Part shown: one piece after another, positions 1 to 64,000 of the stretch
How positions within the stretch are numbered: the first letter of the stretch is position 1
Layout of the letters: each line of letters starts with the position of its first letter
Source of the DNA: an uncultured Muribaculaceae bacterium
GTDB lineage: Bacteria > Bacillota_I > Bacilli_A > RF39 > UBA660
Direction: 5' to 3'
Length of the DNA: 64,000 bases
Assembly (NCBI GenBank): GCA_964551965.1
Contig: CAZKFB010000002.1
Coordinates: 1,457 to 65,456, forward strand
Program-made: the position numbers and the translations under genes
The notes under the pieces: model-generated
Told to the model about the DNA's origin: nothing
Database searches by the model: none
Seen by the model: the letters and a program-made list of their open reading frames with translations, nothing else

Positions 1-2
1 GT

Positions 3-134
3 GAAGACAATCAAAATCTAAGTAGTTTGGTAATGATAACGTTATTAGATAATACAAAAAGTTATCAAGAACGTATAAGTTTAGTTAGTGAAGAGTTAAG
101 AGGAGAACAAGCTAAAAAAACACTAAATGTTTAA
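3..134 (+). CDS. 3' end of an upstream gene, product unknown (partial at window edge)
   Basis: Frame 3 is open from the window edge to TAA at 132-134 (...SLVSEELRGEQAKKTLNV*). A hairpin plus T-run follows. It is absent from the ORF track because it has no start in the window. Confidence 0.4.
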   Translation, partial: EDNQNLSSLVMITLLDNTKSYQERISLVSEELRGEQAKKTLNV

Positions 135-136
135 AT

Positions 137-157
137 AGAGGTTAATGCCTCTTTTTT
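137..157 (+). terminator. Rho-independent terminator
   Basis: agagg-ttaatg-cctct hairpin followed by TTTTTT. Confidence 0.7.
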
Positions 158-224
158 AATGTCTAAAATTTGCTTTTTTTAAACTTTTGTGGTATCATAT
201 ACCGCAATTCAAGGGGGATTGGTT

Positions 225-689
225 ATGAACTTAGGTAGAATTATGGGGGTTATTCTATCTTTAGTATTCGCAGCATCATTCATAAATAATAATATAAATG
301 ATAAAAGTGATAGTAACCCATTTGAGTTAATAGGTGATAATGGTATTGTTACGGAGGAAAGTATTCAATTTGATAACTATTTAAACGAAGACAACAATAG
401 TAATGTTGAAGTTATCAAATACACTAATAATCAACCATATTCAATTTCCATAACATCAAGTGATGTTGATACAAATTGTAAAGGTTCCAATGAAAATGAT
501 GTCGAACTTGTAAGTAAAAACATGAAAGTAAGGGCATTATTTTCTCGATTAGATAGTAATATTAAATTCAGTGACATAACTATTAAACCTAAAGAGTCAA
601 TCTATATTTATGTTACGAATGAATATAATGGAGAATATCCTGGATCAGAAGTAACATGTAATTATAGTATTGATATAAGAGATTTCTAA
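225..689 (+). CDS. Small secreted or membrane-anchored hypothetical protein
   Basis: ORF 189-689. The ATG at 225 follows an AAGGGGGA Shine-Dalgarno sequence. N-terminal hydrophobic segment (GRIMGVILSLVFAASF). No recognisable catalytic motif. Confidence 0.6.
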   Translation: MNLGRIMGVILSLVFAASFINNNINDKSDSNPFELIGDNGIVTEESIQFDNYLNEDNNSNVEVIKYTNNQPYSISITSSDVDTNCKGSNENDVELVSKNMKVRALFSRLDSNIKFSDITIKPKESIYIYVTNEYNGEYPGSEVTCNYSIDIRDF

Positions 690-779
690 TAATTGACAAA
701 ATATACTGATTTTGTTATTATATTCAGCATAAGTTTGTGGAATTAGCAATCTTAAAGGAATAAAAAGTAGGGGGTATTT

Positions 780-1778
780 ATGAAAAGGGTTAGTAAATAC
801 TACAAAAAGTATAAGTCTCGTAGAAACAAACTTATACTTAAAGTTGTAGGAAAAACTGCTGCTTTCATAACATCTTTTGTAGTTGCTGGTTCTCTATTGT
901 TTCATGGATTTCATGGAATAAAAAGTTTATTTCCAGAAAAATCAACTGAAGAAGTAGAGATTGAAAATCAAGTTGAACAAGAAGTTCCTGAAGAAGTTGA
1001 AACCTCAGTTTCAAGTAATGAAATCGTAGAACCAATTGAAACAGCTGAAATTCCAACACCTACAGAAGAAGAAACAGTAGAAGAACAGGTTAGTTATTAT
1101 ATTGGTTCTGAACTATTAGATTCAGGATATGAATTTAAAGATGTTGACTTTGAAAAGTTAACTCAAGAAAACGATGATATCGTTGGTTGGGTTCAAATCG
1201 ATAATACCAAAGTTGACTATGCCATATATCAAGATGAAGATAATGAATATTATTCCCATCATGATGAAAACGGTAATTCAACAAAATCCGGTTCAATATT
1301 CCTAGATGCCAATAACGAATTGTTATCTAACCCAACAGAAGAACTTGATGATTTAAACTTTATTTATGGACATCATATGGCAAATGGCTCGATGTTCTCA
1401 GCAATATGTAGCTATAAAAAGCAATCATTTGTTGATGAAAATCCATTCTTTGTAATATATACAGATGATGGATATGCATATAAATGTGATATCTTTGCTG
1501 GAGTTTTATTCGATGGAGTTACTTCACATTTATATAATAATTATCAAGATTTCGCTGATGAAGAGAGTTTTCAAGAATATATCAATTATATAAATGAAAA
1601 TTCAATGATAACAACTGATGTCGAAGTATCATATGATGATAAAATAGTTGCATTAGTTACATGTTCATATGAAAACGGAATTAATGGTGATTTAAGATTT
1701 GTTGTATTTGCCAAAATGACAAAGCAATACACTGATGAAAATTCAGAAGAAATAAGATTAGAAAGAAAAATCAAATAA
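780..1778 (+). CDS. srtB: Class B sortase (N-terminal TM anchor, acidic linker)
   Basis: Class B N-terminal signature IVGWVQIDNTKVDYAIYQ. Catalytic His in IYGHHM, Cys in LVTCSY, and Arg 11 residues downstream (GDLRFVVFA). Confidence 0.85.
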   Translation: MKRVSKYYKKYKSRRNKLILKVVGKTAAFITSFVVAGSLLFHGFHGIKSLFPEKSTEEVEIENQVEQEVPEEVETSVSSNEIVEPIETAEIPTPTEEETVEEQVSYYIGSELLDSGYEFKDVDFEKLTQENDDIVGWVQIDNTKVDYAIYQDEDNEYYSHHDENGNSTKSGSIFLDANNELLSNPTEELDDLNFIYGHHMANGSMFSAICSYKKQSFVDENPFFVIYTDDGYAYKCDIFAGVLFDGVTSHLYNNYQDFADEESFQEYINYINENSMITTDVEVSYDDKIVALVTCSYENGINGDLRFVVFAKMTKQYTDENSEEIRLERKIK

Positions 1779-1793
1779 AAGGGAGAAGATAAT

Positions 1794-2537
1794 ATGAAAG
1801 AATTTAAAAAGTTAAAATTTTATTTGCCAATGTTAACATTAGCTGGATCATTAGCTTTATTACAACCTATTACTGTTTATGCTGAAGAAGAGGAAGAAAT
1901 TTTATATGAAGAAGAAGGAGAAGAATATTCCCAAGAAGCTATAGATAATAGTACTGCAGAAAATGTTCAAACAACTGCTGGACAAGATACTCAGGGGAAA
2001 ACTATTGAAGAAGCAACAGCTGAGAATAATGAAAATGCAGCAATAAATGCTGATGCTAATTTATACTTAGATAATACTAATTATTTCCCAGCAACAGATA
2101 CTTCTGAAAACCCAGGAGCATATATTCCAGAATCAGCACGAGATGAAGTTGATGCAAAACTAGGTAATCCAGGCGATAAACCAGGCGATAATCCAGGCGA
2201 TAAACCGGGCGATAATCCAGGAGGAAATCCAGAAACAGGAACACCAGAAACAGGAACACCAGAAACAGGAACACCAAACATTCCAATACCTAAAATGGGA
2301 ATTACATTGAATGATTATAATAAAAAGACATTAACAACAACTGGAGCATTGTTAGTTCTTGCAGCACTATATAAGTTAATTAAGACAGCAGCCTATAAAT
2401 TTAGTTCTAGTAGAGCATTAAAAGTTGTTGCCAAGAAAGAAAGTAAATTATCTAAAGAAAATAAAAAGAAAGCAAAGCAAGAAAAGAAAAAATTAAAGAA
2501 ACAAGAAAAGGAAAAAACAAAGGAATTAACAAAATAA
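1794..2537 (+). CDS. Secreted repeat protein with C-terminal TM segment and long Lys-rich tail; possible sortase B substrate
   Basis: Signal peptide and acidic N-terminus. Repeats (GDKP/GDNP)x4-5 and (ETGTP)x3. Then IPKMG, a hydrophobic segment (GALLVLAALY) and a roughly 50-aa K/E-rich tail. Starts 16 nt after srtB. Confidence 0.6.
   Translation: MKEFKKLKFYLPMLTLAGSLALLQPITVYAEEEEEILYEEEGEEYSQEAIDNSTAENVQTTAGQDTQGKTIEEATAENNENAAINADANLYLDNTNYFPATDTSENPGAYIPESARDEVDAKLGNPGDKPGDNPGDKPGDNPGGNPETGTPETGTPETGTPNIPIPKMGITLNDYNKKTLTTTGALLVLAALYKLIKTAAYKFSSSRALKVVAKKESKLSKENKKKAKQEKKKLKKQEKEKTKELTK
2164..2276 (+). repeat. In-frame tandem repeats (12-bp GDKP/GDNP units, then 15-bp ETGTP units)
   Basis: ccaggcgataaa/ccaggcgataat alternate 4-5 times, followed by gaaacaggaacacca three times. 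Confidence 0.85.
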
Positions 2538-2546
2538 TTCCTTTTT
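2521..2546 (+). terminator. Rho-independent terminator
   Basis: aggaatta-acaaaa-taattcct hairpin spanning the stop codon, followed by a T-run. Confidence 0.65.
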
Positions 2547-2631
2547 CTTTGACATATAATTAAATATAATAATGTAAATTAATAATTAAAACATTAAATA
2601 ATGTAGTATAATACAACTAGGTGGTGATAAT

Positions 2632-3624
2632 ATGCTAATATTAGCAAAATCAATATTAGCACTTACATTAGGTTTTGTAATAGCAATAGTAGTTGGAATA
2701 TTAATTATTCCAGTATTAAAAAAATTGAAGGCTGGCCAAAATGTAAGTAGATTTATTAATAAAAGACATTTAAAAAAAGAGGGAACTCCAACAATAGGTG
2801 GTTTAATATTTATAATTCCTCCAATAGTTGCTGTTTTATTATTGTACTTAAGGGGAAGTATTGAATTATCTTATAATTTAATAATTACAATATTTGTTTT
2901 CTTAAGTTATGCCTTATTGGGATTTATCGATGATTTCTTGAAGATTAGATATCACAATAATAAGGGATTATCGACAATAACTAAATTAGTTGCGCAATTA
3001 TTTATTGCTGTTATTTTCTATACGATATATAAATCTAATGGAGGAACGACAGTATTAGAGGTTTCCTTATTTGGAATTAAGTGGGATTTAGGATTTGCTT
3101 ATGGATTATTTATTCTATTCTTACTTGTTGGAACAACAAATGCTGTTAATATTAGTGATGGTCTAGATGGTTTATGTGGAGGACTATCAATCATGGCATT
3201 CCTAGCTTATGGAGTTATTTCTTATGGTAGTGATTGGATTCCTGGATATGATGGAATGGCAATATTCTCATTTGTTCTAGTTGGATCTTTGCTTGGATTC
3301 TTACTATTTAATTCGCATCCAGCAAAAGTATTTATGGGAGATACCGGATCGCTTGCTTTAGGTGGAGCATTAGCAACTATTGCTATATTAACTCATCACG
3401 AATTATCTCTTGCTTTAATTGGTGGAGTATTTGTAATAGAAGCATTATCAAGTTTAATTCAAATAATATCAATTAGAAAATTTGATAAAAAAGTATTCTT
3501 AAAAGCCCCTTTACATCATCATTTTGAAGAGTTAGGATGGCAAGAGACAGACATTGTTAAGATGTTTTGGACAGTTGGATTCCTACTTGCTATGTTTGGT
3601 GTAGTTTATGGAGTTTGGTTATAA
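2632..3624 (+). CDS. mraY: Phospho-N-acetylmuramoyl-pentapeptide transferase
   Basis: 330-aa polytopic protein with MraY hallmarks (GTPTIGG, NAVNISDGLDGL, FMGDTGSLALGG, PLHHHFE). AGGTGGTG Shine-Dalgarno sequence. Confidence 0.95.
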   Translation: MLILAKSILALTLGFVIAIVVGILIIPVLKKLKAGQNVSRFINKRHLKKEGTPTIGGLIFIIPPIVAVLLLYLRGSIELSYNLIITIFVFLSYALLGFIDDFLKIRYHNNKGLSTITKLVAQLFIAVIFYTIYKSNGGTTVLEVSLFGIKWDLGFAYGLFILFLLVGTTNAVNISDGLDGLCGGLSIMAFLAYGVISYGSDWIPGYDGMAIFSFVLVGSLLGFLLFNSHPAKVFMGDTGSLALGGALATIAILTHHELSLALIGGVFVIEALSSLIQIISIRKFDKKVFLKAPLHHHFEELGWQETDIVKMFWTVGFLLAMFGVVYGVWL

Positions 3625-3648
3625 AAGGATTTAAATCCTTTTTTTTTA
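3625..3648 (+). terminator. Rho-independent terminator
   Basis: aaggat-ttaa-atcctt hairpin plus T9. Confidence 0.7.
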
Positions 3649-3698
3649 CTTTTTCATCTGATTGTGCTATAATATAAAACCAATTGAAGGGGTTTAAT

Positions 3699-5276
3699 AT
3701 GAAAAAACAAAATAAGATAAGATTAATGAGTATCTTAATTAGTGTTTGTTTATCTTTAACTGGTTGTAATAGTCAAAGCAGTAAGTTTTGTGGTGATGAA
3801 AATTACAGTGAAGATGCAATAGAAGAAACAATTGAACCTAGTGAGATAATGCCGGAAGAAACTGAAGAACCTTCTTCTATAGAATCATATTATCTTTCCC
3901 AATTAAACTCTATTAATCCAAAATTTAATCATGAAGAATACTATTATGATATGGATTATTTGAAAACTTTACTTGATACAAATGAAACAATTGATGAATG
4001 TAGTTATAATTTTGATGGAAATATTGGTGGAGTAGTAGATCAGATAGTAATGAACTCTAAAGAATTTGTTAAAATAAATGAAAACTTTACTAATGTATTT
4101 GCCAATTATAATTATCGTGTTGCCATTACTAAATGTCTAAGAAACATAATAGATAATTGTGACAATGATTTAAATAGTGATTTCCATCAAATAAGTAGTA
4201 TGGCAATTGTATTTGGTGATGAGAATTATTTTTCAGCAGAAAATGAATCATTATTATATACAGCTATTTATGAAGACAATCTAAATATAATTATAATTAA
4301 TAAAAAATTAATAGAAAGTATAATAGAATATAATGAATATCCTGAAGCATCATTCATATACTATATAATTAGTCATGAAGTAAATCATACAAGACAAAAT
4401 GTTTGCCCATGCAATGAAGATTATGCTTATTCAAATTTTAACTATACCGATGAAGGCTATTCATTCTTAATGGAAGCTTCAGCTGAATCAGATCTATATA
4501 ATACAAGAGATTTTGAAGACATATTATTACAATTTTCCTATCAAGATGAGAGAAAATGTGAAGGAGAATTATTCCTTTTAAGTATTTTAAATAGTGAAGA
4601 TTCTAGCAAATATTATAATTCAATATTTGATATTGATTATGAAAAATTCTTTAACTTTTTCAACTTGACTACGGATGAAGAAAAATTGAATTTCTTAAAG
4701 ATAATAGAATCAATAGATGCTAAATATTGTCGAAATAGTATACCATATAATATATATGATGATGTTAGTAAAATAACTTATAATGATCTAATAAGTGAGA
4801 TAGGTTTTACCTATAAAGAACTATTATTTAAAGAATGTTTAATTAACTTAATCGAATATACAAAAGATAATCCTGATTTTTCTTTACAAGATAATCTTGT
4901 TGTTTTAAATATTATTAAATCATATTTAATAGATGAAACTTATACTTATGATGATAATAGTGAAGATATTAGAATAATATATGATACTGATACAATATCA
5001 AGTATTAGTCAAATGGAAAAGATATATATTAATTATTTAGTATCAAAATATAATACAACGGAAGAGAGTATTCGTGAATATGAATCAGTTGATATAAAAG
5101 TATTAATTGAAGCAATAATGGCCATTGCTGAAGGAGACGAAAATGATTATGGAGTATATACTTTATATGCTAAAGATCTAGTTTCTAGATTCCCAATGAT
5201 AATTCCTATCTTGCGTGCTAACACGGATTATTCATATAATACATATGAGGAAAGAATTTTAAAAATAAATGAATAA
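3699..5276 (+). CDS. Lipoprotein with HExxH motif (putative zinc metallopeptidase-like protein)
   Basis: The ATG at 3699 follows GAAGGGG. Lipobox LSLTGC. HEVNH motif with acidic MEASAESD about 30 aa downstream. No closer family recognised. Confidence 0.55.
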   Translation: MKKQNKIRLMSILISVCLSLTGCNSQSSKFCGDENYSEDAIEETIEPSEIMPEETEEPSSIESYYLSQLNSINPKFNHEEYYYDMDYLKTLLDTNETIDECSYNFDGNIGGVVDQIVMNSKEFVKINENFTNVFANYNYRVAITKCLRNIIDNCDNDLNSDFHQISSMAIVFGDENYFSAENESLLYTAIYEDNLNIIIINKKLIESIIEYNEYPEASFIYYIISHEVNHTRQNVCPCNEDYAYSNFNYTDEGYSFLMEASAESDLYNTRDFEDILLQFSYQDERKCEGELFLLSILNSEDSSKYYNSIFDIDYEKFFNFFNLTTDEEKLNFLKIIESIDAKYCRNSIPYNIYDDVSKITYNDLISEIGFTYKELLFKECLINLIEYTKDNPDFSLQDNLVVLNIIKSYLIDETYTYDDNSEDIRIIYDTDTISSISQMEKIYINYLVSKYNTTEESIREYESVDIKVLIEAIMAIAEGDENDYGVYTLYAKDLVSRFPMIIPILRANTDYSYNTYEERILKINE

Positions 5277-5300
5277 ACTACTTAAACAAGTAGTTTTTTT
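5275..5300 (+). terminator. Rho-independent terminator
   Basis: aaactactt-aaac-aagtagttt hairpin plus T-run. Confidence 0.7.
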
Positions 5301-5332
5301 CATAAATAATAAATAGATGAATATTTTATATT

Positions 5333-6415
5333 ATGAAAAGAAATATAATAATAACTGCTATAACTATATTTTTATGCTTATTTGGAATTGTTATGATTAC
5401 GTCTTCATCCTACTATTGGGCAGAATATAAGTTTAATAATCCATTTAAATTTTGTATTCATCAAAGTATCTTTGTAATTATAGGAGTATTTTTAATGTTT
5501 ATATTTTCTAAATTGGATTATAAGTTATTATATAAATATGCAAATCATTTATTGATTTTTTCTATTATTCTCTTAATACTGGTTTTAATTCCGGGAATAG
5601 GAGTAATAAGAAATGGTAGTAGAAGTTGGTTTGGAATAGGTCCTTTTGGAATTCAGCCTAGTGAAGTAGCTAAATTAGTCAGTATCATATTTGTATCCAA
5701 ATACCTATCTAACAATGATTCGAATATGAATAAAATAGTATCTTATTCATTTCCCATTCTTTTTATAGTGCTTTTAATATTTGCTCTAATATTATTAGAA
5801 CCTGATTTTGGAAGCGGAGCAATAATTGTTTTATCTTTAGTAGTACTTATTTTTACATCTAAAATAAAAATTTCTTTCTTTGTATATTTAGGATTTATCG
5901 GTATTGCTTTTATCGTTGTATTAATTGTATTAGCTCCATATCGAATGGCAAGAATAATAGGTTATTTAAATCCTTGGAGTGATCCTTTAGGAAGCGGATT
6001 CCAAATAATTCAAAGTTTATATGCTATTGGTCCTTCCGGATTATTTGGATTAGGGCTTGGAAACTCTATTCAAAAACATTTCTATTTGCCAGAACCCCAA
6101 ACAGACTTTATCTTTGCTATTATATCTGAAGAATTAGGAATAATAGGTATAGTTTTATTGAGTGTCTCTTATATTTTATTATTATATAATGTAATAAAGA
6201 TTTCTCTTTGTACAAAAGATTTATTTGGTAAATATTTATCTTTCGGATTAATTATAGAACTTGTATTACAAACATTACTTAATATATTAGTTGTAGTTGG
6301 GCTCATACCAGTTACGGGAGTTACTTTGCCATTCTTATCTTACGGCGGATCTAGTTTATTAATTTGTTTAATAATGATGGGAATAGTTTTAAATATTAAC
6401 AAAAATAATATATAA
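5333..6415 (+). CDS. SEDS-family peptidoglycan glycosyltransferase (FtsW/RodA/SpoVE)
   Basis: 360-aa polytopic protein with SEDS motifs (QPSEVAKL, EPDFGS, PEPQTDFIFA, PFLSYGGSS). Confidence 0.9.
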   Translation: MKRNIIITAITIFLCLFGIVMITSSSYYWAEYKFNNPFKFCIHQSIFVIIGVFLMFIFSKLDYKLLYKYANHLLIFSIILLILVLIPGIGVIRNGSRSWFGIGPFGIQPSEVAKLVSIIFVSKYLSNNDSNMNKIVSYSFPILFIVLLIFALILLEPDFGSGAIIVLSLVVLIFTSKIKISFFVYLGFIGIAFIVVLIVLAPYRMARIIGYLNPWSDPLGSGFQIIQSLYAIGPSGLFGLGLGNSIQKHFYLPEPQTDFIFAIISEELGIIGIVLLSVSYILLLYNVIKISLCTKDLFGKYLSFGLIIELVLQTLLNILVVVGLIPVTGVTLPFLSYGGSSLLICLIMMGIVLNINKNNI

Positions 6416-6421
6416 AAATGT

Positions 6422-6449
6422 AAAAACTCATGATAATATGAGTTTTTTT
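6422..6449 (+). terminator. Rho-independent terminator
   Basis: aactcat-gataat-atgagtt hairpin plus T-run. Confidence 0.65.
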
Positions 6450-6581
6450 AATTATATTGATTATATCTATAAAATAAATGTAGTATAATATGGATTTGTT
6501 AGGGTTATTCAATCTTGTTTTATTATTAAACTATTAAAAATGAATATTTAGCAAAACGAACATAATGAAAAGAGAGACAGT

Positions 6582-7697
6582 ATGAATAAGAATGTGGGTC
6601 AATATTTAAAAGAATTAAGAGAAAAGAAACATTTAAGTCAAAATCAATTAGCAAATAGATTACATATAAGTAGAAGCGTAATTGCTAAATATGAAACTGG
6701 TGAAAGAGAACCAAGTTTTAATATCTTAATTATTCTTAGCAAATTCTTTAAGATACCAATTACTGATTTAATTCCAATTTATGAACAAAATATAAAATCA
6801 AACAATACAAAAGATGTATTAAATTATTTATTAAAACAAAATAAGACTTTTAGAACTATAGTATTAACTTTAATTACTATTATTTTTATAATAATAGTAT
6901 CAGCAGTAATTTATATAAATGTTTTAAACTATGTATCAACAAAAGTTTATACGGTTGTATCGTTGGAAGATAATACCATAATTAAAGATGGAATATTGAT
7001 AACTACTAGAGACAAAATCTATTTATATTTAAATAATAGCATAGAAGAAGATGGAGCAGAAGAAATTAAGCTTTATTATTTAGATGGCAAAGATAAGATA
7101 TATGTATTTTCTACATCAGAAATTAATAATTTGATATTTTATGCCGACTTAAATGATGATGAATATATTAGTTTTAAAAATTTTAAAAAATTCTTCAACA
7201 ACTCATATTTAGAAATTTGTCACAAAAATAATACAACTGACGCAATTAAATTAAACTATGAATTTGATTATACAAATAATAATTTGGAAAGTGATGTAGA
7301 GAAAATAACTACAGAAGAACCGACAACAACACAGTCATTAGTAGAAGCATATGTTTTTGAGCAAAATAACAAATCGGAATTATATGATTTAGTAATGTCG
7401 CTTATGGAAGATTATAATTTAGAAACTTTTAATATTAGACAGGATAAAATAAATTATGAAGTGTTTATTGCAAATAACGATTTAAATATTTTCTTTAAAT
7501 ATAAAAAACATGAATACAATTTAGTGTATTCATATATAGATGGTTATGAAGAACTGAAATTAAATGATATAACAAATTCACCTAAAAGTTTATATTTAAA
7601 GAATTTGACTTCTATGGTATGTAATGGACCAAAGTGTAAAAACGTTAATAAAGATATTAAATTGATAAAAGAAATAGTAAATGAAATAAAAAAATAA
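6582..7697 (+). CDS. XRE-family HTH protein with a single TM segment and a large extracytoplasmic domain
   Basis: N-terminal HTH (LRSKKHLSQNQLANRLHISRSVIAKYETGEREPS pattern). TM segment (IVLTLITIIFIIIVSAVIYI). The 260-aa C-terminal domain has no recognised family. Confidence 0.7.
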   Translation: MNKNVGQYLKELREKKHLSQNQLANRLHISRSVIAKYETGEREPSFNILIILSKFFKIPITDLIPIYEQNIKSNNTKDVLNYLLKQNKTFRTIVLTLITIIFIIIVSAVIYINVLNYVSTKVYTVVSLEDNTIIKDGILITTRDKIYLYLNNSIEEDGAEEIKLYYLDGKDKIYVFSTSEINNLIFYADLNDDEYISFKNFKKFFNNSYLEICHKNNTTDAIKLNYEFDYTNNNLESDVEKITTEEPTTTQSLVEAYVFEQNNKSELYDLVMSLMEDYNLETFNIRQDKINYEVFIANNDLNIFFKYKKHEYNLVYSYIDGYEELKLNDITNSPKSLYLKNLTSMVCNGPKCKNVNKDIKLIKEIVNEIKK

Positions 7698-7698
7698 T

Positions 7699-7729
7699 GG
7701 GTTGTTCCGAAATGGAACAACCTGTTTTT
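7699..7729 (+). terminator. Rho-independent terminator
   Basis: gggttgttcc-gaaat-ggaacaacct hairpin plus gttttt. Confidence 0.75.
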
Positions 7730-7774
7730 GTGAATTTGTGCTATAGTTGAATTTAGAAAGGAGTAGAGAACAAA

Positions 7775-8521
7775 ATGGTTAAAAAGACTTTTGTTATTTT
7801 ATTAGTATCAATTATGTTTTGTGGTAGTGTTTCAGCAGAGTCATATTTCGAAAATGAAAACGGCGTTATTCTAACCAAGCCAGAATACGATTTTATAGTC
7901 GAATTATATCATGAAAATTATCCATCTGTAATTACTATGGATGAATATAATATATTAAAAGATAACAATATATTTGGTCAAGAAATTAAACATGTATCTA
8001 GTGACGATAACATGCCTAATCCTGGCATTAGTTTGTTGAGTGGCGATACTGGTTATCATGAAACTGATTATAAAAGATTAGATGTACAGTCAGCTTGCGG
8101 AACAAAATGTATGGTTTCAGCAAAATTAGTATGGAAAAAACTTCCTACAGCAAGAAGCTATGATTTATTTGGCGCAATGCAACTTGGATCAAGTGCACCA
8201 TCAGCAGTTACTTCTCATAAGTACATAAATGGAAATGCATCTACAGCAGTAGAATATATTACAACCAGTACTGGCGCTTCAGCAACGCACCGATTACCAA
8301 ATGATACTACTATTGGCTCTTTGGCATTTGATTTATCATTTACCATAGCTAAAAAAGGTAAAGTTGCAGTATCATATCAACATGCTAAGAAGAACATTAC
8401 TTTAGTTAATAGTCGTAAGTTTATTTTCAATAATAATGGATATGGACATGTTTATTTATTTGATCAAACTATCAGATCATACTATGACCAAATGTGTGGT
8501 GTAGAATTATCTTTAGTTTAA
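7775..8521 (+). CDS. Secreted hypothetical protein
   Basis: Signal peptide (ILLVSIMFCGSVSAES). No recognised domain. Confidence 0.6.
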   Translation: MVKKTFVILLVSIMFCGSVSAESYFENENGVILTKPEYDFIVELYHENYPSVITMDEYNILKDNNIFGQEIKHVSSDDNMPNPGISLLSGDTGYHETDYKRLDVQSACGTKCMVSAKLVWKKLPTARSYDLFGAMQLGSSAPSAVTSHKYINGNASTAVEYITTSTGASATHRLPNDTTIGSLAFDLSFTIAKKGKVAVSYQHAKKNITLVNSRKFIFNNNGYGHVYLFDQTIRSYYDQMCGVELSLV

Positions 8522-8739
8522 TTAATTCTTATTAATATTTTAGTAAAAATATGTAATATTGATTTTTAATATTAATACAAATACAAAAAAATTTTAGATA
8601 GAAACAAATCCCAACGACAAATCGATTTACTATTTAAACTTTATTGCATATTAATATTATTATATTGATGTAGATATTAAGAGCAAAGATTTCTTTTGCT
8701 CTTTTTTGTGTTATAATCTTATTATAAGGAAGTACGAAT

Positions 8740-9483
8740 ATGGGAAGAAGACGTAGGAATAAAATTGAATTAAAATATTTTCAAATAGCTATCGTTGTAA
8801 TATTGCTAATATATATTGCTGGTTATATATTCTTTCCTGATAAAATGGATTATATATTCTTATTTGATGTTAATAATCATTTTACTAATAGACCAAGCAA
8901 TAACATTCCTGAATATAATGGATTATCATATATTATCCTTGATTCTAATACTCCAAACTTTGATGAAGAATTAATAAACACAACATCTTTTGAAAAGTAT
9001 TCTAATCTTGATAAACTAGGAAGATGTGGCGAAGCAATTGCTAATATTGGAATAGATCTAATGCCAACAGAAAAAAGGGGAACAATAGGAAGTGTAAGAC
9101 CATCAGGCTGGCATACGATAAAATATAGTGGAATAGATGGCAATTATTTATACAATAGATGTCATTTAATTGGTTATCAACTTACTGGGGAAAATGCCAA
9201 CAAGAATAATCTTATTACTTGTACTAGAGAGATGAATGCGGGAGCTATGTTAGATTTTGAAAATGAGGTAGCAGAATATATTAAGAGAACAAAAAATCAT
9301 GTACTATATCGAGTTACACCAGTTTTTGATAATAATAACTTACTTGCTAAAGGAGTACAAATGGAAGCTTTATCTGTTGAAGATAATGGAGAAGGTATAA
9401 AATTTAATGTTTTTGTTTATAATGTTCAAAGCGGGATAGAAATTAATTATCTAAATGGAGATAGTAAACAAATAAAAAAATAA
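8740..9483 (+). CDS. Membrane-anchored DNA/RNA non-specific endonuclease (EndA / DNA-entry nuclease-like)
   Basis: N-terminal TM segment. Core motif LGRCG...RPSGWH...YNRCHLIGYQLTGENANKNNLITCTREMN is typical of streptococcal EndA-type nucleases. Confidence 0.8.
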   Translation: MGRRRRNKIELKYFQIAIVVILLIYIAGYIFFPDKMDYIFLFDVNNHFTNRPSNNIPEYNGLSYIILDSNTPNFDEELINTTSFEKYSNLDKLGRCGEAIANIGIDLMPTEKRGTIGSVRPSGWHTIKYSGIDGNYLYNRCHLIGYQLTGENANKNNLITCTREMNAGAMLDFENEVAEYIKRTKNHVLYRVTPVFDNNNLLAKGVQMEALSVEDNGEGIKFNVFVYNVQSGIEINYLNGDSKQIKK

Positions 9484-9498
9484 GGATCATAATAATCC

Positions 9499-10125
9499 TT
9501 ATTTTATTGTTAAAGACTTTATTATCTTTGATAATTCTAATTTTGTTTCTTCTGAAGTTTCTAAGCCTTTATGATTAATTTCTATTAAGTAGTATTTATC
9601 TTTAACTGTGAATATATGATAATAACTTACATCGTTAGCAAAAGTCTTTGTAGGTATTTCTCCGAGAGAATCATCTAGAACTTCATTTGTTGTAATATAA
9701 GTGTTATATTCTTCGTAAGAAACATTGTTGCAAACAATATTAATGCTATTATCATCTTTTAAGAAAATCGTATTAGTACTTGTTCCGTAAATATCTTTTG
9801 GATATTGAAGCCTCAATGAACCGAATTTAAAGGTTTTAATCTTTTCATTTACTTTTTCTGTAGTTGTTGTCGTTGAATTATCTTTTATTTCTGCTTTAGT
9901 TGAATCTTTAAAAATATATATACCAATTACTAATATTGATAGGGCAAAGAATAAACATAAAGTTACAGCAAATTTATTCCTTTTATTATTGTTCTTTCTC
10001 GGATCAGTTATATTATTTAAATAGATCTCTGTTGTCTCTTCTAAAACAGTATCATTGTCAAGTCCACATTTTGGACATACCGAATTATTTTCTTCTAATA
10101 ATGAATTACAACCTTTGCAATACAT
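9499..10125 (-). CDS. Zinc-ribbon membrane protein, function unknown
   Basis: The only convincing minus-strand gene. The ATG at 10125 follows a GAGGTGG Shine-Dalgarno sequence. CxxC...CxxC ribbon (CKGCN...CPKCG), a TM segment and a poly-Thr linker. Shares a bidirectional hairpin (aaggat...atcctt, about 9483-9505) with the nuclease gene. Confidence 0.7.
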   Translation of the reverse strand: MYCKGCNSLLEENNSVCPKCGLDNDTVLEETTEIYLNNITDPRKNNNKRNKFAVTLCLFFALSILVIGIYIFKDSTKAEIKDNSTTTTTEKVNEKIKTFKFGSLRLQYPKDIYGTSTNTIFLKDDNSINIVCNNVSYEEYNTYITTNEVLDDSLGEIPTKTFANDVSYYHIFTVKDKYYLIEINHKGLETSEETKLELSKIIKSLTIK

Positions 10126-10306
10126 TAATACCACCTCATACTATATATATTATATCAATTAACAGATATATAATTCAATATTTTTAGATTAATTATGTGT
10201 TGTTTAGGGTAATATAAAAATAGATGTTTTTGTTGAATTATTTGGTTTAATAATGTTTACATAGATTATTCAAAATGGTATAATTTTAACATAGGATGTG
10301 AATGAT

Positions 10307-13300
10307 ATGAAAAGATACTTTAATAAGATTATAGCAATATCTTTATTGATTGTTGTTTTTGCTGTGTCATTTAATATACGATTAGACTATGATTTGGATA
10401 AACAATTTAGAACAATAGCAAATAGTGATAAAAATGCTGGTTCATGTACTACAGGAGAAGGAACAATATATTATGTTACTGCAACCAATTTAAATATTAG
10501 AAATACAAGTAGTACTAGTGGAACAGTTCTAGGTACATTGAGCAAATGTACTCAAGTTACTGTATATTGTACAAAAAATAATTTTGCTAAAATTAGTAAA
10601 GTATCTGATAAATGGGTATCAAAGAATTATCTGTCAAAATCATCTACAAGTTGTTCTAACATTGGAACAACAAATACTAATAAAGAACCAATTTCATTTG
10701 GGAGTGTTGATTTAAGATACTCTGCTTATGCTAGTGGAGCAAACGATGTTAATCAAATGTATAGAGATAAACCGGGTACAATAATTATGACTCTTAAAGG
10801 CATCAAAAATGTTGCAAGTGATGATCAAAACAATATTAATGTAAAAATTATTCAGGGATCGACAGATGTAACTAATGATTTCGATATTTCGAGAACGGGA
10901 GTTTCTAATGGACAAGCAACATTTACCATTAAAATGAGATCGGGGAAAGTATATCCACAAGGTCAATATAAAGTTGAGTTTAGATATGGTTCTAGTGGAG
11001 CATATGCTTCTAGAACTTTTGATTTAATAGGAAGATATTATCATTTTAACCTTGCTGTTAGAAAAACTCAAGGGCCAGCAACATCACCATCAAATAAATA
11101 TAATACATGGGAAGTTAGTTTAACAAATGTTGAACCAACAAATTCTTCGATATTCGATTATGTACTAAAAATATATGATGAGTGGGGAAATGATTGTACA
11201 GATAAATTCTCGGTTAACAGATATAATAGATACTTTTCCGTAACAAATAAGGTTGGATGGTGGATAGGATTATGGCCAGGAAACTATAGAATGGTTGTTC
11301 AATATAAAAATAATTCATATACAACGGCTAGACCTAATTATCAACAAGTATATAACTTCTCTCTAGGGGCAAGAACTATTGAATTCCAAGAACAAGTAGA
11401 TTTAAGAACTAGTTATCGTTATACGAGATATGAAGAGACAAAACCATATACGATGAGAATTATTGGTAAAAGTGGTTCACAAATTACATTAGAAGAATTA
11501 GCAAGCGATGGCGTTACTTATGAGAAGATTCAAATGTCGGAAGATGAGTTCCTTAATACATATAAAAACTTTAGTTTAAGTGATGTTACTTTTGTTAGTG
11601 GTAGACCGGTAGTAAAATTCAATGCTATTAGTGTCGTTAGATTCTATAACAATATATATTACTATAATGATGGTGTAGGAAATAAGACAGCAACACCGGA
11701 AGAATTAGAAACTCTTTATCCTGGTATAACGGCAGCTATTGAGTTGACCGATATTATTAGTGGAATACGTATTTATACATTTGATACAAATGGATATGTT
11801 CAATACAATGATAAAGGCGAAAAGACCATAAAAAATAAACTTTTACAAGATAAGAATAAACAAATTTTATCCGTTACTGGTGGTCAATTAAATTTCAAAA
11901 TTAACTATTCATATTTATCTGACAATGATAAAAAAGTTATGCCAGTAATTACAAAAAGTGATGGAACTGTTGTCAATGAAAATGATGGGTTCAGAGTTAT
12001 TAGACAGGAATATGAAAGTGGTAGTACTGAAGAATCTACTAACAACACCATGAATTTAACAATTGATTATGATAACACACTTGAAGACTATACAGATACA
12101 TATACAGTTACATATCGCTTTGAGAAAGTTAAAGAGACATATAGCTTTACATTTAGTATTCTAGATGGAGAAATAGATTACTATCTACAAAGTACAAGTG
12201 ATGGACACTTAACGGATCCATTTGATTCATATAATGGAACTCCTCCGGGAAATAAGAGATATGAATGGTACTTAGGCTTTTATATGTCTAAATCAGGAAA
12301 CCTTATGGATACAAAACCTAGTAATTCTATGTCCGTTAAGATTTATACTGAACAGGCTGATTGCACTGATAATTCATCTTTAAGCGCTTGTGAATCAACA
12401 ATATATTTCTATAGACAAAAAGATTATGTTATTCAATTATTAAATTATAAAGAAGGAAATGTAACTTTTAATCTTACATATAATGACATTGCCCAACGAG
12501 CACCTATAACGCTGCCAATAAATGAATTTAAAACTAAGTATGCCGAAGCATATGAACTATTTAAGTATTATCAATTTGATGCAACGACGGGAGACTTATT
12601 AAGCACAAATAAATTTAATGTTAAAGTACAAAAATTACATACTGATACGGAAAATGATATTACATATGTTACATATATTGATGAAAATGGTAAAACTGTA
12701 ACTAATGAAGATGTTATTGATTTCAATAAAAAGTATCCTGAATATTATTACAATAATGCATTAAGATATGTATTTGACGAAAATGACAATATTATAAATG
12801 GACGAATTAGAGGGTCTTTAAGAGAATTAAGAGATGAAAATGGTCAACCTTATGTTGGCGCTGATGTTACTAATCAATTTAATATTTCAATAGATGCTAA
12901 TCCATATAACCTTGAAAGGGCAATTACTGTTTTGCCAAAAATAGAGGTTAAAGCAGGAACTTACTATGCTTATGTTGGATTTGAAGGTGCAATGGGCGTA
13001 GGATATATTAATAATTCTGATGAACCTGTTATTACAAGAGAAAGATTCCCAGAAATGTGGAACCGAAATATTCATATGACAATGATTAGATATAGTGAAC
13101 CACAATATGATGTAGATATTAAAGATCCAAGTACTTCCAATGTTGGAAATGATACAACTACTTTATATGCTAATATCGATAGTACAGCCGAATTTAATAT
13201 TAATCCAAAATACATTTATAATTATGATGGATTTAGTTATCGTGTTGAAAAACTAAATGGTAAAAATTGGGTAAATGTAACTGATAAGTTCAATATAACA

Positions 13301-16300
13301 GCTACATTTAGTAGTGAAAAATCTAATGTTATAGTTAAAACTATTCCTTCAAAAACGGAAGGTGGAAAATATCGTTTAGCAATAGATTATACTAATGATG
13401 GCTTTGGACTTAAAGATGGCACAGCTTATAAAGAATTCGAGGTTAATCCAAAATATTATGGTTTAGTATTTGATACTACTGATGAAATTAAATTTGCTAA
13501 AAACTATTCAGAAAATAAATGCTTTGAAGCTACTGGATACTTTATAAGCCATCCAGAAAATATCCAATTGAAACTTGTTCGTGTTATAAATCAAACTACA
13601 ACTGATGAACTTGTTGCTGATACCGCTAAGAAACGTTTCTTGAAAGATGGTGTAGTAGTATTTAACTATGATGTTTCATATACTGTAGATTCTGAAAATC
13701 CTGATTTATTAGCTTATACAGTTAGATTAACTAATGTAAAAAATGCAGCAATTGAAGGAGAATATCAATTAATTGCAACTTATAAGGAAAATAATAATGA
13801 AACAAATACATCGACGAGAAACTTCAATGTTTCTGGTAATGTATATAATTACACAATCAGTGATGAAGAAAGACCTAGAATAGATTCTAACAATAGATAT
13901 ACTATTCAAAGAGATGTATACGTTTCTCATATTAATGAAGATCGATTAGATGAAATTAAATATACTATTAAAATGTATAATAAAACAATTCGTGATTATG
14001 TTGATGTATCTTCCGTTGATGCCAATAATCGTATGTTTATAATTTCAACAGGAACTCCTGAACTATACAATAAAGAATATAATGGAGATACTTATGAATA
14101 TAAGATAACTCTTTATATTGAAGTTGATCCAACTGTAGCCCCAATAAATGAAGATGCCCAATTCTTTATAGAATTTGAATATGAAGAATCAAAGAGAGAA
14201 TTTAAATTTTCAAGTTTAAATACTTTATTTAATTGGGATGCTAGTTTAAAAATAAATGGTATTTTCCATGATGTAGAAGAAGACATCAATGTTGATAAGT
14301 TCTACTTGAATTTGTCCGATATTACATTAGATGTAACTCTTAATACACCACACGAAAATAATGCTAATTTCAGTATTACAAAGTGTTTCGGGGAAACTTG
14401 TCAACCATCAGTATCTCACGAATATAATGAATTATTCGATGCTACAATTGAAAGAGATCATATTACCCTAAGATATAATAATAAACAGGATGGTATTAAA
14501 TTAACTAAAGGCGATTATTCACTTATCATTTATTATAATGATAGAGATAAGGTTATAATTCCATTTAAAGTAGAAACTGAATTCGTTAGAATAGCATTTA
14601 ATGATGCTGTAATGTATTCTGATATAACTAGTACTAAGACAGTACCAAATCTATTTAAAAATAAACGAGGACATATTCAAATACCTGTAACAGTTTTAGG
14701 TACTTCATATGAAAATACTGTAGTTAAAATAACTGATACTAATGGTAACGGTGATTATTCAAGAGAGTTTAATTACAATGCTACTTCTTATATTAATAAT
14801 CATTTGTTGGATATAACATATAACGCAAATACAGCTGAATATGGAGAGTATTTGATTACTGTTGAATATACTAATGCTGATGGTAATATTGTATCTGATA
14901 GATTCATATTTACATTAAATAAAGCATATTTCAATTTTGAATTAAGTGAACCTAAGTATGAACCTAATCCACCAATAGCTAATGCTGATCCTTATGGAAA
15001 AGTAATTTATACAATTAATACAGAAAATGTCTTTGATGGGTTAAGTGAAGCTGAGAAGCATCGTCAAAAGACTATATTTGCAAGTAATGCTGTAATTACG
15101 AATTCTGATAATGTAGATGTTACAAGTTTCTTTGAGATTGCACCAACAGAAGAATCTCCATTAATCAATTTTGATATTTATTTAAAATACTTAAAGAATC
15201 AAGTTGAGCCTGGATTATATAAACTTCAAATATCATATCGTTTAAATGATTATACGGTTACTCAAACTTCTTACTTTGAAATCAAAGATTATGAGAAGAG
15301 TATTTCAGTTAAAAATGTTGATATTATATCTAATACAGACGATGGAAGAATTCATAATAATACGGGAGGTATTTTCAAGATTAATATTGAAAGTATCTAT
15401 GATGTTTCTGTAGAAGACATCGGTGTTGTTGTTAAAGATTCTAAATCTAATACGGTAAATAATGAATTAAATATTAGTAAGTACTCTAATCATATCGATC
15501 TTGAATTAGTAGCTAAAGAACCTGCTATAGCTAGTGGTAAATATACAGTTACTATAACTTATATAGATCCCGAAACAGGTAAAGTAACTACTAACGAAGA
15601 TATTGAAATAACGATATATGGTAAATATAAAAAGATATTAATTCAAAATATGCAAGCATCATCATCTACAATATACGCTGATGAGTCTAACCAGTACTAT
15701 ACATTTAATTTAGACACAACGAATATTAGTGATGATGAATTATCTAAGATGCAGACTAGAATATATGATATTAATGGAAATATCGTATATAGTACAATTG
15801 CTGAAGATAATGTAACTAATGCCTTTAATGTTAGTAGAACTGATAACGAATATAAGATTGATATTTTAGCATTTAAAGCTCGTGTTGGTGAATACTATGT
15901 AGAATTATTATTAACTAATGAAGATAATGATTATAATGTTTCTAATAGATTATCATTTAGGATAGATAGAACTAAATATAGAGTTCGTTTAAGTGTTGAT
16001 TCTAAAGTAACACCATCTAATATATATAATGATGATGCAAGTGCTTTCTATGATGTTGATAGTGCACTAGTAGATTATAAGTTTACTTCTGATTATACTA
16101 ATGCTGATGCTAAATATTCAATCAAAGTATACAATAAAGGAAAAGAAGTTAAAGAGATTGATAATATTAACTTAGGTAGTTTAGAAGAATGGGGTATGTC
16201 TTATTTAACAAGTAAGGTGAGCATTGATTCTCTAGATGTTGGAGAATATGAAATAGCTATTTGTCTAAATGGATTACCTTATGATGGAAGAACAATAAAT

Positions 16301-16978
16301 GTTTATGAATACATACCAGCGAATATTATTAATATAACAGTAAATAGTGAAATAATTACAAATATATCTACATCTGTTGGAACTAATATCGAATTTGCCG
16401 TATATTTTGATCCAACAAATGCAACTAATAAGAAAGTAAATATTACTTCAAGTGATGAAAGTGTATTTACAGTTAAAGATAATACGATTATTCCTGTTAA
16501 TAAAGGTAATGCTAAATTAATTATTGATCATCCTGATTATCATAGAGAAATTGAAATTACCATTTCTAATCAACTATCAAGTGATATCTATGAAGTTGAT
16601 CATGTTAATAAAACGATATTTGTTAACTCTTTAAATGTTAAAGAATTTACAAAAGAACTTTTAGTAAGTAATTTAAAATATTTATCTAGTGATTATACTA
16701 TTGATAATCAACTAGTTAATAATAAGAATTTAGTGGGTACTGGTTCTACTATTACTAGTGGCGGTATAACTTATACGATAATTGTAATAGGTGATGTAAA
16801 TCGTGATGGAGTCATAGCTTTAAATGATGTTACATATGTATATAGAATTTACAGAAAATCTATTGTAGTTGATAAATATCAAGAAAAAGCTGCTCATATT
16901 AACAATAATCCTAATATTAATTTAAATGATGTAACAACATTATTTAGATTCTATCGAGGAACTTATAATGAAATTTAA
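10307..16978 (+). CDS. Giant surface protein: signal/anchor, SH3b, about 15 divergent Ig-like modules, Big_2, C-terminal dockerin
   Basis: ORF 10298-16978, with a likely ATG at 10307. SH3b-like segment (YYVTATNLNIRNTSSTSGTVLGTL...). Big_2-like segment (about 16312-16570: NITSSDESVFTVKDNTIIPVNKGNAKLII). Dockerin (16790-16960: GDVNRDGVIALNDV...INNNPNINLNDVTTLFRFY). Confidence 0.85.
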   Translation: MKRYFNKIIAISLLIVVFAVSFNIRLDYDLDKQFRTIANSDKNAGSCTTGEGTIYYVTATNLNIRNTSSTSGTVLGTLSKCTQVTVYCTKNNFAKISKVSDKWVSKNYLSKSSTSCSNIGTTNTNKEPISFGSVDLRYSAYASGANDVNQMYRDKPGTIIMTLKGIKNVASDDQNNINVKIIQGSTDVTNDFDISRTGVSNGQATFTIKMRSGKVYPQGQYKVEFRYGSSGAYASRTFDLIGRYYHFNLAVRKTQGPATSPSNKYNTWEVSLTNVEPTNSSIFDYVLKIYDEWGNDCTDKFSVNRYNRYFSVTNKVGWWIGLWPGNYRMVVQYKNNSYTTARPNYQQVYNFSLGARTIEFQEQVDLRTSYRYTRYEETKPYTMRIIGKSGSQITLEELASDGVTYEKIQMSEDEFLNTYKNFSLSDVTFVSGRPVVKFNAISVVRFYNNIYYYNDGVGNKTATPEELETLYPGITAAIELTDIISGIRIYTFDTNGYVQYNDKGEKTIKNKLLQDKNKQILSVTGGQLNFKINYSYLSDNDKKVMPVITKSDGTVVNENDGFRVIRQEYESGSTEESTNNTMNLTIDYDNTLEDYTDTYTVTYRFEKVKETYSFTFSILDGEIDYYLQSTSDGHLTDPFDSYNGTPPGNKRYEWYLGFYMSKSGNLMDTKPSNSMSVKIYTEQADCTDNSSLSACESTIYFYRQKDYVIQLLNYKEGNVTFNLTYNDIAQRAPITLPINEFKTKYAEAYELFKYYQFDATTGDLLSTNKFNVKVQKLHTDTENDITYVTYIDENGKTVTNEDVIDFNKKYPEYYYNNALRYVFDENDNIINGRIRGSLRELRDENGQPYVGADVTNQFNISIDANPYNLERAITVLPKIEVKAGTYYAYVGFEGAMGVGYINNSDEPVITRERFPEMWNRNIHMTMIRYSEPQYDVDIKDPSTSNVGNDTTTLYANIDSTAEFNINPKYIYNYDGFSYRVEKLNGKNWVNVTDKFNITATFSSEKSNVIVKTIPSKTEGGKYRLAIDYTNDGFGLKDGTAYKEFEVNPKYYGLVFDTTDEIKFAKNYSENKCFEATGYFISHPENIQLKLVRVINQTTTDELVADTAKKRFLKDGVVVFNYDVSYTVDSENPDLLAYTVRLTNVKNAAIEGEYQLIATYKENNNETNTSTRNFNVSGNVYNYTISDEERPRIDSNNRYTIQRDVYVSHINEDRLDEIKYTIKMYNKTIRDYVDVSSVDANNRMFIISTGTPELYNKEYNGDTYEYKITLYIEVDPTVAPINEDAQFFIEFEYEESKREFKFSSLNTLFNWDASLKINGIFHDVEEDINVDKFYLNLSDITLDVTLNTPHENNANFSITKCFGETCQPSVSHEYNELFDATIERDHITLRYNNKQDGIKLTKGDYSLIIYYNDRDKVIIPFKVETEFVRIAFNDAVMYSDITSTKTVPNLFKNKRGHIQIPVTVLGTSYENTVVKITDTNGNGDYSREFNYNATSYINNHLLDITYNANTAEYGEYLITVEYTNADGNIVSDRFIFTLNKAYFNFELSEPKYEPNPPIANADPYGKVIYTINTENVFDGLSEAEKHRQKTIFASNAVITNSDNVDVTSFFEIAPTEESPLINFDIYLKYLKNQVEPGLYKLQISYRLNDYTVTQTSYFEIKDYEKSISVKNVDIISNTDDGRIHNNTGGIFKINIESIYDVSVEDIGVVVKDSKSNTVNNELNISKYSNHIDLELVAKEPAIASGKYTVTITYIDPETGKVTTNEDIEITIYGKYKKILIQNMQASSSTIYADESNQYYTFNLDTTNISDDELSKMQTRIYDINGNIVYSTIAEDNVTNAFNVSRTDNEYKIDILAFKARVGEYYVELLLTNEDNDYNVSNRLSFRIDRTKYRVRLSVDSKVTPSNIYNDDASAFYDVDSALVDYKFTSDYTNADAKYSIKVYNKGKEVKEIDNINLGSLEEWGMSYLTSKVSIDSLDVGEYEIAICLNGLPYDGRTINVYEYIPANIINITVNSEIITNISTSVGTNIEFAVYFDPTNATNKKVNITSSDESVFTVKDNTIIPVNKGNAKLIIDHPDYHREIEITISNQLSSDIYEVDHVNKTIFVNSLNVKEFTKELLVSNLKYLSSDYTIDNQLVNNKNLVGTGSTITSGGITYTIIVIGDVNRDGVIALNDVTYVYRIYRKSIVVDKYQEKAAHINNNPNINLNDVTTLFRFYRGTYNEI

Positions 16979-17483
16979 AATTCTATTAGCTCTTTTATTA
17001 CTAATGCCAATAAGTGTTAGTGCAGATAATATAATTAATTTTGACTGCAAAAAAGAAAATGATTTATATGAATGTGATGTTGTAGGCAAAACCAAAGAAT
17101 ATATCAATGCAATTGATTTCAAAGTTTTGCTTCCATCATATGTTGAATCAAGTGAATTTATATTAAAAGAGAACTATCTTGGTTCAGCAGAAAACAATTG
17201 GGTATCAATTGTCTTTGATGAAAAAATAAATGGTGAATTTGAAATAGGTACACTTAAAATAAAATCAAAGAGGGAATTAAAAATAGAAGATATCAAAGTC
17301 GATGAATTAAAAATAGTCAATGAAAATTTAGAAGAAATTGAAATCGACAATAGTGATAAAAAAAGTGTAAATAATGACAAAAGTTTTTCGGTATTAACAA
17401 AAATTTTTGTGGGTTGTGTTATTATCATAATAGGAATATTCATATATTTTATTATGAGTAGAAAGGGTGTATTTAAGAGATGA
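16968..17483 (+). CDS. Small cohesin-like protein with signal peptide and C-terminal TM anchor
   Basis: Its ATG lies inside the last codons of the giant gene (11-nt overlap). Signal peptide, then a beta-rich module of about 110 aa (INAIDFKVLLPSYVESSEFIL...GTLKIKSK pattern), then a C-terminal TM segment. The cohesin assignment rests on pattern only. Confidence 0.5.
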   Translation: MKFKILLALLLLMPISVSADNIINFDCKKENDLYECDVVGKTKEYINAIDFKVLLPSYVESSEFILKENYLGSAENNWVSIVFDEKINGEFEIGTLKIKSKRELKIEDIKVDELKIVNENLEEIEIDNSDKKSVNNDKSFSVLTKIFVGCVIIIIGIFIYFIMSRKGVFKR

Positions 17484-18931
17484 AAAAGAGCAAATTATTA
17501 ATCATTTTAATTGCAACTTTTATGTTTCCAGGAATAGTAAATGCTTCTACATTAACAGTAAGTTGTAATAATGTAACGGTAGGAGAAAGCGCAAGATGTG
17601 TAATTCAAGGCAATTCTTCAGCTTTACAAGATATTGAAGGAAAGATAAGCGTATCTGGACCAGCATCAATTACATCAGTTTCGGCAGGAAGCGGATTTAC
17701 GGCTATGGAAAATGCTGTTTCTCCAAAAAGCGCTTCTTTTGCCTATATTACTGATCGAGATAAGACTGGATCATTCACAATTGCAACTGTTAATATGAGC
17801 ACTGAAGGTACAGGAACTGTTACGATAAGAGTAAATGGAGTTCAAGCAACAGTAAGTGATGGAAGTATTACATCTGAAAGAAGTGCATCATTTCTTGTTA
17901 AAGAAAAACCAACACAACCAACAACAGCACCAACAACAAAACCAACAACGACAAAAACAACAAAAAAACCTAATCCAGTAAAACCTCCAGTAGTAACAAA
18001 TCCAACAACAGCTCCAATTACTAATCCAGTATTGGAACCACTTAAATTAACTAGTGTTACAGTTGATGGATTTGAGGTAACATACAATAATGGAATTTAT
18101 TATGTAACTACGGAATCATTCACAGAAAACGTTACAATTAGTGCAACTTCAACAGAAGGTGTAACTATTACTGGTACGGGAGTAAGAAATTTATCTCCCG
18201 GAAGAAATGCTGTTGAATTAGTACTTAGAAATTTATCAACATCTCAAGTTAATACATATCAACTTATTATTACAAGACCCGACGATACTGCTAATCACGA
18301 TACTAAATTAACAGGTTTAAAAGTTGTTGACCATGGATTTGCATTTAGTCCTGATAAATATGAATATACAATAAAAGTTCCTTATGATGTCGATGAATTA
18401 TATGTAATAGCTGAAACCTTAAATGATGATGTTAACATTGCCGGAGTTGGATTAAAGACTCTAACTAAAGGAAATAATAAAATATATATTAAAGTATCTT
18501 ACGGAAATGATTATTCTACTGACTATGTAATCAATATTAAAAGAAGTTATACAAAAATAATATTGATAATTCTTTCAATAGTTTTAGGAATTGGTTTAAT
18601 TGGTGCAATAGTTTATGCATTGATTAATAGAAAAGCTGCTATGGAAGCAAGAATAGATATAAATAATAGAGCTAGAGCCGAACTTAATAGACAAATGAAT
18701 ACAAATACTTCAAGTATTCAAGTAAATGGTCAAAATGTTGTAGGAGTTGGAAGAAAGACAGTTGTTCCAACTAAGGTTGTCAATGTAAAAACACCTAGTG
18801 CTCAACAAGGACCGGGAATTACGAAAACTGTTGTAACTCAAAATATGAATCCTAATGTTCAAGTTGTTAGAACAACTCCCGATGGATTTGAAAATACAAT
18901 GGTTATTGACAATTTAGAAGATAAAGAATAA
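17480..18931 (+). CDS. Cohesin-like, Thr/Pro linker and 2x cadherin-like beta-sandwich protein with C-terminal TM anchor
   Basis: ATGA overlap with the previous gene. N-terminal module STLTVSCNNVTVGESARCVIQG...IEGKISV...TIATVNMSTEGTGTVTIRV is cohesin-like. Linker PTTAPTTKPTTTKTTKKP. Two PF12733-like repeats (TKLTGLKVVDHGFAFSPDKYEYTIKVP...YVINIKR). TM segment, then a cytoplasmic tail. Confidence 0.6.
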   Translation: MKKSKLLIILIATFMFPGIVNASTLTVSCNNVTVGESARCVIQGNSSALQDIEGKISVSGPASITSVSAGSGFTAMENAVSPKSASFAYITDRDKTGSFTIATVNMSTEGTGTVTIRVNGVQATVSDGSITSERSASFLVKEKPTQPTTAPTTKPTTTKTTKKPNPVKPPVVTNPTTAPITNPVLEPLKLTSVTVDGFEVTYNNGIYYVTTESFTENVTISATSTEGVTITGTGVRNLSPGRNAVELVLRNLSTSQVNTYQLIITRPDDTANHDTKLTGLKVVDHGFAFSPDKYEYTIKVPYDVDELYVIAETLNDDVNIAGVGLKTLTKGNNKIYIKVSYGNDYSTDYVINIKRSYTKIILIILSIVLGIGLIGAIVYALINRKAAMEARIDINNRARAELNRQMNTNTSSIQVNGQNVVGVGRKTVVPTKVVNVKTPSAQQGPGITKTVVTQNMNPNVQVVRTTPDGFENTMVIDNLEDKE

Positions 18932-18957
18932 AACTTACTTTTTAGTAAGTTTTTTTT
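18931..18957 (+). terminator. Rho-independent terminator
   Basis: aaacttact-tttt-agtaagttt hairpin plus T-run. Confidence 0.75.
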
Positions 18958-18990
18958 ATGATATAATAACTAATAGAATAGAGTGATAAT

Positions 18991-19563
18991 ATGATTGAAA
19001 CACTAATCATTATTCCGATTATATCAACGGCATTTGTATTCTTTATTTCTGGTATAATACCTTATGCTTTAGGTAATGACATAAATACGATTTATATAGT
19101 TATATCAACATTAGTTTTATTAATATCATCTTTTCTATTGCCAAATAGTTTAAATAAAACTCTAAAAAATATAAAGTTTATAAATAATTTAAATAATCAT
19201 AGTAATTTATGTTCTAGTTATGTATCTTTTTTACTATTATTTATCTTTGCTATTGCTTTATTAATTAACGCAATATTTATTAAATTTAGTATTTTTAAAT
19301 TCTTTATAGGTATAGCTATTACAATATTATTTATATATATCAATTATCTTTTATTTGCCTTTAAAGAATGTGTATTAGAGTGTATATATATAGAAGAAGA
19401 AAATGGTCTTAATTGTATTACTTTTATCGATGAAGAAGAAAAGATAATAGAATACTATACAAAAGAAAAAGTAAAAGAAAATACTCATTATAAAGTAGTA
19501 ATGAATAAACATACGAGATGGGTTAAAAAAATAGTATCAGAAGTAATTGTGTTGGAAGGATAA
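18991..19563 (+). CDS. Polytopic membrane protein, unknown function
   Basis: Four hydrophobic segments. No recognised motif. Confidence 0.55.
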   Translation: MIETLIIIPIISTAFVFFISGIIPYALGNDINTIYIVISTLVLLISSFLLPNSLNKTLKNIKFINNLNNHSNLCSSYVSFLLLFIFAIALLINAIFIKFSIFKFFIGIAITILFIYINYLLFAFKECVLECIYIEEENGLNCITFIDEEEKIIEYYTKEKVKENTHYKVVMNKHTRWVKKIVSEVIVLEG

Positions 19564-19569
19564 AGTTTT

Positions 19570-20427
19570 ATGAATAATGAAAATAATAATAGTAATAATT
19601 ATGTTGCTCCTAAAAGTGTTGATTTAAATAATGCTGATCTAAGAGAAGCATCTGATATTCTAAATCGTGAAAGAACTAATATAGTAAGTGCAACATTACA
19701 AGCCAATTCTGCAATTAATGCGGAAGATGCAAAAGTTGTTAACAATGCTATTAAAGTAAAGAAGAAGAATCCCCTTATAAATGCCTTAATAGTAATAATT
19801 AGTCTTATTGTTGGTGGGGCTTTAATCTTCTTCGCCTTAAAATATTCTAAAGAATTTATTGATAAAGGAGAAGAACCAACTACAACAACAACGACAACTA
19901 GATTGAATATGCATACTAAAGTATTAAATTATTTAACTGATTTATCAAAAGTTAGAAAGTTTGAAACTTCAAGTAGAATATTGTTCCTTCTTCCAGGAAA
20001 CTTTGACCTAGTTAATAATAGTTTATATTACTTTTCCATTGATAAAAATGAGGCTTCAGTAATTAATCAAACTTACGGAACATATACTATAGTAGATGAA
20101 GCCTTAGTGCTTGACAATAATGAACGATTTGAAATTACCGAAGGTGGAATTAGTCAAAATGATATTATTCTAAATATCTATGATGATGAATATAAGTATT
20201 ATTATAGTAAGAATGAAGGATATAATAGTTTGCTATTGATTAATGGTACTTTAAAATGTGAGACTAGCCTTTACTTGACATCAGATACAATAAGTACTAA
20301 TATTATAATGTCCGGTTATCAAGAAACTCAAGATAGTATAATATTGAGTAATGGGACAGTTTTTAGTAAACAAGATAAAGTAATTGTTGATAATATTAAT
20401 AATAAATATTTAACACTAGCTGGGTAA
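19570..20427 (+). CDS. Single-pass membrane protein with poly-Thr stalk, unknown function
   Basis: TM segment (LINALIVIISLIVGGALIFFAL) followed by EEPTTTTTTT and a 180-aa ectodomain. Confidence 0.55.
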   Translation: MNNENNNSNNYVAPKSVDLNNADLREASDILNRERTNIVSATLQANSAINAEDAKVVNNAIKVKKKNPLINALIVIISLIVGGALIFFALKYSKEFIDKGEEPTTTTTTTRLNMHTKVLNYLTDLSKVRKFETSSRILFLLPGNFDLVNNSLYYFSIDKNEASVINQTYGTYTIVDEALVLDNNERFEITEGGISQNDIILNIYDDEYKYYYSKNEGYNSLLLINGTLKCETSLYLTSDTISTNIIMSGYQETQDSIILSNGTVFSKQDKVIVDNINNKYLTLAG

Positions 20428-20507
20428 TAAAGTGTTAAATAATATGTTTTTACTATACATGAATATTGCTAAATGATATAATTAGAAAGTACAGGAGTGA
20501 ATTAATC

Positions 20508-21029
20508 ATGAAGAATGATTTAAGTTTTGAGGCTATTGCATCAAATATACTTAGTAATAAGAAATTTAATAAAATATCACTTGAAACTCATCATGGAATG
20601 TCAAGAATGGATCATTCTTTGAAAGTTGCAAGATATGTTTATAATATTTCAAAAAAATTACATTTAGATTATGAATCAGCTACTAGAGCAGCTATTCTAC
20701 ATGATTTTTTTACAAATGATGAATTGTGTGGAACTAAGGGATTTGCTGAGTTAGTTGTTCACCCATCTATTGCTTTAGCCAATGCAAAAGGTGAATTTAA
20801 CCTTAATGAAATAGAGACAAATGCTATTGAAACACATATGTTTCCAGCAAGTTTAAAATTCCCTAAATATAAGGAAAGCTGGGTATTATCTTTAGTTGAT
20901 AAGACAATTTCAACTGTTGAATTATTCCAACATAAATTTAAATATACAAGATTTACTAATAAAGTTAAAAATAAGTTAGATCTTGCAGGAATATGTGCAT
21001 ATTACATAATAACAATGGGACGCAAATAG
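20508..21029 (+). CDS. HD-domain phosphohydrolase
   Basis: The ATG at 20508 follows AGGAGTG. Motif HHGMSRMDHSLKVA...AAILHDFF (H...HD). Confidence 0.75.
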   Translation: MKNDLSFEAIASNILSNKKFNKISLETHHGMSRMDHSLKVARYVYNISKKLHLDYESATRAAILHDFFTNDELCGTKGFAELVVHPSIALANAKGEFNLNEIETNAIETHMFPASLKFPKYKESWVLSLVDKTISTVELFQHKFKYTRFTNKVKNKLDLAGICAYYIITMGRK

Positions 21030-21066
21030 TTCACATTGTTATTTTTTTGTGATAATATAATTATAT

Positions 21067-21143
21067 GTTCTCGTAGCTCAGTAGGATAGAGCGTTTGCCT
21101 CCTAAGCGAAAGGTCGGGAGTTCGATTCTCCCCGGGAACACCA
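21067..21143 (+). tRNA. tRNA-Arg (anticodon CCU), with encoded CCA
   Basis: Hand-folded cloverleaf. Acceptor GTTCTCG/CGGGAAC, D-arm GCTC-AGTAGGATA-GAGC, anticodon arm TTTGC-CTCCTAA-GCGAA, T-arm GGGAG-TTCGATT-CTCCC, then A and CCA. Confidence 0.9.
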
Positions 21144-21273
21144 TTTATTATAGAATTTTTAATTACAAATTATTTACATTGATTTTTAGTGTTCTATGTA
21201 AATAAATGTTTATTAACATTAATATAAATATTTCAATAAGGAATCTATACAAATAAGAAAGAATTGGTTGATA

Positions 21274-21915
21274 ATGATAAATAAAGTATTGCAAACAGAA
21301 AAACGAGTTGTTCTTCCTGTTGAAAATATTCAGCAATTGCCAGAATTACCAGCGGGATGCGAAGTTACTTCCGCTGCCATTGTAATGAATTATGAAGGTA
21401 TCAAGGTAGATAAAGTGGAACTTTTATCTTATTTACCAATAATGGAATCAGCTAATGCAAATGGATGTTGGGAATCACCATGGTGTAAATTCATAGGCAA
21501 CCCTAAACTTAGTTATTATGGTTGCTATGCACCCGTAATTATCGAAACTTTAAATGTTTTTTTTAAAAACAATAACATTGATTATTTTGAAGTAGTTGAT
21601 ATCAGTAATAGTTCAATAAAAGAATTATATGAGCAGATTGACAATGGACATCCAGTTATAGTATGGGCAACAATGTTTATGAAAGAATCTTATACTGGAA
21701 GATCTTCTTGGACCCTTCAAGACGGAACAAAATTTGATTGGAAATCAAATGAACATTGTTTAGTTCTTATAGGATATGACAAAGAAAAAAATACAGTTAT
21801 TTTTTCAGATCCATTTGATAGTAAGGGTACAGTTGAGTATGATGTTGACCTTTTTAACAAAAGATTTACTGAACTTTATAATCAGGCTCTTATAATAAGA
21901 AGAAAAGGAAAATAG
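21274..21915 (+). CDS. Peptidase C39-like (YvpB-like papain-fold cysteine peptidase)
   Basis: N-terminal QQLPELPAGCEVTSAAIVMNY (catalytic Cys context) and a later HCLVLIGYD His motif. Confidence 0.6.
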   Translation: MINKVLQTEKRVVLPVENIQQLPELPAGCEVTSAAIVMNYEGIKVDKVELLSYLPIMESANANGCWESPWCKFIGNPKLSYYGCYAPVIIETLNVFFKNNNIDYFEVVDISNSSIKELYEQIDNGHPVIVWATMFMKESYTGRSSWTLQDGTKFDWKSNEHCLVLIGYDKEKNTVIFSDPFDSKGTVEYDVDLFNKRFTELYNQALIIRRKGK

Positions 21916-22016
21916 GAGATAATTAGAATATTATTAAACAAATTCTCTTTATAGGATTGGCTATTATATACTTCTTGCAATATTTATGATAGAATTATCT
22001 TAGAAAGGTGATGTTT

Positions 22017-23081
22017 ATGAAAAAGAGACTTTATACATTTATAGCTACAGTTCTTATGGTATTATTAGTACCATCTATGGTAAGTGCAAAAGTTTTAGTT
22101 GCTGGTGAAAATACAACTAAATTAGATGGAAAGCACAATGAGTCAAAACTAATATTTGGAAACTCCGTTTATAATTCAGCAGAGATTGATGGTTTAGCAA
22201 TGGTTTTTGGAAATCAAGTTAATGGTGATGGCAAAACTGACATTGGTGGATATGCAGGTAATATTATTACAATATCTGATGATGTTAAAAGGGATTTATT
22301 CGTTGCTGGTAATATGATTACAATTACTGATAAAGCAAAACTAAATCGTGATTTATTCATAGCTGGTAATATGATTACTGTCAGTAGTGATGTTGCAAGA
22401 AACTTAAATGTTGCAGGCTCAGTAGTTGATATAAGTGGTATCGAAGTTAAAGGAAATGCTCATATTTATGCTGATTCAATTATCATTGATGAGAAAACTA
22501 AAATAGTTGGAACATTAACAATTGATGAGACTTGTGAAGTTGAAGGCATGACGGCAAGTAACTATGGAAAACTTGTAAAAGAAAAATCTGAAGAAGTTGT
22601 TGAAGAATCACTTCAAACTAAAATAGTAGATGCTATTATAAGTGTATTAACTAGTTATGTTTCGGCTTTAATTATTTTACTATTATTCTCTAAAGTAAGA
22701 AAAGCTTTAGATAAAACTAAGTTTGAAGGTAAAACTGTAATTGGTTCTTCATTCAAAGGGTTAGCTGCATTAATAGTTGTACCAATTGTTTCTATCTTTG
22801 CAATGGTTACTGGTATATTATTACCAATATCATTAATTACATTAGCCCTATATGTATTTGCTATCTATATGGCTGGTATACTTGCAAGTTATATATTTAC
22901 TCATAATATTTGGAAATTAAAATTAAAACCAAATTTCTATTTAGAATTATTAGCAGGTATAGTTGTAGTTAAAGTATTATCATATGTACCATATGTTGGT
23001 GGATTAGTTGGTGCTGTAATGTTATTCTATGGACTTGGACTAATTTGTGAACTTGTACTTGGCTTAATTAAGAATAAGTAA
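22017..23081 (+). CDS. Membrane protein with extracytoplasmic beta-helix-like repeats (bactofilin / polymer-forming-like) and a polytopic C-terminal domain
   Basis: Signal peptide. Repeated RDLFVAGNMITI / RDLFIAGNMITV / RNLNVAGSVVDI units. About 5 C-terminal TM segments. Confidence 0.55.
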   Translation: MKKRLYTFIATVLMVLLVPSMVSAKVLVAGENTTKLDGKHNESKLIFGNSVYNSAEIDGLAMVFGNQVNGDGKTDIGGYAGNIITISDDVKRDLFVAGNMITITDKAKLNRDLFIAGNMITVSSDVARNLNVAGSVVDISGIEVKGNAHIYADSIIIDEKTKIVGTLTIDETCEVEGMTASNYGKLVKEKSEEVVEESLQTKIVDAIISVLTSYVSALIILLLFSKVRKALDKTKFEGKTVIGSSFKGLAALIVVPIVSIFAMVTGILLPISLITLALYVFAIYMAGILASYIFTHNIWKLKLKPNFYLELLAGIVVVKVLSYVPYVGGLVGAVMLFYGLGLICELVLGLIKNK

Positions 23082-23192
23082 TAAAGAAGATAACTAAAGT
23101 TATCTTTTTTATATTATTTATTGAAATAAGGACTAATTACATAGTCCTTATTTTATTGCTTGCATATTATAAGGTAGAAAGGGGAATCGTTT

Positions 23193-23465
23193 ATGAATCC
23201 AAGATGTTATGAACAAGAAATGAAGACTACCGATCCAAATATGCAAGAAGCAGTGAATCCCGGTTGTCCATGTCCTCCAGTATATGAATGTCCAGAGACA
23301 AGAGTATGTGAGAGATATATCATGCATGAAGTTCCACACGTTATTCCAGTACATACTAAAATAGTAAATCATCATATAATTCGCCATACATATACACCAT
23401 GCTTTACTATGAGTGAATGTGACACATGTGAACACGTATATGATCCTTGCTGCAAAAACTTCTAG
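23193..23465 (+). CDS. CotD-family spore coat protein-like (Cys/His-rich)
   Basis: The 90-aa protein carries VPHVIPVHTKIVNHHIIRHTYTP, resembling the CotD core. Many Cys and His residues. GGGGA Shine-Dalgarno sequence. The antisense ORF 23148-23435 is treated as spurious. Confidence 0.6.
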   Translation: MNPRCYEQEMKTTDPNMQEAVNPGCPCPPVYECPETRVCERYIMHEVPHVIPVHTKIVNHHIIRHTYTPCFTMSECDTCEHVYDPCCKNF

Positions 23466-23575
23466 AAATAGAAGTTTTAATTTTTTTAACAGAAATTAAT
23501 CAGTAATTGATCAGTGAATGATATTCACATTTTATTTATTAGCTATATAATATAGTAGGATGGTCGAAATGGGAT

Positions 23576-23604
23576 TTGACAAATCATATTAAATAGAATA
23601 GAAT
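23576..23604 (+). promoter_or_regulatory. SigA-type promoter (TTGACA-17-TAGAAT)
   Basis: Perfect -35 at 23576-23581, a 17-nt spacer and -10 TAGAAT at 23599-23604. A second candidate is TTCACA-16-TATAAT at 23524-23551. Confidence 0.6.
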
Positions 23605-23630
23605 ATTCCCCGTAGTAAAAATAAATGGAT

Positions 23631-23657
23631 AGTTGTAGTAAACCTACAACTTTTTTT
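23631..23657 (+). terminator. Leader terminator or attenuator hairpin upstream of the regulator-adhesin-sortase operon
   Basis: agttgtag-taaac-ctacaact (8-bp stem) plus T7. Flanked by the perfect 10-bp inverted repeat aatattcccc (23602-23611) / ggggaatatt (23660-23669). Confidence 0.65.
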
Positions 23658-23703
23658 AGGGGGAATATTAACGGAAGAAACTAAATTAAAACCAAAGCAT
23701 ATT

Positions 23704-24123
23704 ATGGACAAGAGAATTATGGATTTGTTCGATTATGGAGAATGTTTAAAAAAAGTTGATAGACTTTTATTAGAATATGAAAGAGCATCATATCGACTTA
23801 CTGGAGATATGAAAAGCTCGTTTGGAATAAATATAAGCAATAAAGGTTATAATAATAATAGAGTATTAAACAATGTTATTAAAACAATCGAAAGTGAAGA
23901 AGAATACACTTATATTTCAAACAAGTTTAAGATGGCTTTTGAGACATTCTGCGAAATTGAAAAAGAATATTTTATGAGATGTATGTTATATCGCAATGTG
24001 ACTGATGAACAATTCTCTGAAGTAATGAATATTTCCATAATGAATATGCGAAAAATTAAAAAGAGTGTAGTATTTAAAATAACGGAAGCTTTTTCCATAT
24101 CGGTTATGAAAGGAGAATTATGA
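23704..24123 (+). CDS. ArpU-family / sigma-70 region-4-like transcriptional regulator
   Basis: The 139-aa protein has size and layout typical of ArpU-like late regulators, with a C-terminal HTH-like segment (FSEVMNISIMNMRKIKKSVVFKITEAF). Confidence 0.5.
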   Translation: MDKRIMDLFDYGECLKKVDRLLLEYERASYRLTGDMKSSFGINISNKGYNNNRVLNNVIKTIESEEEYTYISNKFKMAFETFCEIEKEYFMRCMLYRNVTDEQFSEVMNISIMNMRKIKKSVVFKITEAFSISVMKGEL

Positions 24124-24233
24124 TTTATACATTAATCTTTTTATTATTAGTTTTTGTATTTAGTTGTATGAAAATGTCTAGCTATTGTTCTAGACAAGAA
24201 GAATATAGAGAAAGGAGGGACTTACATTTGTAA
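24120..24233 (+). CDS. 37-aa hydrophobic micro-ORF (MIYTLIFLLLVFVFSCMKMSSYCSRQEEYRERRDLHL)
   Basis: ATGA overlap with the regulator stop codon. One TM-like segment plus a basic tail. Below the ORF-track size cut-off; read directly from the sequence. Confidence 0.4.
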   Translation: MIYTLIFLLLVFVFSCMKMSSYCSRQEEYRERRDLHL

Positions 24234-24243
24234 GTCTTTTTAT

Positions 24244-26400
24244 ATGAAAAAAATAATTAAATATATGGCATTTATATTAGCTGTTTTCTTAATAAATATC
24301 AGTAGTATAAATGCCGAAGAATATAAAGGAGTTATTGAAAAAGGGGAACCTATTAAAGGTGTTTATTATTATAAGACAAGACAGGATACTGAAGATGTAA
24401 AATATCCAACCCATGAATTTCATGAAGCAGCTTATATATATCGTGATTCCATTAACCACAATATCGTATATTGTATAGAATCATGGCAACACCTAACGGG
24501 AGCAACGACAAATGACTATAGAGTATATGATCACAATGTAAAAGAAACTAATTTATCTGATAGCTTAATTGATGAATTAAATCTAGTTGCTTATTATGGA
24601 TATGGTTATAAGGATGATAAATACGATCATACAAGTCCTGAATGGTATGCAGTAACACAAGCTCTTATTTGGCAATTACAAGCGCCAAACTATAGACATT
24701 ATATTACTAATAGTATTTCGTCAACAAAACAAAGTTTTGAGTATGATAAAAAAATAAACGAGTTAAAGAAACTCGTAAGTGTTCATAAGTGGAATCTTTT
24801 TCTAAGTAATATTGATATGGAAATTAATACAGTAGAAGAGGAAGAGGAAAAAACAGGGAACTTAAAGTTTTATGAAATTGATAAATATGATGAAGGAATA
24901 GATGTATCTATTGAGGATCAAAAAGTAATAATTAAATCATTAAATAAAGCGGGAAATTTTTCCTATTCCTTAAGAAGAAAGTTTAATAAATGGAATAAAA
25001 AAATGAAAATATATGTCAGTGATAAATATCAAAATGTCTTAGAGCCTGGAGACATGGAAGATGATGTCGTAACCAAAAATGTTAAAGTTAAAGACCATGT
25101 CCTAAGCTTTATTGTATATGCATTAGTTCCTCAGCAATATACGGAAGATAAACGTAATGTATCTAGAAGTTATTTTTTCCCAGATGTTGAAGTAACTATA
25201 AAGGTAAAGAAAGACATATATGATGGAGCAGGTAATTTAATTTATAAAAAGGGTAGTATTTATTCTACAGAAAAGAGTATTGTTGGTTATTCGAATATTC
25301 ATGTACCATCCGGGACTTTTGAATTAGAGACCATTACTAATATTCCGGGCTTTAAAAGTGCACAAAAAATTGTCGAGATAAACGATAAAGATGAATCAAC
25401 TATTTTAGTGTTAGATATGAGTAAGTTTGTGTTTAATTTAGACAAAACTCTAGAGGTAATGCAAGATAATGGAACAGTATCTCATATTCCAGGACAAAAT
25501 ATATCGTTTGGTTTATATGCTAACGAAGATATAAAGAATATATTTGGGGGAACATTCTTAAAGAAAGATCAATTACTTGCAACTTTTAATACTGACGAAC
25601 ATGGAAAAATTCATAAAACTCAAAGTTTTATATTACCAGGCAAATATTACTTAAAAGAGATCACAGAATTAGATGATTATGAACTTAATAATCAAAAGTA
25701 CGAAGTAACTCTGTCTTATCCTGAAGAGTATCAAGATTCTATTGAATTAGAAGAAATTAAAGTTGAAAACAAACTTAAAACAGGTATATTAGAGATTACA
25801 AAATTGGATGCTAATAAACTATTCCCATTAGAAAATGTAACTTATTCCCTTTATAGTAAAGACAAAAGTTTAATTGAAACAAAATCGACAAATGAATATG
25901 GAAAAGTAAAATTTGATGTAAAAGTTGGAGAATATTTTATAAAGGAAAATACAGCTTTAGATGGATATCTAAAAGATGATAAAACATACTATGTAAAAGT
26001 AGATCATGCTAATTTAAATCCTACATATAAATTGTTAAATGAGAAAATAGAAAACGAAAAAGAACCTGATAAACCAACTGAACCGGAAATCCCTGAAGAA
26101 CCAAAAGATCCTGAAGAACCCAAAGATCCTGAAGAACCAAAAGAAGAAATAGAAAAGCCAATTGAAAAACCGGAAGATAAAATCGAAATACCGGAAGATA
26201 AAGAACAACCAATTATTCCGGAAGATGAAGATAAAGAACCTATTGGTAATAGAGTAGATGAAGAGCCTACTTATGATTCAAATGAGGAGGAAGGTCTAAT
26301 TGTTAACGTACCTAGTACTAATGTATATAATTATTTTTCTATATTATTATTTCTATTAAGTATAACCATTATATCTTTAAGAATATGTTTAAAAGATTAA
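24244..26400 (+). CDS. Surface adhesin: thioester (TQxA) domain, 2 SpaA/CnaB-type domains, PE-rich stalk, non-LPXTG sorting signal
   Basis: Signal peptide. VYCIES (Cys77) and AVTQALIW (Gln139), with a YYGYGY segment between them. CnaB/SpaA-like TGILEITKLD...YGKVKFD...GEYFIKENTALDGY. (PEEPKD)x3 repeat. C-terminus NVPSTN, then the hydrophobic segment FSILLFLLSITIISL, then RICLKD. Confidence 0.75.
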   Translation: MKKIIKYMAFILAVFLINISSINAEEYKGVIEKGEPIKGVYYYKTRQDTEDVKYPTHEFHEAAYIYRDSINHNIVYCIESWQHLTGATTNDYRVYDHNVKETNLSDSLIDELNLVAYYGYGYKDDKYDHTSPEWYAVTQALIWQLQAPNYRHYITNSISSTKQSFEYDKKINELKKLVSVHKWNLFLSNIDMEINTVEEEEEKTGNLKFYEIDKYDEGIDVSIEDQKVIIKSLNKAGNFSYSLRRKFNKWNKKMKIYVSDKYQNVLEPGDMEDDVVTKNVKVKDHVLSFIVYALVPQQYTEDKRNVSRSYFFPDVEVTIKVKKDIYDGAGNLIYKKGSIYSTEKSIVGYSNIHVPSGTFELETITNIPGFKSAQKIVEINDKDESTILVLDMSKFVFNLDKTLEVMQDNGTVSHIPGQNISFGLYANEDIKNIFGGTFLKKDQLLATFNTDEHGKIHKTQSFILPGKYYLKEITELDDYELNNQKYEVTLSYPEEYQDSIELEEIKVENKLKTGILEITKLDANKLFPLENVTYSLYSKDKSLIETKSTNEYGKVKFDVKVGEYFIKENTALDGYLKDDKTYYVKVDHANLNPTYKLLNEKIENEKEPDKPTEPEIPEEPKDPEEPKDPEEPKEEIEKPIEKPEDKIEIPEDKEQPIIPEDEDKEPIGNRVDEEPTYDSNEEEGLIVNVPSTNVYNYFSILLFLLSITIISLRICLKD
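26092..26145 (+). repeat. 18-bp in-frame tandem repeat (PEEPKD x3)
   Basis: cctgaagaaccaaaagat repeated three times with single substitutions. Confidence 0.8.
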
Positions 26401-26912
26401 TTATTTCTATATTAATCATTATAATAAATATATTATCTCTATCTATAATAAGTGATAATACATTTATTGAACCAAATATAGAAAACAATGAAATAATAGA
26501 GAATAAGAAAGATTATTTAGGTATAATAGAAATCCCTAAACTAAAATTAAAGAGATATTTCTATAAAGTAGATGATGAAAAGAATACTGTAGAAAAAAAT
26601 ATCATGCTTATTGAAAAATCATCTATGCCTAATGAAAAGAATGGCAATATCATATTTGCGGCTCATCGGGGGAGATCAAAAGTTGCCTTCTTTGATAAAC
26701 TTCATTTAATTGAATATGGAGATGAGATAATCATATATTACAATAACAAAAAATATACATATCAATATAACAATAGATATGATGTTCCCAAAAATGGTCA
26801 TATCAAAATAATAAGAGATTTAAATAAAACATCTATTACTTTAATTACTTGTAAAAAAGGTACAAGTAAGCAAACTGTGTTCATCGGTTATTTAACAGAC
26901 AATAATTCGTAA
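26385..26912 (+). CDS. Minimal sortase (175 aa), dedicated to the upstream adhesin
   Basis: 16-nt overlap with the adhesin gene. N-terminal TM segment, His in FAAHRG and Cys in TLITCKKG. There is no Arg anywhere downstream of the Cys. Confidence 0.7.
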   Translation: MFKRLIISILIIIINILSLSIISDNTFIEPNIENNEIIENKKDYLGIIEIPKLKLKRYFYKVDDEKNTVEKNIMLIEKSSMPNEKNGNIIFAAHRGRSKVAFFDKLHLIEYGDEIIIYYNNKKYTYQYNNRYDVPKNGHIKIIRDLNKTSITLITCKKGTSKQTVFIGYLTDNNS

Positions 26913-26991
26913 AAAATGTGTAAATATTTTCTCGCTTTTGTTTAAAGATAAGTATTTATATAGTATATTATTACTATAGGAGAGTGAAATA

Positions 26992-27192
26992 ATGATTTAT
27001 CCATCTATTGATAAGATATTGAATACAGTAGATTCTAAATACATACTTGTTCATGTTGCGTCTAGAAGAAGTAAACAAATGAAAGAAACTGGACATTTAC
27101 AAATGAAAGAGTCTGAATATGTATCAAAAAGAGAACTTGGTAGAGCATTGGAAGAAGTAGAAAAAGGATTAATCAAAATCGAAAAAAAATAA
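26992..27192 (+). CDS. rpoZ: DNA-directed RNA polymerase subunit omega
   Basis: 66 aa. The segment PSIDKILNTVDSKYILVHVASRRSKQM matches the omega N-terminal consensus. Confidence 0.85.
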   Translation: MIYPSIDKILNTVDSKYILVHVASRRSKQMKETGHLQMKESEYVSKRELGRALEEVEKGLIKIEKK

Positions 27193-27271
27193 TCCTTTTT
27201 TTTATGTAAAAAAGCATCTTTCTCTATTGTTTTGCATATATATTATTGTTAAACTTATAATAGGTGATAAT

Positions 27272-29857
27272 ATGGAAGCATATAATAAAGATATAAAAGA
27301 AGTATTAAAATCTTTAGATTCTAATCTTGAAGGCATTTCAAGTAAAGAGGCCGAAAAGAGAATTAATGCTTATGGAGAAAATATTATTGAAGAAGCTAAG
27401 AAAAAATCTAAATTAAGAAGATTCTTAGATCAGTTTAATGATATGATGATTATTATCTTGATTATTGTTGCTATCATTATGGGAGTTTATGGAGCTTTAG
27501 TTAGCCATGACTATACAGATACTATTGTAATCACGGTAGTTGTTTTAATAAATGCTGTAATGGGTTTTATTCAAGAAGAAAAGGCTGAAGTTACATTGGA
27601 AGGATTAAAAAAATATGCTACTTCAACTTGTAAGATTAAAAGAGATGGGAAAGTAACTATTATTGATTCAAAATACATAGTTCCTGGCGACATCATCATT
27701 TTAGAAGCCGGAGATAAGATACCTGCTGATGCAAGAATAATTAGCGAAAGTAATTTATCAGTAGATGAATCTCCATTAACGGGAGAATCAGTACCGGTAA
27801 AAAAACAAACAAAAGCATTAAAGGGAAAACTTCAAATACAAGATCAATTTAATATGTTATTTTGCGGATGTAATATTACTAATGGGCGTGCCGAAGCTAT
27901 TATTGTTCGTACGGGAATGCTAACAGAACTTGGTAAGATTGCTGTCTCTTTAAATACACCTTATGAAGTTATGACTCCATTGCAAATAAAAATTAAAGAA
28001 TTAAGTAAAAATCTTACTATTCTAATATTTATAATCTTGTTGTTTATGTTTATTTATGGAGTAGTAAATGATTATAAATTAATGGAGATAGTAATGCTAT
28101 GTGTATCTCTTGCAGTTGCAGCAATACCTGAAGGACTTCCGGCGGTAATTACTATTGCCTTATCAGGAGGAGCTCAAGCATTAGCTAAAAAGAATACGAT
28201 TGTTAGACAAATGAATGCTGTTGAAACTTTAGGATCAACAGATATAATATGTTCAGATAAAACAGGAACTATTACTCAAAATAAGATGAAAATAAAAAAG
28301 ACTATTGTCTATAGCGATAATATGTTTGAGTATATATGTGGACTTGCTAATGATACAATTATCGATGGTGATAATTTAATTGGTGATCCAACAGAAACTT
28401 GTTTAATTGACTATTTAAAAGATAAACATATTGATCCAATTAAGATGATTGAAAAACATCCAAGGATTGTAGATGCCCCTTTTGATAGTGAACGAAAAAT
28501 GATGTCAACTGTTAATGAAATAAATGGAAAAAGATATTTATTAGTTAAAGGTAGTTTAGATAGTATCTTGGATAGATGCAGTTATATAGATAATCGAGGT
28601 AAGAAAGCTAAATTATCTAGTTCTTTAAAGAAAGAAATCGATGCTGATGAAAAAGAACTTGCAAATAATGCTCTTAGGGTTATTGGTTTCGCTTACAAAG
28701 AAGTTGATAAGAAAGTTTCTACTAGCGAATCTTGTTTAAAAAATGAAGATAATCTTATATATGCTGGTATGGTAGGAATTATTGATCCGCCTAGAGAAAA
28801 CGTTAAAGAATCAGTTAAAAAGTGTATTACAGCCGGAATTCGTCCTGTTATGATTACTGGGGATTCATTAATTACAGCTTGTGCTATCGCTAAGGAAGTT
28901 GGAATAATAAAATCAAATGATGAAGGAATATTAGGATCTGAACTAGATAAATATACTGATGAAGAACTAGTTAAAGTAATTGACAAATATAATGTCTATG
29001 CTCGTGTAAGCCCAGAACATAAGAGAAGAATAGTAGCTGCTTGGCAAGAGAGAGGTAAGGTTGTTGCTATGACAGGCGATGGAGTAAATGATGCTCCAGC
29101 TATTAAAGATGCTCATGTAGGTGTTGGAATGGGAATCACGGGAACTGAAGTAACTAAATCCGTTGCCGATGTTATTTTACTTGATGATTCTTTTGCTACA
29201 ATTGTCGATTCTGTTGAAGAAGGAAGAAGAATATTTTCTAATATTAGAAATAATGTTGTCTATAGTTTATCTAGTAACTTTGCCGAATTATTCTCAGTTC
29301 TAATCGGAATGTTTACTGGTCATACAATTCTTTTGCCAATTCATATTTTATTTATTGACTTAGTAACGGATTCAATTCCAAGCATATGTTTATCTTTTGA
29401 ACATTCCGAGAAAGATATAATGAAGAAAAAACCGAGAGGTATCGATAAACCTTTATTTACTCCTTTTGTTATGGCATCAGTTATATCATCAGCAATCATT
29501 GAAACGGCTTTTGTTCTTATAACTTATTTTGTAGCTTTAAATAAATATGGAGTAGAAACAGCAGCATCTTTAGCATTGCTATCATTAGTAGTACAAGAAA
29601 TAGTTTATGCTTTCGTATGTCGTAATTTAAAAGAATTAGTATATAAACAAGGTTTATTTAAAAATAAGATTTTAAATTATGGTATACTAATACTATTAGT
29701 AATTGAAGCAATAGTGTTCTTAACACCGATTGGGTCATTTATTAGTATTGAAACATTACCGCTAAACATAATATTAAATGCCTTATTGTTTAATTTAATT
29801 GCATTCATTATTTATGAATTAATTAAGCCAATATTGAAAAGATTATTTAAAGATTAA
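27272..29857 (+). CDS. P-type Ca2+-transporting ATPase (YloB/PMCA-like)
   Basis: DKTGTITQN phosphorylation site, TGES, MITGD, MTGDGVNDAPAIK and 10 TM segments. The ATG at 27272 (MEAYNKD) is preferred over the track start at 27227. Confidence 0.9.
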   Translation: MEAYNKDIKEVLKSLDSNLEGISSKEAEKRINAYGENIIEEAKKKSKLRRFLDQFNDMMIIILIIVAIIMGVYGALVSHDYTDTIVITVVVLINAVMGFIQEEKAEVTLEGLKKYATSTCKIKRDGKVTIIDSKYIVPGDIIILEAGDKIPADARIISESNLSVDESPLTGESVPVKKQTKALKGKLQIQDQFNMLFCGCNITNGRAEAIIVRTGMLTELGKIAVSLNTPYEVMTPLQIKIKELSKNLTILIFIILLFMFIYGVVNDYKLMEIVMLCVSLAVAAIPEGLPAVITIALSGGAQALAKKNTIVRQMNAVETLGSTDIICSDKTGTITQNKMKIKKTIVYSDNMFEYICGLANDTIIDGDNLIGDPTETCLIDYLKDKHIDPIKMIEKHPRIVDAPFDSERKMMSTVNEINGKRYLLVKGSLDSILDRCSYIDNRGKKAKLSSSLKKEIDADEKELANNALRVIGFAYKEVDKKVSTSESCLKNEDNLIYAGMVGIIDPPRENVKESVKKCITAGIRPVMITGDSLITACAIAKEVGIIKSNDEGILGSELDKYTDEELVKVIDKYNVYARVSPEHKRRIVAAWQERGKVVAMTGDGVNDAPAIKDAHVGVGMGITGTEVTKSVADVILLDDSFATIVDSVEEGRRIFSNIRNNVVYSLSSNFAELFSVLIGMFTGHTILLPIHILFIDLVTDSIPSICLSFEHSEKDIMKKKPRGIDKPLFTPFVMASVISSAIIETAFVLITYFVALNKYGVETAASLALLSLVVQEIVYAFVCRNLKELVYKQGLFKNKILNYGILILLVIEAIVFLTPIGSFISIETLPLNIILNALLFNLIAFIIYELIKPILKRLFKD

Positions 29858-29863
29858 AAGTAC

Positions 29864-29891
29864 TTGACAATAATCATAAAATTGGTATAAT
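29864..29891 (+). promoter_or_regulatory. SigA promoter with extended -10 (TTGACA-16-TGgTATAAT)
   Basis: TTGACA at 29864-29869 and TGGTATAAT at 29883-29891. Confidence 0.7.
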
Positions 29892-29894
29892 ATT

Positions 29895-30030
29895 GTTGTT
29901 CTAAAAAGGAAAGAGATGTATCCACATCCACCTGATGGCGAGTAGTCATAGGTCATAAAGCCAAGAAATAATTTTTATAATAATATTATTGGGTTTTTAA
30001 GTGGATACATGGGTATTCACTTTTTATTAT
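29895..30030 (+). promoter_or_regulatory. Ribosomal protein L20 leader (infC operon attenuator)
   Basis: Position upstream of infC-rpmI-rplT. Long-range pairing of atgtatccac (about 29917) with gtggatacat (30001-30010), which competes with the terminator gtggata-catggg-tattcac plus T5 (30001-30025). This is the same logic as the Firmicute L20 leader. Confidence 0.7.
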
Positions 30031-30051
30031 ATTTAATGGAGGTGCGTTACA

Positions 30052-30591
30052 ATAGCAAACGTAAACAAAAAGAATGATGATTTACTTATCAACGACAGAA
30101 TTAAAGTTCCAGAACTAATGGTTATTGGACCTAATGGTGAACAAATGGGAACTAAGAAGCTTGATGATGCATTAACTATAGCAAATTTTGCTGGTCTAGA
30201 TTTAGTACTTATGAATCCAGGATCTGATCGACCTGTCGCTAAGATTATGGATTATAATAAGTATAAATATGAGAAAACAAAAAAAGCTAAGGAAGCATTA
30301 AAGAATCAAAGAGCAAACATGAGAGAAGTTAAGGAATATCAATTATCATCTAAGATTGATGTTGGAGATTTTGAAACTAGAAGAAAGAATGCTCAAAGTT
30401 ATCTTGAAAAAGGACACAAGATAAAAGTTACTATTCGTTTTAAAGGTCGTGAGATGGCTCATACGGAAAACGGAGAAGAAGTAATGAGAAGATTTGCTGA
30501 AGCTTTAAAAGATTATTCTGAAATTGAAAGTAATCCAAAACTTGAAGGACGTACTATGATAATGATGCTTGCACCAAAAAAAGAAAATTAG
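30052..30591 (+). CDS. infC: Translation initiation factor IF-3 (probable ATA start)
   Basis: The IF-3 N-terminal domain (LINDRIKVPELMVIGPNGEQMG) extends 22 codons upstream of the track ATG (30118). GGAGGTG lies 7 nt before ATA at 30052, and there is no in-frame ATG/GTG/TTG in the right place. Confidence 0.85.
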   Translation: MANVNKKNDDLLINDRIKVPELMVIGPNGEQMGTKKLDDALTIANFAGLDLVLMNPGSDRPVAKIMDYNKYKYEKTKKAKEALKNQRANMREVKEYQLSSKIDVGDFETRRKNAQSYLEKGHKIKVTIRFKGREMAHTENGEEVMRRFAEALKDYSEIESNPKLEGRTMIMMLAPKKEN

Positions 30592-30603
30592 GAGGAATTA
30601 TTT

Positions 30604-30792
30604 ATGCCAAAAATGAAAACACATCATGCTACTAAAAAAGTTTTAAAGAAACATAAGAGTGGCTTAATTACTTACAAAAAGAGTGGTGGAAATCACCAAA
30701 CTGCATTAGATACTAGTAAAGCAGTTAGAAAAAGAAGAAATAAAGGACAATTAGCGAAAGGAATAGCTGACAGATTAAAAAATGTCATCTAA
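30604..30792 (+). CDS. rpmI: 50S ribosomal protein L35
   Basis: MPKMKTH... N-terminus, a basic 62-aa protein, and the infC-rpmI-rplT gene order. Confidence 0.9.
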   Translation: MPKMKTHHATKKVLKKHKSGLITYKKSGGNHQTALDTSKAVRKRRNKGQLAKGIADRLKNVI

Positions 30793-30803
30793 GGTGATAG
30801 TAT

Positions 30804-31340
30804 ATGACAAGAGTTAAAGGTGGAACTGTTTCAAAAAACAGAAGAAGAAAAGTTTTAAAGAGTGCTAAAGGATATTTCGGAAGCAAACATAGATTATATA
30901 AAACTGCACAAGAACAAACTTTCCATAGTGGAGCTTATGCTTTTAGAGATAGAAAACAAAATAAGAGAAACTTCCGTAAATTATGGATTACAAGAATCAA
31001 TGCTGCATGCCGTATGAATGACATTAGCTATTCAAGATTCATTAATGGTCTTGCTAAAGCTGGTGTTGAAATCAACAGAAAGATGTTAAGTGAAGTAGCA
31101 ATTGATAATCCAACATTATTTGCATCATATGTTACTATTGCTAAAGATGCATTAAATGGAAAAGTAGCAACTTCAGCTGTTAAGAAAGTAAATGAAGAAG
31201 TTAAGGCTGCTGAACCTGAAAGTTCTGCAGATATCTCTAAATTAACAGTTGCCGAATTAAAGGAAATGGCTGCTTCAGCAGGAATTGAAGGATATACTTC
31301 AATGAAAAAAGCTGAATTAGTAAGTGCTTTAAGTAAGTAA
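30804..31340 (+). CDS. rplT: 50S ribosomal protein L20 with a roughly 60-aa C-terminal extension (Rho_N/SAP-like)
   Basis: Residues 1-118 are canonical L20 (MTRVKGG...KGYFGSKH...LWITRINAA...). Residues 147-176, [30 protein letters not shown], form a helix-extended-helix motif. Confidence 0.9.
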
Positions 31341-31350
31341 TTTAAAAATT

Positions 31351-31371
31351 AGACCAGTTAATGGTCTTTTT
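31351..31371 (+). terminator. Rho-independent terminator
   Basis: agacca-gttaa-tggtct hairpin plus T-run. Confidence 0.7.
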
Positions 31372-31428
31372 ATTTGCCAAAAACTATTAGATATGCTAAT
31401 ATAGTTAGCAGTTTTAAGGGGGATTTAT

Positions 31429-32514
31429 ATGGTTGCTAATACGAGAAAGATGTATGAATTAAAGTTAACAATAGATGAAGTATTGAAATATGAAGATGAA
31501 TGCCTTCGTTTAGTTGAAGGCTTAGTTGAGATGCAAAGACTTGATTTAAATAAAGTTGATGAAATGAAAAAACTTACTGGAGGAGAAGAATTCTTAGACG
31601 GTTTTATATCACCAATTGATTCCGAAGAATTATTTCAAAATAGATATTTAACAGATATTAAAGTTGGAAGTAATAGAAATGAAAAGCTATTTTTATCTAA
31701 AAAGAGAATAATTAGACCAAATTATGTTGTATGTACGGGGCCGGATTCACGAGATGAAGATTTTATGCCAATTAGAAAATGGGGATATTTTGACCAAAAG
31801 GTAAGTTTACCAGCAATTTGGGAAAATGGTACTAGTGTATGTTGGATGACAGTTGAACCTTACGAAATAAATACTTTTGCTGAATTTGCATCATCAGCTA
31901 AAGGTAGAATTCTTTTAGGAGGATGTGGACTTGGATATATAGCTTATATGTTGTCCCTAAAAGATGAAGTATCAGAAATAACGATTGTTGAAAAAGATAA
32001 AAATGTAATAGATTTATTTGAGAATTCGATCTTACCTCAATTTGAAAACAAAGATAAGATAAAAATTGTTGAGGGAGATATAATAGAATATTTGAAAGTT
32101 GCTGACTTATCTCAATTTGATGAAGTAAATATTGATGTTTGGCGTGATTATGTAGATATGATTTATATATATTTACCATCATTAGTAGTTGAACATGATA
32201 ATCCTCAAGTCAAATTTTCTTATTGGTTAGAGGAAAACTTAAGATATCAAGTTGGTAAGTCAATATTAAAAGCATTCACGGAAAAGAGTGATCCAAACGA
32301 TATCTTAGATATAATTGGAAAATATATTCTAGATAATGCGGAAGTTAATAATGTAAATGATCTTAGAAATCTAATAAAATTAGATAATATGCGAGAACTA
32401 TTATATAGTTGGTATCTTGATAATGTTGAATTGACAGATAAATTAGGAGACAAAACAAGTAGAGAATTAGATAAATTTATGAAAATGTCTAGGAAAATAT
32501 TTCAAGGAAAATAA
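31429..32514 (+). CDS. Class I SAM-dependent methyltransferase-fold protein (spermidine-synthase-like), substrate unknown
   Basis: Motif I-like ILLGGCGLGYIAYML and an acidic motif II (EITIVEKDKNVIDLF). The 150-aa N-terminal region is unassigned. Confidence 0.55.
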   Translation: MVANTRKMYELKLTIDEVLKYEDECLRLVEGLVEMQRLDLNKVDEMKKLTGGEEFLDGFISPIDSEELFQNRYLTDIKVGSNRNEKLFLSKKRIIRPNYVVCTGPDSRDEDFMPIRKWGYFDQKVSLPAIWENGTSVCWMTVEPYEINTFAEFASSAKGRILLGGCGLGYIAYMLSLKDEVSEITIVEKDKNVIDLFENSILPQFENKDKIKIVEGDIIEYLKVADLSQFDEVNIDVWRDYVDMIYIYLPSLVVEHDNPQVKFSYWLEENLRYQVGKSILKAFTEKSDPNDILDIIGKYILDNAEVNNVNDLRNLIKLDNMRELLYSWYLDNVELTDKLGDKTSRELDKFMKMSRKIFQGK

Positions 32515-32540
32515 TTACTTTGTACAAGTAATTATTTTTT
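32511..32540 (+). terminator. Rho-independent terminator
   Basis: ataattactt-tgtac-aagtaattat hairpin plus T6. Confidence 0.7.
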
Positions 32541-32576
32541 AATTTACTAAAAAGTGTATAAATGACACAAAACATA

Positions 32577-32605
32577 TTGACAAGTGTAATAAAGACACAT
32601 ATAAT
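32577..32605 (+). promoter_or_regulatory. SigA promoter (TTGACA-17-TATAAT)
   Basis: Consensus -35 and -10 hexamers with a 17-nt spacer, 27 nt upstream of tdk. Confidence 0.7.
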
Positions 32606-32631
32606 TAAATTGTAAGGTGAGGAGTGATAGA

Positions 32632-33201
32632 ATGATACATACTTTTACTGGGCCGATGCACTCAGGAAAAAGTTTAGAACTGATTAATATCTATAAGAAA
32701 ATTTATCGAAAAGAATATGTTATGGCATTTAAACCAAGACAGGATAAAAGAGATTTAGATGAGATCAAATCTCATGAAACGGATTATTCAGTTCCGGCTA
32801 TTTATATTGATGATTTAAGTGAAATCAAAACACATATTAAAGGTAAAAATATTCATACAATATTAATTGATGAAGCAAATATGCTTACAGGAGATGTTCG
32901 TGAACTAGTTGATTTATCAGTAATTTGTGATATAGATTTCTATATTGCAGGATTAAATCAAAATGCATTACAACAACCATTCGGTATAATGGGTGACATC
33001 TTAGCTGTTTCTAATTCAGTAACCATTTTTCAAGGATTTTGTGATGAGTGTAATAAACCTGCTGAATACTCCTATTATATAGGAACAGAACCATTAGATA
33101 GAATTATTGCTGATGATAAAATGTATCGCGTTTTATGTGCTAAATGTCTGAAAAGAAAATTAGTCAGAGACATCAGAACTCAAAGGAGGGTTTTAAAATG
33201 A
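32632..33201 (+). CDS. tdk: Thymidine kinase
   Basis: The ATG at 32632 follows GGTGAGGAGTG. P-loop GPMHSGKS, IDEANM, and the C-terminal zinc ribbon CDECNKPAEYS...CAKC. Confidence 0.85.
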   Translation: MIHTFTGPMHSGKSLELINIYKKIYRKEYVMAFKPRQDKRDLDEIKSHETDYSVPAIYIDDLSEIKTHIKGKNIHTILIDEANMLTGDVRELVDLSVICDIDFYIAGLNQNALQQPFGIMGDILAVSNSVTIFQGFCDECNKPAEYSYYIGTEPLDRIIADDKMYRVLCAKCLKRKLVRDIRTQRRVLK

Positions 33202-33761
33202 TTTACTTAATGCGTCATGGTTTAGATGATGAAACTTTCATTGGCGGATGGAGTGATGTTGATTTAGTTAATGATGGTATTGAACAAGTGAAATCGACCG
33301 GAGAAAAACTAATAAGCAACAATATTGCTATTAATAGAATTATTACTTCTGATGTTAAAAGAGCAGTTACTACATCAAAGATAATTCAAAGTTTTTATCC
33401 GGGTATCCCAATCGAAGAATCTGAGTGTTTTAGAGAACAAAGTAAAGGGATCTTAAATGGTATGGAAAAAGAGATTGCCAAGGAATTATATCCGGAATAC
33501 TTTGATTCCATAACCGTCGATAAAGTATATGAAGGTGGTGAATCATTAAGAGATTTATATTATCGAATTAAAGAATATTTAGTTTATATTTTATCAATTG
33601 AAGATAACACTTTAATAATTACTCATCGAGGAGTAATCAATATGATATATTATCTTTTAAACAATATAGAATTAGATATGAATAAGGAAAGATTTGATGT
33701 TACTCATGCATCTGTTCATGAGTTAGATAAAGAAAAACGAATTATAAGGAAGGTGTTTTAA
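33198..33761 (+). CDS. Histidine phosphatase family protein (phosphoglycerate-mutase-like)
   Basis: The ATG at 33198 follows AAAGGAGGG (ATGA-type overlap with tdk). N-terminal LMRHG motif and a later THRGVI His. Confidence 0.75.
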   Translation: MIYLMRHGLDDETFIGGWSDVDLVNDGIEQVKSTGEKLISNNIAINRIITSDVKRAVTTSKIIQSFYPGIPIEESECFREQSKGILNGMEKEIAKELYPEYFDSITVDKVYEGGESLRDLYYRIKEYLVYILSIEDNTLIITHRGVINMIYYLLNNIELDMNKERFDVTHASVHELDKEKRIIRKVF

Positions 33762-33762
33762 T

Positions 33763-34905
33763 ATGTTAAAAGTTTGTTTGACAGGAGGACCAAGTACTGG
33801 TAAGACTTCAGTAATTAATGCAATAAATAAATATTTTTCAGGATTAGGATACAATGTTATCATTGCTCCCGAAACTGCTACTTCATTTATTTCTTCAGGA
33901 ATAAGACCTTTTGGAGATAATGCACTACCACCAATTGAATTTCAAAGATTAGTAATTCAAAATCAATTACATAATGAACATATTTGTGAGAAAGCTGCCG
34001 AAATCTTAGGTAGTGATAAAACTATCGTAATATGTGATCGTGGAGCTTTAGATGGTATTGCATATGTTAATGAACTAGAGTGGCAAGAAGTATTAGAGAA
34101 AGAAGGAGTACACCCTCGTGACTTACTAACTTCTTATGATGTAGTTCTTTATATGTTAGGTAGAAGTGAAATATTTACTACAGAAAATAATAAATCAAGA
34201 TATGAGAAATCAGCTGAAGAAGCATTAGAAAAAGGTAATAAAGTATTGAAATCATACTTAAGTCATGATAATCTAAGAGTGATACAACCTAGAGAAGATA
34301 TGAAAGATAAAGAACTTGAAGTAATCAATATCATAGCTAATATGTTGAAACTTCCTACAAGGATAAGAGAACAGCATAAATACTTGGTTAATGGAGTTGA
34401 TACAGCAAAGCTTGCTTCCTTAGCTTCGAAAGTTGTAATTACTCAAGATTACTTAAAGTGTGATGATGATACTGAATATCGTGTTAGAAAAGTTGAACAA
34501 AATGGCATTTATTCTTATCACTTTAGTGTAATCAAAAAAGGAGAAAATGGTATAAGAGAAATACTAACTGATGACGTTATAAGTGAAAGTGCTTATCGCA
34601 ACTTACTTTTAACTAAGTCAGATAATTCTGTATCATTAACGAAAACTCGTTATTCGTTTGTACATGATCAACAATACTTCAAATTAGATATCTTTGATGA
34701 TGATATGTGTATCTTAGAAGTTAATCTAACAAAAGAAAATCCTGACATATCAATACCAGAATTTGTGATTGCTGTTGAAGATGTAACAAATAACGATGAA
34801 TATAAAAATATTAACATTGCTAGAGGAAGGATGACAACTTATGGAAAAAGGGAAGATAATAGTAATAGAGGGCACAGATTGCTCAGGGAAGGAAACTCAA
34901 TCTAA
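33763..34905 (+). CDS. P-loop NTPase (AAA_28/NadR-kinase-like) fused to a CYTH-like domain
   Basis: CLTGGPSTGKTS Walker A motif. The C-terminal half starts EQHKYLV (degenerate ExExK) with EYRVRK and later beta-strand-like repeats typical of CYTH tunnels. The last 21 codons overlap the next gene. Confidence 0.55.
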   Translation: MLKVCLTGGPSTGKTSVINAINKYFSGLGYNVIIAPETATSFISSGIRPFGDNALPPIEFQRLVIQNQLHNEHICEKAAEILGSDKTIVICDRGALDGIAYVNELEWQEVLEKEGVHPRDLLTSYDVVLYMLGRSEIFTTENNKSRYEKSAEEALEKGNKVLKSYLSHDNLRVIQPREDMKDKELEVINIIANMLKLPTRIREQHKYLVNGVDTAKLASLASKVVITQDYLKCDDDTEYRVRKVEQNGIYSYHFSVIKKGENGIREILTDDVISESAYRNLLLTKSDNSVSLTKTRYSFVHDQQYFKLDIFDDDMCILEVNLTKENPDISIPEFVIAVEDVTNNDEYKNINIARGRMTTYGKREDNSNRGHRLLREGNSI

Positions 34906-35698
34906 ATTATTAATTGACAATTTACATGAAAGAGATGGCATTGATGCAGAATATATGTGTTATCCACGATATGATAGCCCAACAGGAAAAATAGTTGGTT
35001 TACCATATTTAGGAAAATCATATATTTCTGATCAAATGATTGAAGAAGCTATTGCTAGAGTTAAGAGTAAACATAGTACATTTAATGGAAGACTTGGATA
35101 TATAAGTAAAGTAATGGATGAATTAAGATTATTATTTCACCGTAGATTTATTAATAATCTAAAAACAGAGATGGGAATTGGTTGGTTCAAGGGAGGAGCT
35201 GACTCCGTAGACCCAAGAGTTGCAAGTTTATATTATGCAGCAGATAGATTAGCTCATCAACCAGAAATAGAATACTTAATTAATCAAGGTTGTAATGTCG
35301 TAATAGATCGATATGCATATTCTAATTCAGCTCACCAAGGTGGTAAAAAGACAACTCCGGAAGAGAGAAATGAAGTTTATGAATGGAATGCAAGATTAGA
35401 GTTCGAACTATTAGGATTATTACCAGCCGATTTAAAGTTATTCTTACATATGCCAACTGAATATGCTAATCTCATTAAGTTAAATAGACCGGAAAAATTA
35501 GATGAACATGAAAAGAATCCAGAACACTTATATCATGCTGAAAGAGCATATCTAGAACTAGTTAAAAAATATGAATTTGATACGATAGAATGTATTAGAA
35601 AAACACAAGAAAAACCTGTTATTTCTGACATTAAATCTAAACTTGAAATAAGCGAAGAAGTATATGATATAGTAAAAAGAAATTTAACCTTAAGATAA
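34841..35698 (+). CDS. tmk: Thymidylate kinase family protein with a roughly 70-aa insertion
   Basis: IVIEGTDCSGKETQ P-loop and the VIDRYAYSNSAHQG (DRY) motif. At 285 aa it is longer than a typical Tmk of about 210 aa. Confidence 0.65.
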   Translation: MEKGKIIVIEGTDCSGKETQSKLLIDNLHERDGIDAEYMCYPRYDSPTGKIVGLPYLGKSYISDQMIEEAIARVKSKHSTFNGRLGYISKVMDELRLLFHRRFINNLKTEMGIGWFKGGADSVDPRVASLYYAADRLAHQPEIEYLINQGCNVVIDRYAYSNSAHQGGKKTTPEERNEVYEWNARLEFELLGLLPADLKLFLHMPTEYANLIKLNRPEKLDEHEKNPEHLYHAERAYLELVKKYEFDTIECIRKTQEKPVISDIKSKLEISEEVYDIVKRNLTLR

Positions 35699-35721
35699 TT
35701 GTTTAACAATTATCTTTTTTT
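35693..35721 (+). terminator. Rho-independent terminator
   Basis: agataattg-tttaa-caattatct hairpin plus T7. Confidence 0.75.
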
Positions 35722-35743
35722 GTCAAAAGAAACCTCAATTTAC

Positions 35744-35772
35744 TTGCTAATTAATAACATATCTATTATAAT
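35744..35772 (+). promoter_or_regulatory. SigA-type promoter of the T4SS operon (TTGCTA-17-TATAAT)
   Basis: Hexamers at 35744-35749 and 35767-35772. The inverted repeat tatctct-ttat-agagata (35801-35818) lies between the promoter and the Shine-Dalgarno sequence. Confidence 0.55.
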
Positions 35773-35838
35773 TATAGTAGTGTATTATAGTCTAGCACAT
35801 TATCTCTTTATAGAGATATAGATTTGGGAGTGAACTAT

Positions 35839-38625
35839 ATGTTGTTTACAATGATTGGTGATTGGTTCAATAACACAATGGCATTTTTCTTCGTAAAATT
35901 ACTAGATACAATGGCATATGGATTATTAGCAACTGCTTACAATATATTTGATGCTGTCTCAAAATTAAATTTATTTGGCGGAAGTTCTGCCGGAAATGAA
36001 TTATATGAGACAATTACATCTAGATTTTATATGATTTTATCAGTACTTATGGTATTTGTTTTTGCATATCAATTGATAATGCTAATAATAGATCCTGATG
36101 GAAAGGAACAAAAAGCTTCCGGAACACTTGTAAAAGATACATTAATATCTATAGTAGCTATTATTCTCTTACCAACACTTTTTAAATATATGGCAATATT
36201 CCAAAATCATGTTATATCAAATAATACAATGGGGGCTATAATACTTGGACAAAATGGAATGTCGGAGGATCAAGATCCAGGAAAGAATATTTCTTTAATG
36301 GTATTTATGTCTTTCTATCATCCAAATAATACGACGTATTCTACCTTCTTTGATGCAAATGGAGATAGAAGAGAAGATGCTTATAATCGATGCGTAGCTG
36401 ATAGCTCGGATGATGAACATCCAGATGGTAGAACTAGTACATGTGAAAAATTTATTGATGGGTTAGACAAATGGAAAACTCAAAAAGCTGTTGGTATTGG
36501 GGACCTAACAGGAATAAAAGACTTGCGACATTGGGTTGGAGATTCAATGGAATATATGTGGATCTTATGTACAGGTGCAGGTTTAGTTACAGCTTGGTTC
36601 TTCTTTGCTTATTCAATAGCAATGGGTACTCGTGCTGTTAAATTAGGGGTGTTACAACTTATTGCTCCAATTCCTTTAGTGTTTAGAATATTTCCACAAA
36701 CAAGAAAAACATATGAAACTTGGTTTGGTGAAATAAAGAAAACTTATTTAGAAGTATTTATAAGATTAGGAGTAATATTCTTTATAGTTGCATTAATTCA
36801 ACAAGTTCCAACTTTTATAAATGTTATATTTGATTCCAATAATGGAGCGGGATCGGGATTAACAAAATGTATTGCAACAGTATGTTTGATATTGGGTATG
36901 TTACAATTTGCTAAAGATGCTCCTGATTTATTTAAAACATTATTCTCAAATGGTGGAAACTTATTTTCAGGATTGAACTTCAGCCCTAAAGTTAGAAGCC
37001 ATGTTGAAAACAATCCTTATGCAATGAAAGGTATTGGTGCTTTAGCTGGAGCTGGAAGTAGTGCTGTTGGAGCTATGGCTAAGAGATTTAGTGAAAGTTA
37101 CAAAGCTGGTGGTGGTAGTGCTACAGGAACTTCTAGTGTGCTTAAGAGTCTTGGTGCTGGATTAACAGCACTTCCAAGAGGTTTAGTTAGTGGAGGTAGA
37201 GCAGGATTCAAAAATGCTCCAACTAAGTTAACTAGGGATGAATTAAAGAATTCAGCAGCATCGGGAGTTAGAGCTGGTCATGAATCACTAGACAATCGTG
37301 CGTTTAAGGATACCCGTGAAAATATTAATAACTTCCTAAGTGATATAGGAGATAATAATGGAAGTCAAACATTCGGTGGCGCAGTTAAGAATTTTGTAAC
37401 AAACCAAAAGAAGACTGCTGTTGATTGGGCTAAAAAGAATGCCGAAGAAGATAAAGCAAAAGCACAAGAGTTCAAAGACTTTATGTTTGGTGCAACTCGT
37501 GACTATACAAAAGCAGCAACAAGTGCAGAAACTATTTCCACTTCTGCTAAAGGTGTAGAAGAATTAGCTAAAACAGCTAATGATAAGGTTAAAGCTAGAA
37601 AAACAAATGTTGAAACAAAAGTTGGTAATGGTGAAATTTATAACCATATAGATGGTAAGTCTTATGCTAGTATGTATAAAACTGTTGATGAATTAACATC
37701 CAAGTATAAAGGAAGTTATACAACTACTTTAGATGGTAATGGTAAAATTAATTCAATAACAACTGACAATGGACAAGTGTATACAGTTAATTCTGATGGA
37801 AAGATAGTATCAAGAAGCAACAATACTCAATTAGTAAATGCTAAAACTCAGGTAGAACAAGCTATTGCTTCAAATAGAACGTTTACATCGGGTAATACTA
37901 AATATGAAAATATTAATAGAGACTTTAGTGCTATTACACAAAAGATGAATGATGCATCTACTCAAGTAGTTACATCTACAGGAAGTAATGGAGAAACAAT
38001 TAAAGAATATACTACTTCAACTAATGAAAAGTATGTAGAATATACATTTGCAGATGGAACTAAACACGTTGAAACAGCAAACGGAAATGTTAAATTTACT
38101 GTTAATGCTGACAATGTTGCTACATCAAAAGAAACAAAAACAGTTGATGCAAGTGGACATGCAGTTACTGAAAAAGTTGAAAATGCACAAATACTTTTAG
38201 ATAAGATTGAAAATAAAATCAGCCAAACTGCTGTATATAATGTTGAACAAGTATACGAAGAATTAAAAGCAGAAGAACACGAAAACCTTGCAAAAGCAAT
38301 GTCAGACTTCTCGGATGCACGTGCAACTCAATCAGCGATAATGTTACAAACATTAAAAGACAACGATTCATCATTCAGTTCACAATATAGTGCTGATGCC
38401 GATAAATTTAAAAATGACTTTAATGAAACTATTGAAGAATTCTTAAAGCATATGAGTGATAAAAATGTTACTTCGATTACCGCTGAAGAGGCAAAGAAAT
38501 TTAAGAAAATTAAAGATATCATGGGTGATGAAGTTAAACGTTCTAAAACTAATGCCGAAGCTGAGAAGAAAGCAAAAGAAGCTAGAGAAGCTGCAAAACC
38601 TAAGAAAGATGAGAGTAAGAAATAA
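35839..38625 (+). CDS. VirB6/PrgH/ConG-like polytopic T4SS channel protein with a 560-aa soluble C-terminal region
   Basis: The ATG at 35839 follows GGGAG. About 7 TM segments in the first 370 aa. First position in the operon, as in pCF10/ICEBs1-type systems. The C-terminal region is Gly/Ala-rich and then K/E coiled-coil. Confidence 0.6.
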   Translation: MLFTMIGDWFNNTMAFFFVKLLDTMAYGLLATAYNIFDAVSKLNLFGGSSAGNELYETITSRFYMILSVLMVFVFAYQLIMLIIDPDGKEQKASGTLVKDTLISIVAIILLPTLFKYMAIFQNHVISNNTMGAIILGQNGMSEDQDPGKNISLMVFMSFYHPNNTTYSTFFDANGDRREDAYNRCVADSSDDEHPDGRTSTCEKFIDGLDKWKTQKAVGIGDLTGIKDLRHWVGDSMEYMWILCTGAGLVTAWFFFAYSIAMGTRAVKLGVLQLIAPIPLVFRIFPQTRKTYETWFGEIKKTYLEVFIRLGVIFFIVALIQQVPTFINVIFDSNNGAGSGLTKCIATVCLILGMLQFAKDAPDLFKTLFSNGGNLFSGLNFSPKVRSHVENNPYAMKGIGALAGAGSSAVGAMAKRFSESYKAGGGSATGTSSVLKSLGAGLTALPRGLVSGGRAGFKNAPTKLTRDELKNSAASGVRAGHESLDNRAFKDTRENINNFLSDIGDNNGSQTFGGAVKNFVTNQKKTAVDWAKKNAEEDKAKAQEFKDFMFGATRDYTKAATSAETISTSAKGVEELAKTANDKVKARKTNVETKVGNGEIYNHIDGKSYASMYKTVDELTSKYKGSYTTTLDGNGKINSITTDNGQVYTVNSDGKIVSRSNNTQLVNAKTQVEQAIASNRTFTSGNTKYENINRDFSAITQKMNDASTQVVTSTGSNGETIKEYTTSTNEKYVEYTFADGTKHVETANGNVKFTVNADNVATSKETKTVDASGHAVTEKVENAQILLDKIENKISQTAVYNVEQVYEELKAEEHENLAKAMSDFSDARATQSAIMLQTLKDNDSSFSSQYSADADKFKNDFNETIEEFLKHMSDKNVTSITAEEAKKFKKIKDIMGDEVKRSKTNAEAEKKAKEAREAAKPKKDESKK

Positions 38626-39086
38626 TGAGTACTAATATTATTTCTAAAATTGTAGGGGATATTAAATCAGAACAAGAAAATAATACTCTTGAATACATAA
38701 ATGATTTAATATCTCTATACAAACGATTAATGAACAGTGTTGAAAAATCTTTATCGACATTAGATGCATATTATGTAAGAATTTCTAACCTAAGATCCGT
38801 AGCAATGGTTGAAGGAAAACTTGCGGAAATGTCTGATAAAGATTTCAATGAAATGTTTCGTAAAAGTAAAATAAAAGTATTAGAAAATAAAATGAATAAA
38901 GAACCAGAAATCCAAGAATACGCCGATTATATCAATTCAACAATAAAGAATGATAAGTTAGCTATTTCGCTTGGATTAAGATTCGATGAAGATAAAGCAA
39001 CTGCTGAAAATGCAATGAATAACTATATCGTTTTGAAAAAGTGTAGAAGACAATTAATAGAATCACATAATACACGTAATAGATAA
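38625..39086 (+). CDS. Small cytoplasmic coiled-coil protein, T4SS-associated, unknown function
   Basis: 1-nt overlap (TAATG) with the upstream gene. No TM segment and no recognised motif. Confidence 0.55.
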   Translation: MSTNIISKIVGDIKSEQENNTLEYINDLISLYKRLMNSVEKSLSTLDAYYVRISNLRSVAMVEGKLAEMSDKDFNEMFRKSKIKVLENKMNKEPEIQEYADYINSTIKNDKLAISLGLRFDEDKATAENAMNNYIVLKKCRRQLIESHNTRNR

Positions 39087-39105
39087 TAAAAAGGGAGGAA
39101 AGCTT

Positions 39106-39426
39106 ATGAATCAGTATTTGATACCAGCAAACTCTAAGAGGTCAATGTTAATTTTAGGGCTATTTACACCAATTGATTTAATCATAGTAGGAGTAGGTGG
39201 AGGAATAACAGCAATGCTGATGTTTATAATGTCGGCTAGTACATTAAAAGATGTAATAACGATATTAACTCCTTTACTAATAAGTGTAGTAATGGTATTA
39301 CCAGTACCAAATCATAGAAATATATGGCAATTGACAGCCAATATATATAATTATTTTAGTAAGAGAAGAACTTACTATTGGAGAGGTTGGTGTTTTACAA
39401 ATGGCGAAGAAAACGAAGAAAAGTAA
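39106..39426 (+). CDS. PrgI/TcpE/VirB3-like small T4SS membrane protein
   Basis: 106 aa with two TM segments. N-terminal segment YLIPANSKRSMLILGLFTPIDLIIV is typical of PrgI-family proteins. Lies immediately upstream of VirB4. Confidence 0.65.
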   Translation: MNQYLIPANSKRSMLILGLFTPIDLIIVGVGGGITAMLMFIMSASTLKDVITILTPLLISVVMVLPVPNHRNIWQLTANIYNYFSKRRTYYWRGWCFTNGEENEEK

Positions 39427-40009
39427 TGAACCTACAAGTAAATATACGGAAGATTGGTTACCAATTAAAAAAATTCAAGGTGGTATGATCTATGTGCCTG
39501 GATCTAATCCTTTAGAGGGAGAAAAAATAATAACAGGTATTAGAGTAGAACCAAAGAATATATTCATTTCTGATCAAGAAACTCAAGATCGTACAATTAT
39601 GGGACTTAGAAATTTCTATAATACAATTGACTTTGAATTCTGGTTAATTTGTTGTGATAGACCGGTAGATATTAACTTATATAAATCAGAACTAGAAATA
39701 ATGTATAATGAAGCGCAAAATCAACAAATACGTAAATTAATAGTTCAAGATATTAATAAGTGTGATAAGTTTATTGGCCCTGAAATTAATGCTGTTGATA
39801 CAGAATATTATATTTTATTTAAAGAAAATGCTAAAAATACGGATTTAATTCAAAAACGAGTTCATAATATGATTTCCGGATTAGCTGCGGCTGGATTAAA
39901 TTCAAGACAAATGTCTGATGATGACATTAGAGTTTTATTAGATAGTTTCTTTAATGATTCAAAAAGAGTAGAGTTTGGGACGGTGATGACTGATGTCGAA
40001 GGCAACTGA
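39401..40009 (+). CDS. VirB4-family N-terminal segment encoded as a separate ORF
   Basis: The motif DWLPIKKIQGGMIY...GIRVEPKNIFISDQETQ...FYNTIDFEFWLICCDRPVDI matches the first 200 aa or so of intact Gram-positive VirB4/TraE proteins. Confidence 0.6.
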   Translation: MAKKTKKSNEPTSKYTEDWLPIKKIQGGMIYVPGSNPLEGEKIITGIRVEPKNIFISDQETQDRTIMGLRNFYNTIDFEFWLICCDRPVDINLYKSELEIMYNEAQNQQIRKLIVQDINKCDKFIGPEINAVDTEYYILFKENAKNTDLIQKRVHNMISGLAAAGLNSRQMSDDDIRVLLDSFFNDSKRVEFGTVMTDVEGN

Positions 40010-41786
40010 AAAATCTGAAATTGCACCAAAAGGGTTGAACTTTAAAATTAATGAATTCATGATTAGTGATAAATTTGCTACGATACTTACTGTTTTAGAG
40101 TATCCAAAAGCTATTGGCCCTGGATTCTTAAGTAATATTACTAGTATTGCTGGTGTTAAAGTAGTTATTAAACATATTCCAATTGATTTTGGAACAATGC
40201 AAAAAGCAATAAATAAAGAAATTGCGGAATTAAAAGATGCATTTCAAAAAGAAAATGACCATACATTGAAAGAAAGAATTAGACTTGATTATGAATCAAT
40301 GGAAAATTTCGTTCAAATGCTTGCTGCAACTCAATCAAAGATATTTGATTTTCAAATGCATATTATGGTTCTTGCGGATACTAAAGATGAATTAGATGCT
40401 AAGAAATTCCAAGTTAAGAACTTCTTGACTGCTCTAAATATGAGAGCAATACCAATGATGTTTGAACTTGAAAAAGTACTTAAGAGTATGTTACCAGTAT
40501 TCCCAAAGCAGGATGTTGAAGCACGTATTGGTATTCCAATTCCAGCACCAACAGTTGCTGCCATGTATCCTTTCGTATTTGATAGTATTAAAGATCCAGG
40601 ATTATCAACATTGTTTGGAATAGATGCTTCGGGTGGTGTTGTATTATTTAACCAATTCTTATATCAAGTAAGAAAAGAAACTAATAGAAATAATGCCAAT
40701 ATGATTATTCTTGGTACTTCAGGTTCAGGTAAATCAACAGCAGCTAAATTACAACTTCGTAATCATATTAGAAATGGTTATCAAATTGTTTGTATCGATC
40801 CTGAAGGTGAATATGAACATTTAGCTAATCAATATGGTGGTTCATTCATTGATCTTGGAAAAGGTGGATCTTATGGAATGGTTAACCCACTAGAAGTTAT
40901 TGTTGATACTGATGATGAAGAACTGGCTCAAGGATTAGGGTATACAGTTTTAACTAGATCATTACAATCTATTAAAGCATTTATGAAATATTATAGTCCA
41001 GACATCGAAGAGGATGTATTAGCAATGTTCTCTGAGATTGTTCAAGAGACATACAAGAGATTTGGAATTGACTTCAATACAGACTTTGCTCATTTCCAAG
41101 CTGAAAATTATCCTACATTCGATGATGTATATACAACTATTAAAGGTAAACTTTTAGCAATGCCGGAAGCTACTCGTGAAAGAGATGTTATGGAACGTCT
41201 TGAATTAAAGGTTAGACCATTTGTTAATGAATTAAGATATTACTTTAATGGACATACAACAATCGAAAATAATTCCGATTTCATTGTATTTAATATAAAA
41301 GATGTTATGAACAGTGAAGAGAGTATTAGAAATGCTTTATTCTTCAACATCTTAAAGTATGCTTGGGGTTTATGTCTTGATAAATCAAAGAATACAGTTA
41401 TGATGGTTGATGAAGCTCACATTCTATTGTCTGGTGGAAATGAATTAGGTGCTGAATACTTAGCACAAATGCAAAGACGTGCTCGTAAGTACAATACAGG
41501 TACAATCATAATTACACAACAACCAACAGACTTTGCTGCTGAAAATGTTATCATGCATGGTAAAGCAATATTTGATAATGCAGCTTATTATCTTGTTATG
41601 GGATTAAAGAAACAAGCTGTTGAAGATTTAGCTAAACTAATAGATTTAAATGAAAATGAAAAAGAGAGCATTAAGACTTACGTTCAAGGAGAAGCTTTAT
41701 TTGTATGTGGTTCTCGAAGAATGAGAATTAATGTTGTAATAACTCAAGATGAATTAGATTCATTTGGATCTGGTGGTGGACTATAG
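39993..41786 (+). CDS. VirB4/TraE/PrgJ-family T4SS ATPase (lacks the first N-terminal segment)
   Basis: IAPKGLNFKINEFMISDKFATILTVLEYP motif. Walker A LGTSGSGKST and Walker B VMMVDEAH. TIIITQQPTDF. In the +1 frame relative to the previous ORF, with a 17-nt overlap. Confidence 0.85.
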   Translation: MSKATEKSEIAPKGLNFKINEFMISDKFATILTVLEYPKAIGPGFLSNITSIAGVKVVIKHIPIDFGTMQKAINKEIAELKDAFQKENDHTLKERIRLDYESMENFVQMLAATQSKIFDFQMHIMVLADTKDELDAKKFQVKNFLTALNMRAIPMMFELEKVLKSMLPVFPKQDVEARIGIPIPAPTVAAMYPFVFDSIKDPGLSTLFGIDASGGVVLFNQFLYQVRKETNRNNANMIILGTSGSGKSTAAKLQLRNHIRNGYQIVCIDPEGEYEHLANQYGGSFIDLGKGGSYGMVNPLEVIVDTDDEELAQGLGYTVLTRSLQSIKAFMKYYSPDIEEDVLAMFSEIVQETYKRFGIDFNTDFAHFQAENYPTFDDVYTTIKGKLLAMPEATRERDVMERLELKVRPFVNELRYYFNGHTTIENNSDFIVFNIKDVMNSEESIRNALFFNILKYAWGLCLDKSKNTVMMVDEAHILLSGGNELGAEYLAQMQRRARKYNTGTIIITQQPTDFAAENVIMHGKAIFDNAAYYLVMGLKKQAVEDLAKLIDLNENEKESIKTYVQGEALFVCGSRRMRINVVITQDELDSFGSGGGL

Positions 41787-41805
41787 TATTTAGGTGGGTG
41801 TTACA

Positions 41806-44118
41806 ATGAATTTTAAAAATCAAAATAAGAATAGCAACAAAAAAGGTAATTTAATTACCCTTTTTGTCGTTATGGTATTTAGTATAATAATTGGTATAGA
41901 CAATGTATTTGCTGCAAACTTTAAATATAGTGAGTTCAATTGGGATCAATTCTATGAATCAAAGAAGAGTTTCTGGGAAGATGCTTGTAAAGATGAAAAT
42001 GGTGAAGTAGATGGCAAATGCAGTTATGAAGTATTAAAAGCCCAAAAGAAATTCTATACTAAATTTTATAAGATGTTAGCAAAATATGAGAGAAAAGGTC
42101 TATTTATTAATGATGATATTATACTAGAGACTGTTTTCTATGAAATGAATCCTAGTCAATTTGCCGATAATGGAAAAGAATATATGGAAAACTATTATGA
42201 ATCAGGAAGTGATTTATCAGATAAAAAAGGTCTTTATATCATTGATGAAGCTGATTTAGAAGATCCAGATATTGAAGATGACTATAGCAATGAGAGTGCA
42301 GCAACTTATTTCCAAAAAGAAAATGATACTCTTAAGACCTTAGTTAAAAATATGATATCTAATTCTACAAGTTGTTATGGTGTTTATGGCAATCCAACAG
42401 TTCATACGGCATCAGATGGTTCTACTTATGAATCATGTGATAATGGTGGAGTTATAACTTATGTTAAAGGAAGAGGGAAAAAATGTGCCGATACTTTACA
42501 AAGTAAAAATGAATTAGGTTTCTGGCAATATTATGTAAGTAAATGGGCTTATGATGAAACATTACCACTTTTACTTCGTGTTTCTTTCTTACTAAGAAGT
42601 CCGGAAGATAAATATCATACTGCATGTAAGGAAATTACTGGTTATCCGGAAGAAACAGCGTATGTATATAATGATAAACCGGAAGTAAGTACAAATCGTT
42701 ATTTTGATTTTTTAAGCTATTCAACTTATTTTGATGGTAAAATTCATTTACAGGAGCATTTTAAAGATAATATATTAGATCCTGCAGGAGTTGATTGTTT
42801 AACATCGACAGTATGTGAAAATTCTCTTGAAGCAAAAGGAGAATATGACATATATGAAGGAGAATTAATTAATTCAAGAAGACAAATAATAGATGATATT
42901 ATTGGTATATTAAATAATTATGGATATGATATTACTTATGATCCATTAGAAGCAAATTCTTATAATGCTGCGGAAGCTCAAGAAGCTGTTCGTAAAACTT
43001 TCTATTGGCCAATTGGTAGTGATGAAACAGAAGAGAGAAATGGTGTTATCTATGCTGATGGAGAACCAGCTAGTAAAACAGTTGAAAGTTATTATGGAAA
43101 GAGAAAAAATGCTATTACAGGAAAAGAGGAATTCCATTATGGTATAGATATTACTGGTGTTGATGGGGTTACTAATGTCGTTGCTGTATATCGTGGAGAA
43201 GTAATTGCTGTAGTTAATAGTTGTTCCGTTGGTGATACAGCTTGTAATGAAGGTTATGGAAATATGATTATTCTATCACATTCAAATGGAGATTATACGG
43301 TATATGCTCATTTAGCTAGTGTTGATCCATCAGTTACAATGGGTGTAAGTGTTGATAAAGGTCAATTAATTGGAAAAGTAGGAAGTACGGGAGCAACAAA
43401 TACTGCTAATTTACATTTCGAATTACGTAAAGGTGGAAATTCAGTAACTTATGCTGTTGATCCTTTAGGCGAATTTAATCCAGAAAATCCACGTCCTGAA
43501 GTAGCTGCCGGAGATTTCTCAGTTCATGAGACATCTTTAACTAAAGAAGAATTTGTTTCAAGATTGAGAAACTATTGTAATATTTCTAGATGTTCAAATG
43601 CTTTCTATAATGTATTTGTTATGAATGCTGAAAGTGTTTATGATACTTCTATTAATAATAATGTTAATCCGGAATTAGTCGTTGTTCGTGGAGCTAAAGA
43701 AGGAATGAGTCCTGGCGGAAATACTCATAACTATTGGGGTATTGGATGTTATAATGGAGCTGGTGTTTCAGCTTGTCATATCTATGGTGATTTAGGAGCC
43801 GGAATTGGGGGCTTTGCAAATGCCGTTAAAGGTTATAATACAGTTTCGGAAATGATGAGTAAATATGCTTTTATTGGACACTATTGGTATAATCCAGGAA
43901 GTTGGAGTAATGGTGGATGTAAGTATTATCCATATATTCAACAATATATGAGTCCTGAACGTTCAAGTTACGTTGGAGGAGTATGTAATAGTGGAAGAAG
44001 TTGTTCTACATCAGGCGGAGAATATTGTGTTAAAACTAATGATGAAGATCAAAAGGCATATTCTATGTATAATATAAAAGGTATGGTTGATATGAGGTTT
44101 GTTGCATTCGGAGTATAG
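41806..44118 (+). CDS. T4SS cell-wall hydrolase: TM anchor, M23 (LytM) peptidase and a C-terminal putative glycosidase-like domain
   Basis: M23 motifs HYGIDIT...GYGNMIILSH...YAHL...GSTGATNTANLHFELR. The C-terminal 200 aa (NPELVVVRGAKEGMSPGG...NYWGIGCY) are loosely GH73/lysozyme-like. Confidence 0.75.
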   Translation: MNFKNQNKNSNKKGNLITLFVVMVFSIIIGIDNVFAANFKYSEFNWDQFYESKKSFWEDACKDENGEVDGKCSYEVLKAQKKFYTKFYKMLAKYERKGLFINDDIILETVFYEMNPSQFADNGKEYMENYYESGSDLSDKKGLYIIDEADLEDPDIEDDYSNESAATYFQKENDTLKTLVKNMISNSTSCYGVYGNPTVHTASDGSTYESCDNGGVITYVKGRGKKCADTLQSKNELGFWQYYVSKWAYDETLPLLLRVSFLLRSPEDKYHTACKEITGYPEETAYVYNDKPEVSTNRYFDFLSYSTYFDGKIHLQEHFKDNILDPAGVDCLTSTVCENSLEAKGEYDIYEGELINSRRQIIDDIIGILNNYGYDITYDPLEANSYNAAEAQEAVRKTFYWPIGSDETEERNGVIYADGEPASKTVESYYGKRKNAITGKEEFHYGIDITGVDGVTNVVAVYRGEVIAVVNSCSVGDTACNEGYGNMIILSHSNGDYTVYAHLASVDPSVTMGVSVDKGQLIGKVGSTGATNTANLHFELRKGGNSVTYAVDPLGEFNPENPRPEVAAGDFSVHETSLTKEEFVSRLRNYCNISRCSNAFYNVFVMNAESVYDTSINNNVNPELVVVRGAKEGMSPGGNTHNYWGIGCYNGAGVSACHIYGDLGAGIGGFANAVKGYNTVSEMMSKYAFIGHYWYNPGSWSNGGCKYYPYIQQYMSPERSSYVGGVCNSGRSCSTSGGEYCVKTNDEDQKAYSMYNIKGMVDMRFVAFGV

Positions 44119-44126
44119 GTGATATT

Positions 44127-44648
44127 ATGAAAATAAGTGAAACAGAGAGAAAAGTATTAATTGTATGGTTAATTATTGGTGTATTAATATTCATAGCAAT
44201 AGTTTTAATTAATGTAAAACCCAAAACTAATGAATCGAAAAAACCTAATACTCAACCGGGGGAAAACCATGTAAGTGATCGTGTTCGTTACTATACCGTA
44301 AAAAATGCAATTAATAAGTATTATTCATATAAGAATGCATCAGATTATGATTCTGTACTTAAGATACTAGATGCTTCTTATGTTGAAGAAAATCATATTG
44401 ATGAAGATACTATTACCACATTTATAGGAGAATCTGATAGTCTTTTAACTTTTGATACTGGAGTTATGTGTTTAAAGAGTTATAATTCAGGTGTGTATGT
44501 TTATGTTGTTGAAGGTTATGAAGAAACAATGACTACCGGTGAGACAAAAAATAAAATGTATTATCAAGTTACTTTAGATGGCAATACTTCATTATTTAGT
44601 TTACTTCCAATAAGTGAGAGTATTTATGGAGGTGTTTGCAATGAATAG
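44127..44648 (+). CDS. VirB8/PrgL/TcpC-like (TM plus NTF2-like) T4SS protein
   Basis: N-terminal TM segment followed by a domain of about 120 aa with NTF2-like alternation. Position after the hydrolase, as in pCF10. Confidence 0.45.
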   Translation: MKISETERKVLIVWLIIGVLIFIAIVLINVKPKTNESKKPNTQPGENHVSDRVRYYTVKNAINKYYSYKNASDYDSVLKILDASYVEENHIDEDTITTFIGESDSLLTFDTGVMCLKSYNSGVYVYVVEGYEETMTTGETKNKMYYQVTLDGNTSLFSLLPISESIYGGVCNE

Positions 44649-45144
44649 TTTTATCTCATCATTAAAAGAAAATAAAAAGTTAGTAATAATTACATTGGTA
44701 GTTATTGCAATAGTTATTGGTGTTGCTATTTATAATAGTTTAAAACCAGAACCACAACACAATCCAGAAATAAATGAATATAACGAAGTACATTATATAA
44801 AGAAAAATTATCAAGTAAATGAATATAGTGTAGTTAATATTTCTGAATTAGATTTATTAAATGCATATTTAAAGAAATATATTAATTTATCAATTAATAA
44901 ACCGGAAGAGGCATTTAATATGCTTTCTAAGGAATCTAAAGAATCATTCCATAATAGTGTGGATGAATATAAAGAATATGTAAATAGTATTACTTCTATT
45001 TATTCAAAAGATAATGAAGTAGTAAAATATCGTAAAGGAGAAGGAAGAAACAACACAGATATTGTTGATTCTGAAAGTAATAAATATACTATTAAAGAAC
45101 ATTCAACTTGGGATATAGAAATTACATTGAATGGAAAAGAGTAA
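44641..45144 (+). CDS. Second VirB8-like (TM plus NTF2-like) T4SS protein
   Basis: The ATG at 44641 follows GGAGGTG (8-nt overlap). Same architecture as the previous gene. Confidence 0.45.
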   Translation: MNSFISSLKENKKLVIITLVVIAIVIGVAIYNSLKPEPQHNPEINEYNEVHYIKKNYQVNEYSVVNISELDLLNAYLKKYINLSINKPEEAFNMLSKESKESFHNSVDEYKEYVNSITSIYSKDNEVVKYRKGEGRNNTDIVDSESNKYTIKEHSTWDIEITLNGKE

Positions 45145-45173
45145 AATAAAATTTTAGGGAAGAAGGTGATTTT

Positions 45174-46634
45174 ATGGGTGTAGCAAATATAGCAAGTAGT
45201 GCAGCTAGTGGAGCAGCTAGTTCAGCAGCATCACAAGCTACTTCATCGGTTGCATCAAATGCAGCAGCAAAAGGTGCAAGTGTTGGAGGATCATTACCAT
45301 CATCAAGCATGCCTGCACTTAAAACTTCATCTCCTGCACCTATGAATGGTGGAGGACTCCCATCTAGTTCGCCATCTAACGGATCTCATTCTTCTTTACC
45401 AGATATTGAAGAGAAATCTTCAAGTGTTGAAAAAGATACGCATTCTAATGTGGATAGAGAAACTAATTCAGGACAAAGTGAGATAGAACAAGAAAATTCT
45501 CCTTCTACGGAAGAAAATGTACCTGAAGAGACTACTGATTCGAAAGAAAATTCTAAAGAGAAAAAATCACAAGATATTGATGATGGAAAATATCATGCTA
45601 AAGATAATCAAGAAGTCGGTCCAGGACAAAAGATAGATGAGGATGGCAATGTCGTTGATACTGGAAACAAAAAATTTACTAAAGCCTTAGCTGTTGGAGC
45701 AGCTACCTATTTTGGGGGAGCCGAAGGTGGAGAGACTGCCAATGCTCTAGCTAAGACAGATGCCGGAAACAAATTAACGGGTGTTGTTGCCGATCAAATG
45801 GATAAATCAGTTGCCGGTAAGATAACGGAAGATTTAGGTGATTCGGGAGCAGCAGACGCTATTTTAGATACTGCCGATACCGTAAGTGCAGCTAAAAGTG
45901 GAGATGTTAAAGGAGCTTTAAAATCAGGGAAGAGTGCTATAAAAAATCTTGGTAAGACTATTAAGCACTATGCTCTTATCATTGGTCTATCTCTACTTGT
46001 AGTCTTGGGACCAATTATTATGGTTGGAGTTGTAATTGCTGCAGTATGTGGACCAGTACTTGGTGGATTTATGGATGTTACAAGTGCATTCGGTGAATTT
46101 GTCGATGATGTTGGAGACTTTTTTACTGGTGAAAATGATATTACTGGTACCACCGGGGGAGATAATTTAGAAGAAATAATGCAAAATGCTGATCAAATAG
46201 TAGCTGAAGTTCCTGACTATTCATCACTTACAGATGTTCAACAAGGAATTGTTGCAGCAGCAGCAGCCGGAGTAGCATCAGGTAGACCATATAGTTATGG
46301 AGGAAAACCAACAGGGCCTGGATTAAGCGGAATACCAACGACAGGAATAGATTGTTCGGGATTTGTAGGTTGGTCAATTTGGACAGCAACCAATAAAAAA
46401 CCTGGAGCACTCGGAACTTCAACAATGGTAGCCAATATAGGTACTATTTTTGAAGAAATACCAGAAAGTGAACTAAAACCTGGCGATATTGGATTAAAAC
46501 ATAAAAATTCAGGATCAAATCATACTGGAATATATGCAGGAAATGGAATGTGGCTTCATGCGGCAAATTCTACTTCCGGTTTAATTAAAAGCAATTATAA
46601 AAGCTTTACTGTATATTTAAGATATGTAGGTTAA
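45174..46634 (+). CDS. Membrane-spanning NlpC/P60 (C40) peptidoglycan endopeptidase with an Ala/Ser-rich disordered N-terminus
   Basis: C-terminal GIDCSGFVGWSIW (catalytic Cys) ... SNHTGIYAGNGMWLHAANS (His). Central double TM segment (ALIIGLSLLVVLGPIIMVGVVIAAVCGPVLGGF). Confidence 0.8.
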   Translation: MGVANIASSAASGAASSAASQATSSVASNAAAKGASVGGSLPSSSMPALKTSSPAPMNGGGLPSSSPSNGSHSSLPDIEEKSSSVEKDTHSNVDRETNSGQSEIEQENSPSTEENVPEETTDSKENSKEKKSQDIDDGKYHAKDNQEVGPGQKIDEDGNVVDTGNKKFTKALAVGAATYFGGAEGGETANALAKTDAGNKLTGVVADQMDKSVAGKITEDLGDSGAADAILDTADTVSAAKSGDVKGALKSGKSAIKNLGKTIKHYALIIGLSLLVVLGPIIMVGVVIAAVCGPVLGGFMDVTSAFGEFVDDVGDFFTGENDITGTTGGDNLEEIMQNADQIVAEVPDYSSLTDVQQGIVAAAAAGVASGRPYSYGGKPTGPGLSGIPTTGIDCSGFVGWSIWTATNKKPGALGTSTMVANIGTIFEEIPESELKPGDIGLKHKNSGSNHTGIYAGNGMWLHAANSTSGLIKSNYKSFTVYLRYVG

Positions 46635-46646
46635 GGAGGATTATAA

Positions 46647-47357
46647 ATGAAAAAAGTGTTAGTTTTAATAACCATTTTTGTTTTAACATTCTCATTTAAT
46701 GTATTTGCTATGGATTTTAAAACAGTAAATGTTACAGCAACTTTTTCTGAAGAAATTGATTTTGCTGATATAGAAAAAGTTAAATTAATAATTTTCGGTG
46801 AGGGTATAGATTATGTCGATGATGCAGCATCAGTATTAAATATCATCGATTTAACAAAAGATAATAATTATACCAAATCGATAAACGATACTAAAATAAC
46901 CGATCAAAGTAATTTATTTGCTATGGTAGATAAAGATAGATATGGGGTATATAATTGTGATATATTATTAGATACTAGTCTTATCGATACAGCAAATATT
47001 ACTATTCAAATAAGTAAAAACAATTTTCCTAAAAATGAATTTTCACAAATACCTTCAGACATTATCGATAGAATAATTGGAAAAAGTACGACAAATAATA
47101 ATTCGGGAAATACAAATGGTAATAGTGGAGATAATAATAGTGAAGACAATGAAGTAACTGTTGGAACAACGACAACTAAACCAACAACGACAACAAATGA
47201 AATAATTTATCGAGAAGAATTGAAAAAAAGAGAAAAAGAAGAACAAGATAAAAAGAAAAATAATATTGTATCTATTGTACTTTATGTTATTATAGGTGCT
47301 ATACTATTAATTGGTTTAGTATTTATAATGTATAAATTTATAATGGCTAATAAATAA
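46647..47357 (+). CDS. Tail-anchored surface protein (signal peptide, 140-aa domain, N/T-rich stalk, TM)
   Basis: Signal peptide VLTFSFNVFA, then NNNSGNTNGNSGDNN, TTTTKPTTTT and a C-terminal TM segment. Confidence 0.55.
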   Translation: MKKVLVLITIFVLTFSFNVFAMDFKTVNVTATFSEEIDFADIEKVKLIIFGEGIDYVDDAASVLNIIDLTKDNNYTKSINDTKITDQSNLFAMVDKDRYGVYNCDILLDTSLIDTANITIQISKNNFPKNEFSQIPSDIIDRIIGKSTTNNNSGNTNGNSGDNNSEDNEVTVGTTTTKPTTTTNEIIYREELKKREKEEQDKKKNNIVSIVLYVIIGAILLIGLVFIMYKFIMANK

Positions 47358-47412
47358 AGGTAGAAAAATTACCATAATTATATTATAATAAATAAGAGAA
47401 GGAGGGGCTGCT

Positions 47413-50373
47413 ATGAAACTTAAAGTGTCACCAAAAGATTTGGCAATTTTTGGCGTGTTTTGCGTATTTTTACTTTATTTTAGTGCAATAGCCGTCCTTA
47501 ACGTTTTATCACTTATTAATGAAGGAACTTTCTATGGATTGAGTCCTTTTGAAGCTTTTACACCTAAATATATATTTCCAACTTTATTATTATTCTTTTC
47601 TGTAATAATTGCTGTATTCTTTAGTGTTTCTTCATCTATTTTCTCAAGATCTAAGGGAATAGGTTTGTCATTGGGAGAAAAAGAAGAAAAAGGATATTCT
47701 CGTTGGCTAAAAGAAAAAGAGATGAAAAAAGCATACAAAGTATATAAAGTTGGTGTAAGGGATGTTGATGCATCAGCAGCCGGAATAGTTTTAATAAATA
47801 ATGGAAAAGATATGTGGGTCGATGATTCCGAGTTCCATACATTAGTTATAGGTATTACTGGATCAGGTAAAACAACTGCAGTTGTTGATCCATTAATTTA
47901 TAGTTTATGTAAGCATCGTGAGAGTATGATATTTACCGACCCTAAAGGTGAAATATATACAAACCATGCTGAATTACTAAAGGCGCGTGGATATAATATT
48001 GTTGTTTTAAACTTCCGTGATCCGCAAATGGGTAATGCATGGAATCCATTAACTTTACCTTATCAATTGTATCATGAAGGTAATGTTGATAAAGCAATTG
48101 AGTTAGTTGATGACGTTGCAAACAACATTGTTAAAGATGCCAAGGCTCAAGATCCTTTTTGGCAAAACTCTTCATCAGACTACTTTGCTGGTTGTACTTT
48201 AGGTCTTTTGGAAGATGCTAAACTTGAAGAAGTTAACTTAAATTCAATAAGTTTAATGACAACTGTTGGAGAAGAAAAGTTTGGTGCGGGCTCTACTTAT
48301 ATCAAAGAATATTTTGGTTTAAAGGGAGAACAATCAAGTGCTTATACTTTTGCAAGTAATACGATAAATTCACCAACAGAAACAAAAGGTGGTATCCTTT
48401 CAACATTCCGTCAAAAGATACGTATTTTCTCATCACGTGAAAATCTATCTGAGATGTTATCTTATTCAGATTTTAATATGCGTGATATTGGTAAACAGCC
48501 AACAGCCGTATTCATGATAATTCATGATGAAAAGACAACGTATCATGCTTTAGCAACAATATTCATTAAACAATGTTATGAAACATTAATATCTGTTGCT
48601 CAAGAAAATGGTGGTAAATTACCAGTAAGAACTAACTTTATACTTGATGAGTTTGCCAACATGCCACCTCTTAAAGACGTTACAACAATGGTTACTGCAG
48701 CTCGTTCAAGATTAATTAGATTTACATTTATTATTCAAAACTTTGCCCAATTAAACGATGTTTATGGTAAAGAAGATGCTGAAACAATTAGATCAAACTG
48801 TGGTAATTTAATATATCTTTTAACAACTGAGTTAGCTGCACTTGAAGAAATATCTAAATTGTGTGGAGAAGTAAAAGTTGATAAAGATAAAGATGATAAA
48901 CGTGAGTCAAAACCATTAGTTACGGTATCAGACTTACAAAAAATGAAACTTAATGAAGTTATTATATTAAGAAGCCGTGTAAATCCATTTAAAACTCAGC
49001 TAGTACAAGCATTTAATGTTGACTGGGGAGATAAAGAATTTGGAAAAGCTCAATTTGTTGAAAGACAAAAGAAAGAGATTCAATACTTCGATGTTAAAGA
49101 ATTTGTTAAAGTTCGTAAACGTAGTAAAATGGGAATCGATGATAAAGGAAATGGTGGCGGTTCAACTCCAAGCTTCTCATCATTGATGGGTGGTGGAATG
49201 CCTGGTGGAAATGGAATGCCTAATGGTATGCCAAAAATCCCAACTTTCGAAGAATTTATGGCAGCTAGAAATAGTCAAAAGAAAGAAAACCCAAATCCAT
49301 CACCAGCACCAACACCTCAAAAACCAGTTATGCCAACATTCGATGTTGATGACTTAGTAAAGAGAATTGATGCTAAGATTGCTGAATTGGAAGCTCAAGA
49401 AAAGGAAGAGGAAGCAAAGAAAAATGGAACTGCACCAGTTGAAAGTGCAATACCAACTCCAAGTATTCCGACTCCAAATATTCCAATCCCAACAGCGCCA
49501 ACTAGTCCAGTTCCTAATATTCCTGATGGAATTAATCCGGTTACTAGCCAAGTTACACCACCAATATCTAGTATGCCTAATATTGAGGTTAATGCAAATG
49601 TTGAAAGCACACCAGCTAGTCCTGTAAGAGTTCAACCTGTTGATGTCGAAGAAATTAAAGCTGAACCTGTACAACCAGGATTCAACCCATTTGCTGCTCC
49701 AGTAGAACCAAAGACTACTAATTTTGTAAATAAAGATATTATCGATGGAATAGATACAATAGAAACTTCTCCAATTAGTGCACCAAAGATTGAAAGTGTA
49801 CCAAAAGAAGAACCAAAGCCTAACAATGGAGAAATAAATAATTTTAGAGATTTAATGAATAACGGAGCTCAACCAATTAATAATATGGTGCCTCCATCAA
49901 CTACTATAAATCAACAAACTCCTGTTGCTCCAGTGAGTCAAATGCCAGAGCCAGGTACAATGAATCAAGTAGCTCCTGTTAATCCAGTAAATCTAGTATC
50001 TCAAGGCGCACCAGTAACTCCGGTAGTTCCCGTTGCACCTACAGTACCTGAGACAATCATTGATATTCCAATTGAACCGGAATTATCAGGAATAGTTGAT
50101 CCAACAACACAACCAATTAAGAATAGTGTTTCACAAATTAAACCTGAAACACCTATTAATGTACCAACGATTGATATTAATGCATCAAATACCCAGAATG
50201 TTGCACCTCAAAGTCCAATAAATACAGGAATACCAACACCATCCGTGCCTAATATTCCAAATAATGGACCAGTACAAGTACAAAATGGATTACAACAACA
50301 AAACACTAGTGCACCAGTTATACAAAATGTACAAAATGAAGAATTCTTTGATGATTTCTTTGATAATGATTAA
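47413..50373 (+). CDS. VirD4/TraG-family type IV coupling protein with a roughly 410-aa Pro-rich C-terminal extension
   Basis: Two N-terminal TM segments. Walker A VIGITGSGKTT, FTDPKGEIY, Walker B ILDEFANMP, and FIIQNFAQL. The low-complexity tail ends in NEEFFDDFFDND. Confidence 0.85.
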   Translation: MKLKVSPKDLAIFGVFCVFLLYFSAIAVLNVLSLINEGTFYGLSPFEAFTPKYIFPTLLLFFSVIIAVFFSVSSSIFSRSKGIGLSLGEKEEKGYSRWLKEKEMKKAYKVYKVGVRDVDASAAGIVLINNGKDMWVDDSEFHTLVIGITGSGKTTAVVDPLIYSLCKHRESMIFTDPKGEIYTNHAELLKARGYNIVVLNFRDPQMGNAWNPLTLPYQLYHEGNVDKAIELVDDVANNIVKDAKAQDPFWQNSSSDYFAGCTLGLLEDAKLEEVNLNSISLMTTVGEEKFGAGSTYIKEYFGLKGEQSSAYTFASNTINSPTETKGGILSTFRQKIRIFSSRENLSEMLSYSDFNMRDIGKQPTAVFMIIHDEKTTYHALATIFIKQCYETLISVAQENGGKLPVRTNFILDEFANMPPLKDVTTMVTAARSRLIRFTFIIQNFAQLNDVYGKEDAETIRSNCGNLIYLLTTELAALEEISKLCGEVKVDKDKDDKRESKPLVTVSDLQKMKLNEVIILRSRVNPFKTQLVQAFNVDWGDKEFGKAQFVERQKKEIQYFDVKEFVKVRKRSKMGIDDKGNGGGSTPSFSSLMGGGMPGGNGMPNGMPKIPTFEEFMAARNSQKKENPNPSPAPTPQKPVMPTFDVDDLVKRIDAKIAELEAQEKEEEAKKNGTAPVESAIPTPSIPTPNIPIPTAPTSPVPNIPDGINPVTSQVTPPISSMPNIEVNANVESTPASPVRVQPVDVEEIKAEPVQPGFNPFAAPVEPKTTNFVNKDIIDGIDTIETSPISAPKIESVPKEEPKPNNGEINNFRDLMNNGAQPINNMVPPSTTINQQTPVAPVSQMPEPGTMNQVAPVNPVNLVSQGAPVTPVVPVAPTVPETIIDIPIEPELSGIVDPTTQPIKNSVSQIKPETPINVPTIDINASNTQNVAPQSPINTGIPTPSVPNIPNNGPVQVQNGLQQQNTSAPVIQNVQNEEFFDDFFDND

Positions 50374-50398
50374 AACAAGTTTTAAACTTGTTTTTTTT
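50372..50398 (+). terminator. Rho-independent terminator
   Basis: aaaacaagt-tttaa-acttgtttt hairpin plus T-run. Confidence 0.75.
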
Positions 50399-50454
50399 AT
50401 ATTGATATGTGCTTTCATAATAGACAAATACTAAATAAATACATAATATACAAT

Positions 50455-50667
50455 ATGAAAAGGATGAAAAAAACAGATTATAACGGCAATGGTATATACA
50501 TAGACCTTGATATAGAATACATTCCTTATCAGAAATTAATATATGAACCTAATAAGTATTTAAGTAGATCACATAAATATTATTTTTACTGTAAACATGG
50601 AATAAAAAGTAAAGAAGTAGTTATGTCTCTAACAGAGCAAGGTTATGATGTAACCCAACTAATTTAA
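50455..50667 (+). CDS. Short rhodanese-like domain protein (possibly truncated)
   Basis: YYFYCKHGIKSKEVVMSLTEQGYDV resembles a rhodanese active-site loop (CxxGxxS) plus the C-terminal helix. It is too short for a full domain, and the start is uncertain. Confidence 0.35.
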   Translation: MKRMKKTDYNGNGIYIDLDIEYIPYQKLIYEPNKYLSRSHKYYFYCKHGIKSKEVVMSLTEQGYDVTQLI

Positions 50668-50714
50668 CACTTTTATAATTTACTTTTATAGGGTATAATA
50701 TAAATGTGATTAAA

Positions 50715-51329
50715 ATGGAAATTATATTAGTAAACATCCAAGAGATATTAGAAAATATTGATGCATTAACCGGAACAGTATTATCGGGTTTAGGTATATG
50801 GGGAGCGTTACTTAGCTGCTTACTTATAGTAGTTGAGTCAATTCTTCCTGTTTTGCCGTTATGTGTATTCGTAACTCTTTTATTCTATACTTTTGGTAAT
50901 ATTGCTGGTTTTTTAATAAGTTGGATTTGTACATGCATTGGTTGCTTTTTATCATTTACTTTGTTTAGATCAAAAATAAAAGGGTGGTTTGAAAAGAAAC
51001 TAGTAAATGGAAAAGTAAAAAAACAAATTAACCATATCATGTCTTATGTTGAAAATATTTCCTTGAGTGGACTTGCTGTGTTAGTAGCAATTCCCTTTAC
51101 ACCAGCATTTGCTGTAAATATCGCGGCAGGATTATCAAATATGCCAAGAAAAAAGTTTATAATGGGAATACTAATTGGTAAAATATTTATGGTATATTTT
51201 TGGGGTTATATTGGTACGACATTGTTAGAAAGTATTACTCATCCAATCTATTTGCTTAGAATAGGTCTTTTATTAGTACTTGCATATATAATAAGCAAAA
51301 TGGCAAATAAATGGTTTAAGTTAGATTAG
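50715..51329 (+). CDS. DedA / TVP38-TMEM64 family membrane protein
   Basis: Polytopic protein with a SNARE-associated-like core (ESILPVLPLCVF...FGNIAGFLISWIC...FTLFR). Confidence 0.7.
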   Translation: MEIILVNIQEILENIDALTGTVLSGLGIWGALLSCLLIVVESILPVLPLCVFVTLLFYTFGNIAGFLISWICTCIGCFLSFTLFRSKIKGWFEKKLVNGKVKKQINHIMSYVENISLSGLAVLVAIPFTPAFAVNIAAGLSNMPRKKFIMGILIGKIFMVYFWGYIGTTLLESITHPIYLLRIGLLLVLAYIISKMANKWFKLD

Positions 51330-51337
51330 GAGTATTT

Positions 51338-52423
51338 ATGGAGAATTATATAATTATTGGATTATTAATAGTAGCAATTATATTGCTTATTGTTAATTTA
51401 TTTAAAAAAGAAAAACAAGATAATACAGAAATGGTTAAAAACCTAGGTGATTTTAAAAATGATATTACTAAAGAAGTATCATCATTTAAGTTTGATTTAA
51501 CTAAAGAATTATCATCTAACTTTAATGTATTAAATGATAAAATGGAATATCGTTTATCCCAAATTAATGATAAAGTAAATGAAAAGATCGACCAAAACTT
51601 TGAGAAAACTAATAAGACATTTAATTCAGTTTTAGAAAGATTGACAAAGATTGATGAAGCCCAAAAGAATATCGATGATTTATCGAAAGATATTATTTCC
51701 CTACAAAGTGTTTTAACGGATAAAAAGACGAGAGGTACTTTCGGAGAAGTTAATTTGAATTATATTCTTACTAGTATTTTTGGTGAAAAGAAAACAGTTT
51801 ATGATATTCAACATAAATTACCTAATGGATACATAGCTGACTCGGTAATATTTGCTCCTGAACCTTTAGGAAATATCTGTATTGATTCGAAATTTCCTTT
51901 AGAAAATTATGAAAAAATGACGGATAAGACACTTGATAAGAGGGAGAGGGAATTAGCAGAAAAACTATTTAAAGCCGATGTTAAAAAACATATAGATGCT
52001 ATTGCTGATAAATATATAATCGATGGGGTAACAAGTGATGAAGCAATCATGTTCTTGCCAGCCGAAGCTATATTTGCCGAAATTAATGCATATCAAACAG
52101 ATTTATTAAAATATGCATATTCAAGAAAGGTTTGGATTTGTGGACCAACAACTTTAATGTCTACATTGTCAACAATTAGTATGATCTTAAAGAATATTGA
52201 AAGAGATAAATATACTAAGATTATTCATGAAGAATTAAATAAACTCGGAATTGAATTTAAGCGTTATAAAGAACGTTGGGATAAATTATCGAAGAGCATT
52301 GATAGTGTTTCTTCCGAGGTTAAAGATATTCATACGACAACTGATAAGATCAGTAAAAAGTTTGAGTCAATCAGTAGTGTAGATATCGATGCTTTGGACT
52401 ATCATGAAGAAAATGAAGAATAA
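51338..52423 (+). CDS. rmuC: DNA recombination protein RmuC
   Basis: N-terminal TM segment, coiled coil, and the RmuC core (RGTFGEVNLNYIL...DSKFPLENY...MFLPAEAIF). Confidence 0.8.
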   Translation: MENYIIIGLLIVAIILLIVNLFKKEKQDNTEMVKNLGDFKNDITKEVSSFKFDLTKELSSNFNVLNDKMEYRLSQINDKVNEKIDQNFEKTNKTFNSVLERLTKIDEAQKNIDDLSKDIISLQSVLTDKKTRGTFGEVNLNYILTSIFGEKKTVYDIQHKLPNGYIADSVIFAPEPLGNICIDSKFPLENYEKMTDKTLDKRERELAEKLFKADVKKHIDAIADKYIIDGVTSDEAIMFLPAEAIFAEINAYQTDLLKYAYSRKVWICGPTTLMSTLSTISMILKNIERDKYTKIIHEELNKLGIEFKRYKERWDKLSKSIDSVSSEVKDIHTTTDKISKKFESISSVDIDALDYHEENEE

Positions 52424-52479
52424 ATAACAATTGAATAATTATTATAAATGTATTAATATATTAGTAAGGAGTGTTAGTT

Positions 52480-53547
52480 ATGGATCCTATATTAATAATT
52501 ATTTTAGTGGGTGTTGGTTTATTAGCTGGACCTAAGTTAGTTAAAACTGGTTTAGCAAGATTAATTGCCAATGCTGATGAAAATAAAACCAATAATTTAA
52601 GCCATCAAATGCTAAAAAAAGAATATAAAGAGAAAAAACAAAAAGAAAAATACCGTCAAAGATTAATTAAAAAAGGAATAGATCCGGATAAAGTAATTAA
52701 AGCAGACATGGATAAATTTCACCATATATCTTTTACTGGTATAAAAACTAAAAAGAAAGCAATTGTAAATGTAAGAGAAGATGTGTCTTTTAATGAAAGC
52801 GAAGATGTATTATTAAAAGGTAGATTACATATTGTTGATATAAATGGTAGAAGAACAGTTCAAGATATCTATTTATTTCAACCTCGTGTATATAGTTCAG
52901 AAGGAGTATTCTTAGGACCTAAATTAGATAAAACGGGAAAATTATCTGATAAATATACTTATTTATGCCGTCAAAATGGTGGAGAAATTCTTAATGGTTA
53001 TATGCCAAAAAGAGAAATATTTACTGGTATGAGATTTGATTTTATACCTGACGATAGCCATAACTTTATCGATAGAAATCCTAATTTTGCTGATTTTTCT
53101 AGCGAAGATAGAAGACAAGCAGAACAACTTGAACAATTTATTAACATTGATATTCCGAGAGATGGAAATGGGCAATATATCCCTGTTAATTTAAATGATC
53201 CAAAACAAAAAGCTGAATTTGAAAAATATAAGAAAGCTCATTTAGGAAATAAAAAGACACCTAAAGAATACTTTAGAGATCAATTAAATATTGCTAAAGC
53301 CGCATTCTATAAATATCTAAATGAACATCGACCAGACTATGCATACGCACCTAGCAGAACTACTGAGCAAGAAGAGAGTGCAGAGCCAATTAAGGTTGAG
53401 TCAAGTAAAAAAGCTGAACAAAGCATTAACGATTTCTATAAGAGATTTGATTATTATATTCAATCACCATTCGGTGAAAGATATAACGATTATAATGGGG
53501 AATATGGATATACTTCGGGACCACATCATCATCATGGAAGAAGATAA
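52480..53547 (+). CDS. Membrane-anchored hypothetical protein with a His-rich C-terminus
   Basis: The ATG at 52480 follows AAGGAGTG. N-terminal TM segment and a K-rich segment. Ends in GPHHHHGRR. Confidence 0.55.
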   Translation: MDPILIIILVGVGLLAGPKLVKTGLARLIANADENKTNNLSHQMLKKEYKEKKQKEKYRQRLIKKGIDPDKVIKADMDKFHHISFTGIKTKKKAIVNVREDVSFNESEDVLLKGRLHIVDINGRRTVQDIYLFQPRVYSSEGVFLGPKLDKTGKLSDKYTYLCRQNGGEILNGYMPKREIFTGMRFDFIPDDSHNFIDRNPNFADFSSEDRRQAEQLEQFINIDIPRDGNGQYIPVNLNDPKQKAEFEKYKKAHLGNKKTPKEYFRDQLNIAKAAFYKYLNEHRPDYAYAPSRTTEQEESAEPIKVESSKKAEQSINDFYKRFDYYIQSPFGERYNDYNGEYGYTSGPHHHHGRR

Positions 53548-53550
53548 ATT

Positions 53551-53571
53551 AGACCAAATATGGTCTTTTTT
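53551..53571 (+). terminator. Rho-independent terminator
   Basis: agacca-aata-tggtct hairpin plus T-run. Confidence 0.7.
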
Positions 53572-53644
53572 CTTTACATTTTCATCAGATTTTCATATAT
53601 AATAAGTCTTCATTATGTTATAATTTAAATAGTAAGGTGATAAT

Positions 53645-54346
53645 ATGGAATTTATTGAACTTAAAAATGTTTTTAAAGTTTATAATAATGGAGTTTCCGC
53701 TTTAGCCGATGTTAGTTTATCAATAGCTAAGGGTGAATTTGTCTTTGTTATTGGTGAGTCTGGTAGTGGTAAGAGTACATTAACGAAACTTTTATATCGT
53801 GAAGAGAAGCCAAATAAAGGATCTGTTTATGTTGGTGGTATAAATGTTGCTAAATTGAGAAATAGTAATGTTTACAAATTAAGAAGAAAAATTGGTGTAG
53901 TTTTTCAAGACTTTAAATTGCTACCAAAACTTACAGTTTATGAAAATATAGCTTATCCATTAGAAAGTTATGGAATGAAATCTGATGAGATAAGAAATAA
54001 GGTTATGAAAGCAATTGAAAGAGTAGGCCTTAAAGATAAACTTAGAAGTTATCCAAACCAGCTATCGGGTGGAGAACAACAGAGAGTTTGTATTGCTAGA
54101 GCAATAGTTAATGAACCTAAGTTAATTATATGTGATGAACCTACAGGAGACTTAGATCCAAAGATGAGTAAAGAAATTATGGATGTTATAGATACTATAA
54201 ACAAAGAATTGGAGTCAACAATAATTATGGCCACTCATGATAAAGAAATAGTTAACCGAATGAAAAAAAGAGTTATATACTTACACAATGGTGTTTTAGT
54301 ATCTGACAAGAAGAAAGGAAACTATATCGAAGATGAAAATATTTAG
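53645..54346 (+). CDS. ftsE: Cell-division ABC transporter ATP-binding protein FtsE
   Basis: Walker [10 protein letters not shown], signature LSGGEQQRV, Walker B IICDEPTG. Followed by ftsX. Confidence 0.9.
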
Positions 54347-55229
54347 AATTATTAGAAAAAATGTAAGAGATGCTTTTAAAAGCGTATTTCGTAATTTCTC
54401 TTTATCAATGGCCTCTATTTCTTGTACTTCAATAACATTAATACTTGTTTCTATTGCTTTAGTAGTAACTTATAATGTCAATTCTATTACTAGAAGTATT
54501 GAAGACGTATTAACTGTTATTGTATTTGTCGATAAAGATGCTACAGAACAAGATATTGAAAATGTTAGATTTCAAATAGAAAGCAATAGTAATATTGATA
54601 AGAAAGATGTTATTTATCGTACAAAGGATGAAATAAAAGAATCTCTAAGTGAAGATGAAGATTTAAAAAGTATATTTGATACTTTAGATGAAAATCCTAT
54701 TCAATCAGCTTTTGTTGTAAAAGTAAAAGACATAAAGAAGATTACTGATACAGCAAATAGTTTTAAGAATATTCCTTTTGTTAAACAAGTTAAATATGGG
54801 GAATCCATGGTCAATAGATTATTGTCAATGTTTGATGTTATAAGAAATGCTTGTGTAATTGCCTGTATAGCACTTATTCTAGTAACGGCATTCTTAATTG
54901 GTAATACAATTAAAATAACAATATTCTCTCGTCGTCAAGAAATAGCTATTATGAGATTAGTTGGAACGAGTAATACTGTTATTAAAATGCCTTTCTTAAT
55001 TGAAGGATTTGTCTTAGGATTTATTGGAGCTATTGTACCAATATTATTAACTATCTATGGATATACATTCTTATATGATTATGTAGGAGGTCGTCTATTT
55101 ACGGATTTAATTGTTTTAGTTAAACCATCAGAAATAATCTATGCTGCTAGTTTAGTTGTATTAATTGTTGGTGGTTTAGTCGGTATGTTTGGGTCACTTC
55201 GTGCTGTAAGGAGGTATTTAAAGATATAA
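54333..55229 (+). CDS. ftsX: Cell-division ABC transporter permease FtsX
   Basis: FtsX topology (TM, extracellular domain, 3 TM segments). 14-nt overlap with ftsE. Confidence 0.9.
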   Translation: MKIFRIIRKNVRDAFKSVFRNFSLSMASISCTSITLILVSIALVVTYNVNSITRSIEDVLTVIVFVDKDATEQDIENVRFQIESNSNIDKKDVIYRTKDEIKESLSEDEDLKSIFDTLDENPIQSAFVVKVKDIKKITDTANSFKNIPFVKQVKYGESMVNRLLSMFDVIRNACVIACIALILVTAFLIGNTIKITIFSRRQEIAIMRLVGTSNTVIKMPFLIEGFVLGFIGAIVPILLTIYGYTFLYDYVGGRLFTDLIVLVKPSEIIYAASLVVLIVGGLVGMFGSLRAVRRYLKI

Positions 55230-56437
55230 TGAAAAAGAAAGTAGTTACAATATTAACTTTAATTATTACTGTTATATTATTATCAGTTCCTTCTAGTGAA
55301 GCAGCGTCAAAAGCAATGACACTAAAAGATTTAAAAGATGAATTAGCTTCATTGAAGAAACAACAAAGTAGTACTAGTTCTAGCCAAAAACTCACTCAAG
55401 GTCAGATTAATAGTACTAAGAACAACATTTATAGTAAGCAAACAGAAATAGAAAAAAACCAAAATAGAATAACGGAAGCCCAAAATGAATCTGCAGCCTT
55501 AGAAGTAGAAATAGCTAATGGGAAAGAAGAATTAGCAAGTATTTTATCTACTTATCAAATAGCTAATGGAGATAATGTCTATCTTGAATATATCTTTAAG
55601 GCTAAGACTTTTGAAGATTTAGTTTATCGTTATGCCGTTATGGAGCAAGTAATGAATTATCAAGATGATAGAATAACTGGATGGAAGAATAAAATTGATC
55701 AAAATAACCAATTAAAAATAGAATTGCAAGAAAGAGAAAAAAATTTAAATATGCAAATAAATTCATTGAATAAGGAAGTTGATAAGTTAGGTGACAAACT
55801 GGCTGAATTAGATGAAATGTTTCGCGATATTTCAGCGGAGATAAAATCAGTACAAGATTCAATTAGTTATTATGAGAGTATTGGTTGTGGACTAAATGAG
55901 TCATTAGATGTTTGTCTTTCAGTTAAAGGAGATAGGGTATTTAGCCGACCTTTAGTTAAGGCAAATAGAATAAGTTCAGAATTTGGTTATCGTACCCATC
56001 CTGTAACTCATCAACCAAATAAATTCCATAGTGGTACTGATATTTCAATTGGTGAAGGAAATAAGGTTTATCCTGTTGCGAACGGAACAGTATTTAAAAT
56101 TGTTAGACAATCAAAGTGTGGCGGAAATATGGTGTATATTCACCATTTAGTAAATGGTAAAAAATGGACTTCTTGTTCAATGCATTTATTAACTATCAAT
56201 GTAAAGATGGGTCAACAAGTTACAAGTCAAACAGTAATTGGTACAGTTGGTGGGTGGACAACCGCAAAACAGAATGGTGGTTATGATAAATGTACGACCG
56301 GACCTCATCTACATTTAAGTTTAGCGACTGGATGGTATGAAAAAGATTATAGACCTTACAATACATATCGTAGTCGTCTAGTAAATCCAAGAAGTTATAT
56401 TAATCTACCTAAAAGTGGATGGTCATCAAGATATTAG
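55229..56437 (+). CDS. Coiled-coil M23 peptidase (EnvC/PcsB-type partner of FtsEX)
   Basis: Signal peptide, a 200-aa coiled coil, and an M23 domain (HSGTDIS...GGNMVYIHH...CSMHL...GPHLHLS). 1-nt overlap with ftsX. Confidence 0.8.
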   Translation: MKKKVVTILTLIITVILLSVPSSEAASKAMTLKDLKDELASLKKQQSSTSSSQKLTQGQINSTKNNIYSKQTEIEKNQNRITEAQNESAALEVEIANGKEELASILSTYQIANGDNVYLEYIFKAKTFEDLVYRYAVMEQVMNYQDDRITGWKNKIDQNNQLKIELQEREKNLNMQINSLNKEVDKLGDKLAELDEMFRDISAEIKSVQDSISYYESIGCGLNESLDVCLSVKGDRVFSRPLVKANRISSEFGYRTHPVTHQPNKFHSGTDISIGEGNKVYPVANGTVFKIVRQSKCGGNMVYIHHLVNGKKWTSCSMHLLTINVKMGQQVTSQTVIGTVGGWTTAKQNGGYDKCTTGPHLHLSLATGWYEKDYRPYNTYRSRLVNPRSYINLPKSGWSSRY

Positions 56438-56446
56438 GAGGGAACC

Positions 56447-57235
56447 ATGAAAAGTAGAATTATAAGTGGCATAATAATTGCCATCATCGTTATACCAACA
56501 TTGTATTTTGGTGGATTCATTTATAATTTAGCAATTGGAATTTTAAGTGTATTAGCATTTAAGGAATTAATTGATGTTAAAAAAGATGTAACAATACCAA
56601 ATTCTATGAAATTAGTTGGATTAATTTGTATGCTATTATTAATATTTATATCAAAGGAAAATCAGAGTTTGCTATTTGGTTTAAGCTATGAGACATTGTC
56701 GATTGTCTTCTTAAGTTTATTGGCACCAACAATCTTCTTTAAGGATAAAAGTTACAATGCCACATCGGCATTCTATCTAGCATCAATATGCATTTTCTTA
56801 GGTGTAATATTTAATTTATTTATAGCACTTTATAATGCATCGCTTATGCAATTTATATATGTTATACTAATAGCATGTATGACAGATATATTTGCTCTCT
56901 TTGGGGGTAAATTAATTGGTCATCATAAATTAACTAAAATATCGCCAGGAAAAACTATTGAAGGATCCCTAATTGGAACTTTAGTTGCTACTGTTGTAGG
57001 AACGACATTCTATATAACATTCATTGAATATTCTTCCGTAGTAACTATTGTAATAATAACAATACTATTATCAGTTATTGGTCAAATTGGTGATATCTTC
57101 TTTAGTTTAATAAAGAGAGAAAATGGAGTAAAAGATTATTCTAATTTAATACCTGGACATGGTGGTATATTAGATCGTTTAGATAGTATAATATTTATAC
57201 TTATAGCATTTATATTTATGATGCAATTCTTATAG
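56447..57235 (+). CDS. cdsA: Phosphatidate cytidylyltransferase
   Basis: C-terminal signature SLIKRENGVKDYSNLIPGHGGILDRLDS. Confidence 0.9.
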   Translation: MKSRIISGIIIAIIVIPTLYFGGFIYNLAIGILSVLAFKELIDVKKDVTIPNSMKLVGLICMLLLIFISKENQSLLFGLSYETLSIVFLSLLAPTIFFKDKSYNATSAFYLASICIFLGVIFNLFIALYNASLMQFIYVILIACMTDIFALFGGKLIGHHKLTKISPGKTIEGSLIGTLVATVVGTTFYITFIEYSSVVTIVIITILLSVIGQIGDIFFSLIKRENGVKDYSNLIPGHGGILDRLDSIIFILIAFIFMMQFL

Positions 57236-57245
57236 GAGGAAATTT

Positions 57246-58550
57246 ATGGAAGCAAAAGAAAAAAAGAGTACAACTGGTAGAGCAAAAAAAGAAGTAAGTA
57301 AGACTCCAAAAGTTGAAGAAGTAAAAAATAACCAAAATGAAGAAAAAGTAACTTTAAAAAATATATTAATATTACTTGCTATTATTGTAGCAATAGTAGT
57401 AGTTTTAGTATTCTTTAAGGGAACAGTTGCTTGGAATATTGTTGTATTGTTACTAATATTGACTGTGCTTATCTTTGTTCATGAAGGTGGACATTTCTTG
57501 ATGGCTAAAAAGTGTGGAGTATTTGTATCTGAGTTTGCTTTAGGAATGGGACCAAAAGTATGTGGCTTTAAGAGAAAAGGTGATCCAACTCAATATTCAC
57601 TTCGTGCTCTTCCAATTGGCGGATATTGTCAAATGGCCGGTGAAGAGATGGAAGATATTGATAATTTACCAAAAGACCAATTTATGTGCAATAAGACAAA
57701 GTTACAAAGAACATTAATTTTAGTTGCTGGAGTAACTATGAATTTTATTACAGCAATTCTATTACTTTTCTTTATTTCATTAGTTTGGGGACATACAGAA
57801 CAAAGAAGTTATGTTGGACATGTCGAACCAAATACACCAGCATATGAAGCGGGAATTGTTGAAGGAGATCGTGTTCTTGAATTTAATGGACATAAAGTAA
57901 GTACATGGGATGATTTAACAGTTGTCTCAGCTATGAAAAATAAGAATAATAAATACGTTTATAAAGTAAAGAAGAACGATGGAAAAGTAGTTGAATATGA
58001 GCTTGTTCCAATCGACAGTGTTACTATCGAAGGAAAGAGTATTTTAGTTAAGGGAGATACTACTTTAGAAAGTATTGCTAAAGAATATGATAAAGATGTT
58101 GATGATTTAGTTGTAACAAAAGTAATTGGTATATCATCACCACAAAAAAGAATTAATGGATTTATTCCATCAATTGAATATGCATTTACTAAATTCGGAA
58201 GTGTTGTAAAGACGATGATTTCCATTATTGCTAATTTAATTACTGGTAATATTGGATTAAATGCTTTATCAGGACCGGTAGGAATGTATACGGTAGTTGA
58301 TACAGCCGCTAAATTTGGAATAGCTAATATAATATTCCTTATGGCATATCTTTCAATTAACTTGGGAGTACTAAATATATTACCATTCCCGGCATTTGAT
58401 GGAGGTAGATTATTGTTTGTAATTATTGAAGCAGTAACTCGTAAAAAAGTAGATGCTAGAGTAGAAGGATATTTCCATACTATTGGTTTTATCTTAATAA
58501 TGATGTTAATGTTATATATTACATTCCAAGATATATTAAATTTATTCTAA
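57246..58550 (+). CDS. rseP: RIP site-2 metalloprotease RseP/RasP (M50) with a Lys-rich N-terminal extension
   Basis: HEGGHFLMAKKCGV (HExxH), a PDZ segment, and C-terminal NLGVLNILPFPAFDGG. About 45 extra basic residues precede the first TM segment. Confidence 0.9.
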   Translation: MEAKEKKSTTGRAKKEVSKTPKVEEVKNNQNEEKVTLKNILILLAIIVAIVVVLVFFKGTVAWNIVVLLLILTVLIFVHEGGHFLMAKKCGVFVSEFALGMGPKVCGFKRKGDPTQYSLRALPIGGYCQMAGEEMEDIDNLPKDQFMCNKTKLQRTLILVAGVTMNFITAILLLFFISLVWGHTEQRSYVGHVEPNTPAYEAGIVEGDRVLEFNGHKVSTWDDLTVVSAMKNKNNKYVYKVKKNDGKVVEYELVPIDSVTIEGKSILVKGDTTLESIAKEYDKDVDDLVVTKVIGISSPQKRINGFIPSIEYAFTKFGSVVKTMISIIANLITGNIGLNALSGPVGMYTVVDTAAKFGIANIIFLMAYLSINLGVLNILPFPAFDGGRLLFVIIEAVTRKKVDARVEGYFHTIGFILIMMLMLYITFQDILNLF

Positions 58551-58576
58551 GCAAGAATTATTTCTTGCTTTTTTAT
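58549..58576 (+). terminator. Rho-independent terminator
   Basis: aagcaagaa-ttat-ttcttgctt hairpin plus T-run. Confidence 0.75.
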
Positions 58577-58631
58577 TGTGTATGTATAAATTTTGTGGTA
58601 TATTAATATATATGAATAGAGAGGTGGTTAA

Positions 58632-59438
58632 ATGGGATCTTTCGCGTCATTTATCGAAAGTGAAGCTTTTTTTCCTGTTTTAATATTGTTATTAATGATA
58701 TTAATGTTCACATTTGTCTCTATTCTAATGTCTGGTAAAAAACAAGAAAAAAAGAAAATGCAAGAGAGAAAAAAAATTCAAATTGATGAGAATGCTCAAA
58801 TTCAATTAGTTCAACATGGAGAAAAAACACATAATATTGAACATGTTGAAAATAAAGAAAAGGAAATTGGTGGGACGGAAGTAGGATTAGTTAAAGAGGT
58901 TGAAGCTGCTGAACTTGAAGAAGTAGAAGAAGAACTAGATACTATGCGTATTACAGTAGAAGAAAGTCAAGAAATTAAAGTTACTGATTATACTAGACCA
59001 ATTGAAGATATGGAAGATGAGTATGTTGTTCAACATCAAAATGCTTTAGAAGAAGAATTAAATGAATCAGAAATTGTTAAAGTTGAAATGACTGAACCAA
59101 CTGATAATTCTAATGAAATTGGTGAAGAAATAAATATTCCAATATCAACACCAAAAGAAGAAGTTGATGAAGAACCAATAATAACTCAAGATATTAATAA
59201 AAATAGCAATTCAAAAGATGCTTTTGAAATGAATGCTGATGAAGATCATACGATAAATGAAACTGTTGAATATGAACCTCCAAAAGAATATGATGGAGAT
59301 AAAACAGAAATACTTGATTTCCCTGATTTTGGTTTCTTAGATGATGATAGTTCAAACAATGTTGAAACAAAAATATTAGATCAAGCAAACAAATATATCG
59401 AAACTATAATGGAAAGTAGAGAAACGCATGAAAAATAA
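58632..59438 (+). CDS. Membrane-anchored, highly acidic hypothetical protein
   Basis: N-terminal TM segment and a K-rich patch, followed by a long E/D-rich low-complexity region. Confidence 0.55.
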   Translation: MGSFASFIESEAFFPVLILLLMILMFTFVSILMSGKKQEKKKMQERKKIQIDENAQIQLVQHGEKTHNIEHVENKEKEIGGTEVGLVKEVEAAELEEVEEELDTMRITVEESQEIKVTDYTRPIEDMEDEYVVQHQNALEEELNESEIVKVEMTEPTDNSNEIGEEINIPISTPKEEVDEEPIITQDINKNSNSKDAFEMNADEDHTINETVEYEPPKEYDGDKTEILDFPDFGFLDDDSSNNVETKILDQANKYIETIMESRETHEK

Positions 59439-59601
59439 AGTAGATTTTGAAGATGTATATTTAGAATATCCTGAATCATTGGAAAATGAAGAGGAACAAG
59501 TTAAAGAAACTGAAGAACAAGAAGAGATGACTAATACAACTAAATTGAGTTTAGAAGAATTACAAAAAAGATTAGAAGAGACTCAAAGTTTACGATTATA
59601 A
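59428..59601 (+). CDS. 57-aa acidic micro-ORF (MKNKVDFEDVYLEYPESLENEEEQ...)
   Basis: Read from the sequence. 11-nt overlap with the previous stop codon. Followed directly by the hairpin agaca...tgtct plus T9. Below the track cut-off. Confidence 0.3.
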   Translation: MKNKVDFEDVYLEYPESLENEEEQVKETEEQEEMTNTTKLSLEELQKRLEETQSLRL

Positions 59602-59658
59602 GACACTAAAAGTTGTCTTTTTTTTTATTTTATGATAAATTTTATTAAGGTGAGGATT

Positions 59659-61569
59659 ATGGCAAAAAAAGACTATAATGCAGATTCTATTAAAATATTA
59701 GAGGGTTTGGAAGCAGTTAGAAAAAGACCAGGAATGTACATTGGTTCAACGGATAAACGTGGGCTTCACCATTTAGTATGGGAAATTGTAGATAACTGTA
59801 TTGATGAAATAATTAATGGTTATGGAGATAAGATAAAGATTAGACTTAATACTGATGGTTCAATAACAATTGCTGATAATGGACGTGGTGTTCCTATTGG
59901 TATGCATTCATCAGGTAAATCAACTCCTGAAGTTGTTTATACAGTATTACATGCCGGAGGTAAATTCGAAGAAGGTAACTATAAAGTTAGTGGTGGACTA
60001 CATGGAGTAGGTGCATCAGTAGTTAATGCTTTATCTGATTGGATGGATGTTACAATCTATACTGATGGTCTTATATCTAATATTAGATTCAAAAATGGTG
60101 GAGAAGTCGATAGTCCTTTAAAGAAAATTGGTGAATCTAAGAAGACAGGTACTTGTGTAACATTTAAACCAAATTATGAAATATTTAAAAATTGTCAATT
60201 TTCATTTTCAACAATATGTGAAAGAATGCAAGAGAGTGCTTTCCTTTTAAGTAACTTAACTGTTGAACTTGAAAATTCTATCGATAAAAAGCAAGTAGTA
60301 TATCATTATGAAAATGGACTTATTAGTTTTATTGAATTTATTAATGAAGATAAAAAGCCCCTTCATAATGTATTACCAATACATGGAGCTAAGTCGGGTA
60401 TTGAAGTAGATATCGCGCTTCAATATACGGAGAGCTACAATGAATCAATACTATCATTTGTTAACAATGTTAAGACAACTGATGGAGGTTCTCATGAAGT
60501 TGGATTCAAGTCCGGTATTACTAAAGCATTTAATGACTATGCTAAAGATCATGGATTACTTAAAGGCAAAGATACATTTGATGGTGCTGACGTTCGTGAG
60601 GGAGTAAGTGCTGTTATTAATTTGAAGATACCGGAAGATAAACTTCAATTCGAAGGACAAACAAAAGGTAAATTGGGAACTCCTGAAGCAAGAACAATAA
60701 CAGAACAAATAACTTATGAAAATATGAAATTCTTCTTAGAAGAGAATAAAGAGATGGCTCTTACTATTGTTGATAAAGCTGCTCGTAGTAAAGTTGCAAG
60801 AGAAGCTGCAAGAAAAGCAAGAGAAGCCGCAAGACAAGGTAAAGGTAAGGAAAAGAAAGATAAGATACTTTCTGGTAAACTTGCTAAAGCAACGGGAAAA
60901 GATAATAAAAAGAATGAATTATTCTTAGTAGAGGGAGATTCAGCCGGCGGTAGTGCAAAGACAGGAAGAAATCGTGAAACACAAGCGATACTACCTCTTC
61001 GTGGTAAAGTATTAAACTGTGAAAAAGCAAGCACTAACGATATTAACTCTAATGAAGAATTAAATACTTTAATCTATGCTATTGGAGCTGGAGTAGGAAA
61101 TGACTTTGATGCTAGTGAATCTAACTATGGTAAAATCATTATCATGACCGATGCCGATGATGATGGAGCTCATATTCAAATATTACTATTAACATTCTTC
61201 TATCGTCACATGAGACCACTTATTGAAAATGGTATGTTATATATAGCAAATCCTCCTTTATATGCCTTAGATTTTGGAAAATATAAAGAATATATAGCTA
61301 CTGATGAAGAATTAGAATCAAGAAAAAAAGAATTAAAGCCAAATAGTTATAAGGTACAAAGATTTAAAGGTTTAGGTGAAATGGATTCTGATGAATTATT
61401 TGAAACAACAATGGCACCAGAAACTAGAAGTCTAATTAAAGTAAGTATTACTGATGCTGCCCTAGCAGAAAAGAGAGTATCAGTGCTTATGGGAGATAAA
61501 GTCGAACCTCGTAAAGAGTGGATAAATGAAAATGTCGATTTTACTTTAGAAGATAATTTTAGGAGGTAA
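59659..61569 (+). CDS. parE: DNA topoisomerase IV subunit B
   Basis: The ATG at 59659 follows AAGGTGAGGA. GHKL ATPase and Toprim motifs (LEGLEAVRKRPGMYIG, EGDSAGG, PLRGKVLN, MTDADDDGAHI). Called ParE because the downstream partner has ParC signatures. Confidence 0.8.
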   Translation: MAKKDYNADSIKILEGLEAVRKRPGMYIGSTDKRGLHHLVWEIVDNCIDEIINGYGDKIKIRLNTDGSITIADNGRGVPIGMHSSGKSTPEVVYTVLHAGGKFEEGNYKVSGGLHGVGASVVNALSDWMDVTIYTDGLISNIRFKNGGEVDSPLKKIGESKKTGTCVTFKPNYEIFKNCQFSFSTICERMQESAFLLSNLTVELENSIDKKQVVYHYENGLISFIEFINEDKKPLHNVLPIHGAKSGIEVDIALQYTESYNESILSFVNNVKTTDGGSHEVGFKSGITKAFNDYAKDHGLLKGKDTFDGADVREGVSAVINLKIPEDKLQFEGQTKGKLGTPEARTITEQITYENMKFFLEENKEMALTIVDKAARSKVAREAARKAREAARQGKGKEKKDKILSGKLAKATGKDNKKNELFLVEGDSAGGSAKTGRNRETQAILPLRGKVLNCEKASTNDINSNEELNTLIYAIGAGVGNDFDASESNYGKIIIMTDADDDGAHIQILLLTFFYRHMRPLIENGMLYIANPPLYALDFGKYKEYIATDEELESRKKELKPNSYKVQRFKGLGEMDSDELFETTMAPETRSLIKVSITDAALAEKRVSVLMGDKVEPRKEWINENVDFTLEDNFRR

Positions 61570-61571
61570 TC

Positions 61572-64000
61572 ATGAAAAAGAACACGGAAGAGAAAACAAT
61601 AATAGAAAAAATTTATGATTATACCTTAGAAGATATAATGGGAGATCGTTTTGGTCGTTATTCGAAATCAATTATTCAAGATCGTGCATTGCCTGATGTA
61701 AGAGATGGATTAAAACCAGTTCAAAGAAGAATTTTATGGACAATGTGGGAAAACCATAATACATATGATAAACCTTATCGTAAATGTGGAAAAATTGTTG
61801 GGGATGTAATGGGGAAATACCATCCTCACGGAGATTCATCAATTTATGGTGCTATGATTTATATGTCCCAAAATTGGAAAGTACGTGAAAGATTTGTCGA
61901 TGTTCATGGTAATAATGGATCAATTGATGGTGATGGACCTGCTGCATATCGTTATACTGAATGTCGTCTAACAAAACTTGCTGAAGTAATGTTAAAAGAT
62001 ATCAATAGGAATTCTGTTGAAATGACTTTAAACTATTCTGATGAAGATTTAGAGCCTACGGTATTGCCAGCTAATTATCCAAATCTACTTGTTAATGGAT
62101 CTACAGGTATTTCGGCTGGTTATGCAACAAATATTCCTCCTCACAATTTAGGAGAAATTATCGATGCTACTGTTCATCGTATTGATAATCCAAATTGTAG
62201 ATTAGATACCATATTAAACTTTGTTAAGGGACCTGATTTTCCAACGGGTGGTATTATTGAAGGCCGTGAAGGTTTAATAAATGCATACTCTACAGGACGT
62301 GGAAAAGTAGTTGTTAAAGCTAAAACAGAAATTATTAAAGAAAAAGGTAAACATCAAATTATTATTCATGAAATACCTTTTGATGTAATAAAAGAACAAT
62401 TAAGAAAAAAGATTGAAGATATTAAGATAGATAAAAAAGTTGAAGGAATCGTCGATGTATATGATATTTCTGACAAAGATCATATGGGAAAGATGATGAT
62501 TGAACTTAAAAAGGAAGCTAATTCAGAACTTATCTTAAATTATTTACTTAAGAATACTGAATTACAAGTAAACTATAACTTCAATATGGTTGCTATTGTT
62601 AATCGCCGACCAATGATGGTTGGTATCCTTGAAATATTAGATGCTTTTATAGCTCATCAAAAAGAAGTTATTATTAAGAGAACTAAGTTTGATTTAGAAC
62701 ATGCGGAAAAGAGATTACATATTGTTGAAGGTCTTTTAAAAGCCGTATCTGTTTTAGATGAAGTAATTAAGATAATTCGTGGATCAAAGAATAAAGCTGA
62801 TTCAATTGAGAATTTAATGGGTAAATTTGATTTCACTGAAGAACAAGCAACAGCTATCGTTATGATGCGTTTATATACTTTATCTAATACAGATATTGAA
62901 GCATTACTAAGTGAACAAAGTGATTTGAATAAGATGATTGAATTCTTGAATCTTATTTTAAATGACGAAGCAATTCTAAAGAAACAAATGAAGAAAGAAT
63001 TACTTGAAATAAAGAAGAATTATGCAACTCCAAGATTAACAGAAATAAGAGATGAAATTACAGAAATCAAACTTGACATGAAGAGTATGATTCCAAAAGA
63101 AAATGTTATTGTTGTCGTTACTAACGAAGGTTATATTAAAAGAGTATCAAGCAAATCTTATGCTTCACGCGGAGAAGATGAAACAGGTTTAAAACCGGGA
63201 GATTATGTAACAGGTTTATACAATGTTACAACACTTGATAATATTTTAGTATTTACTAATTTAGGTAATTACTTATTTATACCAGTTCATAAAATAACGG
63301 AAGCTAAATGGAAAGATTTAGGAAAACATGTTAATAACTTTGTAACTATTTCGACTGATGAAAAAGTTGTTGCATCCGTACCATTTGTTAAAGGCGAGTA
63401 TTTAACTCTTGTAACTAAGAATGGTATGATTAAAAATACTTTAGTTGATGACTTTGAAGTTAGTAGGGCAAGTAAAGCCATGACTGCAATGAAGTTAAAA
63501 GATAATGATGAACTAATTAAAGTAATGATTACTAAGAAGAATATTATGACAGTTTCCCTTAATGGATTCTATTGCCTATTTGATTCCGAAGAAGTACCAA
63601 TATCTAGTACTAAGGCGAGTGGTGTAAAAGCAATTAATCTAAAAGATGATTATTTAGTTGATGCTCTGTCATATGATTCTACAGAATACATAAATGTTGT
63701 TACTAAACAAAAGACATCTAAACGTGTTAAAGCTAGTGATTTCAGTGTAACAGGAAGAGCAAAACGTGGATACCCATTAATTAAGAAAGTTAAATCAAAT
63801 GCTTATGAAATATTAAAATGCTTTGATTCAATGAGTAAAGATACTATTTGTATTAAATGTGATAATGATATTCATGAAATTAAAAATGCTGATATTCCAA
63901 TCATGGATTTATCTTCAACAGGATCAAGTATAAGCAAATATCAAATTGATGCTGTTTATAAGAAAAGTGAATTAATTAAAGTACAAGAAAAGGATTCTAA
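61572..64000 (+). CDS. parC: DNA topoisomerase IV subunit A (partial, runs off the window)
   Basis: Not in the ORF track because there is no stop in the window. The ATG at 61572 follows AGGAGG. The segment LEDIMGDRFGRYSKSIIQDRALPDVRDGLKPVQRRILW...HPHGDSSIYGAM...AAYRYTECRL (active-site Tyr) matches ParC; GDRFGRYSK and PVQRRIL are ParC-type rather than GyrA-type. Confidence 0.85.
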   Translation, partial: MKKNTEEKTIIEKIYDYTLEDIMGDRFGRYSKSIIQDRALPDVRDGLKPVQRRILWTMWENHNTYDKPYRKCGKIVGDVMGKYHPHGDSSIYGAMIYMSQNWKVRERFVDVHGNNGSIDGDGPAAYRYTECRLTKLAEVMLKDINRNSVEMTLNYSDEDLEPTVLPANYPNLLVNGSTGISAGYATNIPPHNLGEIIDATVHRIDNPNCRLDTILNFVKGPDFPTGGIIEGREGLINAYSTGRGKVVVKAKTEIIKEKGKHQIIIHEIPFDVIKEQLRKKIEDIKIDKKVEGIVDVYDISDKDHMGKMMIELKKEANSELILNYLLKNTELQVNYNFNMVAIVNRRPMMVGILEILDAFIAHQKEVIIKRTKFDLEHAEKRLHIVEGLLKAVSVLDEVIKIIRGSKNKADSIENLMGKFDFTEEQATAIVMMRLYTLSNTDIEALLSEQSDLNKMIEFLNLILNDEAILKKQMKKELLEIKKNYATPRLTEIRDEITEIKLDMKSMIPKENVIVVVTNEGYIKRVSSKSYASRGEDETGLKPGDYVTGLYNVTTLDNILVFTNLGNYLFIPVHKITEAKWKDLGKHVNNFVTISTDEKVVASVPFVKGEYLTLVTKNGMIKNTLVDDFEVSRASKAMTAMKLKDNDELIKVMITKKNIMTVSLNGFYCLFDSEEVPISSTKASGVKAINLKDDYLVDALSYDSTEYINVVTKQKTSKRVKASDFSVTGRAKRGYPLIKKVKSNAYEILKCFDSMSKDTICIKCDNDIHEIKNADIPIMDLSSTGSSISKYQIDAVYKKSELIKVQEKDS

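Follow-up and report, generated by a model that had tools for sequence, protein, structure and literature searches.

The window analysed here is a 64,000-nt stretch of DNA from an uncultured gut Bacilli bacterium, and all coordinates are positions within it. On its + strand lies a three-gene operon encoding a giant repeat protein followed by two smaller proteins, ORF2 and ORF3 (Table 1). The promoter-like site ahead of the giant gene matches at 11 of 12 positions and is, as a consensus match only, the best within 9400-21400; a simple scan of the + strand from this site to 21400, including the junctions between the three genes, found no terminator-like site. Translational overlap, which had been proposed on a first reading of this DNA, was borne out: the ATG of ORF2 (16968) falls within the last codons of the giant gene, 11 nt before its end, and has an AGGA upstream, and the ATG of ORF3 at 17480 overlaps the ORF2 stop codon as ATGA. 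The downstream neighbours ORF4 and ORF5 matched no family, and the divergently transcribed gene had no Pfam match. Elsewhere in the 64-kb window no other dockerin or ORF3-type module was found. The locus sits beside rodA/ftsW, a conserved chromosomal context, and two sortases are encoded within the window.

Table 1. Features of the locus, given as positions within the window (L numbers denote related loci).
Feature	Positions	Strand	Basis or remark
Divergently transcribed gene, ~208 aa	9499..10134	-	Adjoins giant gene; conserved in L001, L003, L005, L007, L013
Promoter-like site	10256..10284	+	Upstream of giant gene; TTTACA, 17 nt, TATAAT, extended TG
Giant surface protein gene, 2223 aa	10307..16978	+	From ATG 10307
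N-terminal basic stretch and ~18-residue hydrophobic segment (MKRYFNKIIAISLLIVVFAVSFNI)	10307..10378	+	Signal peptide or uncleaved signal anchor
Bacterial SH3 (SH3_3) domain of giant	10487..10636	+	Pfam E 8.5e-8 and 9.3e-9
Diverged tandem modules of roughly 110 aa, ~1,870 aa in total	10685..16297	+	Predicted beta-rich rod
Weak Big_2-like Ig domain ahead of dockerin	16361..16486	+	Pfam, below cut-off
C-terminal dockerin of giant	16781..16975	+	Segment 1 canonical (GDVNRDGVIALNDV), segment 2 degenerate (HINNNPNINLNDV)
ORF2, 171 aa, short putative receptor	16968..17483	+	Homologous to ORF3 module; AF2 model
ORF3, 483 aa, stalked putative receptor	17480..18931	+	Sequence, alignment, AF2
ORF3 N-terminal cohesin-fold module, residues 23-141	17546..17902	+	AF2 and Foldseek; near-invariant C29, C40
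Pro/Thr-rich linker of ORF3, residues 142-186	17903..18037	+	Sequence; pLDDT <50
Two cadherin-like beta-sandwich domains of ORF3, residues 187-270 and 275-357	18038..18550	+	AF2, Pfam, BLASTP
ORF3 TM helix (~358-382) and 100-aa cytoplasmic tail	18551..18928	+	Alignment; AF2 helix 358-408
ORF4 (190 aa, multi-pass membrane) and ORF5 (285 aa, single TM and ectodomain)	18991..20427	+	Conserved downstream neighbours

The giant open reading frame opens at a GTG at 10298 (10298..16978, 2226 aa). We place the true start at the ATG at 10307, because an identical 2223-aa public gene call exists and the orthologs align from that methionine. Reading of the sequence and the alignment gave no clear AXA-type signal-peptidase site after the hydrophobic core in any ortholog. 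Cleavage of the signal sequence is thus uncertain on the evidence of sequence, and the initial annotation's description of the protein as probably secreted may be wrong. The SH3 domain has, as its PDB sequence matches, the SH3b domains of cell-wall hydrolases and surface proteins, and it is followed by the long tandem region (10685..16297), which matched no Pfam family. Eleven GxYxhxhxY motifs recur there at a spacing of 106-136 aa, the motif being missing in two larger gaps of 559 and 251 aa, and segments of the region match each other in profile-profile comparison with a probability of up to 95%. The Big_2-like domain stays under its Pfam cut-off of 22.8 bits, with 22.4 bits for the segment alone and 17 for the whole protein. 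In the giant no adhesive domain could be recognised; the protein carries neither an LPXTG motif nor a C-terminal hydrophobic tail and ends in the dockerin.

The C-terminus of the giant runs to its stop as IGDVNRDGVIALNDVTYVYRIYRKSIVVDKYQEKAAHINNNPNINLNDVTTLFRFYRGTYNEI, and both calcium loops quoted in the initial annotation are present in it. The proposal that this end is a dockerin held up when examined with profiles. Pfam Dockerin_1 (PF00404) gave 16.8 bits for the whole giant, under the cut-off of 22.9, and 24.2 bits (E 3.8e-5), above it, for the last 90 aa alone; six of the eight giant orthologs also matched, at best with E 5e-8. A phmmer search of the PDB returned dockerins as the sole matches for the C-terminal stretch (2ccl_B, E 4.5e-4), and the ortholog profile matches solved dockerins at E 1e-8 to 1e-5. 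The domain is conserved across all giant orthologs. Measured against an EF-hand-like Ca2+ loop with D/N at positions 1, 3, 5 and 12 and a helix behind it, its first loop is canonical (D-V-N-R-D-G-V-I-A-L-N-D), and the second, degenerate one keeps N3, N5 and D12, with H at position 1 and P replacing G. Judged by these matches, the C-terminus of the giant is a real dockerin. To our knowledge, many non-cellulosomal dockerins are without a known partner. A small conserved beta module can be seen by eye immediately before the dockerin.

Both downstream proteins had been described as consisting of a signal peptide, an N-terminal beta module and a C-terminal transmembrane anchor, and sequence and AF2 models agree with this layout. 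The signal peptides are clear, with likely signal peptidase I sites at VSA|D and VNA|S, and each protein has one C-terminal hydrophobic helix followed by basic residues and no [LNS]PxTG motif. The N-terminal module of ORF3 was modelled with a pLDDT mostly of 84-92 over residues 31-120. In a Foldseek search of the PDB cohesins came out on top (2w1n, E 3e-8; 2jh2, 2vo8, 2xdh and 6kgd), with 3ghp, 5n5p and 5nrm among the other cohesin matches. The TM scores to cohesins were 0.75-0.78, for example 0.77 to 2jh2_A with an rmsd of 2.4 Å over 128 columns; the top matches come from C. perfringens, A. fulgidus, C. acetobutylicum, A. cellulolyticus and R. flavefaciens, and the module was closer to cohesins than to any CBM. 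The ORF3 N-terminal module is, as modelled, a cohesin-type jelly roll. Behind it, the proposed PT-rich stalk is present, its Pro/Thr linker differing in length among homologs. Of the two PF12733-type repeats claimed to follow, the second is a Pfam match (residues 288-355; 26.9 bits in the whole protein and 33 alone, cut-off 24.2), whereas the first (187-270) has no PF12733 match and is related to the second by BLASTP (E 2e-4). In the tail the motifs NGQxVxGxGRxTVxPTKVV and PQVKVVK are conserved.

ORF2 comprises a signal peptide (residues 1-19), a cohesin-like beta module (20-128), a TM helix at ~142-164 and a 7-aa basic tail; AF2 gave a pLDDT above 90 for the module and a helix at 142-165, so that only ~15 residues separate the module from the TM helix. 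HHalign matched it to the ORF3 module at 99.3%, or at 98.4% (E 4.5e-15) once the signal peptides had been taken off, and an HMM of the ORF3 module picks up ORF2 in the window at E 3.6e-5. By homology, then, ORF2 carries a shortened paralogue of the ORF3 N-terminal module. Its own fold search was ambiguous: CBM2-type chitin/cellulose-binding domains (E 7e-4) came just ahead of cohesins (E 1e-3, TM 0.54-0.59) and the two are about equally close. The cohesin-like modules of the initial annotation therefore stand by fold for ORF3 and by homology for ORF2, and a sequence match to Cohesin is absent for both. Pfam Cohesin (PF00963) matched neither ORF2 nor ORF3, nor any of 17 module sequences at E up to 10, nor any of 97 distant members of the module family at E up to 0.01, and a profile of the ORF2/ORF3 module found no cohesin among PDB sequences.

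The ORF2 result, in which CBM2 and archaeal chitin-binding domains are the top fold matches, together with the failure of cohesin sequence models to match either module, would suit a reading without docking. The tips of ORF2 and ORF3 would then bind carbohydrate or another external ligand, the genes would merely share an operon, and the dockerin-like end of the giant would be a calcium-stabilised terminal module or bind some other partner. We regard this as distinctly improbable, as the ORF3 tip fits cohesins better than any CBM and comparison with other loci, described next, ties the dockerin to the module. Family searches of the giant, ORF2 and ORF3 matched no glycoside hydrolase or CBM family. 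For the 64-kb window the earlier statement that this is not a cellulosome is upheld: the three proteins are free of such domains and each receptor carries a single module, unlike a complex of cellulosome or amylosome type, in which carbohydrate-active enzymes with dockerins go together with a scaffoldin of several cohesins and usually a CBM.

Ten related metagenomic loci show this arrangement again (L001-L003, L005-L009, L012 and L013, the near-identical L005 and L006 both being counted), which argues that it is not due to chance; the operon is kept although its proteins diverge to 32-40% identity. The giants, of 2221-2256 aa, align colinearly with one another at 32-67% identity. Every related locus fetched has ORF5 in synteny, and every one except L012 also ORF4; both proteins diverge at the giant's pace (25-70% identity). 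Most type-A orthologs share the asymmetry of one good and one degenerate calcium loop, while L005, L002 and L012 have two good loops. ORF2 is present in every type-A locus and absent from L002 and L012. L012 and L013 are close relatives: their giants are 56-81% identical over almost the whole length and their ORF3 proteins 77% identical, and they differ in dockerin type, presence of ORF2 and the ORF3 tip module. L002 shares the L012 type. In two lineages, then, dockerin, ORF2 and ORF3 tip have been replaced together. As the three are contiguous in the DNA, one recombination could have swapped them all without functional coupling. L002 and L012, which keep a dockerin without ORF2 and whose ORF3 tip scores as Big_2, could also be counted in favour of tips that bind external ligands, but the type-B tip retains a remote relationship with the cohesin-like profile (HHalign 95.7%), and the dockerin type changes wherever the module type changes.

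The module of ORF2 and ORF3 is one of a family that lacks annotation, numbers at least 550 clusters at 50% identity and is recognisable by two conserved cysteines and an LYTDxNKxGxF motif. Among its best 150 representatives, 38 have a motif of the [NS]PxT[GSAN] type, for the most part NPxTG, ahead of the helix, and 57 of 97 distant members carry a PF12733 domain. The same dockerin type recurs in this family, adjacent to the module or fused with it in one chain. In L010 a distant family member with a sortase anchor has a dockerin of the same half-degenerate type immediately upstream, and in L011 two of five clustered module proteins also carry the dockerin. A single chain, P0129, combines a GH-like region, dockerin, module and TM helix, and P0151 and P0204 each unite module and dockerin. 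Such recurrence, as neighbours or fusions in unrelated contexts, again speaks against tips that have nothing to do with the dockerin. It is tempting to go further and see the tip module as a large, annotation-invisible family of cohesin-type receptors with a matched dockerin, a general plug-and-socket of low-GC Firmicutes. The module nearly always stands right after the signal peptide, and its anchor is either a TM helix or a sortase signal of the [NS]PxTG type; the dockerin subtype would usually be half-degenerate and mount non-enzymatic surface proteins in parallel to sortase; and plug and socket would be traded as one cassette (type A versus type B), keeping or changing the pairing specificity. 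We offer this wider generalisation tentatively, as plausible and somewhat short of probable.

For the operon itself we consider it fairly probable that it specifies a plug-and-socket surface fibre, the dockerin of the giant docking on ORF2 and/or ORF3. Given that dockerin and two membrane-anchored neighbours whose tips have a cohesin fold (ORF3) or are homologous to one that has (ORF2), attachment of the giant to the cell surface is most likely independent of sortase and made through an enzyme-free connector of cellulosome type. Four comparative lines, counted as independent, support docking: translationally coupled synteny conserved across giants only 32-67% identical, the dockerin directly upstream of a sortase-anchored family member in L010, the natural fusions of dockerin and module (P0129, P0151, P0204), and the joint replacement of dockerin, ORF2 and ORF3 tip between the close relatives L012 and L013. 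The physical binding of dockerin to module is what we infer from these sequence comparisons. All sequence features had been placed correctly in the initial annotation, which is confirmed here, and its docking interpretation is supported; its idea that two anchors of different height could set how far the giant is held from the membrane is conjectural.

In mechanistic terms, the N-terminal signal sequence would export the giant, whose SH3b domain would be followed by ~1,900 residues of diverged beta modules, probably forming a long rod, with the last 65 residues serving as a dockerin plug whose first calcium loop is canonical and whose second is degenerate. ORF2 and ORF3 would be type I membrane proteins with the cohesin-fold domain outermost. 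ORF2 would keep this domain right at the membrane surface, while the linker and two cadherin-like domains of ORF3 would carry its tip far out, into or through the wall. The dockerin would bind non-covalently to the ORF2 module, the ORF3 module or both, so fixing the C-terminal end of the fibre as an LPXTG signal would and leaving the SH3b end distal.

The N-terminus of the giant also lends itself to a different arrangement, a fibre tethered at both ends or an envelope scaffold, in which the signal anchor stays uncleaved, SH3b holds peptidoglycan, the N-terminus remains at membrane or wall, and the dockerin-cohesin link joins the far end to ORF2/ORF3, either on the same cell, forming a mesh or arch, or on a sister cell, for cell-cell cohesion. 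It would account for the want of an AXA-type site in any ortholog, where an R-T/S-I/L-A motif ~13 residues past the core is conserved, and for the likeness of SH3b to that of wall hydrolases; the near-constant length (2221-2256 aa) and colinearity of the giants at 32-67% identity would suit a structural element over a variable adhesin, and the conserved context beside rodA/ftsW also counts in its favour. Gram-positive fibrillar adhesins of similar architecture, however, have a cleaved signal peptide and an N-terminus that binds ligand, and we consider double tethering unlikely. Less likely still, and in our view very improbable, is that docking is transient, with ORF2 acting as an export or folding holdase that catches the dockerin as it leaves the Sec channel and passes it to ORF3 or releases it. 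Its module sits ~15 residues above the TM helix, a distance that looks too short to cross the wall, its start codon lies inside the last codons of the giant, and it is dispensable in L002 and L012. This idea is pure inference, ORF2 is conserved in every type-A locus, and we know of no precedent for a cohesin-type chaperone.

Stable anchoring of the giant by its dockerin would place it near several known systems. Its layout is that of the LPXTG/sortase fibrillar adhesins of Gram-positive bacteria: behind the signal sequence come a globular domain at the N-terminal end and a long stalk of Ig-like repeats, and an anchoring element forms the C-terminus. Here, unlike in those adhesins, that element is a dockerin rather than a sorting signal, and it would be held non-covalently by a protein receptor rather than joined to peptidoglycan. 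A close parallel is found in R. flavefaciens, where an adhesion protein is anchored by a type III cohesin-dockerin pair, CttA XDoc and the ScaE cohesin (PMC4266597, PMC5301203). Common to both are a non-enzymatic surface protein with a C-terminal dockerin, a single-cohesin anchor and clustered genes, binding in our case being predicted; the R. flavefaciens type III cohesin 5n5p is among the fold matches of the ORF3 tip, and the small beta module noted by eye before the giant's dockerin is a further likeness to CttA. ScaE is covalently joined to the wall by sortase through LPXTG, whereas ORF2 and ORF3 lack a sorting motif and have TM helices instead. CttA bears modules that bind cellulose and is part of a cellulosome, whereas our locus is without CBM, glycoside hydrolase or scaffoldin; its client is a 2,223-aa repeat rod with SH3b, and its receptor modules lack a Pfam Cohesin match.

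The best structural matches of the ORF3 tip are the non-cellulosomal cohesins of C. perfringens (2w1n, 2jh2 and 2vo8, E 3e-8 to 8e-6). The glycoside hydrolases and toxins of that species employ cohesin-dockerin pairs outside cellulose degradation in low-GC Firmicutes, as we propose here, but these cohesins join secreted enzymes to each other, are recognised by sequence models and are not membrane anchors. Membrane-anchored single-cohesin proteins and sequence-divergent cohesins have already been published from Ruminococcus and other Clostridia, where they were found solely through AlphaFold structure predictions (PMC13463774; PMC11557425). They share with our receptors a single cohesin, a TM helix at the C-terminus with proposed embedding in the bilayer, and invisibility to sequence searches. 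Those cohesins serve multi-enzyme systems with dozens of dockerin proteins, in contrast to the one giant client and two receptors of a dedicated operon described here, which belongs to an uncultured Bacilli host and draws on a distinct module family with two cysteines and the LYTDxNKxGxF motif.

Three tightly packed genes fill the interval that the initial annotation read as a cohesin-dockerin display module, in a window of ~28% G+C whose + strand carries nearly all genes. Within the reach of sequence and structure prediction, that interpretation is supported. The first gene encodes the giant, a repeat protein ending in a dockerin, and the next two, ORF2 (171 aa) and ORF3 (483 aa), encode membrane-anchored putative receptors. 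We place the start of the giant at the internal ATG, because public gene calls give exactly the 2223-aa product and orthologs align from that methionine. Re-reading the coordinates bore out the junctions described earlier, with the ORF2 ATG lying inside the giant and ORF3 overlapping ORF2, and up to 21400 a simple scan showed the + strand to be free of terminator-like sites. In the model we favour, the exported giant probably docks by the dockerin at its C-terminus, with the cohesin-fold tip of ORF2, ORF3 or both as its socket. These receptors would then anchor it non-covalently to the membrane, with ORF3 reaching outward on its stalk.

Coordinates of features in the window and in compared metagenomic loci (L numbers; each in its own coordinates)
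Feature	Coordinates	Strand	Remarks
Second sortase-domain protein	780-1778		332 aa
Divergent gene	9499-10134	-	~208 aa
Promoter-like site	10256-10284		just 5' of giant; best of the 12-kb neighbourhood
Giant gene	ORF opens GTG 10298, real start ATG 10307, stop 16976-16978	+
SH3b domain	giant residues 64-113
ORF2 start	ATG 16968		11 nt inside giant, AGGA ahead
ORF3 start	ATG 17480		overlap with ORF2 stop is ATGA
ORF3 cytoplasmic tail	18626-18928 (residues 383-483)		motifs NGQxVxGxGRxTVxPTKVV, PQVKVVK
ORF4 and ORF5	18991-20427		multi-pass membrane, 190 aa; single TM, Thr-rich linker, ectodomain, 285 aa
tRNA	21067-21140
Peptidase_C39-like protein	21268-21915		215 aa, E 1.5e-30
Thioester-domain/SpaA pilin-like protein and sortase gene	24244-26912		pilin-like protein 718 aa, overlapping sortase gene
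Ribosomal protein L20	30804-31340		178 aa
L002	2-2493		type B
L011 module cluster	484-9548		five module-bearing proteins
L012	giant 365-7060, ORF3 7062-8495		type B
L013	giant 2774-9508, ORF2 9498-10004, ORF3 10001-11503		type A

The dockerin proposed for the giant's C-terminus is confirmed by Pfam, phmmer and an ortholog profile alike. Dockerin_1 scored 16.8 bits in the whole-protein scan, under the 22.9 cut-off, and 24.2 bits (E 3.8e-5) when the last 90 residues were scanned alone; six of the eight orthologous C-termini matched the same family (best E 5e-8). Searching all PDB sequences with the C-terminal stretch by phmmer returned mainly cellulosomal dockerins, and the eight-ortholog profile matched dockerins from E 1e-8 onward. 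Every canonical ligand position is present in loop 1 (DVNRDGVIALND), while Asp1 and the Gly are gone from loop 2 (HINNNPNINLND), and this asymmetry, already remarked on in the initial annotation, is the rule among close orthologs.

Judging from its repeats, the rest of the giant may be read as a rod of diverged Ig-like modules: it carries 11 GxYxhxhxY motifs, spaced mostly 106-136 residues apart, and its ~110-aa segments give profile self-matches of up to 95% probability. Apart from the SH3b domain, a weak Big_2 match and the dockerin, no family match was found for it in Pfam, NCBIfam or PDB sequences. The giant has no LPXTG motif. With two sortase genes and a thioester/SpaA pilin in the window, the organism therefore has sortase anchoring and does not use it for the giant. 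No obvious peptidase site follows the N-terminal hydrophobic segment in any ortholog, a feature that bears on the alternative in which the fibre is fixed at its two ends or acts as a scaffold; we consider this unlikely beside the favoured model.

Both candidate receptors have a clear signal peptide (VSA-D and VNA-S), one C-terminal TM helix and a basic tail, and by sequence neither matched Pfam Cohesin, NCBIfam or solved structures, a cadherin-like match being the only one. The structure of ORF3 was predicted from a 25-sequence alignment (41 homologs were collected), and residues 23-141 form a predicted all-beta domain with pLDDT mostly 84-92 over residues 31-120. Foldseek against the PDB ranks cohesins first for this tip, which upholds the cohesin-like fold suggested for it earlier. 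The top match is 2w1n, a C. perfringens GH84C cohesin-FN3 construct (E 3e-8), and 2jh2 aligns with TM 0.77 and rmsd 2.4 Å; further matches include 2vo8, the A. fulgidus non-cellulosomal cohesin 2xdh, C. acetobutylicum CohA2, and type II and III cohesins. The closest structures are thus the non-cellulosomal cohesins of C. perfringens. Behind the tip come a 45-residue PT linker and two beta sandwiches. Of the proposed PT-rich stalk with two cadherin-like repeats, the stalk holds, as does the second repeat, which passes Pfam Cadherin-like; the first stands only as a diverged copy. ORF3 ends in a TM helix and a 100-residue cytoplasmic tail that matched no family, and whose motifs are kept across homologs down to ~35% identity, which suggests an intracellular partner.

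For ORF2 the first search gave 7 homologs, and 26 were available once orthologs from syntenic loci were added. Its model is a short domain of ~105 aa (pLDDT >90 for residues 20-125) with weak and mixed fold matches, comprising CBM2-type chitin/cellulose-binding domains (E 7e-4) and cohesins (E 1e-3 to 7e-3, TM 0.5-0.59). Such mixed matches are where a reading without docking, in which the tips bind other ligands, has to be weighed; we regard that as improbable. BLASTP between ORF2 and ORF3 found nothing apart from the TM helices. Profile-profile comparison of the ORF2 family with the ORF3 tip gave 99.3% probability (98.4%, E 4.5e-15 without signal peptides), and the two have in common two Cys near the start and a (L)YTDxNKxGxFxIG core. 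On this comparison ORF2 and the cohesin-fold module of ORF3 are paralogues, ORF2 being the trimmed one; the earlier claim of a cohesin-like module in ORF2 is thereby upheld through kinship, and its own fold search leaves it between CBM2-type domains and cohesins. Cohesin membership by sequence was rejected for both proteins: a 17-module profile found nothing relevant among PDB sequences, and Pfam at E up to 10 gave no Cohesin match on any of these modules, so the cohesin assignment is one of fold only. Under the docking model, the two display heights put forward in the initial annotation would fit the geometry of a short and a stalked receptor. That ORF2 instead has a transient assembly role seems very improbable to us. 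The ORF2 module is compact, and could find use in surface display as a small orthogonal docking part.

The operon belongs to a lineage of "Bacilli bacterium" MAGs that seems to have no representative among species genomes. No ORF3 relative turned up in the GTDB r232 species-representative genomes, scanned once with an alignment and once with the single protein, and a JGI metagenome scan gave one locus. Lineage and synteny were recovered via exact-protein look-ups, which placed the exact proteins of the locus on one NCBI contig and on dozens from Logan and ENA; the lineage turns up commonly across assemblies of Logan, ENA and JGI. Gene order is the same in L001, L003, L005-L007, L008, L009 and L013: the divergent ~208-aa gene (where the contig reaches), giant, ORF2, ORF3, sometimes an ASCH gene, ORF4 (shorter in L013), ORF5 and an HD-domain gene. 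Orthologous giants are 2221-2256 aa long and colinear over their full length at 32-67% identity, and every giant C-terminus in related loci has a dockerin. A mobile-element or phage origin was dropped given the conserved chromosomal context in all relatives, with rodA/ftsW upstream and the HD-domain gene and tRNA downstream. ORF4, ORF5 and the divergent gene, for which no family was matched, accompany the operon in most related loci, diverge as fast as the giant, and may belong to the same system.

Exchange of the candidate pairing parts as a unit is seen on comparing the window's arrangement (type A: dockerin, ORF2 and cohesin-fold ORF3 tip, as in L013) with that of L012 and L002 (type B). 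The type-B ORF3 homologs (P0024 in L012, P0041 in L002) have a different, shorter tip, which scores as Big_2 in P0024 and shows only distant kinship to the cohesin-like profile (HHalign 95.7%). ORF2 is missing from both loci, and their giants carry a dockerin of the other, fully symmetric type (…SALDYVKIKNHIM…STLDYIRVKNHIM). Between L012 and L013 the giants are 56-81% identical per 100-column block and 18% over the last 44 columns, and the ORF3 proteins are 77% identical from residue 123 onward. Because giants and ORF3 are alike save at the dockerin, ORF2 and the tip, the dockerin, ORF2 and the tip must have been exchanged as a set. Domain borders coincide with the breakpoints, and the result is again a dockerin beside a matching tip. 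It should be considered that the parts are contiguous in DNA, so a single recombination could swap all of them without selection for pairing; the swap is supportive of dockerin-tip pairing, not decisive. The two cassettes in such closely related backgrounds offer a natural test of plug-socket specificity.

Beyond this lineage, 1.84 billion representatives were screened with the ORF3-tip profile; 550 proteins matched at E up to 1e-3, and 146 of them at E up to 1e-10. In these the module lies almost always at residues ~25-145, right behind the signal peptide. Among 97 distant members, 57 have cadherin-like domains, four a Pfam dockerin and none a Cohesin match. The best 150 members end in a [NS]PxT[GSAN]-type sortase signal (38, mostly NPxTG), a TM helix without the motif (83) or no helix (29). 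Directly upstream of one sortase-type member (P0094, L010) lies a gene ending in the same half-degenerate kind of dockerin. L011 has five module-bearing proteins in a row, one with two modules and Flg_new repeats and two with a C-terminal dockerin, adjoined by a CWB2 and PIG-L wall-binding protein; the cluster resembles a small scaffold system, poor in enzymes, of another Firmicute. P0129 (1054 aa) combines in one chain a signal peptide, a glycosidase-like region (motifs noted by eye, with no Pfam match), a dockerin (793-861), a module (874-991) and a TM helix. The chain resembles a plug and a socket fused by nature, and could self-associate or polymerise. Module and dockerin also share a chain in P0151, P0180, P0184 and P0204; the contigs of L014 (P0113) and L015 (P0153) are too short upstream to be informative for context. 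Neighbourhoods and fusions of this sort are the pattern expected of partner domains. Cohesin sequence models miss this candidate socket family, which comprises at least 550 clusters and includes many sortase-anchored ones, and Pfam-based cohesin counts would therefore underestimate the use of such connectors outside polysaccharide degradation.

A cellulosome or amylosome reading was rejected, there being no glycoside hydrolase, CBM, further dockerin or further module in the window, in line with the initial annotation. In function, the nearest analogue is the CttA-ScaE pair of R. flavefaciens, where an adhesion protein is held through its dockerin on an anchor with one cohesin (PMC4266597, PMC5301203); in contrast to the present locus, that anchor is sortase-linked and part of a cellulosome. 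TM anchoring and sequence-invisible cohesins are not new in kind, since single cohesins with a TM anchor, and others that only AlphaFold reveals, have been reported in Ruminococcus and other Clostridia (PMC13463774, PMC11557425). What is new is an enzyme-free operon dedicated to one giant and two candidate receptors, the lineage that carries it, the extent of the unannotated module family and the exchange of plug/socket cassettes. If binding is true, this would be a minimal natural case of a cohesin-dockerin pair that does nothing but fasten a single giant protein, structural or adhesive, to the cell surface, in an uncultured Bacilli lineage not found among GTDB species genomes.

Two further genes of the window deserve mention. 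The Peptidase_C39-like protein is encoded just 3' of the tRNA and HD-domain gene that close the conserved cluster. Ribosomal protein L20 has a C-terminal extension matching Rho_N (residues 146-177, E 2.4e-8), which is an unusual addition to this protein.

Follow-up and report, generated by a model that had tools for sequence, protein, structure and literature searches.

The locus described here raises the question of whether a sortase can do without an arginine in its active site. A His-Cys-Arg triad is stated to be common to all sortases (PMC13257024), and the role of the Arg is disputed, contribution to the oxyanion hole and positioning of the substrate being the two proposals (PMC9520033). 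In the window, by which we mean the whole stretch of 64,000 nucleotides that was analysed and that derives from a rodent-gut bacterium with a small genome, an adhesin gene is followed by an overlapping gene for a sortase that has Gln at the Arg site. The relevant features of the sortase are:

26385..26912, + strand: dedicated sortase gene (175 aa), overlapping the adhesin gene by 16 nt
Residues 1-24 of the sortase, + strand: N-terminal membrane anchor
26664-26666, + strand: His94 (AAHRG), the catalytic His
26847-26852, + strand: Thr155-Cys156 of TLITC
26871-26873, + strand: Gln163, in place of the catalytic Arg

The length of the protein, the gene overlap and the AAHRG and TLITC motifs are as described in an earlier sequence-only reading of this DNA. 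Pfam Sortase (PF04203) matches at E 1.1e-17 and 64.3 bits (cut-off 26.6), with only profile positions 1-116 of 125 covered. The AF2 model, which is of moderate quality (pLDDT 73) and poor around residues 70-100, has a sortase fold and matches more than 30 solved sortases with E values of about 1e-9 and TM of about 0.6, the best Foldseek match reaching E 3e-10. Among the NCBIfam models, class C scores 60.2 bits (cut-off 160), SrtD 49.8 (140), class D 46.7 (165) and class E 41.3 (160), and the models for classes A, B and F gave no match at E <= 0.01, so that none of the NCBIfam class cut-offs is reached. The class B model TIGR03064 is matched by ORF 780..1778 alone (151 bits) and not by the sortase under study. 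The DP[FWY] lid motif of class C sortases was not found in its sequence, and a C-terminal membrane anchor is absent, because the protein ends 19 residues past Cys156.

Two of the three residues that define the sortase superfamily are in place, namely the catalytic His (H94) and the Cys of the TLxTC motif (T152-L-I-T-C156), and the third is Gln instead of Arg. The absence of Arg after the Cys had already been pointed out by the sequence-only reading and is confirmed for the 19 residues past Cys156 (KKGTSKQTVFIGYLTDNNS), as is its statement that the srtB at 780-1778 carries TCSYENGINGDLR. Lys or Gln had been suggested as a substitute, and for Gln this proved correct: in a 21-homologue profile, Q163 aligns with the catalytic Arg of Bacillus anthracis SrtA (2kw8) and Clostridium perfringens SrtD (4d70), with SKRYVVAGDL of 2kw8 against dkqtvfigyl in the sortase profile. 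In the AF2 model, beta7 ends at C156 and beta8 begins at Q163. H94, C156 and Q163 are invariant in 226/226 distinct homologues, and residue 155 is Thr in 222 and Ser in four of them. Since Gln163 never varies in this set, the absence of Arg is not a matter of chance or of a sequencing slip. A sequencing error or frameshift hiding an Arg was also considered and rejected, given that length and sequence of the C-terminus are kept in all close homologues. Judged from these alignments, the missing Arg is a family trait and not an error, and the strict invariance of Gln163 points at a functional rather than a passive residue. A few relatives of the Gln-type sortases have Tyr at the Arg site.

The upstream gene encodes the presumptive substrate, which is laid out as follows:

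24244..26400, + strand: adhesin gene, 718 aa, Class II thioester-domain (TIE-type) protein
24244..24315, + strand, preceding 24316: Sec signal peptide, residues 1-24, ending in SSINA before EE (read from sequence)
24316..25143, + strand: Class II thioester domain, residues about 25-300 (Pfam TED)
24472-24474, + strand: TGT codon of Cys77 in VYCIES, the predicted thioester Cys
Adhesin residues 116-122: AYYGYGY (read from sequence)
24658-24672, + strand: TQALIW with Gln139 and Trp143, the TQxxPhiW motif
25030-25032, + strand: Gln263 (KYQNVL), the predicted bond-forming Gln
25426..26052, + strand: two SpaA/CnaB-type stalk domains, residues about 395-603 (Pfam SpaA)
26053..26307, + strand: Pro/Glu/Lys-rich wall-spanning stalk, including the PEEPKD repeat
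26092-26144, + strand: PEEPKD repeat (18 bp x 2.9) inside the stalk
26308..26400, + strand: cell-wall sorting signal (VPSTN, hydrophobic segment, RICLKD, stop codon)
26308-26322, + strand: V689-P-S-T-N693, the sorting pentapeptide

The adhesin is an ordinary part of the locus, adding one new protein to the established TIE family. The landmarks named previously, i.e. VYCIES with Cys77, YYGYGY, AVTQALIW with Gln139, the SpaA pair and PEEPKD, were all recovered, and the assignment as a thioester-domain adhesin is supported by a Pfam TED match to residues 75-174 (E 2.7e-9) and a phmmer match of the thioester domain to SaTIE-TED 6fx6 (E 3.8e-4). The AF2 model of this domain (pLDDT 87.5) retrieves 6fx6 as the best Foldseek match at E 9.3e-11, followed by 6fwv, 6fwy and 5a0g, and the three best matches are the three Class II structures. 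The Ala at position -1 of the signal peptide is kept in 66/68 relatives. The two SpaA stretches (Pfam SpaA, E 1.4e-23, 83 bits) align with the CnaB domains of BaTIE 6fwv, and EITK, IKE and LLNEK were picked out by eye as sites of candidate isopeptide residues.

It had been proposed that Cys77 forms a thioester with Gln139, and in this respect our result differs. Cys77 resides in Y76-C77-I78-E79, fitting the [YFL]C-Phi-zeta motif, and Gln139 is part of T138-Q-A-L-I-W143, in which Q139 and W143 are each present in 67/68 relatives. However, Miller et al. (2018) reported that the Gln of TQxxPhiW is not the bond former, that the bonding Gln of Class II domains sits 170-200 residues past the Cys, with spacings of 171 in SaTIE and 204 in EfmTIE86, and that the Cys and Gln which form this bond are the sole universally conserved residues of thioester domains (PMC6194298). 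In a 31-sequence adhesin alignment the only invariant columns are C77 and Q263, Cys77 being present in 68/68 and Gln263 in 67/68 relatives. The two are 186 residues apart, and a block of beta-strands at residues 166-260 of the model corresponds to the Class II insertion between Cys and Gln. The predicted thioester partner of Cys77 is therefore Gln263, and the adhesin is predicted to bind its target covalently via this bond.

At its C-terminus the adhesin reads ...LIVN-VPSTN(689-693)-VYNYFSILLFLLSITIISL-RICLKD, i.e. the pentapeptide is followed by 19 mostly hydrophobic residues (694-712) and the tail RICLKD, in agreement with the tripartite, non-LPXTG signal recognized before; the stretch around it is ...GLIVNVPSTNVYN... 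The signal departs from the consensus L-P-x-T-G in having Val at P4 and Asn at P1', and a search of the adhesin against NCBIfam including its anchor models gave no match at E <= 0.01. The consensus derived from 77 distinct gene pairs of the family is [VI]-[EKD]-V-P-[NSD]-T-[G/N/x], with Val at P4 in 75 pairs and both Pro at P3 and Thr at P1 in all 77. The former view of the signal as sortase-B-like does not fit this V-P-[NSD]-T consensus, nor an enzyme that lacks a class B match; VPSTN is a Val-for-Leu variant of an LPXTG-type signal and not of the SrtB type. P1' is highly variable in the signals of the Gln-type family (G, N, S, M, L, A, E, K and others).

The pairing of the two genes is not restricted to the window. 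A HMMER search for the Gln-type sortase gave 4,383 hits in all, and 497 clusters (50% identity) have E <= 1e-30. Members are concentrated in a single taxonomic family of gut Bacilli with small genomes (33/49 genomes), where cassettes with one substrate gene each occur in one to four copies per streamlined genome of 0.8-1.6 Mb. The upstream gene was parsed for 78 distinct loci, and in 77 of them it ends with V-P-[NSD]-T-x and a hydrophobic tail, and all nine full-length upstream proteins tested contain Pfam TED. The genome studied here has a second Gln-type sortase that adjoins a VPATG adhesin and also two Arg-containing SrtB-like sortases, one of them ORF 780..1778. A membrane-protein gene downstream of the sortase is absent from the locus. 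A tree of Gln, Tyr and Arg types is poorly resolved (28/64 inner branches open), long branches connect its two rows of the Arg type, and the automatic assignment of types was wrong for several rows; use is made only of a well-supported clade comprising the window sortase and those of two further loci (L005 and P0048). A literature search, with most subscription journals outside its reach, returned no paper on Gln-type sortases or on VPNTG/VPSTG signals.

Further features of the window bear on the setting of the cassette:

2632..3624: MraY
21067-21143: tRNA-Arg(CCU), upstream of the adhesin locus
23704..24123, + strand: candidate regulator, a 139-aa cytoplasmic protein, DUF722/ArpU-like or sigma-70 region-4-like
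24120..24233, + strand: leader-like ORF of 37 aa upstream of the adhesin
24214-24241, + strand: 12-bp hairpin burying the sole Shine-Dalgarno sequence before the adhesin start

As an FtsW/RodA-like protein is encoded in addition to MraY, a peptidoglycan wall is to be expected. For the 139-aa protein, TIGR02937 matches weakly (E 0.0036) and the closest clusters in the ESM Atlas are those of DUF722, DUF1492 and Sigma70_r4 (score 0.96); its presence upstream of the adhesin is conserved in L005 only. The hairpin is calculated at -12.5 kcal/mol (z -4.2), and the leader/hairpin region (24120..24241) is 94% identical to L005, above the value for the flanking genes. Signs of a genomic island by the tRNA-Arg gene were not found, the base composition being without anomaly and the ORFs listed there including no integrase. 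In three rodent-gut studies, positions 24244-26120 are represented by Logan contigs of about 99% identity, which end within the PEEPKD repeat; positions 26202-26912 are without long Logan cover, which is uninformative on the presence of the sortase in those samples.

We consider it probable, at roughly 0.65, that an active His-Cys-Gln sortase and a TIE adhesin together make up a two-gene cassette for adhesin display. The adhesin would be exported by Sec, its Class II domain would form the internal Cys77-Gln263 thioester and react with a nucleophile of the target, and the SpaA/CnaB pair and the Pro/Glu stalk would keep this domain off the cell. The signal composed of VPSTN, hydrophobic segment and RICLKD may hold the adhesin in the membrane for the sortase, which is probably translationally coupled to the adhesin and anchored in the membrane itself, and which would cleave past Thr692 via Cys156 and pass the adhesin to a peptidoglycan precursor. 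In complexes of Streptococcus pyogenes SrtA, the Arg hydrogen-bonds the carbonyls of P4 and P3 and not that of P1, and the oxyanion hole consists of the Thr preceding the Cys and backbone amides (PMC9520033). In the Gln-type enzyme, it is most likely that the Gln163 carboxamide hydrogen-bonds the Val-Pro portion of the signal at its backbone carbonyls and that Thr155 and backbone amides form the oxyanion hole. The change from Leu to Val at P4 accompanies that from Arg to Gln in this clade. An evolved SrtA with Arg replaced by Ser is still active (PMC9520033). Class A sortases with Arg exchanged for Ala, on the other hand, are inactive (PMC13257024; PMC9520033), so that something may have to make up for the missing Arg, and nothing of this kind was located in the Gln-type sortase. 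The variability at P1' is unusual for a wall-anchoring sortase and counts against our explanation. With slightly less assurance we extend it to the family and regard it as probable that His-Cys-Gln (Tyr in a few) serves as the active site of a large clade of natural sortases and that the replacement co-evolved with that of Leu by Val at P4.

A basic residue from elsewhere in the protein may still be needed, either K136 or, in the subclade of the window sortase, R144, R95 or R97, Gln163 then being passive. K136 is invariant as well (226/226) and G138 is found in 225/226 homologues, position 144 is Arg in 195/226 and Lys in 18, and the surroundings of His94 in the window sortase read AAHRGR; any of these basic residues might contribute. 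As a relocated catalytic Arg, R144 was nevertheless rejected as a universal solution, since Arg is present in just 195/226 homologues and several members have Asn, Tyr or other residues there, and of the 226, 151 have Ser at position 95 and only 11 have Arg. The idea that K136 compensates specifically in the Arg-less clade is weakened by L109, a homologue of the Arg type in which Lys also aligns at this position (DKSE). In the alignment K136 moreover falls at Pro168 of BaSrtA, where the beta6/beta7 loop begins, and in solved sortases this loop lines the P4 pocket and not the catalytic centre. A passive Gln is also difficult to reconcile with its strict invariance, and we therefore consider this explanation improbable, albeit the strongest of the competitors.

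It is still less probable that the Gln-type sortase is a partner lacking catalysis or capable of hydrolysis only, and that anchoring, if any, is performed by an Arg-containing SrtB-like enzyme. The textbook triad is indeed incomplete, two such Arg-bearing enzymes are encoded in the genome, and VPSTN has P, T and N in common with the SrtB signal NPQTN; chaperone, retention factor and releasing protease have been considered as roles for such a partner. Dead enzymes, however, usually lose their catalytic residues, whereas His, Cys, the TLITC motif and the Thr preceding the Cys are kept in 226 homologues. This strict conservation renders a non-catalytic partner unlikely, and with it the "minimal" or "non-catalytic partner" options of the sequence-only reading. 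In addition, the cassette is kept in one to four copies in streamlined genomes, VPxT co-occurs with the Gln-type enzyme in 77/78 loci, and two other proteins are plausible substrates of the SrtB-like enzymes, an SPKTG protein on another contig (C44) and a (TPETG)3 protein adjoining the srtB of the window.

Least of all do we expect a pilus-type, class C-like polymerase joining adhesins to each other and not to the wall: class C sortases are the best NCBIfam and Foldseek matches and the pneumococcal pilin RrgC has VPDTG as its signal (PMC5640630), but the class C model gives 60 bits where 160 are required, the sortase has neither lid motif nor C-terminal anchor, the adhesin lacks a YPK pilin motif and is the single substrate of its cassette, and the Class II TIE protein BaTIE, which has LPATG, has been described as sortase-anchored (PMC6194298).

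If the Gln-type enzymes are active, as we assume in our preferred reading of an active display cassette, Arg would stand outside the chemical step and be an element of substrate positioning and specificity, which would settle the open debate on its role in sortases. The clade constitutes a natural experiment: its members are diverse and number in the hundreds, Gln never varies at the Arg site, and the signal has changed to match. An active VPxT-specific sortase might also serve, together with its tag, as an orthogonal protein-ligation pair. The cassettes are among the few surface-anchoring systems kept by small-genome gut Bacilli, about which little is known, and serve to display adhesins predicted to bind covalently.

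Among characterized systems, the TIE proteins SaTIE (6fx6), BaTIE (6fwv) and EfmTIE86 (6fwy) resemble the adhesin in their N-terminal thioester domain with Cys motif, TQxxPhiW and distant Gln, followed by stalk domains of the CnaB/SpaA type and, at the C-terminus, a sortase signal, at an identity of about 16%. The signal of BaTIE is LPATG compared to VPSTN, and the cassette described here adds an overlapping sortase gene. Non-LPXTG signals as such are shared with class B enzymes of the Clostridioides difficile type ((S/P)PxTG, NVQTG) and with Staphylococcus aureus SrtB (NPQTN), but the paired sortase differs from class B in the absence of a TIGR03064 match, of class B insertions and of Arg. 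It has the eight-stranded barrel and N-terminal membrane anchor of 2kw8, 4d70, SrtC1 4d7w and Ebp SrtC 24rr; as in B. anthracis SrtA, C. perfringens SrtD and class C, the His lies at the end of beta4 and TLxTC at the end of beta7, and the short beta7/beta8 loop is common to it and to Streptococcus agalactiae SrtC1, Enterococcus faecalis Ebp SrtC and SrtA/SrtD. It differs from SrtA, SrtD and class C by Gln for Arg at beta8, by the lack of lid and C-terminal anchor and by its VPxT-x substrates. The LMVGG-selective evolved SrtA of S. aureus with Arg197 replaced by Ser (discussed in PMC9520033) works without Arg, as is proposed here. That enzyme was made in the laboratory and carries many further mutations, whereas the Gln clade is natural, ancient and diverse and carries Gln (Tyr in a few) at this site. 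In the evolved SrtA the loss of Arg went along with a changed signal specificity, which supports a role of Arg in substrate positioning.

The adhesin and sortase genes of the window overlap by 16 nt and show the following features:

24244..26400, + strand: adhesin, 718 aa
Residues 75-174 of the adhesin, + strand: thioester domain (TED; Pfam, E 2.7e-9)
Two stretches of the adhesin, + strand: SpaA (Pfam, E 1.4e-23)
26092-26144: PEEPKD repeat within the adhesin (18 bp x 2.9)
Residues 689-693 of the adhesin: VPSTN at the C-terminus, then a hydrophobic stretch, then RICLKD
26385..26912, + strand: sortase, 175 aa, with a Pfam sortase domain (E 1.1e-17)

The motifs singled out by the sequence-only reading are all present, namely VYCIES (Cys77), AYYGYGY, AVTQALIW (Gln139), the PEEPKD repeat and VPSTN with hydrophobic stretch and RICLKD in the adhesin, AAH94RG and TLITC156 in the sortase, where the 19 residues past the Cys indeed lack Arg, and TCSYENGINGDLR in the srtB-like ORF 780..1778. 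A YPK pilin motif is absent from the adhesin sequence.

The Pfam match of the sortase runs no further than position 116 of the 125-position profile, just short of the catalytic Arg, and its NCBIfam class matches all stay below threshold (class C 60 of 160 bits, SrtD 50 of 140, class D 47 of 165, class E 41 of 160). When a profile of 21 homologues was searched against PDB sequences, the stretch 'dkQtvfigyl' paired with 'SKRYVVAGDL' of Bacillus anthracis SrtA (2kw8) and also with 'DRY' of Clostridium perfringens SrtD (4d70). As the profile aligns Gln163 with the Arg of both enzymes, the alignment indicates that the Arg is replaced and not misplaced; where Lys or Gln had been considered as substitutes, it is Gln that stands at this position. 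An AF2 model (pLDDT 73), matching solved sortases with Foldseek E-values down to 3e-10, puts C156 at the end of strand beta7 and Q163 at the start of strand beta8. We aligned 226 distinct family members: 76 genomic loci plus 150 sequences that each represent one 50%-identity cluster of an exhaustive HMMER search, which gave 497 such clusters at E <= 1e-30 and 1,256 at E <= 1e-10. Invariant throughout are N67, P82, H94, G96, F103, K136, C156 and Q163; position 155 is Thr in 222 members and Ser in four. No universal Arg is found elsewhere in the aligned members, R144, invariant in a first small alignment, being Arg in 195 of 226.

In 77 of 78 distinct pairs from the fetched related loci, the same-strand gene directly upstream of the sortase ends in a C-terminal sorting signal. 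Pfam detected a TED in all nine full-length proteins among ten such upstream products scanned, and SpaA as the sole match in the tenth, the start of which is cut off.

Residues at sorting-signal positions, numbered from the scissile Thr (P1); counts out of 77
P6: V/I 64
P5: E 49, K 13, D 7
P4: V 75
P3: P 77
P2: N 45, S 15, D 9
P1: T 77
P1': G 37, N 11, then S, M, L, A, E, K, D, I, V

The window adhesin shares N-V-P-S-T-N with that of its closest relative, locus L005. Because of these family-wide counts, with Val at P4 in 75 pairs and Pro at P3 and Thr at P1 in all, VPSTN reads as a signal of the LPXTG type in which P4 is Val and P1' is relaxed, and its earlier placing nearer to the SrtB type (NPQTN/NVQTG) is not upheld. 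Short TED adhesins of about 295 aa form a subclade (L009, L010, L013, L021, L048), ending in VPST[SG] and an atypical, barely hydrophobic tail, e.g. IPFASIKFGVLTFFKNDSRYFN; the sortases paired with them, at 168-172 aa, are shorter than all others of the family.

Among weaker sortase homologues drawn from genomes of the window's bacterial family, most still carry Gln at the Arg site, three have Tyr (L096, L100, L102) and just two, much more distant, have Arg (L086, L088). Three Tyr-type sortases of this bacterial family follow TED adhesins:

L105, 5592-6167: adhesin ends KVPDTN...
L106, 3892-4479, - strand: adhesin ends EVPNAY...
L107, 3509-4048: adhesin ends EVPNAS...

Two of the three are thus paired with EVPNA, in which Ala replaces the P1 Thr, a further small hint that enzyme and signal may co-vary; the signal tails of these two adhesins are weakly hydrophobic. 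An Arg-type homologue of the same bacterial family (RYRLIVV) follows a TED adhesin in L108 (3454-5531), the C-terminus of which (...KELPQLYESKNILDILCEKLFIFLFSY, ending ELPQLY) has Leu-Pro, not Val-Pro. As a single case, it offers a small hint of a possible Arg/Leu versus Gln/Val co-variation.

When Streptococcus pyogenes SrtA binds LPATA or LPATS peptides, its Arg forms hydrogen bonds to the backbone carbonyls of P4 and P3 and stays >6 A away from that of P1, and the oxyanion hole consists of the Thr preceding the Cys and two backbone amides (PMC9520033). An evolved SrtA with Arg exchanged for Ser is still efficient, with changed specificity (PMC9520033). The Gln-type clade keeps His and the Thr-Cys pair, Arg is the sole change, and the signal has shifted from Leu to Val at P4 and narrowed to N, S or D at P2. 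The Gln in place of Arg can still donate and accept hydrogen bonds. For these reasons, we infer that the Gln-type sortase is probably active as a transpeptidase and that its Gln163 would position the Val-Pro backbone of the sorting signal.

By phmmer, the adhesin matches the TED of SaTIE (6fx6, E 3.8e-4; FCIE pairs with YCIES, TQmLIW with TQALIW) and the CnaB domains of BaTIE (6fwv). Modelled with AF2 (pLDDT 87.5), residues 25-340 are closest in fold to the three Class II TED structures, namely 6fx6 (E 9.3e-11, target TM 0.64), 6fwv and 6fwy; the Class I domain 5a0g comes next. Universal conservation among TED residues is confined to the Cys and Gln that form the bond (Cys296-Gln467 in SaTIE, Cys88-Gln292 in EfmTIE86), and bond formation does not require the TQxxPhiW Gln and Trp (Miller et al., 2018; PMC6194298). 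Since Cys77 and Gln263 (KYQNVL), 186 residues apart, are the sole invariant columns of the adhesin alignments, the thioester is predicted to be Cys77-Gln263. Gln139 (TQALIW), originally named as the bonding partner, would by analogy be a helper Gln beside the predicted bond.

Downstream of the sortase, both the window and L005 carry a 66-aa rpoZ-like ORF and a P-type ATPase gene. Only 11 of 79 loci (L002, L022, L030, L032, L043, L045, L059, L063, L081-L083) have a homologue of a multi-helix membrane protein behind the Gln-type sortase, among them the second cassette of the window's genome on contig 15 (L002, 770-1456, - strand); as it is missing from the window cassette and L005, this third gene is a trait of one subclade. 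The protein has 190-230 aa, about 200 in most loci, 2-5 predicted helices by a crude count and no Pfam name.

Small regulators of the DUF722/ArpU and sigma-70 region-4 kinds are common in Firmicutes phages. A 139-aa ORF upstream of the adhesin (23704-24123) resembles them (atlas score 0.96; TIGR02937 E 0.0036) and recurs among related loci only in L005. Its stop is overlapped via ATGA by a 37-aa ORF (MIYTLIFLLLVFVFSC...) in 24120-24243, a region 94% identical to L005 and more conserved than the flanking genes. A 12-bp hairpin (24214-24241, -12.5 kcal/mol, z -4.2) has the end of this ORF within its 3' arm and buries the sole Shine-Dalgarno sequence (AGGAGG, 24213-24218), 25 nt ahead of the adhesin ATG. 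ORF and hairpin may control the expression of the adhesin as a leader peptide or an attenuator. Many related cassettes (L015, L023, L029, L031, L041, L070 and others) encode, upstream of the adhesin, a 185-220-aa secreted or lipoprotein-like protein, which is not present in the window; its Glu/Lys/Ser linker is of low complexity, and its C-terminal domain is conserved and contains a Cys (WEELGMSEEDYYNKP...C...). A 90-aa ORF at 23193-23465, rich in Cys, His and Pro (…CPCPPVYECPETRVCERYIMHEVPHVIPVHTKIVNHH…), resembles CotD-type spore-coat proteins and has no Pfam match.

The window's genome (1.27 Mb, 74 contigs, 81% complete, 27% GC) contains four sortase genes: that at 26385..26912, a second Gln-type gene on contig 15 adjoining an adhesin that ends in VPATG, and two SrtB-like ones that carry Arg. 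A scan of all its ORFs for C-terminal signals returned just VPSTN, VPATG and one SPKTG protein, and no LPXTG protein. Next to the srtB-like gene of the window, on its downstream side (780-2537 for the two together), lies the gene of a 247-aa protein that carries (TPETG)x3, then a hydrophobic segment, then a Lys-rich tail of ~50 aa; the SPKTG protein (302 aa, contig C44, 4854-5762) ends in a hydrophobic tail, its signal being of the Clostridioides difficile SrtB type. Both are probably substrates of the SrtB-like enzymes.

Among 399 genomes sampled from the window's class, the Gln-type sortase occurs in 33 of 49 of its own family, with 1-4 copies per genome of 0.8-1.6 Mb, and in only three of 350 from other families. 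One genome of a different bacterial family (G009, 2.1 Mb) carries a sortase (contig C28, 9281-9883) that matches the sortase profile at E 2e-75, close to the 1.8e-80 of the window and the 3.3e-78 of the best same-family genome; horizontal transfer may account for it, or an error in binning. By record title, related loci stem from gut MAGs of ruminants, rabbits, rodents, chickens and humans labelled Bacilli, Tenericutes or Mollicutes. Rat, mouse and faecal metagenomes of at least three independent studies contain the adhesin gene with about 99% identity, and their contigs share 16 differences (11 synonymous, five not).

Our literature search turned up no paper that describes Gln-type sortases or VPNTG/VPSTG signals, the sole related signal being VPDTG of the pneumococcal pilin RrgC (PMC5640630), and a His-Cys-Arg triad is ascribed to all sortases, still in a 2026 paper (PMC13257024). 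The adhesin adds a member to a family already known, and the sortase, with Gln for the catalytic Arg, is a new variant among sortases.

Follow-up and report, generated by a model that had tools for sequence, protein, structure and literature searches.

A vertically inherited, probably domesticated T4SS operon in the chromosomes of the gut bacterial order RF39

The window, the 64-kb stretch of RF39 DNA analysed here, carries eleven intact ORFs on the + strand between 35824 and 50373, which overlap or are separated by gaps of at most 55 nt. This confirms the tightly coupled eleven-gene T4SS operon described in the earlier note, as well as its observation of a full Gram-positive T4SS gene set that includes a coupling protein. 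The component labels given there fared less evenly: VirB4, VirD4, M23 and NlpC/P60 are borne out by domain calls, whereas several others were looser than the evidence allows. The features of the locus are as follows.

35692–35722 (+): AT-rich hairpin and T run at the upstream border, 3′ of the tmk-like gene (sequence reading)
35744–35772 (+): promoter-like site TTGCTA-17-TATAAT (10/12 matches)
35824–38625 (+): g1, VirB6-like polytopic membrane protein with a long C-terminal extension (weak family matches)
38625–39086 (+): g2, 153-aa cytoplasmic all-helical protein (AF2 model)
39106–39426 (+): g3, VirB3/PrgI-like protein with two TM segments (weak profile matches)
39401–40009 (+): g4, 202-aa TrsD-like protein, stand-alone homologue of the VirB4 N-terminal domain (profile matches)
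39993–41786 (+): g5, VirB4 ATPase, short 597-aa form (family and structure matches)
41794–44118 (+): g6, membrane-anchored peptidoglycan hydrolase, M23 plus C-terminal lysozyme-like region (Pfam)
44127–44648 (+): g7, TM-anchored NTF2-like protein, VirB8-compatible (AF2 and Foldseek)
44614–45144 (+): g8, paralogue of g7 (profile-profile comparison)
45174–46634 (+): g9, NlpC/P60 endopeptidase with a disordered N terminus and a single TM segment (Pfam)
46647–47357 (+): g10, surface protein with a signal peptide and C-terminal TM anchor (sequence features)
47413–50373 (+): g11, VirD4 coupling protein (Pfam, NCBIfam)
50335–50370 (+): VirD4 C-terminal tail motif NEEFFDDFFDND (orthologue comparison)
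50372–50399 (+): AT-rich hairpin and T8 at the downstream border, directly 3′ of the VirD4 stop codon (sequence reading)
50407–50667 (+): small rhodanese-like ORF, the least variable of the downstream neighbours (match to the NCBIfam ThiI_C rhodanese-type domain, 3.7e-6)

The upstream hairpin reads AAGATAATTG-TTTAA-CAATTATCTT and is followed by T7. Both border hairpins escape a terminator scan because each has fewer than three G-C pairs, and calling them "strong terminators", as had been done, goes further than the evidence allows. The proposed promoter is likewise present, but such sites are no commoner in the window than in shuffled sequence (84 found, 93.8 expected), and we therefore treat it as a candidate only. 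Translation of g1 probably starts at ATG 35839, behind a GGGAG, and that of g8 probably at ATG 44641. Two further observations hold as first made: the operon borders share no direct repeats beyond chance-like imperfect matches of 14–30 nt, and codon usage is that of the flanks (r = 0.992, control 0.990; GC3 0.167 versus 0.162).

The assignments of g1 to VirB6 and g3 to VirB3 are weak, drawn from faint or fold-level matches. For g1 these are Pfam TrbL/VirB6 (E = 0.0067, weak) and, both under cutoff, NCBIfam MMCAP2_0566 (3.3e-8) and the Mbov_0396 ICE TM protein (2e-6); its roughly 6–7 TM segments all fall inside aa 58–358, and an orthologue occupies the same position at every locus with enough upstream DNA. 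For g3 they are Pfam TcpE (E = 0.0095) and positions 6–96 of the NCBIfam VirB4_plasma profile (E = 0.003); PrgI of plasmid pBMB67 matches g3 orthologues in 23 loci (best 3.6e-5), the window copy itself being unmatched. The intervening g2, modelled as a helical bundle (AF2 pLDDT 88.9), matches no family in Pfam or NCBIfam searches, and its best Foldseek match in the PDB has E = 0.38, hence no HUH or RHH relaxase-type fold. Genes of similar size stand in its position in loci L081 (139 aa), L084 (155 aa) and L054 (172 aa), and it is absent in L070. The earlier reading left g4 unnamed; we identify it as TrsD-like and homologous to the N-terminal domain of VirB4, based on matches to VirB4_plasma profile positions 92–280 (1.7e-15), to pBMB67 hyp227 (1.4e-10) and, by hhalign, to pGO1 TrsD (E = 8.5e-4, probability 24%), with orthologues matching Pfam PF26593 (TraC-like). 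The VirB4 ATPase, g5, has AAA_10, TraG P-loop and CagE family domains, matches PDB 4ag5 at 7e-57, and contains a Walker A GTSGSGKST and a Walker B-like MMVDEAH in its translation.

Of the two hydrolases, g6 has one N-terminal TM segment and a Peptidase_M23 domain (4e-22), to which its orthologues add Phage_lysozyme or Phage_lysozyme2, and g9 has an NLPC_P60 domain (5.9e-12) and a TM segment at aa 263–304; in other RF39 lineages this part of the operon encodes C39_2/C70 or SpoIID+CHAP proteins. The two proteins previously called VirB8-like, g7 and g8, are anchored paralogues (hhalign of the two profiles, probability 91.5%, E = 8.8e-7), each with an N-terminal TM helix. The AF2 model of g7 (pLDDT 65.6) has a predicted NTF2-like fold; Foldseek returns no match at E ≤ 0.001, its top matches are NTF2-like folds at E 0.01–0.1 with VirB8/TrwG ranking 27th, and NCBIfam TrsH/TraH matches weakly (0.011). 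We regard the pair as compatible with VirB8, not as proven VirB8. In L070 and L081 the orthologues of the surface protein g10 carry signal peptides of the lipoprotein type and share 27% identity with each other.

The coupling protein, g11, matches T4SS-DNA_transf at 3e-54 and the NCBIfam CD1115 family at 300.9 bits (cutoff 250). Two N-terminal TM segments precede an ATPase domain that extends to about aa 560, followed by a disordered Pro/Asn/Gln-rich linker of some 420 aa. Most orthologues have the Walker A G-x-TGSGKT, while some show S/A/N or K-S variants of it. The linker is hypervariable and the tail motif invariant: all 53 VirD4 orthologues end in a [FY][FY]DDFF core plus 2–7 mostly acidic residues, and the pattern [FYW]2DD[FYW]2 occurs in 57/57 VirD4 ORFs, whereas none of the other ORFs of 40 aa or longer across about 1.6 Mb has it. 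VirD4 lies within the operon in 44 of the 54 loci with enough DNA and beyond 9–10 kb of VirB4 in the remaining ten, for example in Mycoplasma sp. CAG:776, so that the operon is not invariant across the order.

Housekeeping genes lie on both sides, infC-rpmI-rplT upstream and DedA, RmuC, FtsEX, CdsA, RseP and GyrB downstream, with a partial ORF at the window end that, by sequence inspection, looks like GyrA. The flanks named in the earlier note (tdk/tmk-like on one side, rhodanese/DedA/rmuC/ftsEX on the other) are present here but only partly constant. Immediately upstream are tdk, the tmk-like gene and an AAA_28 gene that resembles nucleoside kinases. The tdk-to-tmk block is an insertion relative to a sister species in which the operon comes straight after rplT; upstream neighbours vary between sub-clades, and DedA/RmuC lie 3′ of VirD4 in 13 of the 30 loci with at least 2.5 kb of downstream DNA. 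Homologues of the rhodanese-like ORF, whose translation has a Cys-containing CKHGIKS loop, sit just 3′ of VirD4 in many loci, and its membership in the T4SS system is uncertain. VirB2-like pilin arrays and a Tad-like module occur upstream in other RF39 lineages and are absent from the sub-clade of the window; lineages with pilin arrays have at most 79% VirB4 identity to it. The window also encodes a secreted-type non-specific endonuclease at 8740–9483.

The absence of a relaxase, integrase or replication gene from the 64 kb, as first reported, holds by Pfam. Of the 51 non-nested ORFs with a length of 100 aa or more, the scan covered 50, all but a 268-aa ORF at 58632–59438, and found no such family. 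Precomputed Pfam annotation of neighbours at four loci in two related species gave the same result for relaxase, integrase and Rep. The MobP3 relaxase of pBMB67 has no homologue in the window or 87 related loci, and pGO1 Nes, MobV, MobC, the recombinase, TopB and SSB are unmatched as well. Genes for SSB, topoisomerase, primase, ArdC or partition were found neither in the operon, nor in the 64 kb, nor near the operon in the 87 loci. The DNA covered was these 64 kb and about 20 kb per related genome.

VirB4 relatives are encoded by at least 526 GTDB species representatives, a lower bound from a pattern-seeded scan, including genera CAG-776 (RF39 family UBA660) and CAG-878 (RF39 family CAG-822); RF39 membership was taken from names on database records and two genus-to-order assignments from papers. 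The operon is present in all 80 related loci compared, with its core genes collinear on one strand and VirB4 70–98% identical. Pairwise VirB4 distances track those of RmuC (r = 0.957), DedA (0.90) and L20 (0.81; each Mantel p ≤ 0.001), and the lower mean distance of VirB4 (0.123, versus 0.149 for ribosomal protein L20) indicates that it evolves more slowly than L20. Against the nearest species, dN/dS is 0.03–0.27 across all eleven genes at dS 0.4–1.1, with VirB4 (0.028), g4 (0.03) and g3 (0.05) lowest, VirD4 at 0.149, the remainder up to the 0.27 of g10, and L20 at 0.084; all eleven genes are thus under purifying selection. No ORF of the eleven is broken in the window, in L001, which is its closest relative, or in related species that share the eleven-gene layout. 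At 50% clustering the VirB4 clade collapses to one full-length representative, with two small sister clusters at 43–45% identity and all other relatives at 35% or less. The named relatives closest to it come from elements of Erysipelotrichales and Mycoplasmatota and not from Patescibacteria, and the best match among 72,556 plasmids is 30% identical, none carrying a close relative.

We propose that this is a domesticated Gram-positive MPF-FATA T4SS of the pBMB67/pGO1 type, which has become a fixed part of the chromosome and is passed down vertically throughout RF39, rather than a mobile element's transfer module; we put the probability of this reading at about 0.6. Collinearity in 80/80 loci, co-divergence with RmuC, dN/dS and fully ameliorated codon usage favour the domestication raised in the earlier note; the operon is not a stranded island. 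In the proposed mechanism, the VirB6-like g1, VirB3-like g3, TrsD-like g4 and the VirB4 ATPase would form a membrane translocon scaffolded by the two anchored NTF2-like proteins. Opening the peptidoglycan would fall to the two anchored hydrolases, M23/lysozyme-like and NlpC/P60, and the anchored surface protein g10 may mediate contact with another cell. The acidic-aromatic tail of VirD4 would recruit a conserved cytoplasmic partner or substrate and feed it to the channel. Transfer to a neighbour would then depend on cell contact, and it would be a core function in the auxotrophic RF39, which are reported to lack fatty-acid, several amino-acid and vitamin pathways (PMC6784871). Everything functional here we infer from the genes, including assembly, direction of transport, contact dependence and a protein or nucleoprotein substrate.

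It is possible, though unlikely, that the machine still moves DNA between RF39 cells, with a relaxase encoded elsewhere or by a mycoplasma-like relaxase-independent route; its cargo would be chromosomal DNA or small mobilisable elements, in a sex-like process that offsets genome decay. The operon has kept VirD4, and its docking tail is conserved; the tail of F-plasmid TraD docks the relaxosome protein TraM in a comparable manner. DNA is the cargo of nearly all known monoderm T4SSs (PMC12857230), but no relaxase, SSB, topoisomerase, primase, ArdC or partition gene was found in the 64 kb or near the operon in the 87 loci, and the MobP3 slot beside VirD4 of pBMB67 is empty here. Mycoplasma ICE families are the top NCBIfam matches of VirB4 and g1, and mycoplasma ICE pores support unconventional chromosomal transfer (PMC6030558), yet the scores fall far under cutoff (348 versus 590 bits). 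The recombination gene rmuC is often the downstream neighbour, but in just the 13 of 30 loci given above.

An improbable alternative is a ComB-like import device that scavenges DNA, nucleotides or macromolecules from lysed or attached neighbours, likened to the proposal that Patescibacteria use their T4SS for uptake. A prey cell wall could be opened by the two hydrolases, and the tdk, tmk-like and AAA_28 genes and the endonuclease would suit such a role; the tdk-tmk block is not beside the operon in sister species, however, so that this linkage is local. The established uptake T4SS, ComB, is not known to have a coupling protein, whereas VirD4 is conserved here with a substrate-docking-type tail. 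According to published reports, de novo nucleic-acid synthesis is among the many pathways missing from RF39 genomes (PMC13155120, PMC6784871), but in S. epibionticum ComEC DNA uptake is not essential and the T4SS is (PMC12857230).

An ordinary ICE with its relaxase, integrase and att sites outside the 64 kb is very improbable and largely refuted. In some elements virB4 can be a long way from the genes for the T4CP and the relaxase (PMC12102498), and the DNA read is bounded as described, but within it there is no relaxase, integrase or border repeat; housekeeping genes flank the operon, 80/80 species are collinear with co-diverging neighbours, codon usage is that of the flanks, and no plasmid match exceeds 30% identity. 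That the operon is a decaying, non-functional relic of an old conjugative element, as the missing relaxase, the fast-diverging middle genes swapped between lineages and the lineages without VirD4 near VirB4 might suggest, is refuted by the selection data (dN/dS 0.03–0.27 at dS 0.4–1.1), the intact ORFs and ATPase motifs, and a VirB4 more conserved than L20.

None of the papers we found describes this RF39 operon, and the domesticated T4SS that we propose resembles several known systems in part. Mycoplasma ICEs (ICEA/ICEB; CDS5 VirD4, CDS16, CDS17 VirB4), whose hosts are relatives within Bacilli, supply the top-scoring NCBIfam models for g5, g4 and g3 (VirB4_plasma) and g1 (Mbov_0396, MMCAP2_0566), all below cutoffs, and g1 followed by g3–g5 repeats the CDS16-CDS17 order, the single CDS17 corresponding to three RF39 genes. 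Those ICEs are mobile, multi-copy and bounded by inverted repeats, with a DDE transposase, none of which we see here; they lack VirB1-like and VirB8-like parts (PMC12857230), whereas the RF39 operon encodes a pair of hydrolases and a pair of NTF2-like proteins. The transfer model of Baranowski et al. (2018) assumes a relaxase, but these authors do not name one among the ICEA genes (PMC6030558).

The pGO1/pSK41/pIP501 trs/tra system, prototype of the MPF-FATA subclass with TrsD, shares a VirB3-like protein, a TrsD-like protein, VirB4, a hydrolase and a small anchored protein, then a CD1115-family VirD4. Pairwise search with pGO1 detects VirB4 (1.6e-43) and VirD4 (1.1e-26) and no other genes; the profile match to TrsD is weak and TrsH is unmatched. 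Unlike the RF39 operon, pGO1 has the Nes relaxase, TopB and SSB, and its VirB6 follows VirD4 instead of leading. The closest plasmid relative is pBMB67 of B. thuringiensis (NC_009841; 30% VirB4 identity), which shares the order VirB6(TrbL)-PrgI-TrsD-like-VirB4, a small two-TM protein ahead of VirB6 and a CD1115-family VirD4, though without the FFDDFF tail. Homologues of its Tad-like module (a SAF/CpaB-like protein, a TadA-type ATPase and two membrane proteins) lie upstream in several RF39 loci, whereas its MobP3 relaxase, directly upstream of VirD4, and its replication and partition genes have no homologues here. The T4SS of the Streptococcus suis 89K island, a Gram-positive VirB1/3/4/6/8/D4 set, exports the protease SspA-1 besides conjugation, a precedent for a non-DNA substrate (PMC12857230); by description, 89K is a horizontally acquired, strain-specific pathogenicity island, whereas the RF39 operon is order-wide and vertical.

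A further close system, found in Patescibacteria/Saccharibacteria (Wang et al., 2023; Quinonero-Coronel et al., 2025, PMC12102498), is an MPF-FATA-like T4SS that is encoded in the chromosome, lacks a relaxase and includes TrsD-VirB4 pairs; S. epibionticum needs it for epibiotic growth (PMC12102498, PMC12857230). Shared are the monoderm MPF-FATA parts (VirB3/PrgI, TrsD-like plus short VirB4, VirB6, hydrolase, VirB8-like), a chromosomal and lineage-wide location with no relaxase nearby, a genome-reduced auxotrophic host and, in the RF39 lineages with at most 79% VirB4 identity, VirB2-like pilin arrays by the T4SS; the sub-clade of the window has no such array near the operon. RF39 belong to another phylum (Bacillota, class Bacilli), and their VirD4, with its conserved tail, is in the operon in most loci, whereas in Patescibacteria 148 of 5,713 T4CPs lie near virB4 and the T4CP is not essential (PMC12102498). 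A core operon so strongly conserved and vertically inherited suggests that RF39, an uncultured, genome-reduced gut order, depend on direct contact with other cells, and the domesticated T4SS that we propose for them would parallel that of Patescibacteria.

The operon encodes an intact and apparently complete set of monoderm T4SS parts that includes both ATPases, is under strong constraint, is inherited with the chromosome and has no DNA-processing genes nearby. Its eleven + strand ORFs at 35824-50373 overlap or sit at most 55 nt apart, and the tightly coupled arrangement described in the earlier note is thus borne out. They include a VirB4-family ATPase, a VirD4-type coupling protein and a cell-wall hydrolase (a VirB1 analogue), three of the parts that characterise a monoderm MPF-FATA-type T4SS. 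The ATPases, the hydrolases and a TrsD-like gene lie as follows.

39401-40009, + strand: TrsD-like gene (g4), 202 aa, matching positions 92-280 of a VirB3-VirB4 fusion model
39993-41786, + strand: VirB4 (g5); Pfam AAA_10, TraG P-loop and CagE; NCBIfam VirB4 models; PDB 4ag5 at 7e-57
41794-44118, + strand: membrane-anchored M23 peptidase, 78.6 bits
45174-46634, + strand: membrane-anchored NlpC/P60 peptidase, 45.9 bits
47413-50373, + strand: VirD4 (g11); T4SS-DNA_transf at 3.4e-54; NCBIfam conju_CD1115, 300.9 bits against a cutoff of 250

For the VirB6-like and VirB3-like genes, the labels come from matches under the curated cutoffs (TrbL 16.7 bits, TcpE 16.8 bits, ICE TM models 27-33 bits), with membrane topology and gene position that fit; PrgI of the comparison plasmid pBMB67 matches the VirB3-like orthologues in 23 loci. 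The gene g4 had no name in the earlier list. Because it matches the fusion model and its orthologues are TraC-like in Pfam, we identify it as a TrsD-like copy of the VirB4 N-terminal domain, with profile similarity to TrsD itself that is only weak. The pair previously called VirB8-like, g7 and g8, are indeed paralogues with one TM helix each, but the label finds no significant structural match: the g7 model has an NTF2-like fold at moderate confidence (pLDDT 65.6; TrwG at E=0.1), Foldseek returned no PDB match at E<=0.001, and the g7 profile showed no similarity to TrsH of plasmid pGO1. The model of the small protein g2 is a confident helical bundle with no Foldseek match at E<=0.001; it is not recognisable as a relaxase, an RHH protein or a known T4SS part, and g2 therefore hides no relaxase. 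Hydrolase genes are swapped among lineages, with M23 plus lysozyme-like and NlpC/P60 in the window, C39_2/C70 in one other RF39 lineage and SpoIID with CHAP in another. Since the window also encodes MraY, FtsW, sortases and FtsEX-PcsB, the host is a walled cell, in keeping with a machine of Gram-positive type.

VirB4 homologues number in the thousands. The best 120 share 76% identity or more, and their sources are gut metagenomes and MAGs that carry the labels Bacilli, Mollicutes or Tenericutes. A pattern-seeded scan of one genome per GTDB species found a VirB4 relative in 526 species, which is a lower bound and a count of species rather than a share of RF39 species. The top match was a water-deer caecum MAG (98% VirB4 identity), and others included Firmicutes CAG:582, Mycoplasma sp. 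CAG:776, Acholeplasma sp. CAG:878, Firmicutes CAG:884 and several UMGS 'Tenericutes'. Published GTDB placements put CAG-776 in the RF39 family UBA660 and CAG-878 in the RF39 family CAG-822, so the operon spans at least two RF39 families, the assignment to RF39 being based on record titles and these two genus placements. A typical RF39-type operon is also found in six MAGs titled 'uncultured Muribaculaceae bacterium' (loci L009, L011, L022, L030, L043 and L059), a title that is probably not their true taxon. Loci L033 and L041 hold the same T4SS region, with identical VirB4, at the two ends of DAJPHG010000001.1 (1,191,766 bp), most simply explained as a circular genome of ~1.18 Mb with overlapping ends.

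As the earlier note had suggested, the interval was compared across related genomes and dN/dS was estimated for virB4 and virD4. The operon is kept, with its recognisable genes collinear on one strand in 80 of 80 loci. Measured against the nearest species (dS 0.4-1.1), dN/dS is 0.03-0.05 for g3, g4 and g5 (VirB4), 0.15 for VirD4 and no higher than 0.27 for the remaining genes, compared with 0.084 for ribosomal protein L20, which places both ATPases in the range of strong purifying selection. Pairwise VirB4 distance correlates with that of RmuC (r=0.957), DedA (0.90) and L20 (0.81), each with a Mantel p<=0.001, and mean divergence is 0.123 for VirB4 versus 0.149 for L20. Collinearity, co-divergence and dN/dS together indicate that the operon is neither a recent arrival nor a relic. 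Downstream synteny is partial; in a species whose VirB4 is 77% identical to that of the window, all eleven genes are laid out alike, with DedA and RmuC after them. VirD4 lies inside the operon in 44 of the 54 loci with enough downstream DNA. The other ten (L036, L044, L045, L047, L052, L054, L057, L058, L063 and L064), which include Mycoplasma sp. CAG:776 and Firmicutes CAG:884, have an intact VirB4 of 70-76% identity and no VirD4 within 9-10 kb downstream of it; in L054 the operon ends after VirB4. Some lineages have a split or reduced operon.

Pfam searches of 50 of the 51 non-nested window ORFs that reach 100 aa (all but the 268-aa ORF at 58632-59438) gave no relaxase, integrase or replication family, in agreement with the earlier reading; neither MOB families nor integrase, recombinase or DDE transposase families occurred among these ORFs. 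Searches with MobP3 (pBMB67), Nes/MobA-MobL and MobV (pGO1) by phmmer, and with MobC, recombinase, TopB and SSB of pGO1, gave no match in the window or in 87 related loci, so that the absence of a relaxase covers the 64-kb window and ~20 kb around the operon in each of those loci. The reported lack of direct repeats at the borders and the flank-like composition were both upheld: an att-site search returned only short imperfect repeats at chance level, synonymous codon usage correlates at r=0.992 (control 0.990), and GC3 is equal. The border signals fared less well. The quoted promoter site is present, but promoter-like sites were not above chance in a scan, and the AT-rich hairpins with T runs that were read by eye as terminators are real, but a terminator scan calls neither. 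The Rfam scan found only a tRNA-Arg, and neither leader nor riboswitch close to the operon. At its end the window has gyrB and a partial ORF that resembles gyrA by sequence inspection.

The surroundings of the operon hold the following features.

780-1778: second sortase-like gene, at the window start
10298-18931: surface-protein run of a 2226-aa SH3_3 protein, a 171-aa anchored protein and a 483-aa Cadherin-like, Thr-rich anchored protein
23193-23465: 90-aa Cys/His/Pro-rich ORF (…HEVPHVIPVHTKIVNHHIIRHTY…CDTCEHVYDPCC…) within a 622-nt gap otherwise unassigned
24244-26912: sortase-dependent pilus/adhesin locus, with a 718-aa protein of thioester (TED) and SpaA-type domains beside a sortase
30804-31340 (also L084:5668-6207): L20 with a C-terminal Rho_N/HeH/SAP-like extension of ~60 aa
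32617-35698: block of tdk, histidine-phosphatase, AAA_28 kinase-like and tmk-like genes between rplT and the T4SS
50407-50667: rhodanese-like ORF after VirD4, a single small domain with Cys loop CKHGIKS

The rhodanese-like ORF is the operon's most constant neighbour and follows VirD4 in many RF39 loci; the window copy (86 aa) is apparently shorter at its N-terminus than its orthologues of 99-106 aa. The tdk-to-tmk block is present also in L001-L015, and missing in L081-L083 and in L084, where the operon comes straight after rplT. Because a species at 86% VirB4 identity has the operon directly after infC-rpmI-rplT, we regard the block as a local insertion, and its variation means that the operon borders are not fixed at the finest scale. 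A functional tie between tdk/tmk and the T4SS was dropped, as the block is missing in sister species. The L20 extension is kept in a related species. A few kb upstream of the T4SS, L081-L083 have a comparable small anchored protein together with one that is Cadherin-like (weak tblastn, 9e-6), and the adhesin-like genes may for this reason be loosely linked to the T4SS. The 90-aa ORF has, by eye, a spore-coat CotD-type likeness.

Where VirB4 identity to the window is 79% or less, RF39 loci have an array of one to seven two-TM paralogues immediately upstream of the VirB6-like gene, and in several species a module resembling Tad or type-II/IV-pilus systems precedes this array and the T4SS.

L081:5104-5888, L070:5528-7184, L064:55-6680 and L078:3-6732: examples of pilin-array loci, within L019-L083
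L070:327-5440, also L068:1-1976, L041:630-1523 and L076:520-1305: Tad-like module

Of 38 two-TM proteins tested, 22 match PF18895 T4SS_pilin (best 2.7e-6) and two match T4SS_CagC; among monoderm T4SSs, according to a recent review, VirB2-like pilins are confined to Patescibacteria. The module in L070 comprises a T2SSE ATPase (3.8e-27), two polytopic proteins, a conserved 337-aa protein and two proteins that are TadE-like by eye. It is homologous to a module on pBMB67, and 5-8 loci have homologues of the TadA-type ATPase and of the membrane proteins of that plasmid. No pilin array was found near the operon in the window or its sub-clade (L001-L016 and L084), where the pilin HMM gave nothing better than E=0.001 (L084); weak matches of this HMM to g1 (E 0.02-0.5) were treated as TM-composition noise. 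Likewise, the 64-kb window has no T2SSE gene, and Tad-like genes are absent near the operon in the sub-clade.

The coupling protein has a distinctive end.

50335-50370: terminus of VirD4, ending in NEEFFDDFFDND

All 53 VirD4 orthologues end in [FY][FY]DDFF plus acidic residues. All 57 VirD4 ORFs have the core pattern, which no other ORF in the ~1.6 Mb of RF39 DNA examined shares, and VirD4 of pBMB67 is without it. The orthologues have a [ST]DDx lead-in, with NEE in place of [ST]DD in the window copy. Ahead of the motif lies a hypervariable, disordered linker of 150-480 aa, and many orthologues share a 'VNIDNDSxVV' patch just upstream of the motif. The tail resembles a motif to which a conserved partner would dock.

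We propose, with a probability of roughly 60%, that the operon encodes a domesticated, contact-dependent translocation system that would serve RF39 in its dependent way of life. A coupling protein whose docking tail is conserved speaks for the export of a specific substrate over pure uptake, and the missing relaxase and order-wide fixation argue against self-transfer; for these reasons we favour this reading. The earlier note had proposed a domesticated or repurposed T4SS, and collinearity, co-divergence, dN/dS, codon usage and the lack of a nearby relaxase all point the same way. By analogy with characterised Gram-positive systems, VirB6, VirB3, TrsD and VirB4 would form the translocon, with the NTF2-like proteins as scaffolds; the anchored hydrolases would open the wall, the surface protein would make contact, and the VirD4 tail would carry cytoplasmic cargo to the channel. 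A more specific proposal, which we advance tentatively and as a whole, is that RF39, like Saccharibacteria, lives by physical contact with gut cells through an order-wide T4SS that would be its indispensable conduit; that VirB2-like pili and the Tad-like module accompany it in most lineages, a conjugation machine having been domesticated independently in two unrelated genome-reduced lineages; and that the invariant FFDDFF tail of VirD4 is the handle that recruits the transported cargo.

The main rival to a domesticated translocation system is DNA transfer, either with a relaxase encoded elsewhere or independently of one, as in mycoplasma chromosomal transfer (PMC6030558, PMC12857230). We consider it unlikely, though a rival of real weight. 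Import or scavenging is improbable and fits the data less well, given a VirD4 whose conserved tail argues against pure uptake. ComB DNA-uptake T4SSs, which work together with ComEC, are not known to have a coupling protein (T4CP), whereas the RF39 VirD4 is present and conserved. An ordinary ICE, which would carry a relaxase, an integrase with att or inverted repeats and signs of mobility, is a very poor fit to an operon that is collinear in every locus, co-divergent and ameliorated in codon usage, with none of these features in the DNA examined, and a decaying relic, with every ORF intact and dN/dS at most 0.27 for all genes, is the least probable of all.

Few uncultured bacterial orders are as widespread in human and animal guts as RF39, which is known chiefly for a small genome and numerous auxotrophies (PMC6784871) and has been linked to chicken growth (PMC13155120). 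Across hundreds of species the VirB4 ATPase has changed more slowly than a ribosomal protein, which suggests an overlooked central trait of the lineage. The conservation of the T4SS suggests that RF39 lives in contact with other cells, and hence that co-culture may be a way to isolate it. Retention of the coupling protein in the operon provides an experimental handle, as does its sharply defined, putative C-terminal docking motif, which is usable as substrate bait. A search of the accessible literature that combined RF39 and type IV secretion found no paper linking the two, and two papers, one on gut lineages with reduced genomes and one on Tenericutes of the environment, make no mention of a T4SS.

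When a protein library is clustered at 50% identity, a single full-length VirB4 stands for the entire clade; the next clusters are two tiny ones at 43-45%, and all others are at most ~35% identical. The nearest named relatives are from Thomasclavelia, Coprobacillus, Solobacterium, Erysipelotrichaceae and a Mycoplasmatota plasmid. The best VirB4 among 72,556 plasmids is that of B. thuringiensis pBMB67 (30% identity), which encodes, in order, a MobP3 relaxase, VirD4 (CD1115 family), a small two-TM protein, TrbL, PrgI, a 227-aa protein and VirB4, with a Tad-like module further on. Its VirD4, PrgI, 227-aa protein, VirB4 and Tad-like proteins have homologues in RF39 loci, whereas its relaxase has no counterpart in the window or the 87 loci. 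Mycoplasma ICE families supply the best NCBIfam models for VirB4 and g1, with scores far under cutoff (VirB4_plasma 347.8 bits against 590; Mbov_0396 27.5 against 70). Unlike the RF39 operon, with three separate genes, these ICEs have one fused VirB3-VirB4 (CDS17), and they carry a DDE transposase (CDS22), a family not found among the window ORFs scanned.

The closest analogue in kind is the T4SS of Patescibacteria, which a recent review treats as unique among monoderms while asking whether Gram-positive T4SSs do anything beyond conjugation (PMC12857230); the RF39 operon, from ordinary Bacillota, would add another case that arose independently. Chromosomal and relaxase-less, the patescibacterial system combines paired TrsD and VirB4 with arrays of VirB2-like pilins, and S. 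epibionticum cannot grow epibiotically without it (PMC12102498, PMC12857230). Both systems are chromosomal and vertically inherited, with a TrsD-like and VirB4 pair and no nearby relaxase (PMC12102498), and both have a VirB2-like array beside the T4SS, in RF39 in the loci at up to 79% identity and not in the window sub-clade. The first ORFs of the window have a CPR-like look (L20 with a Rho_N tail, sortases, one-strand gene order); a patescibacterial origin of the operon was dropped, as record titles and nearest relatives are Bacilli. The RF39 proteins cluster with no named Patescibacteria protein and have their nearest named relatives in Erysipelotrichales and Mycoplasmatota, consistent with a Bacilli-type origin. 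Unlike its patescibacterial analogue, the RF39 system belongs to Bacillota and keeps within its operon a VirD4 with a distinctive tail.
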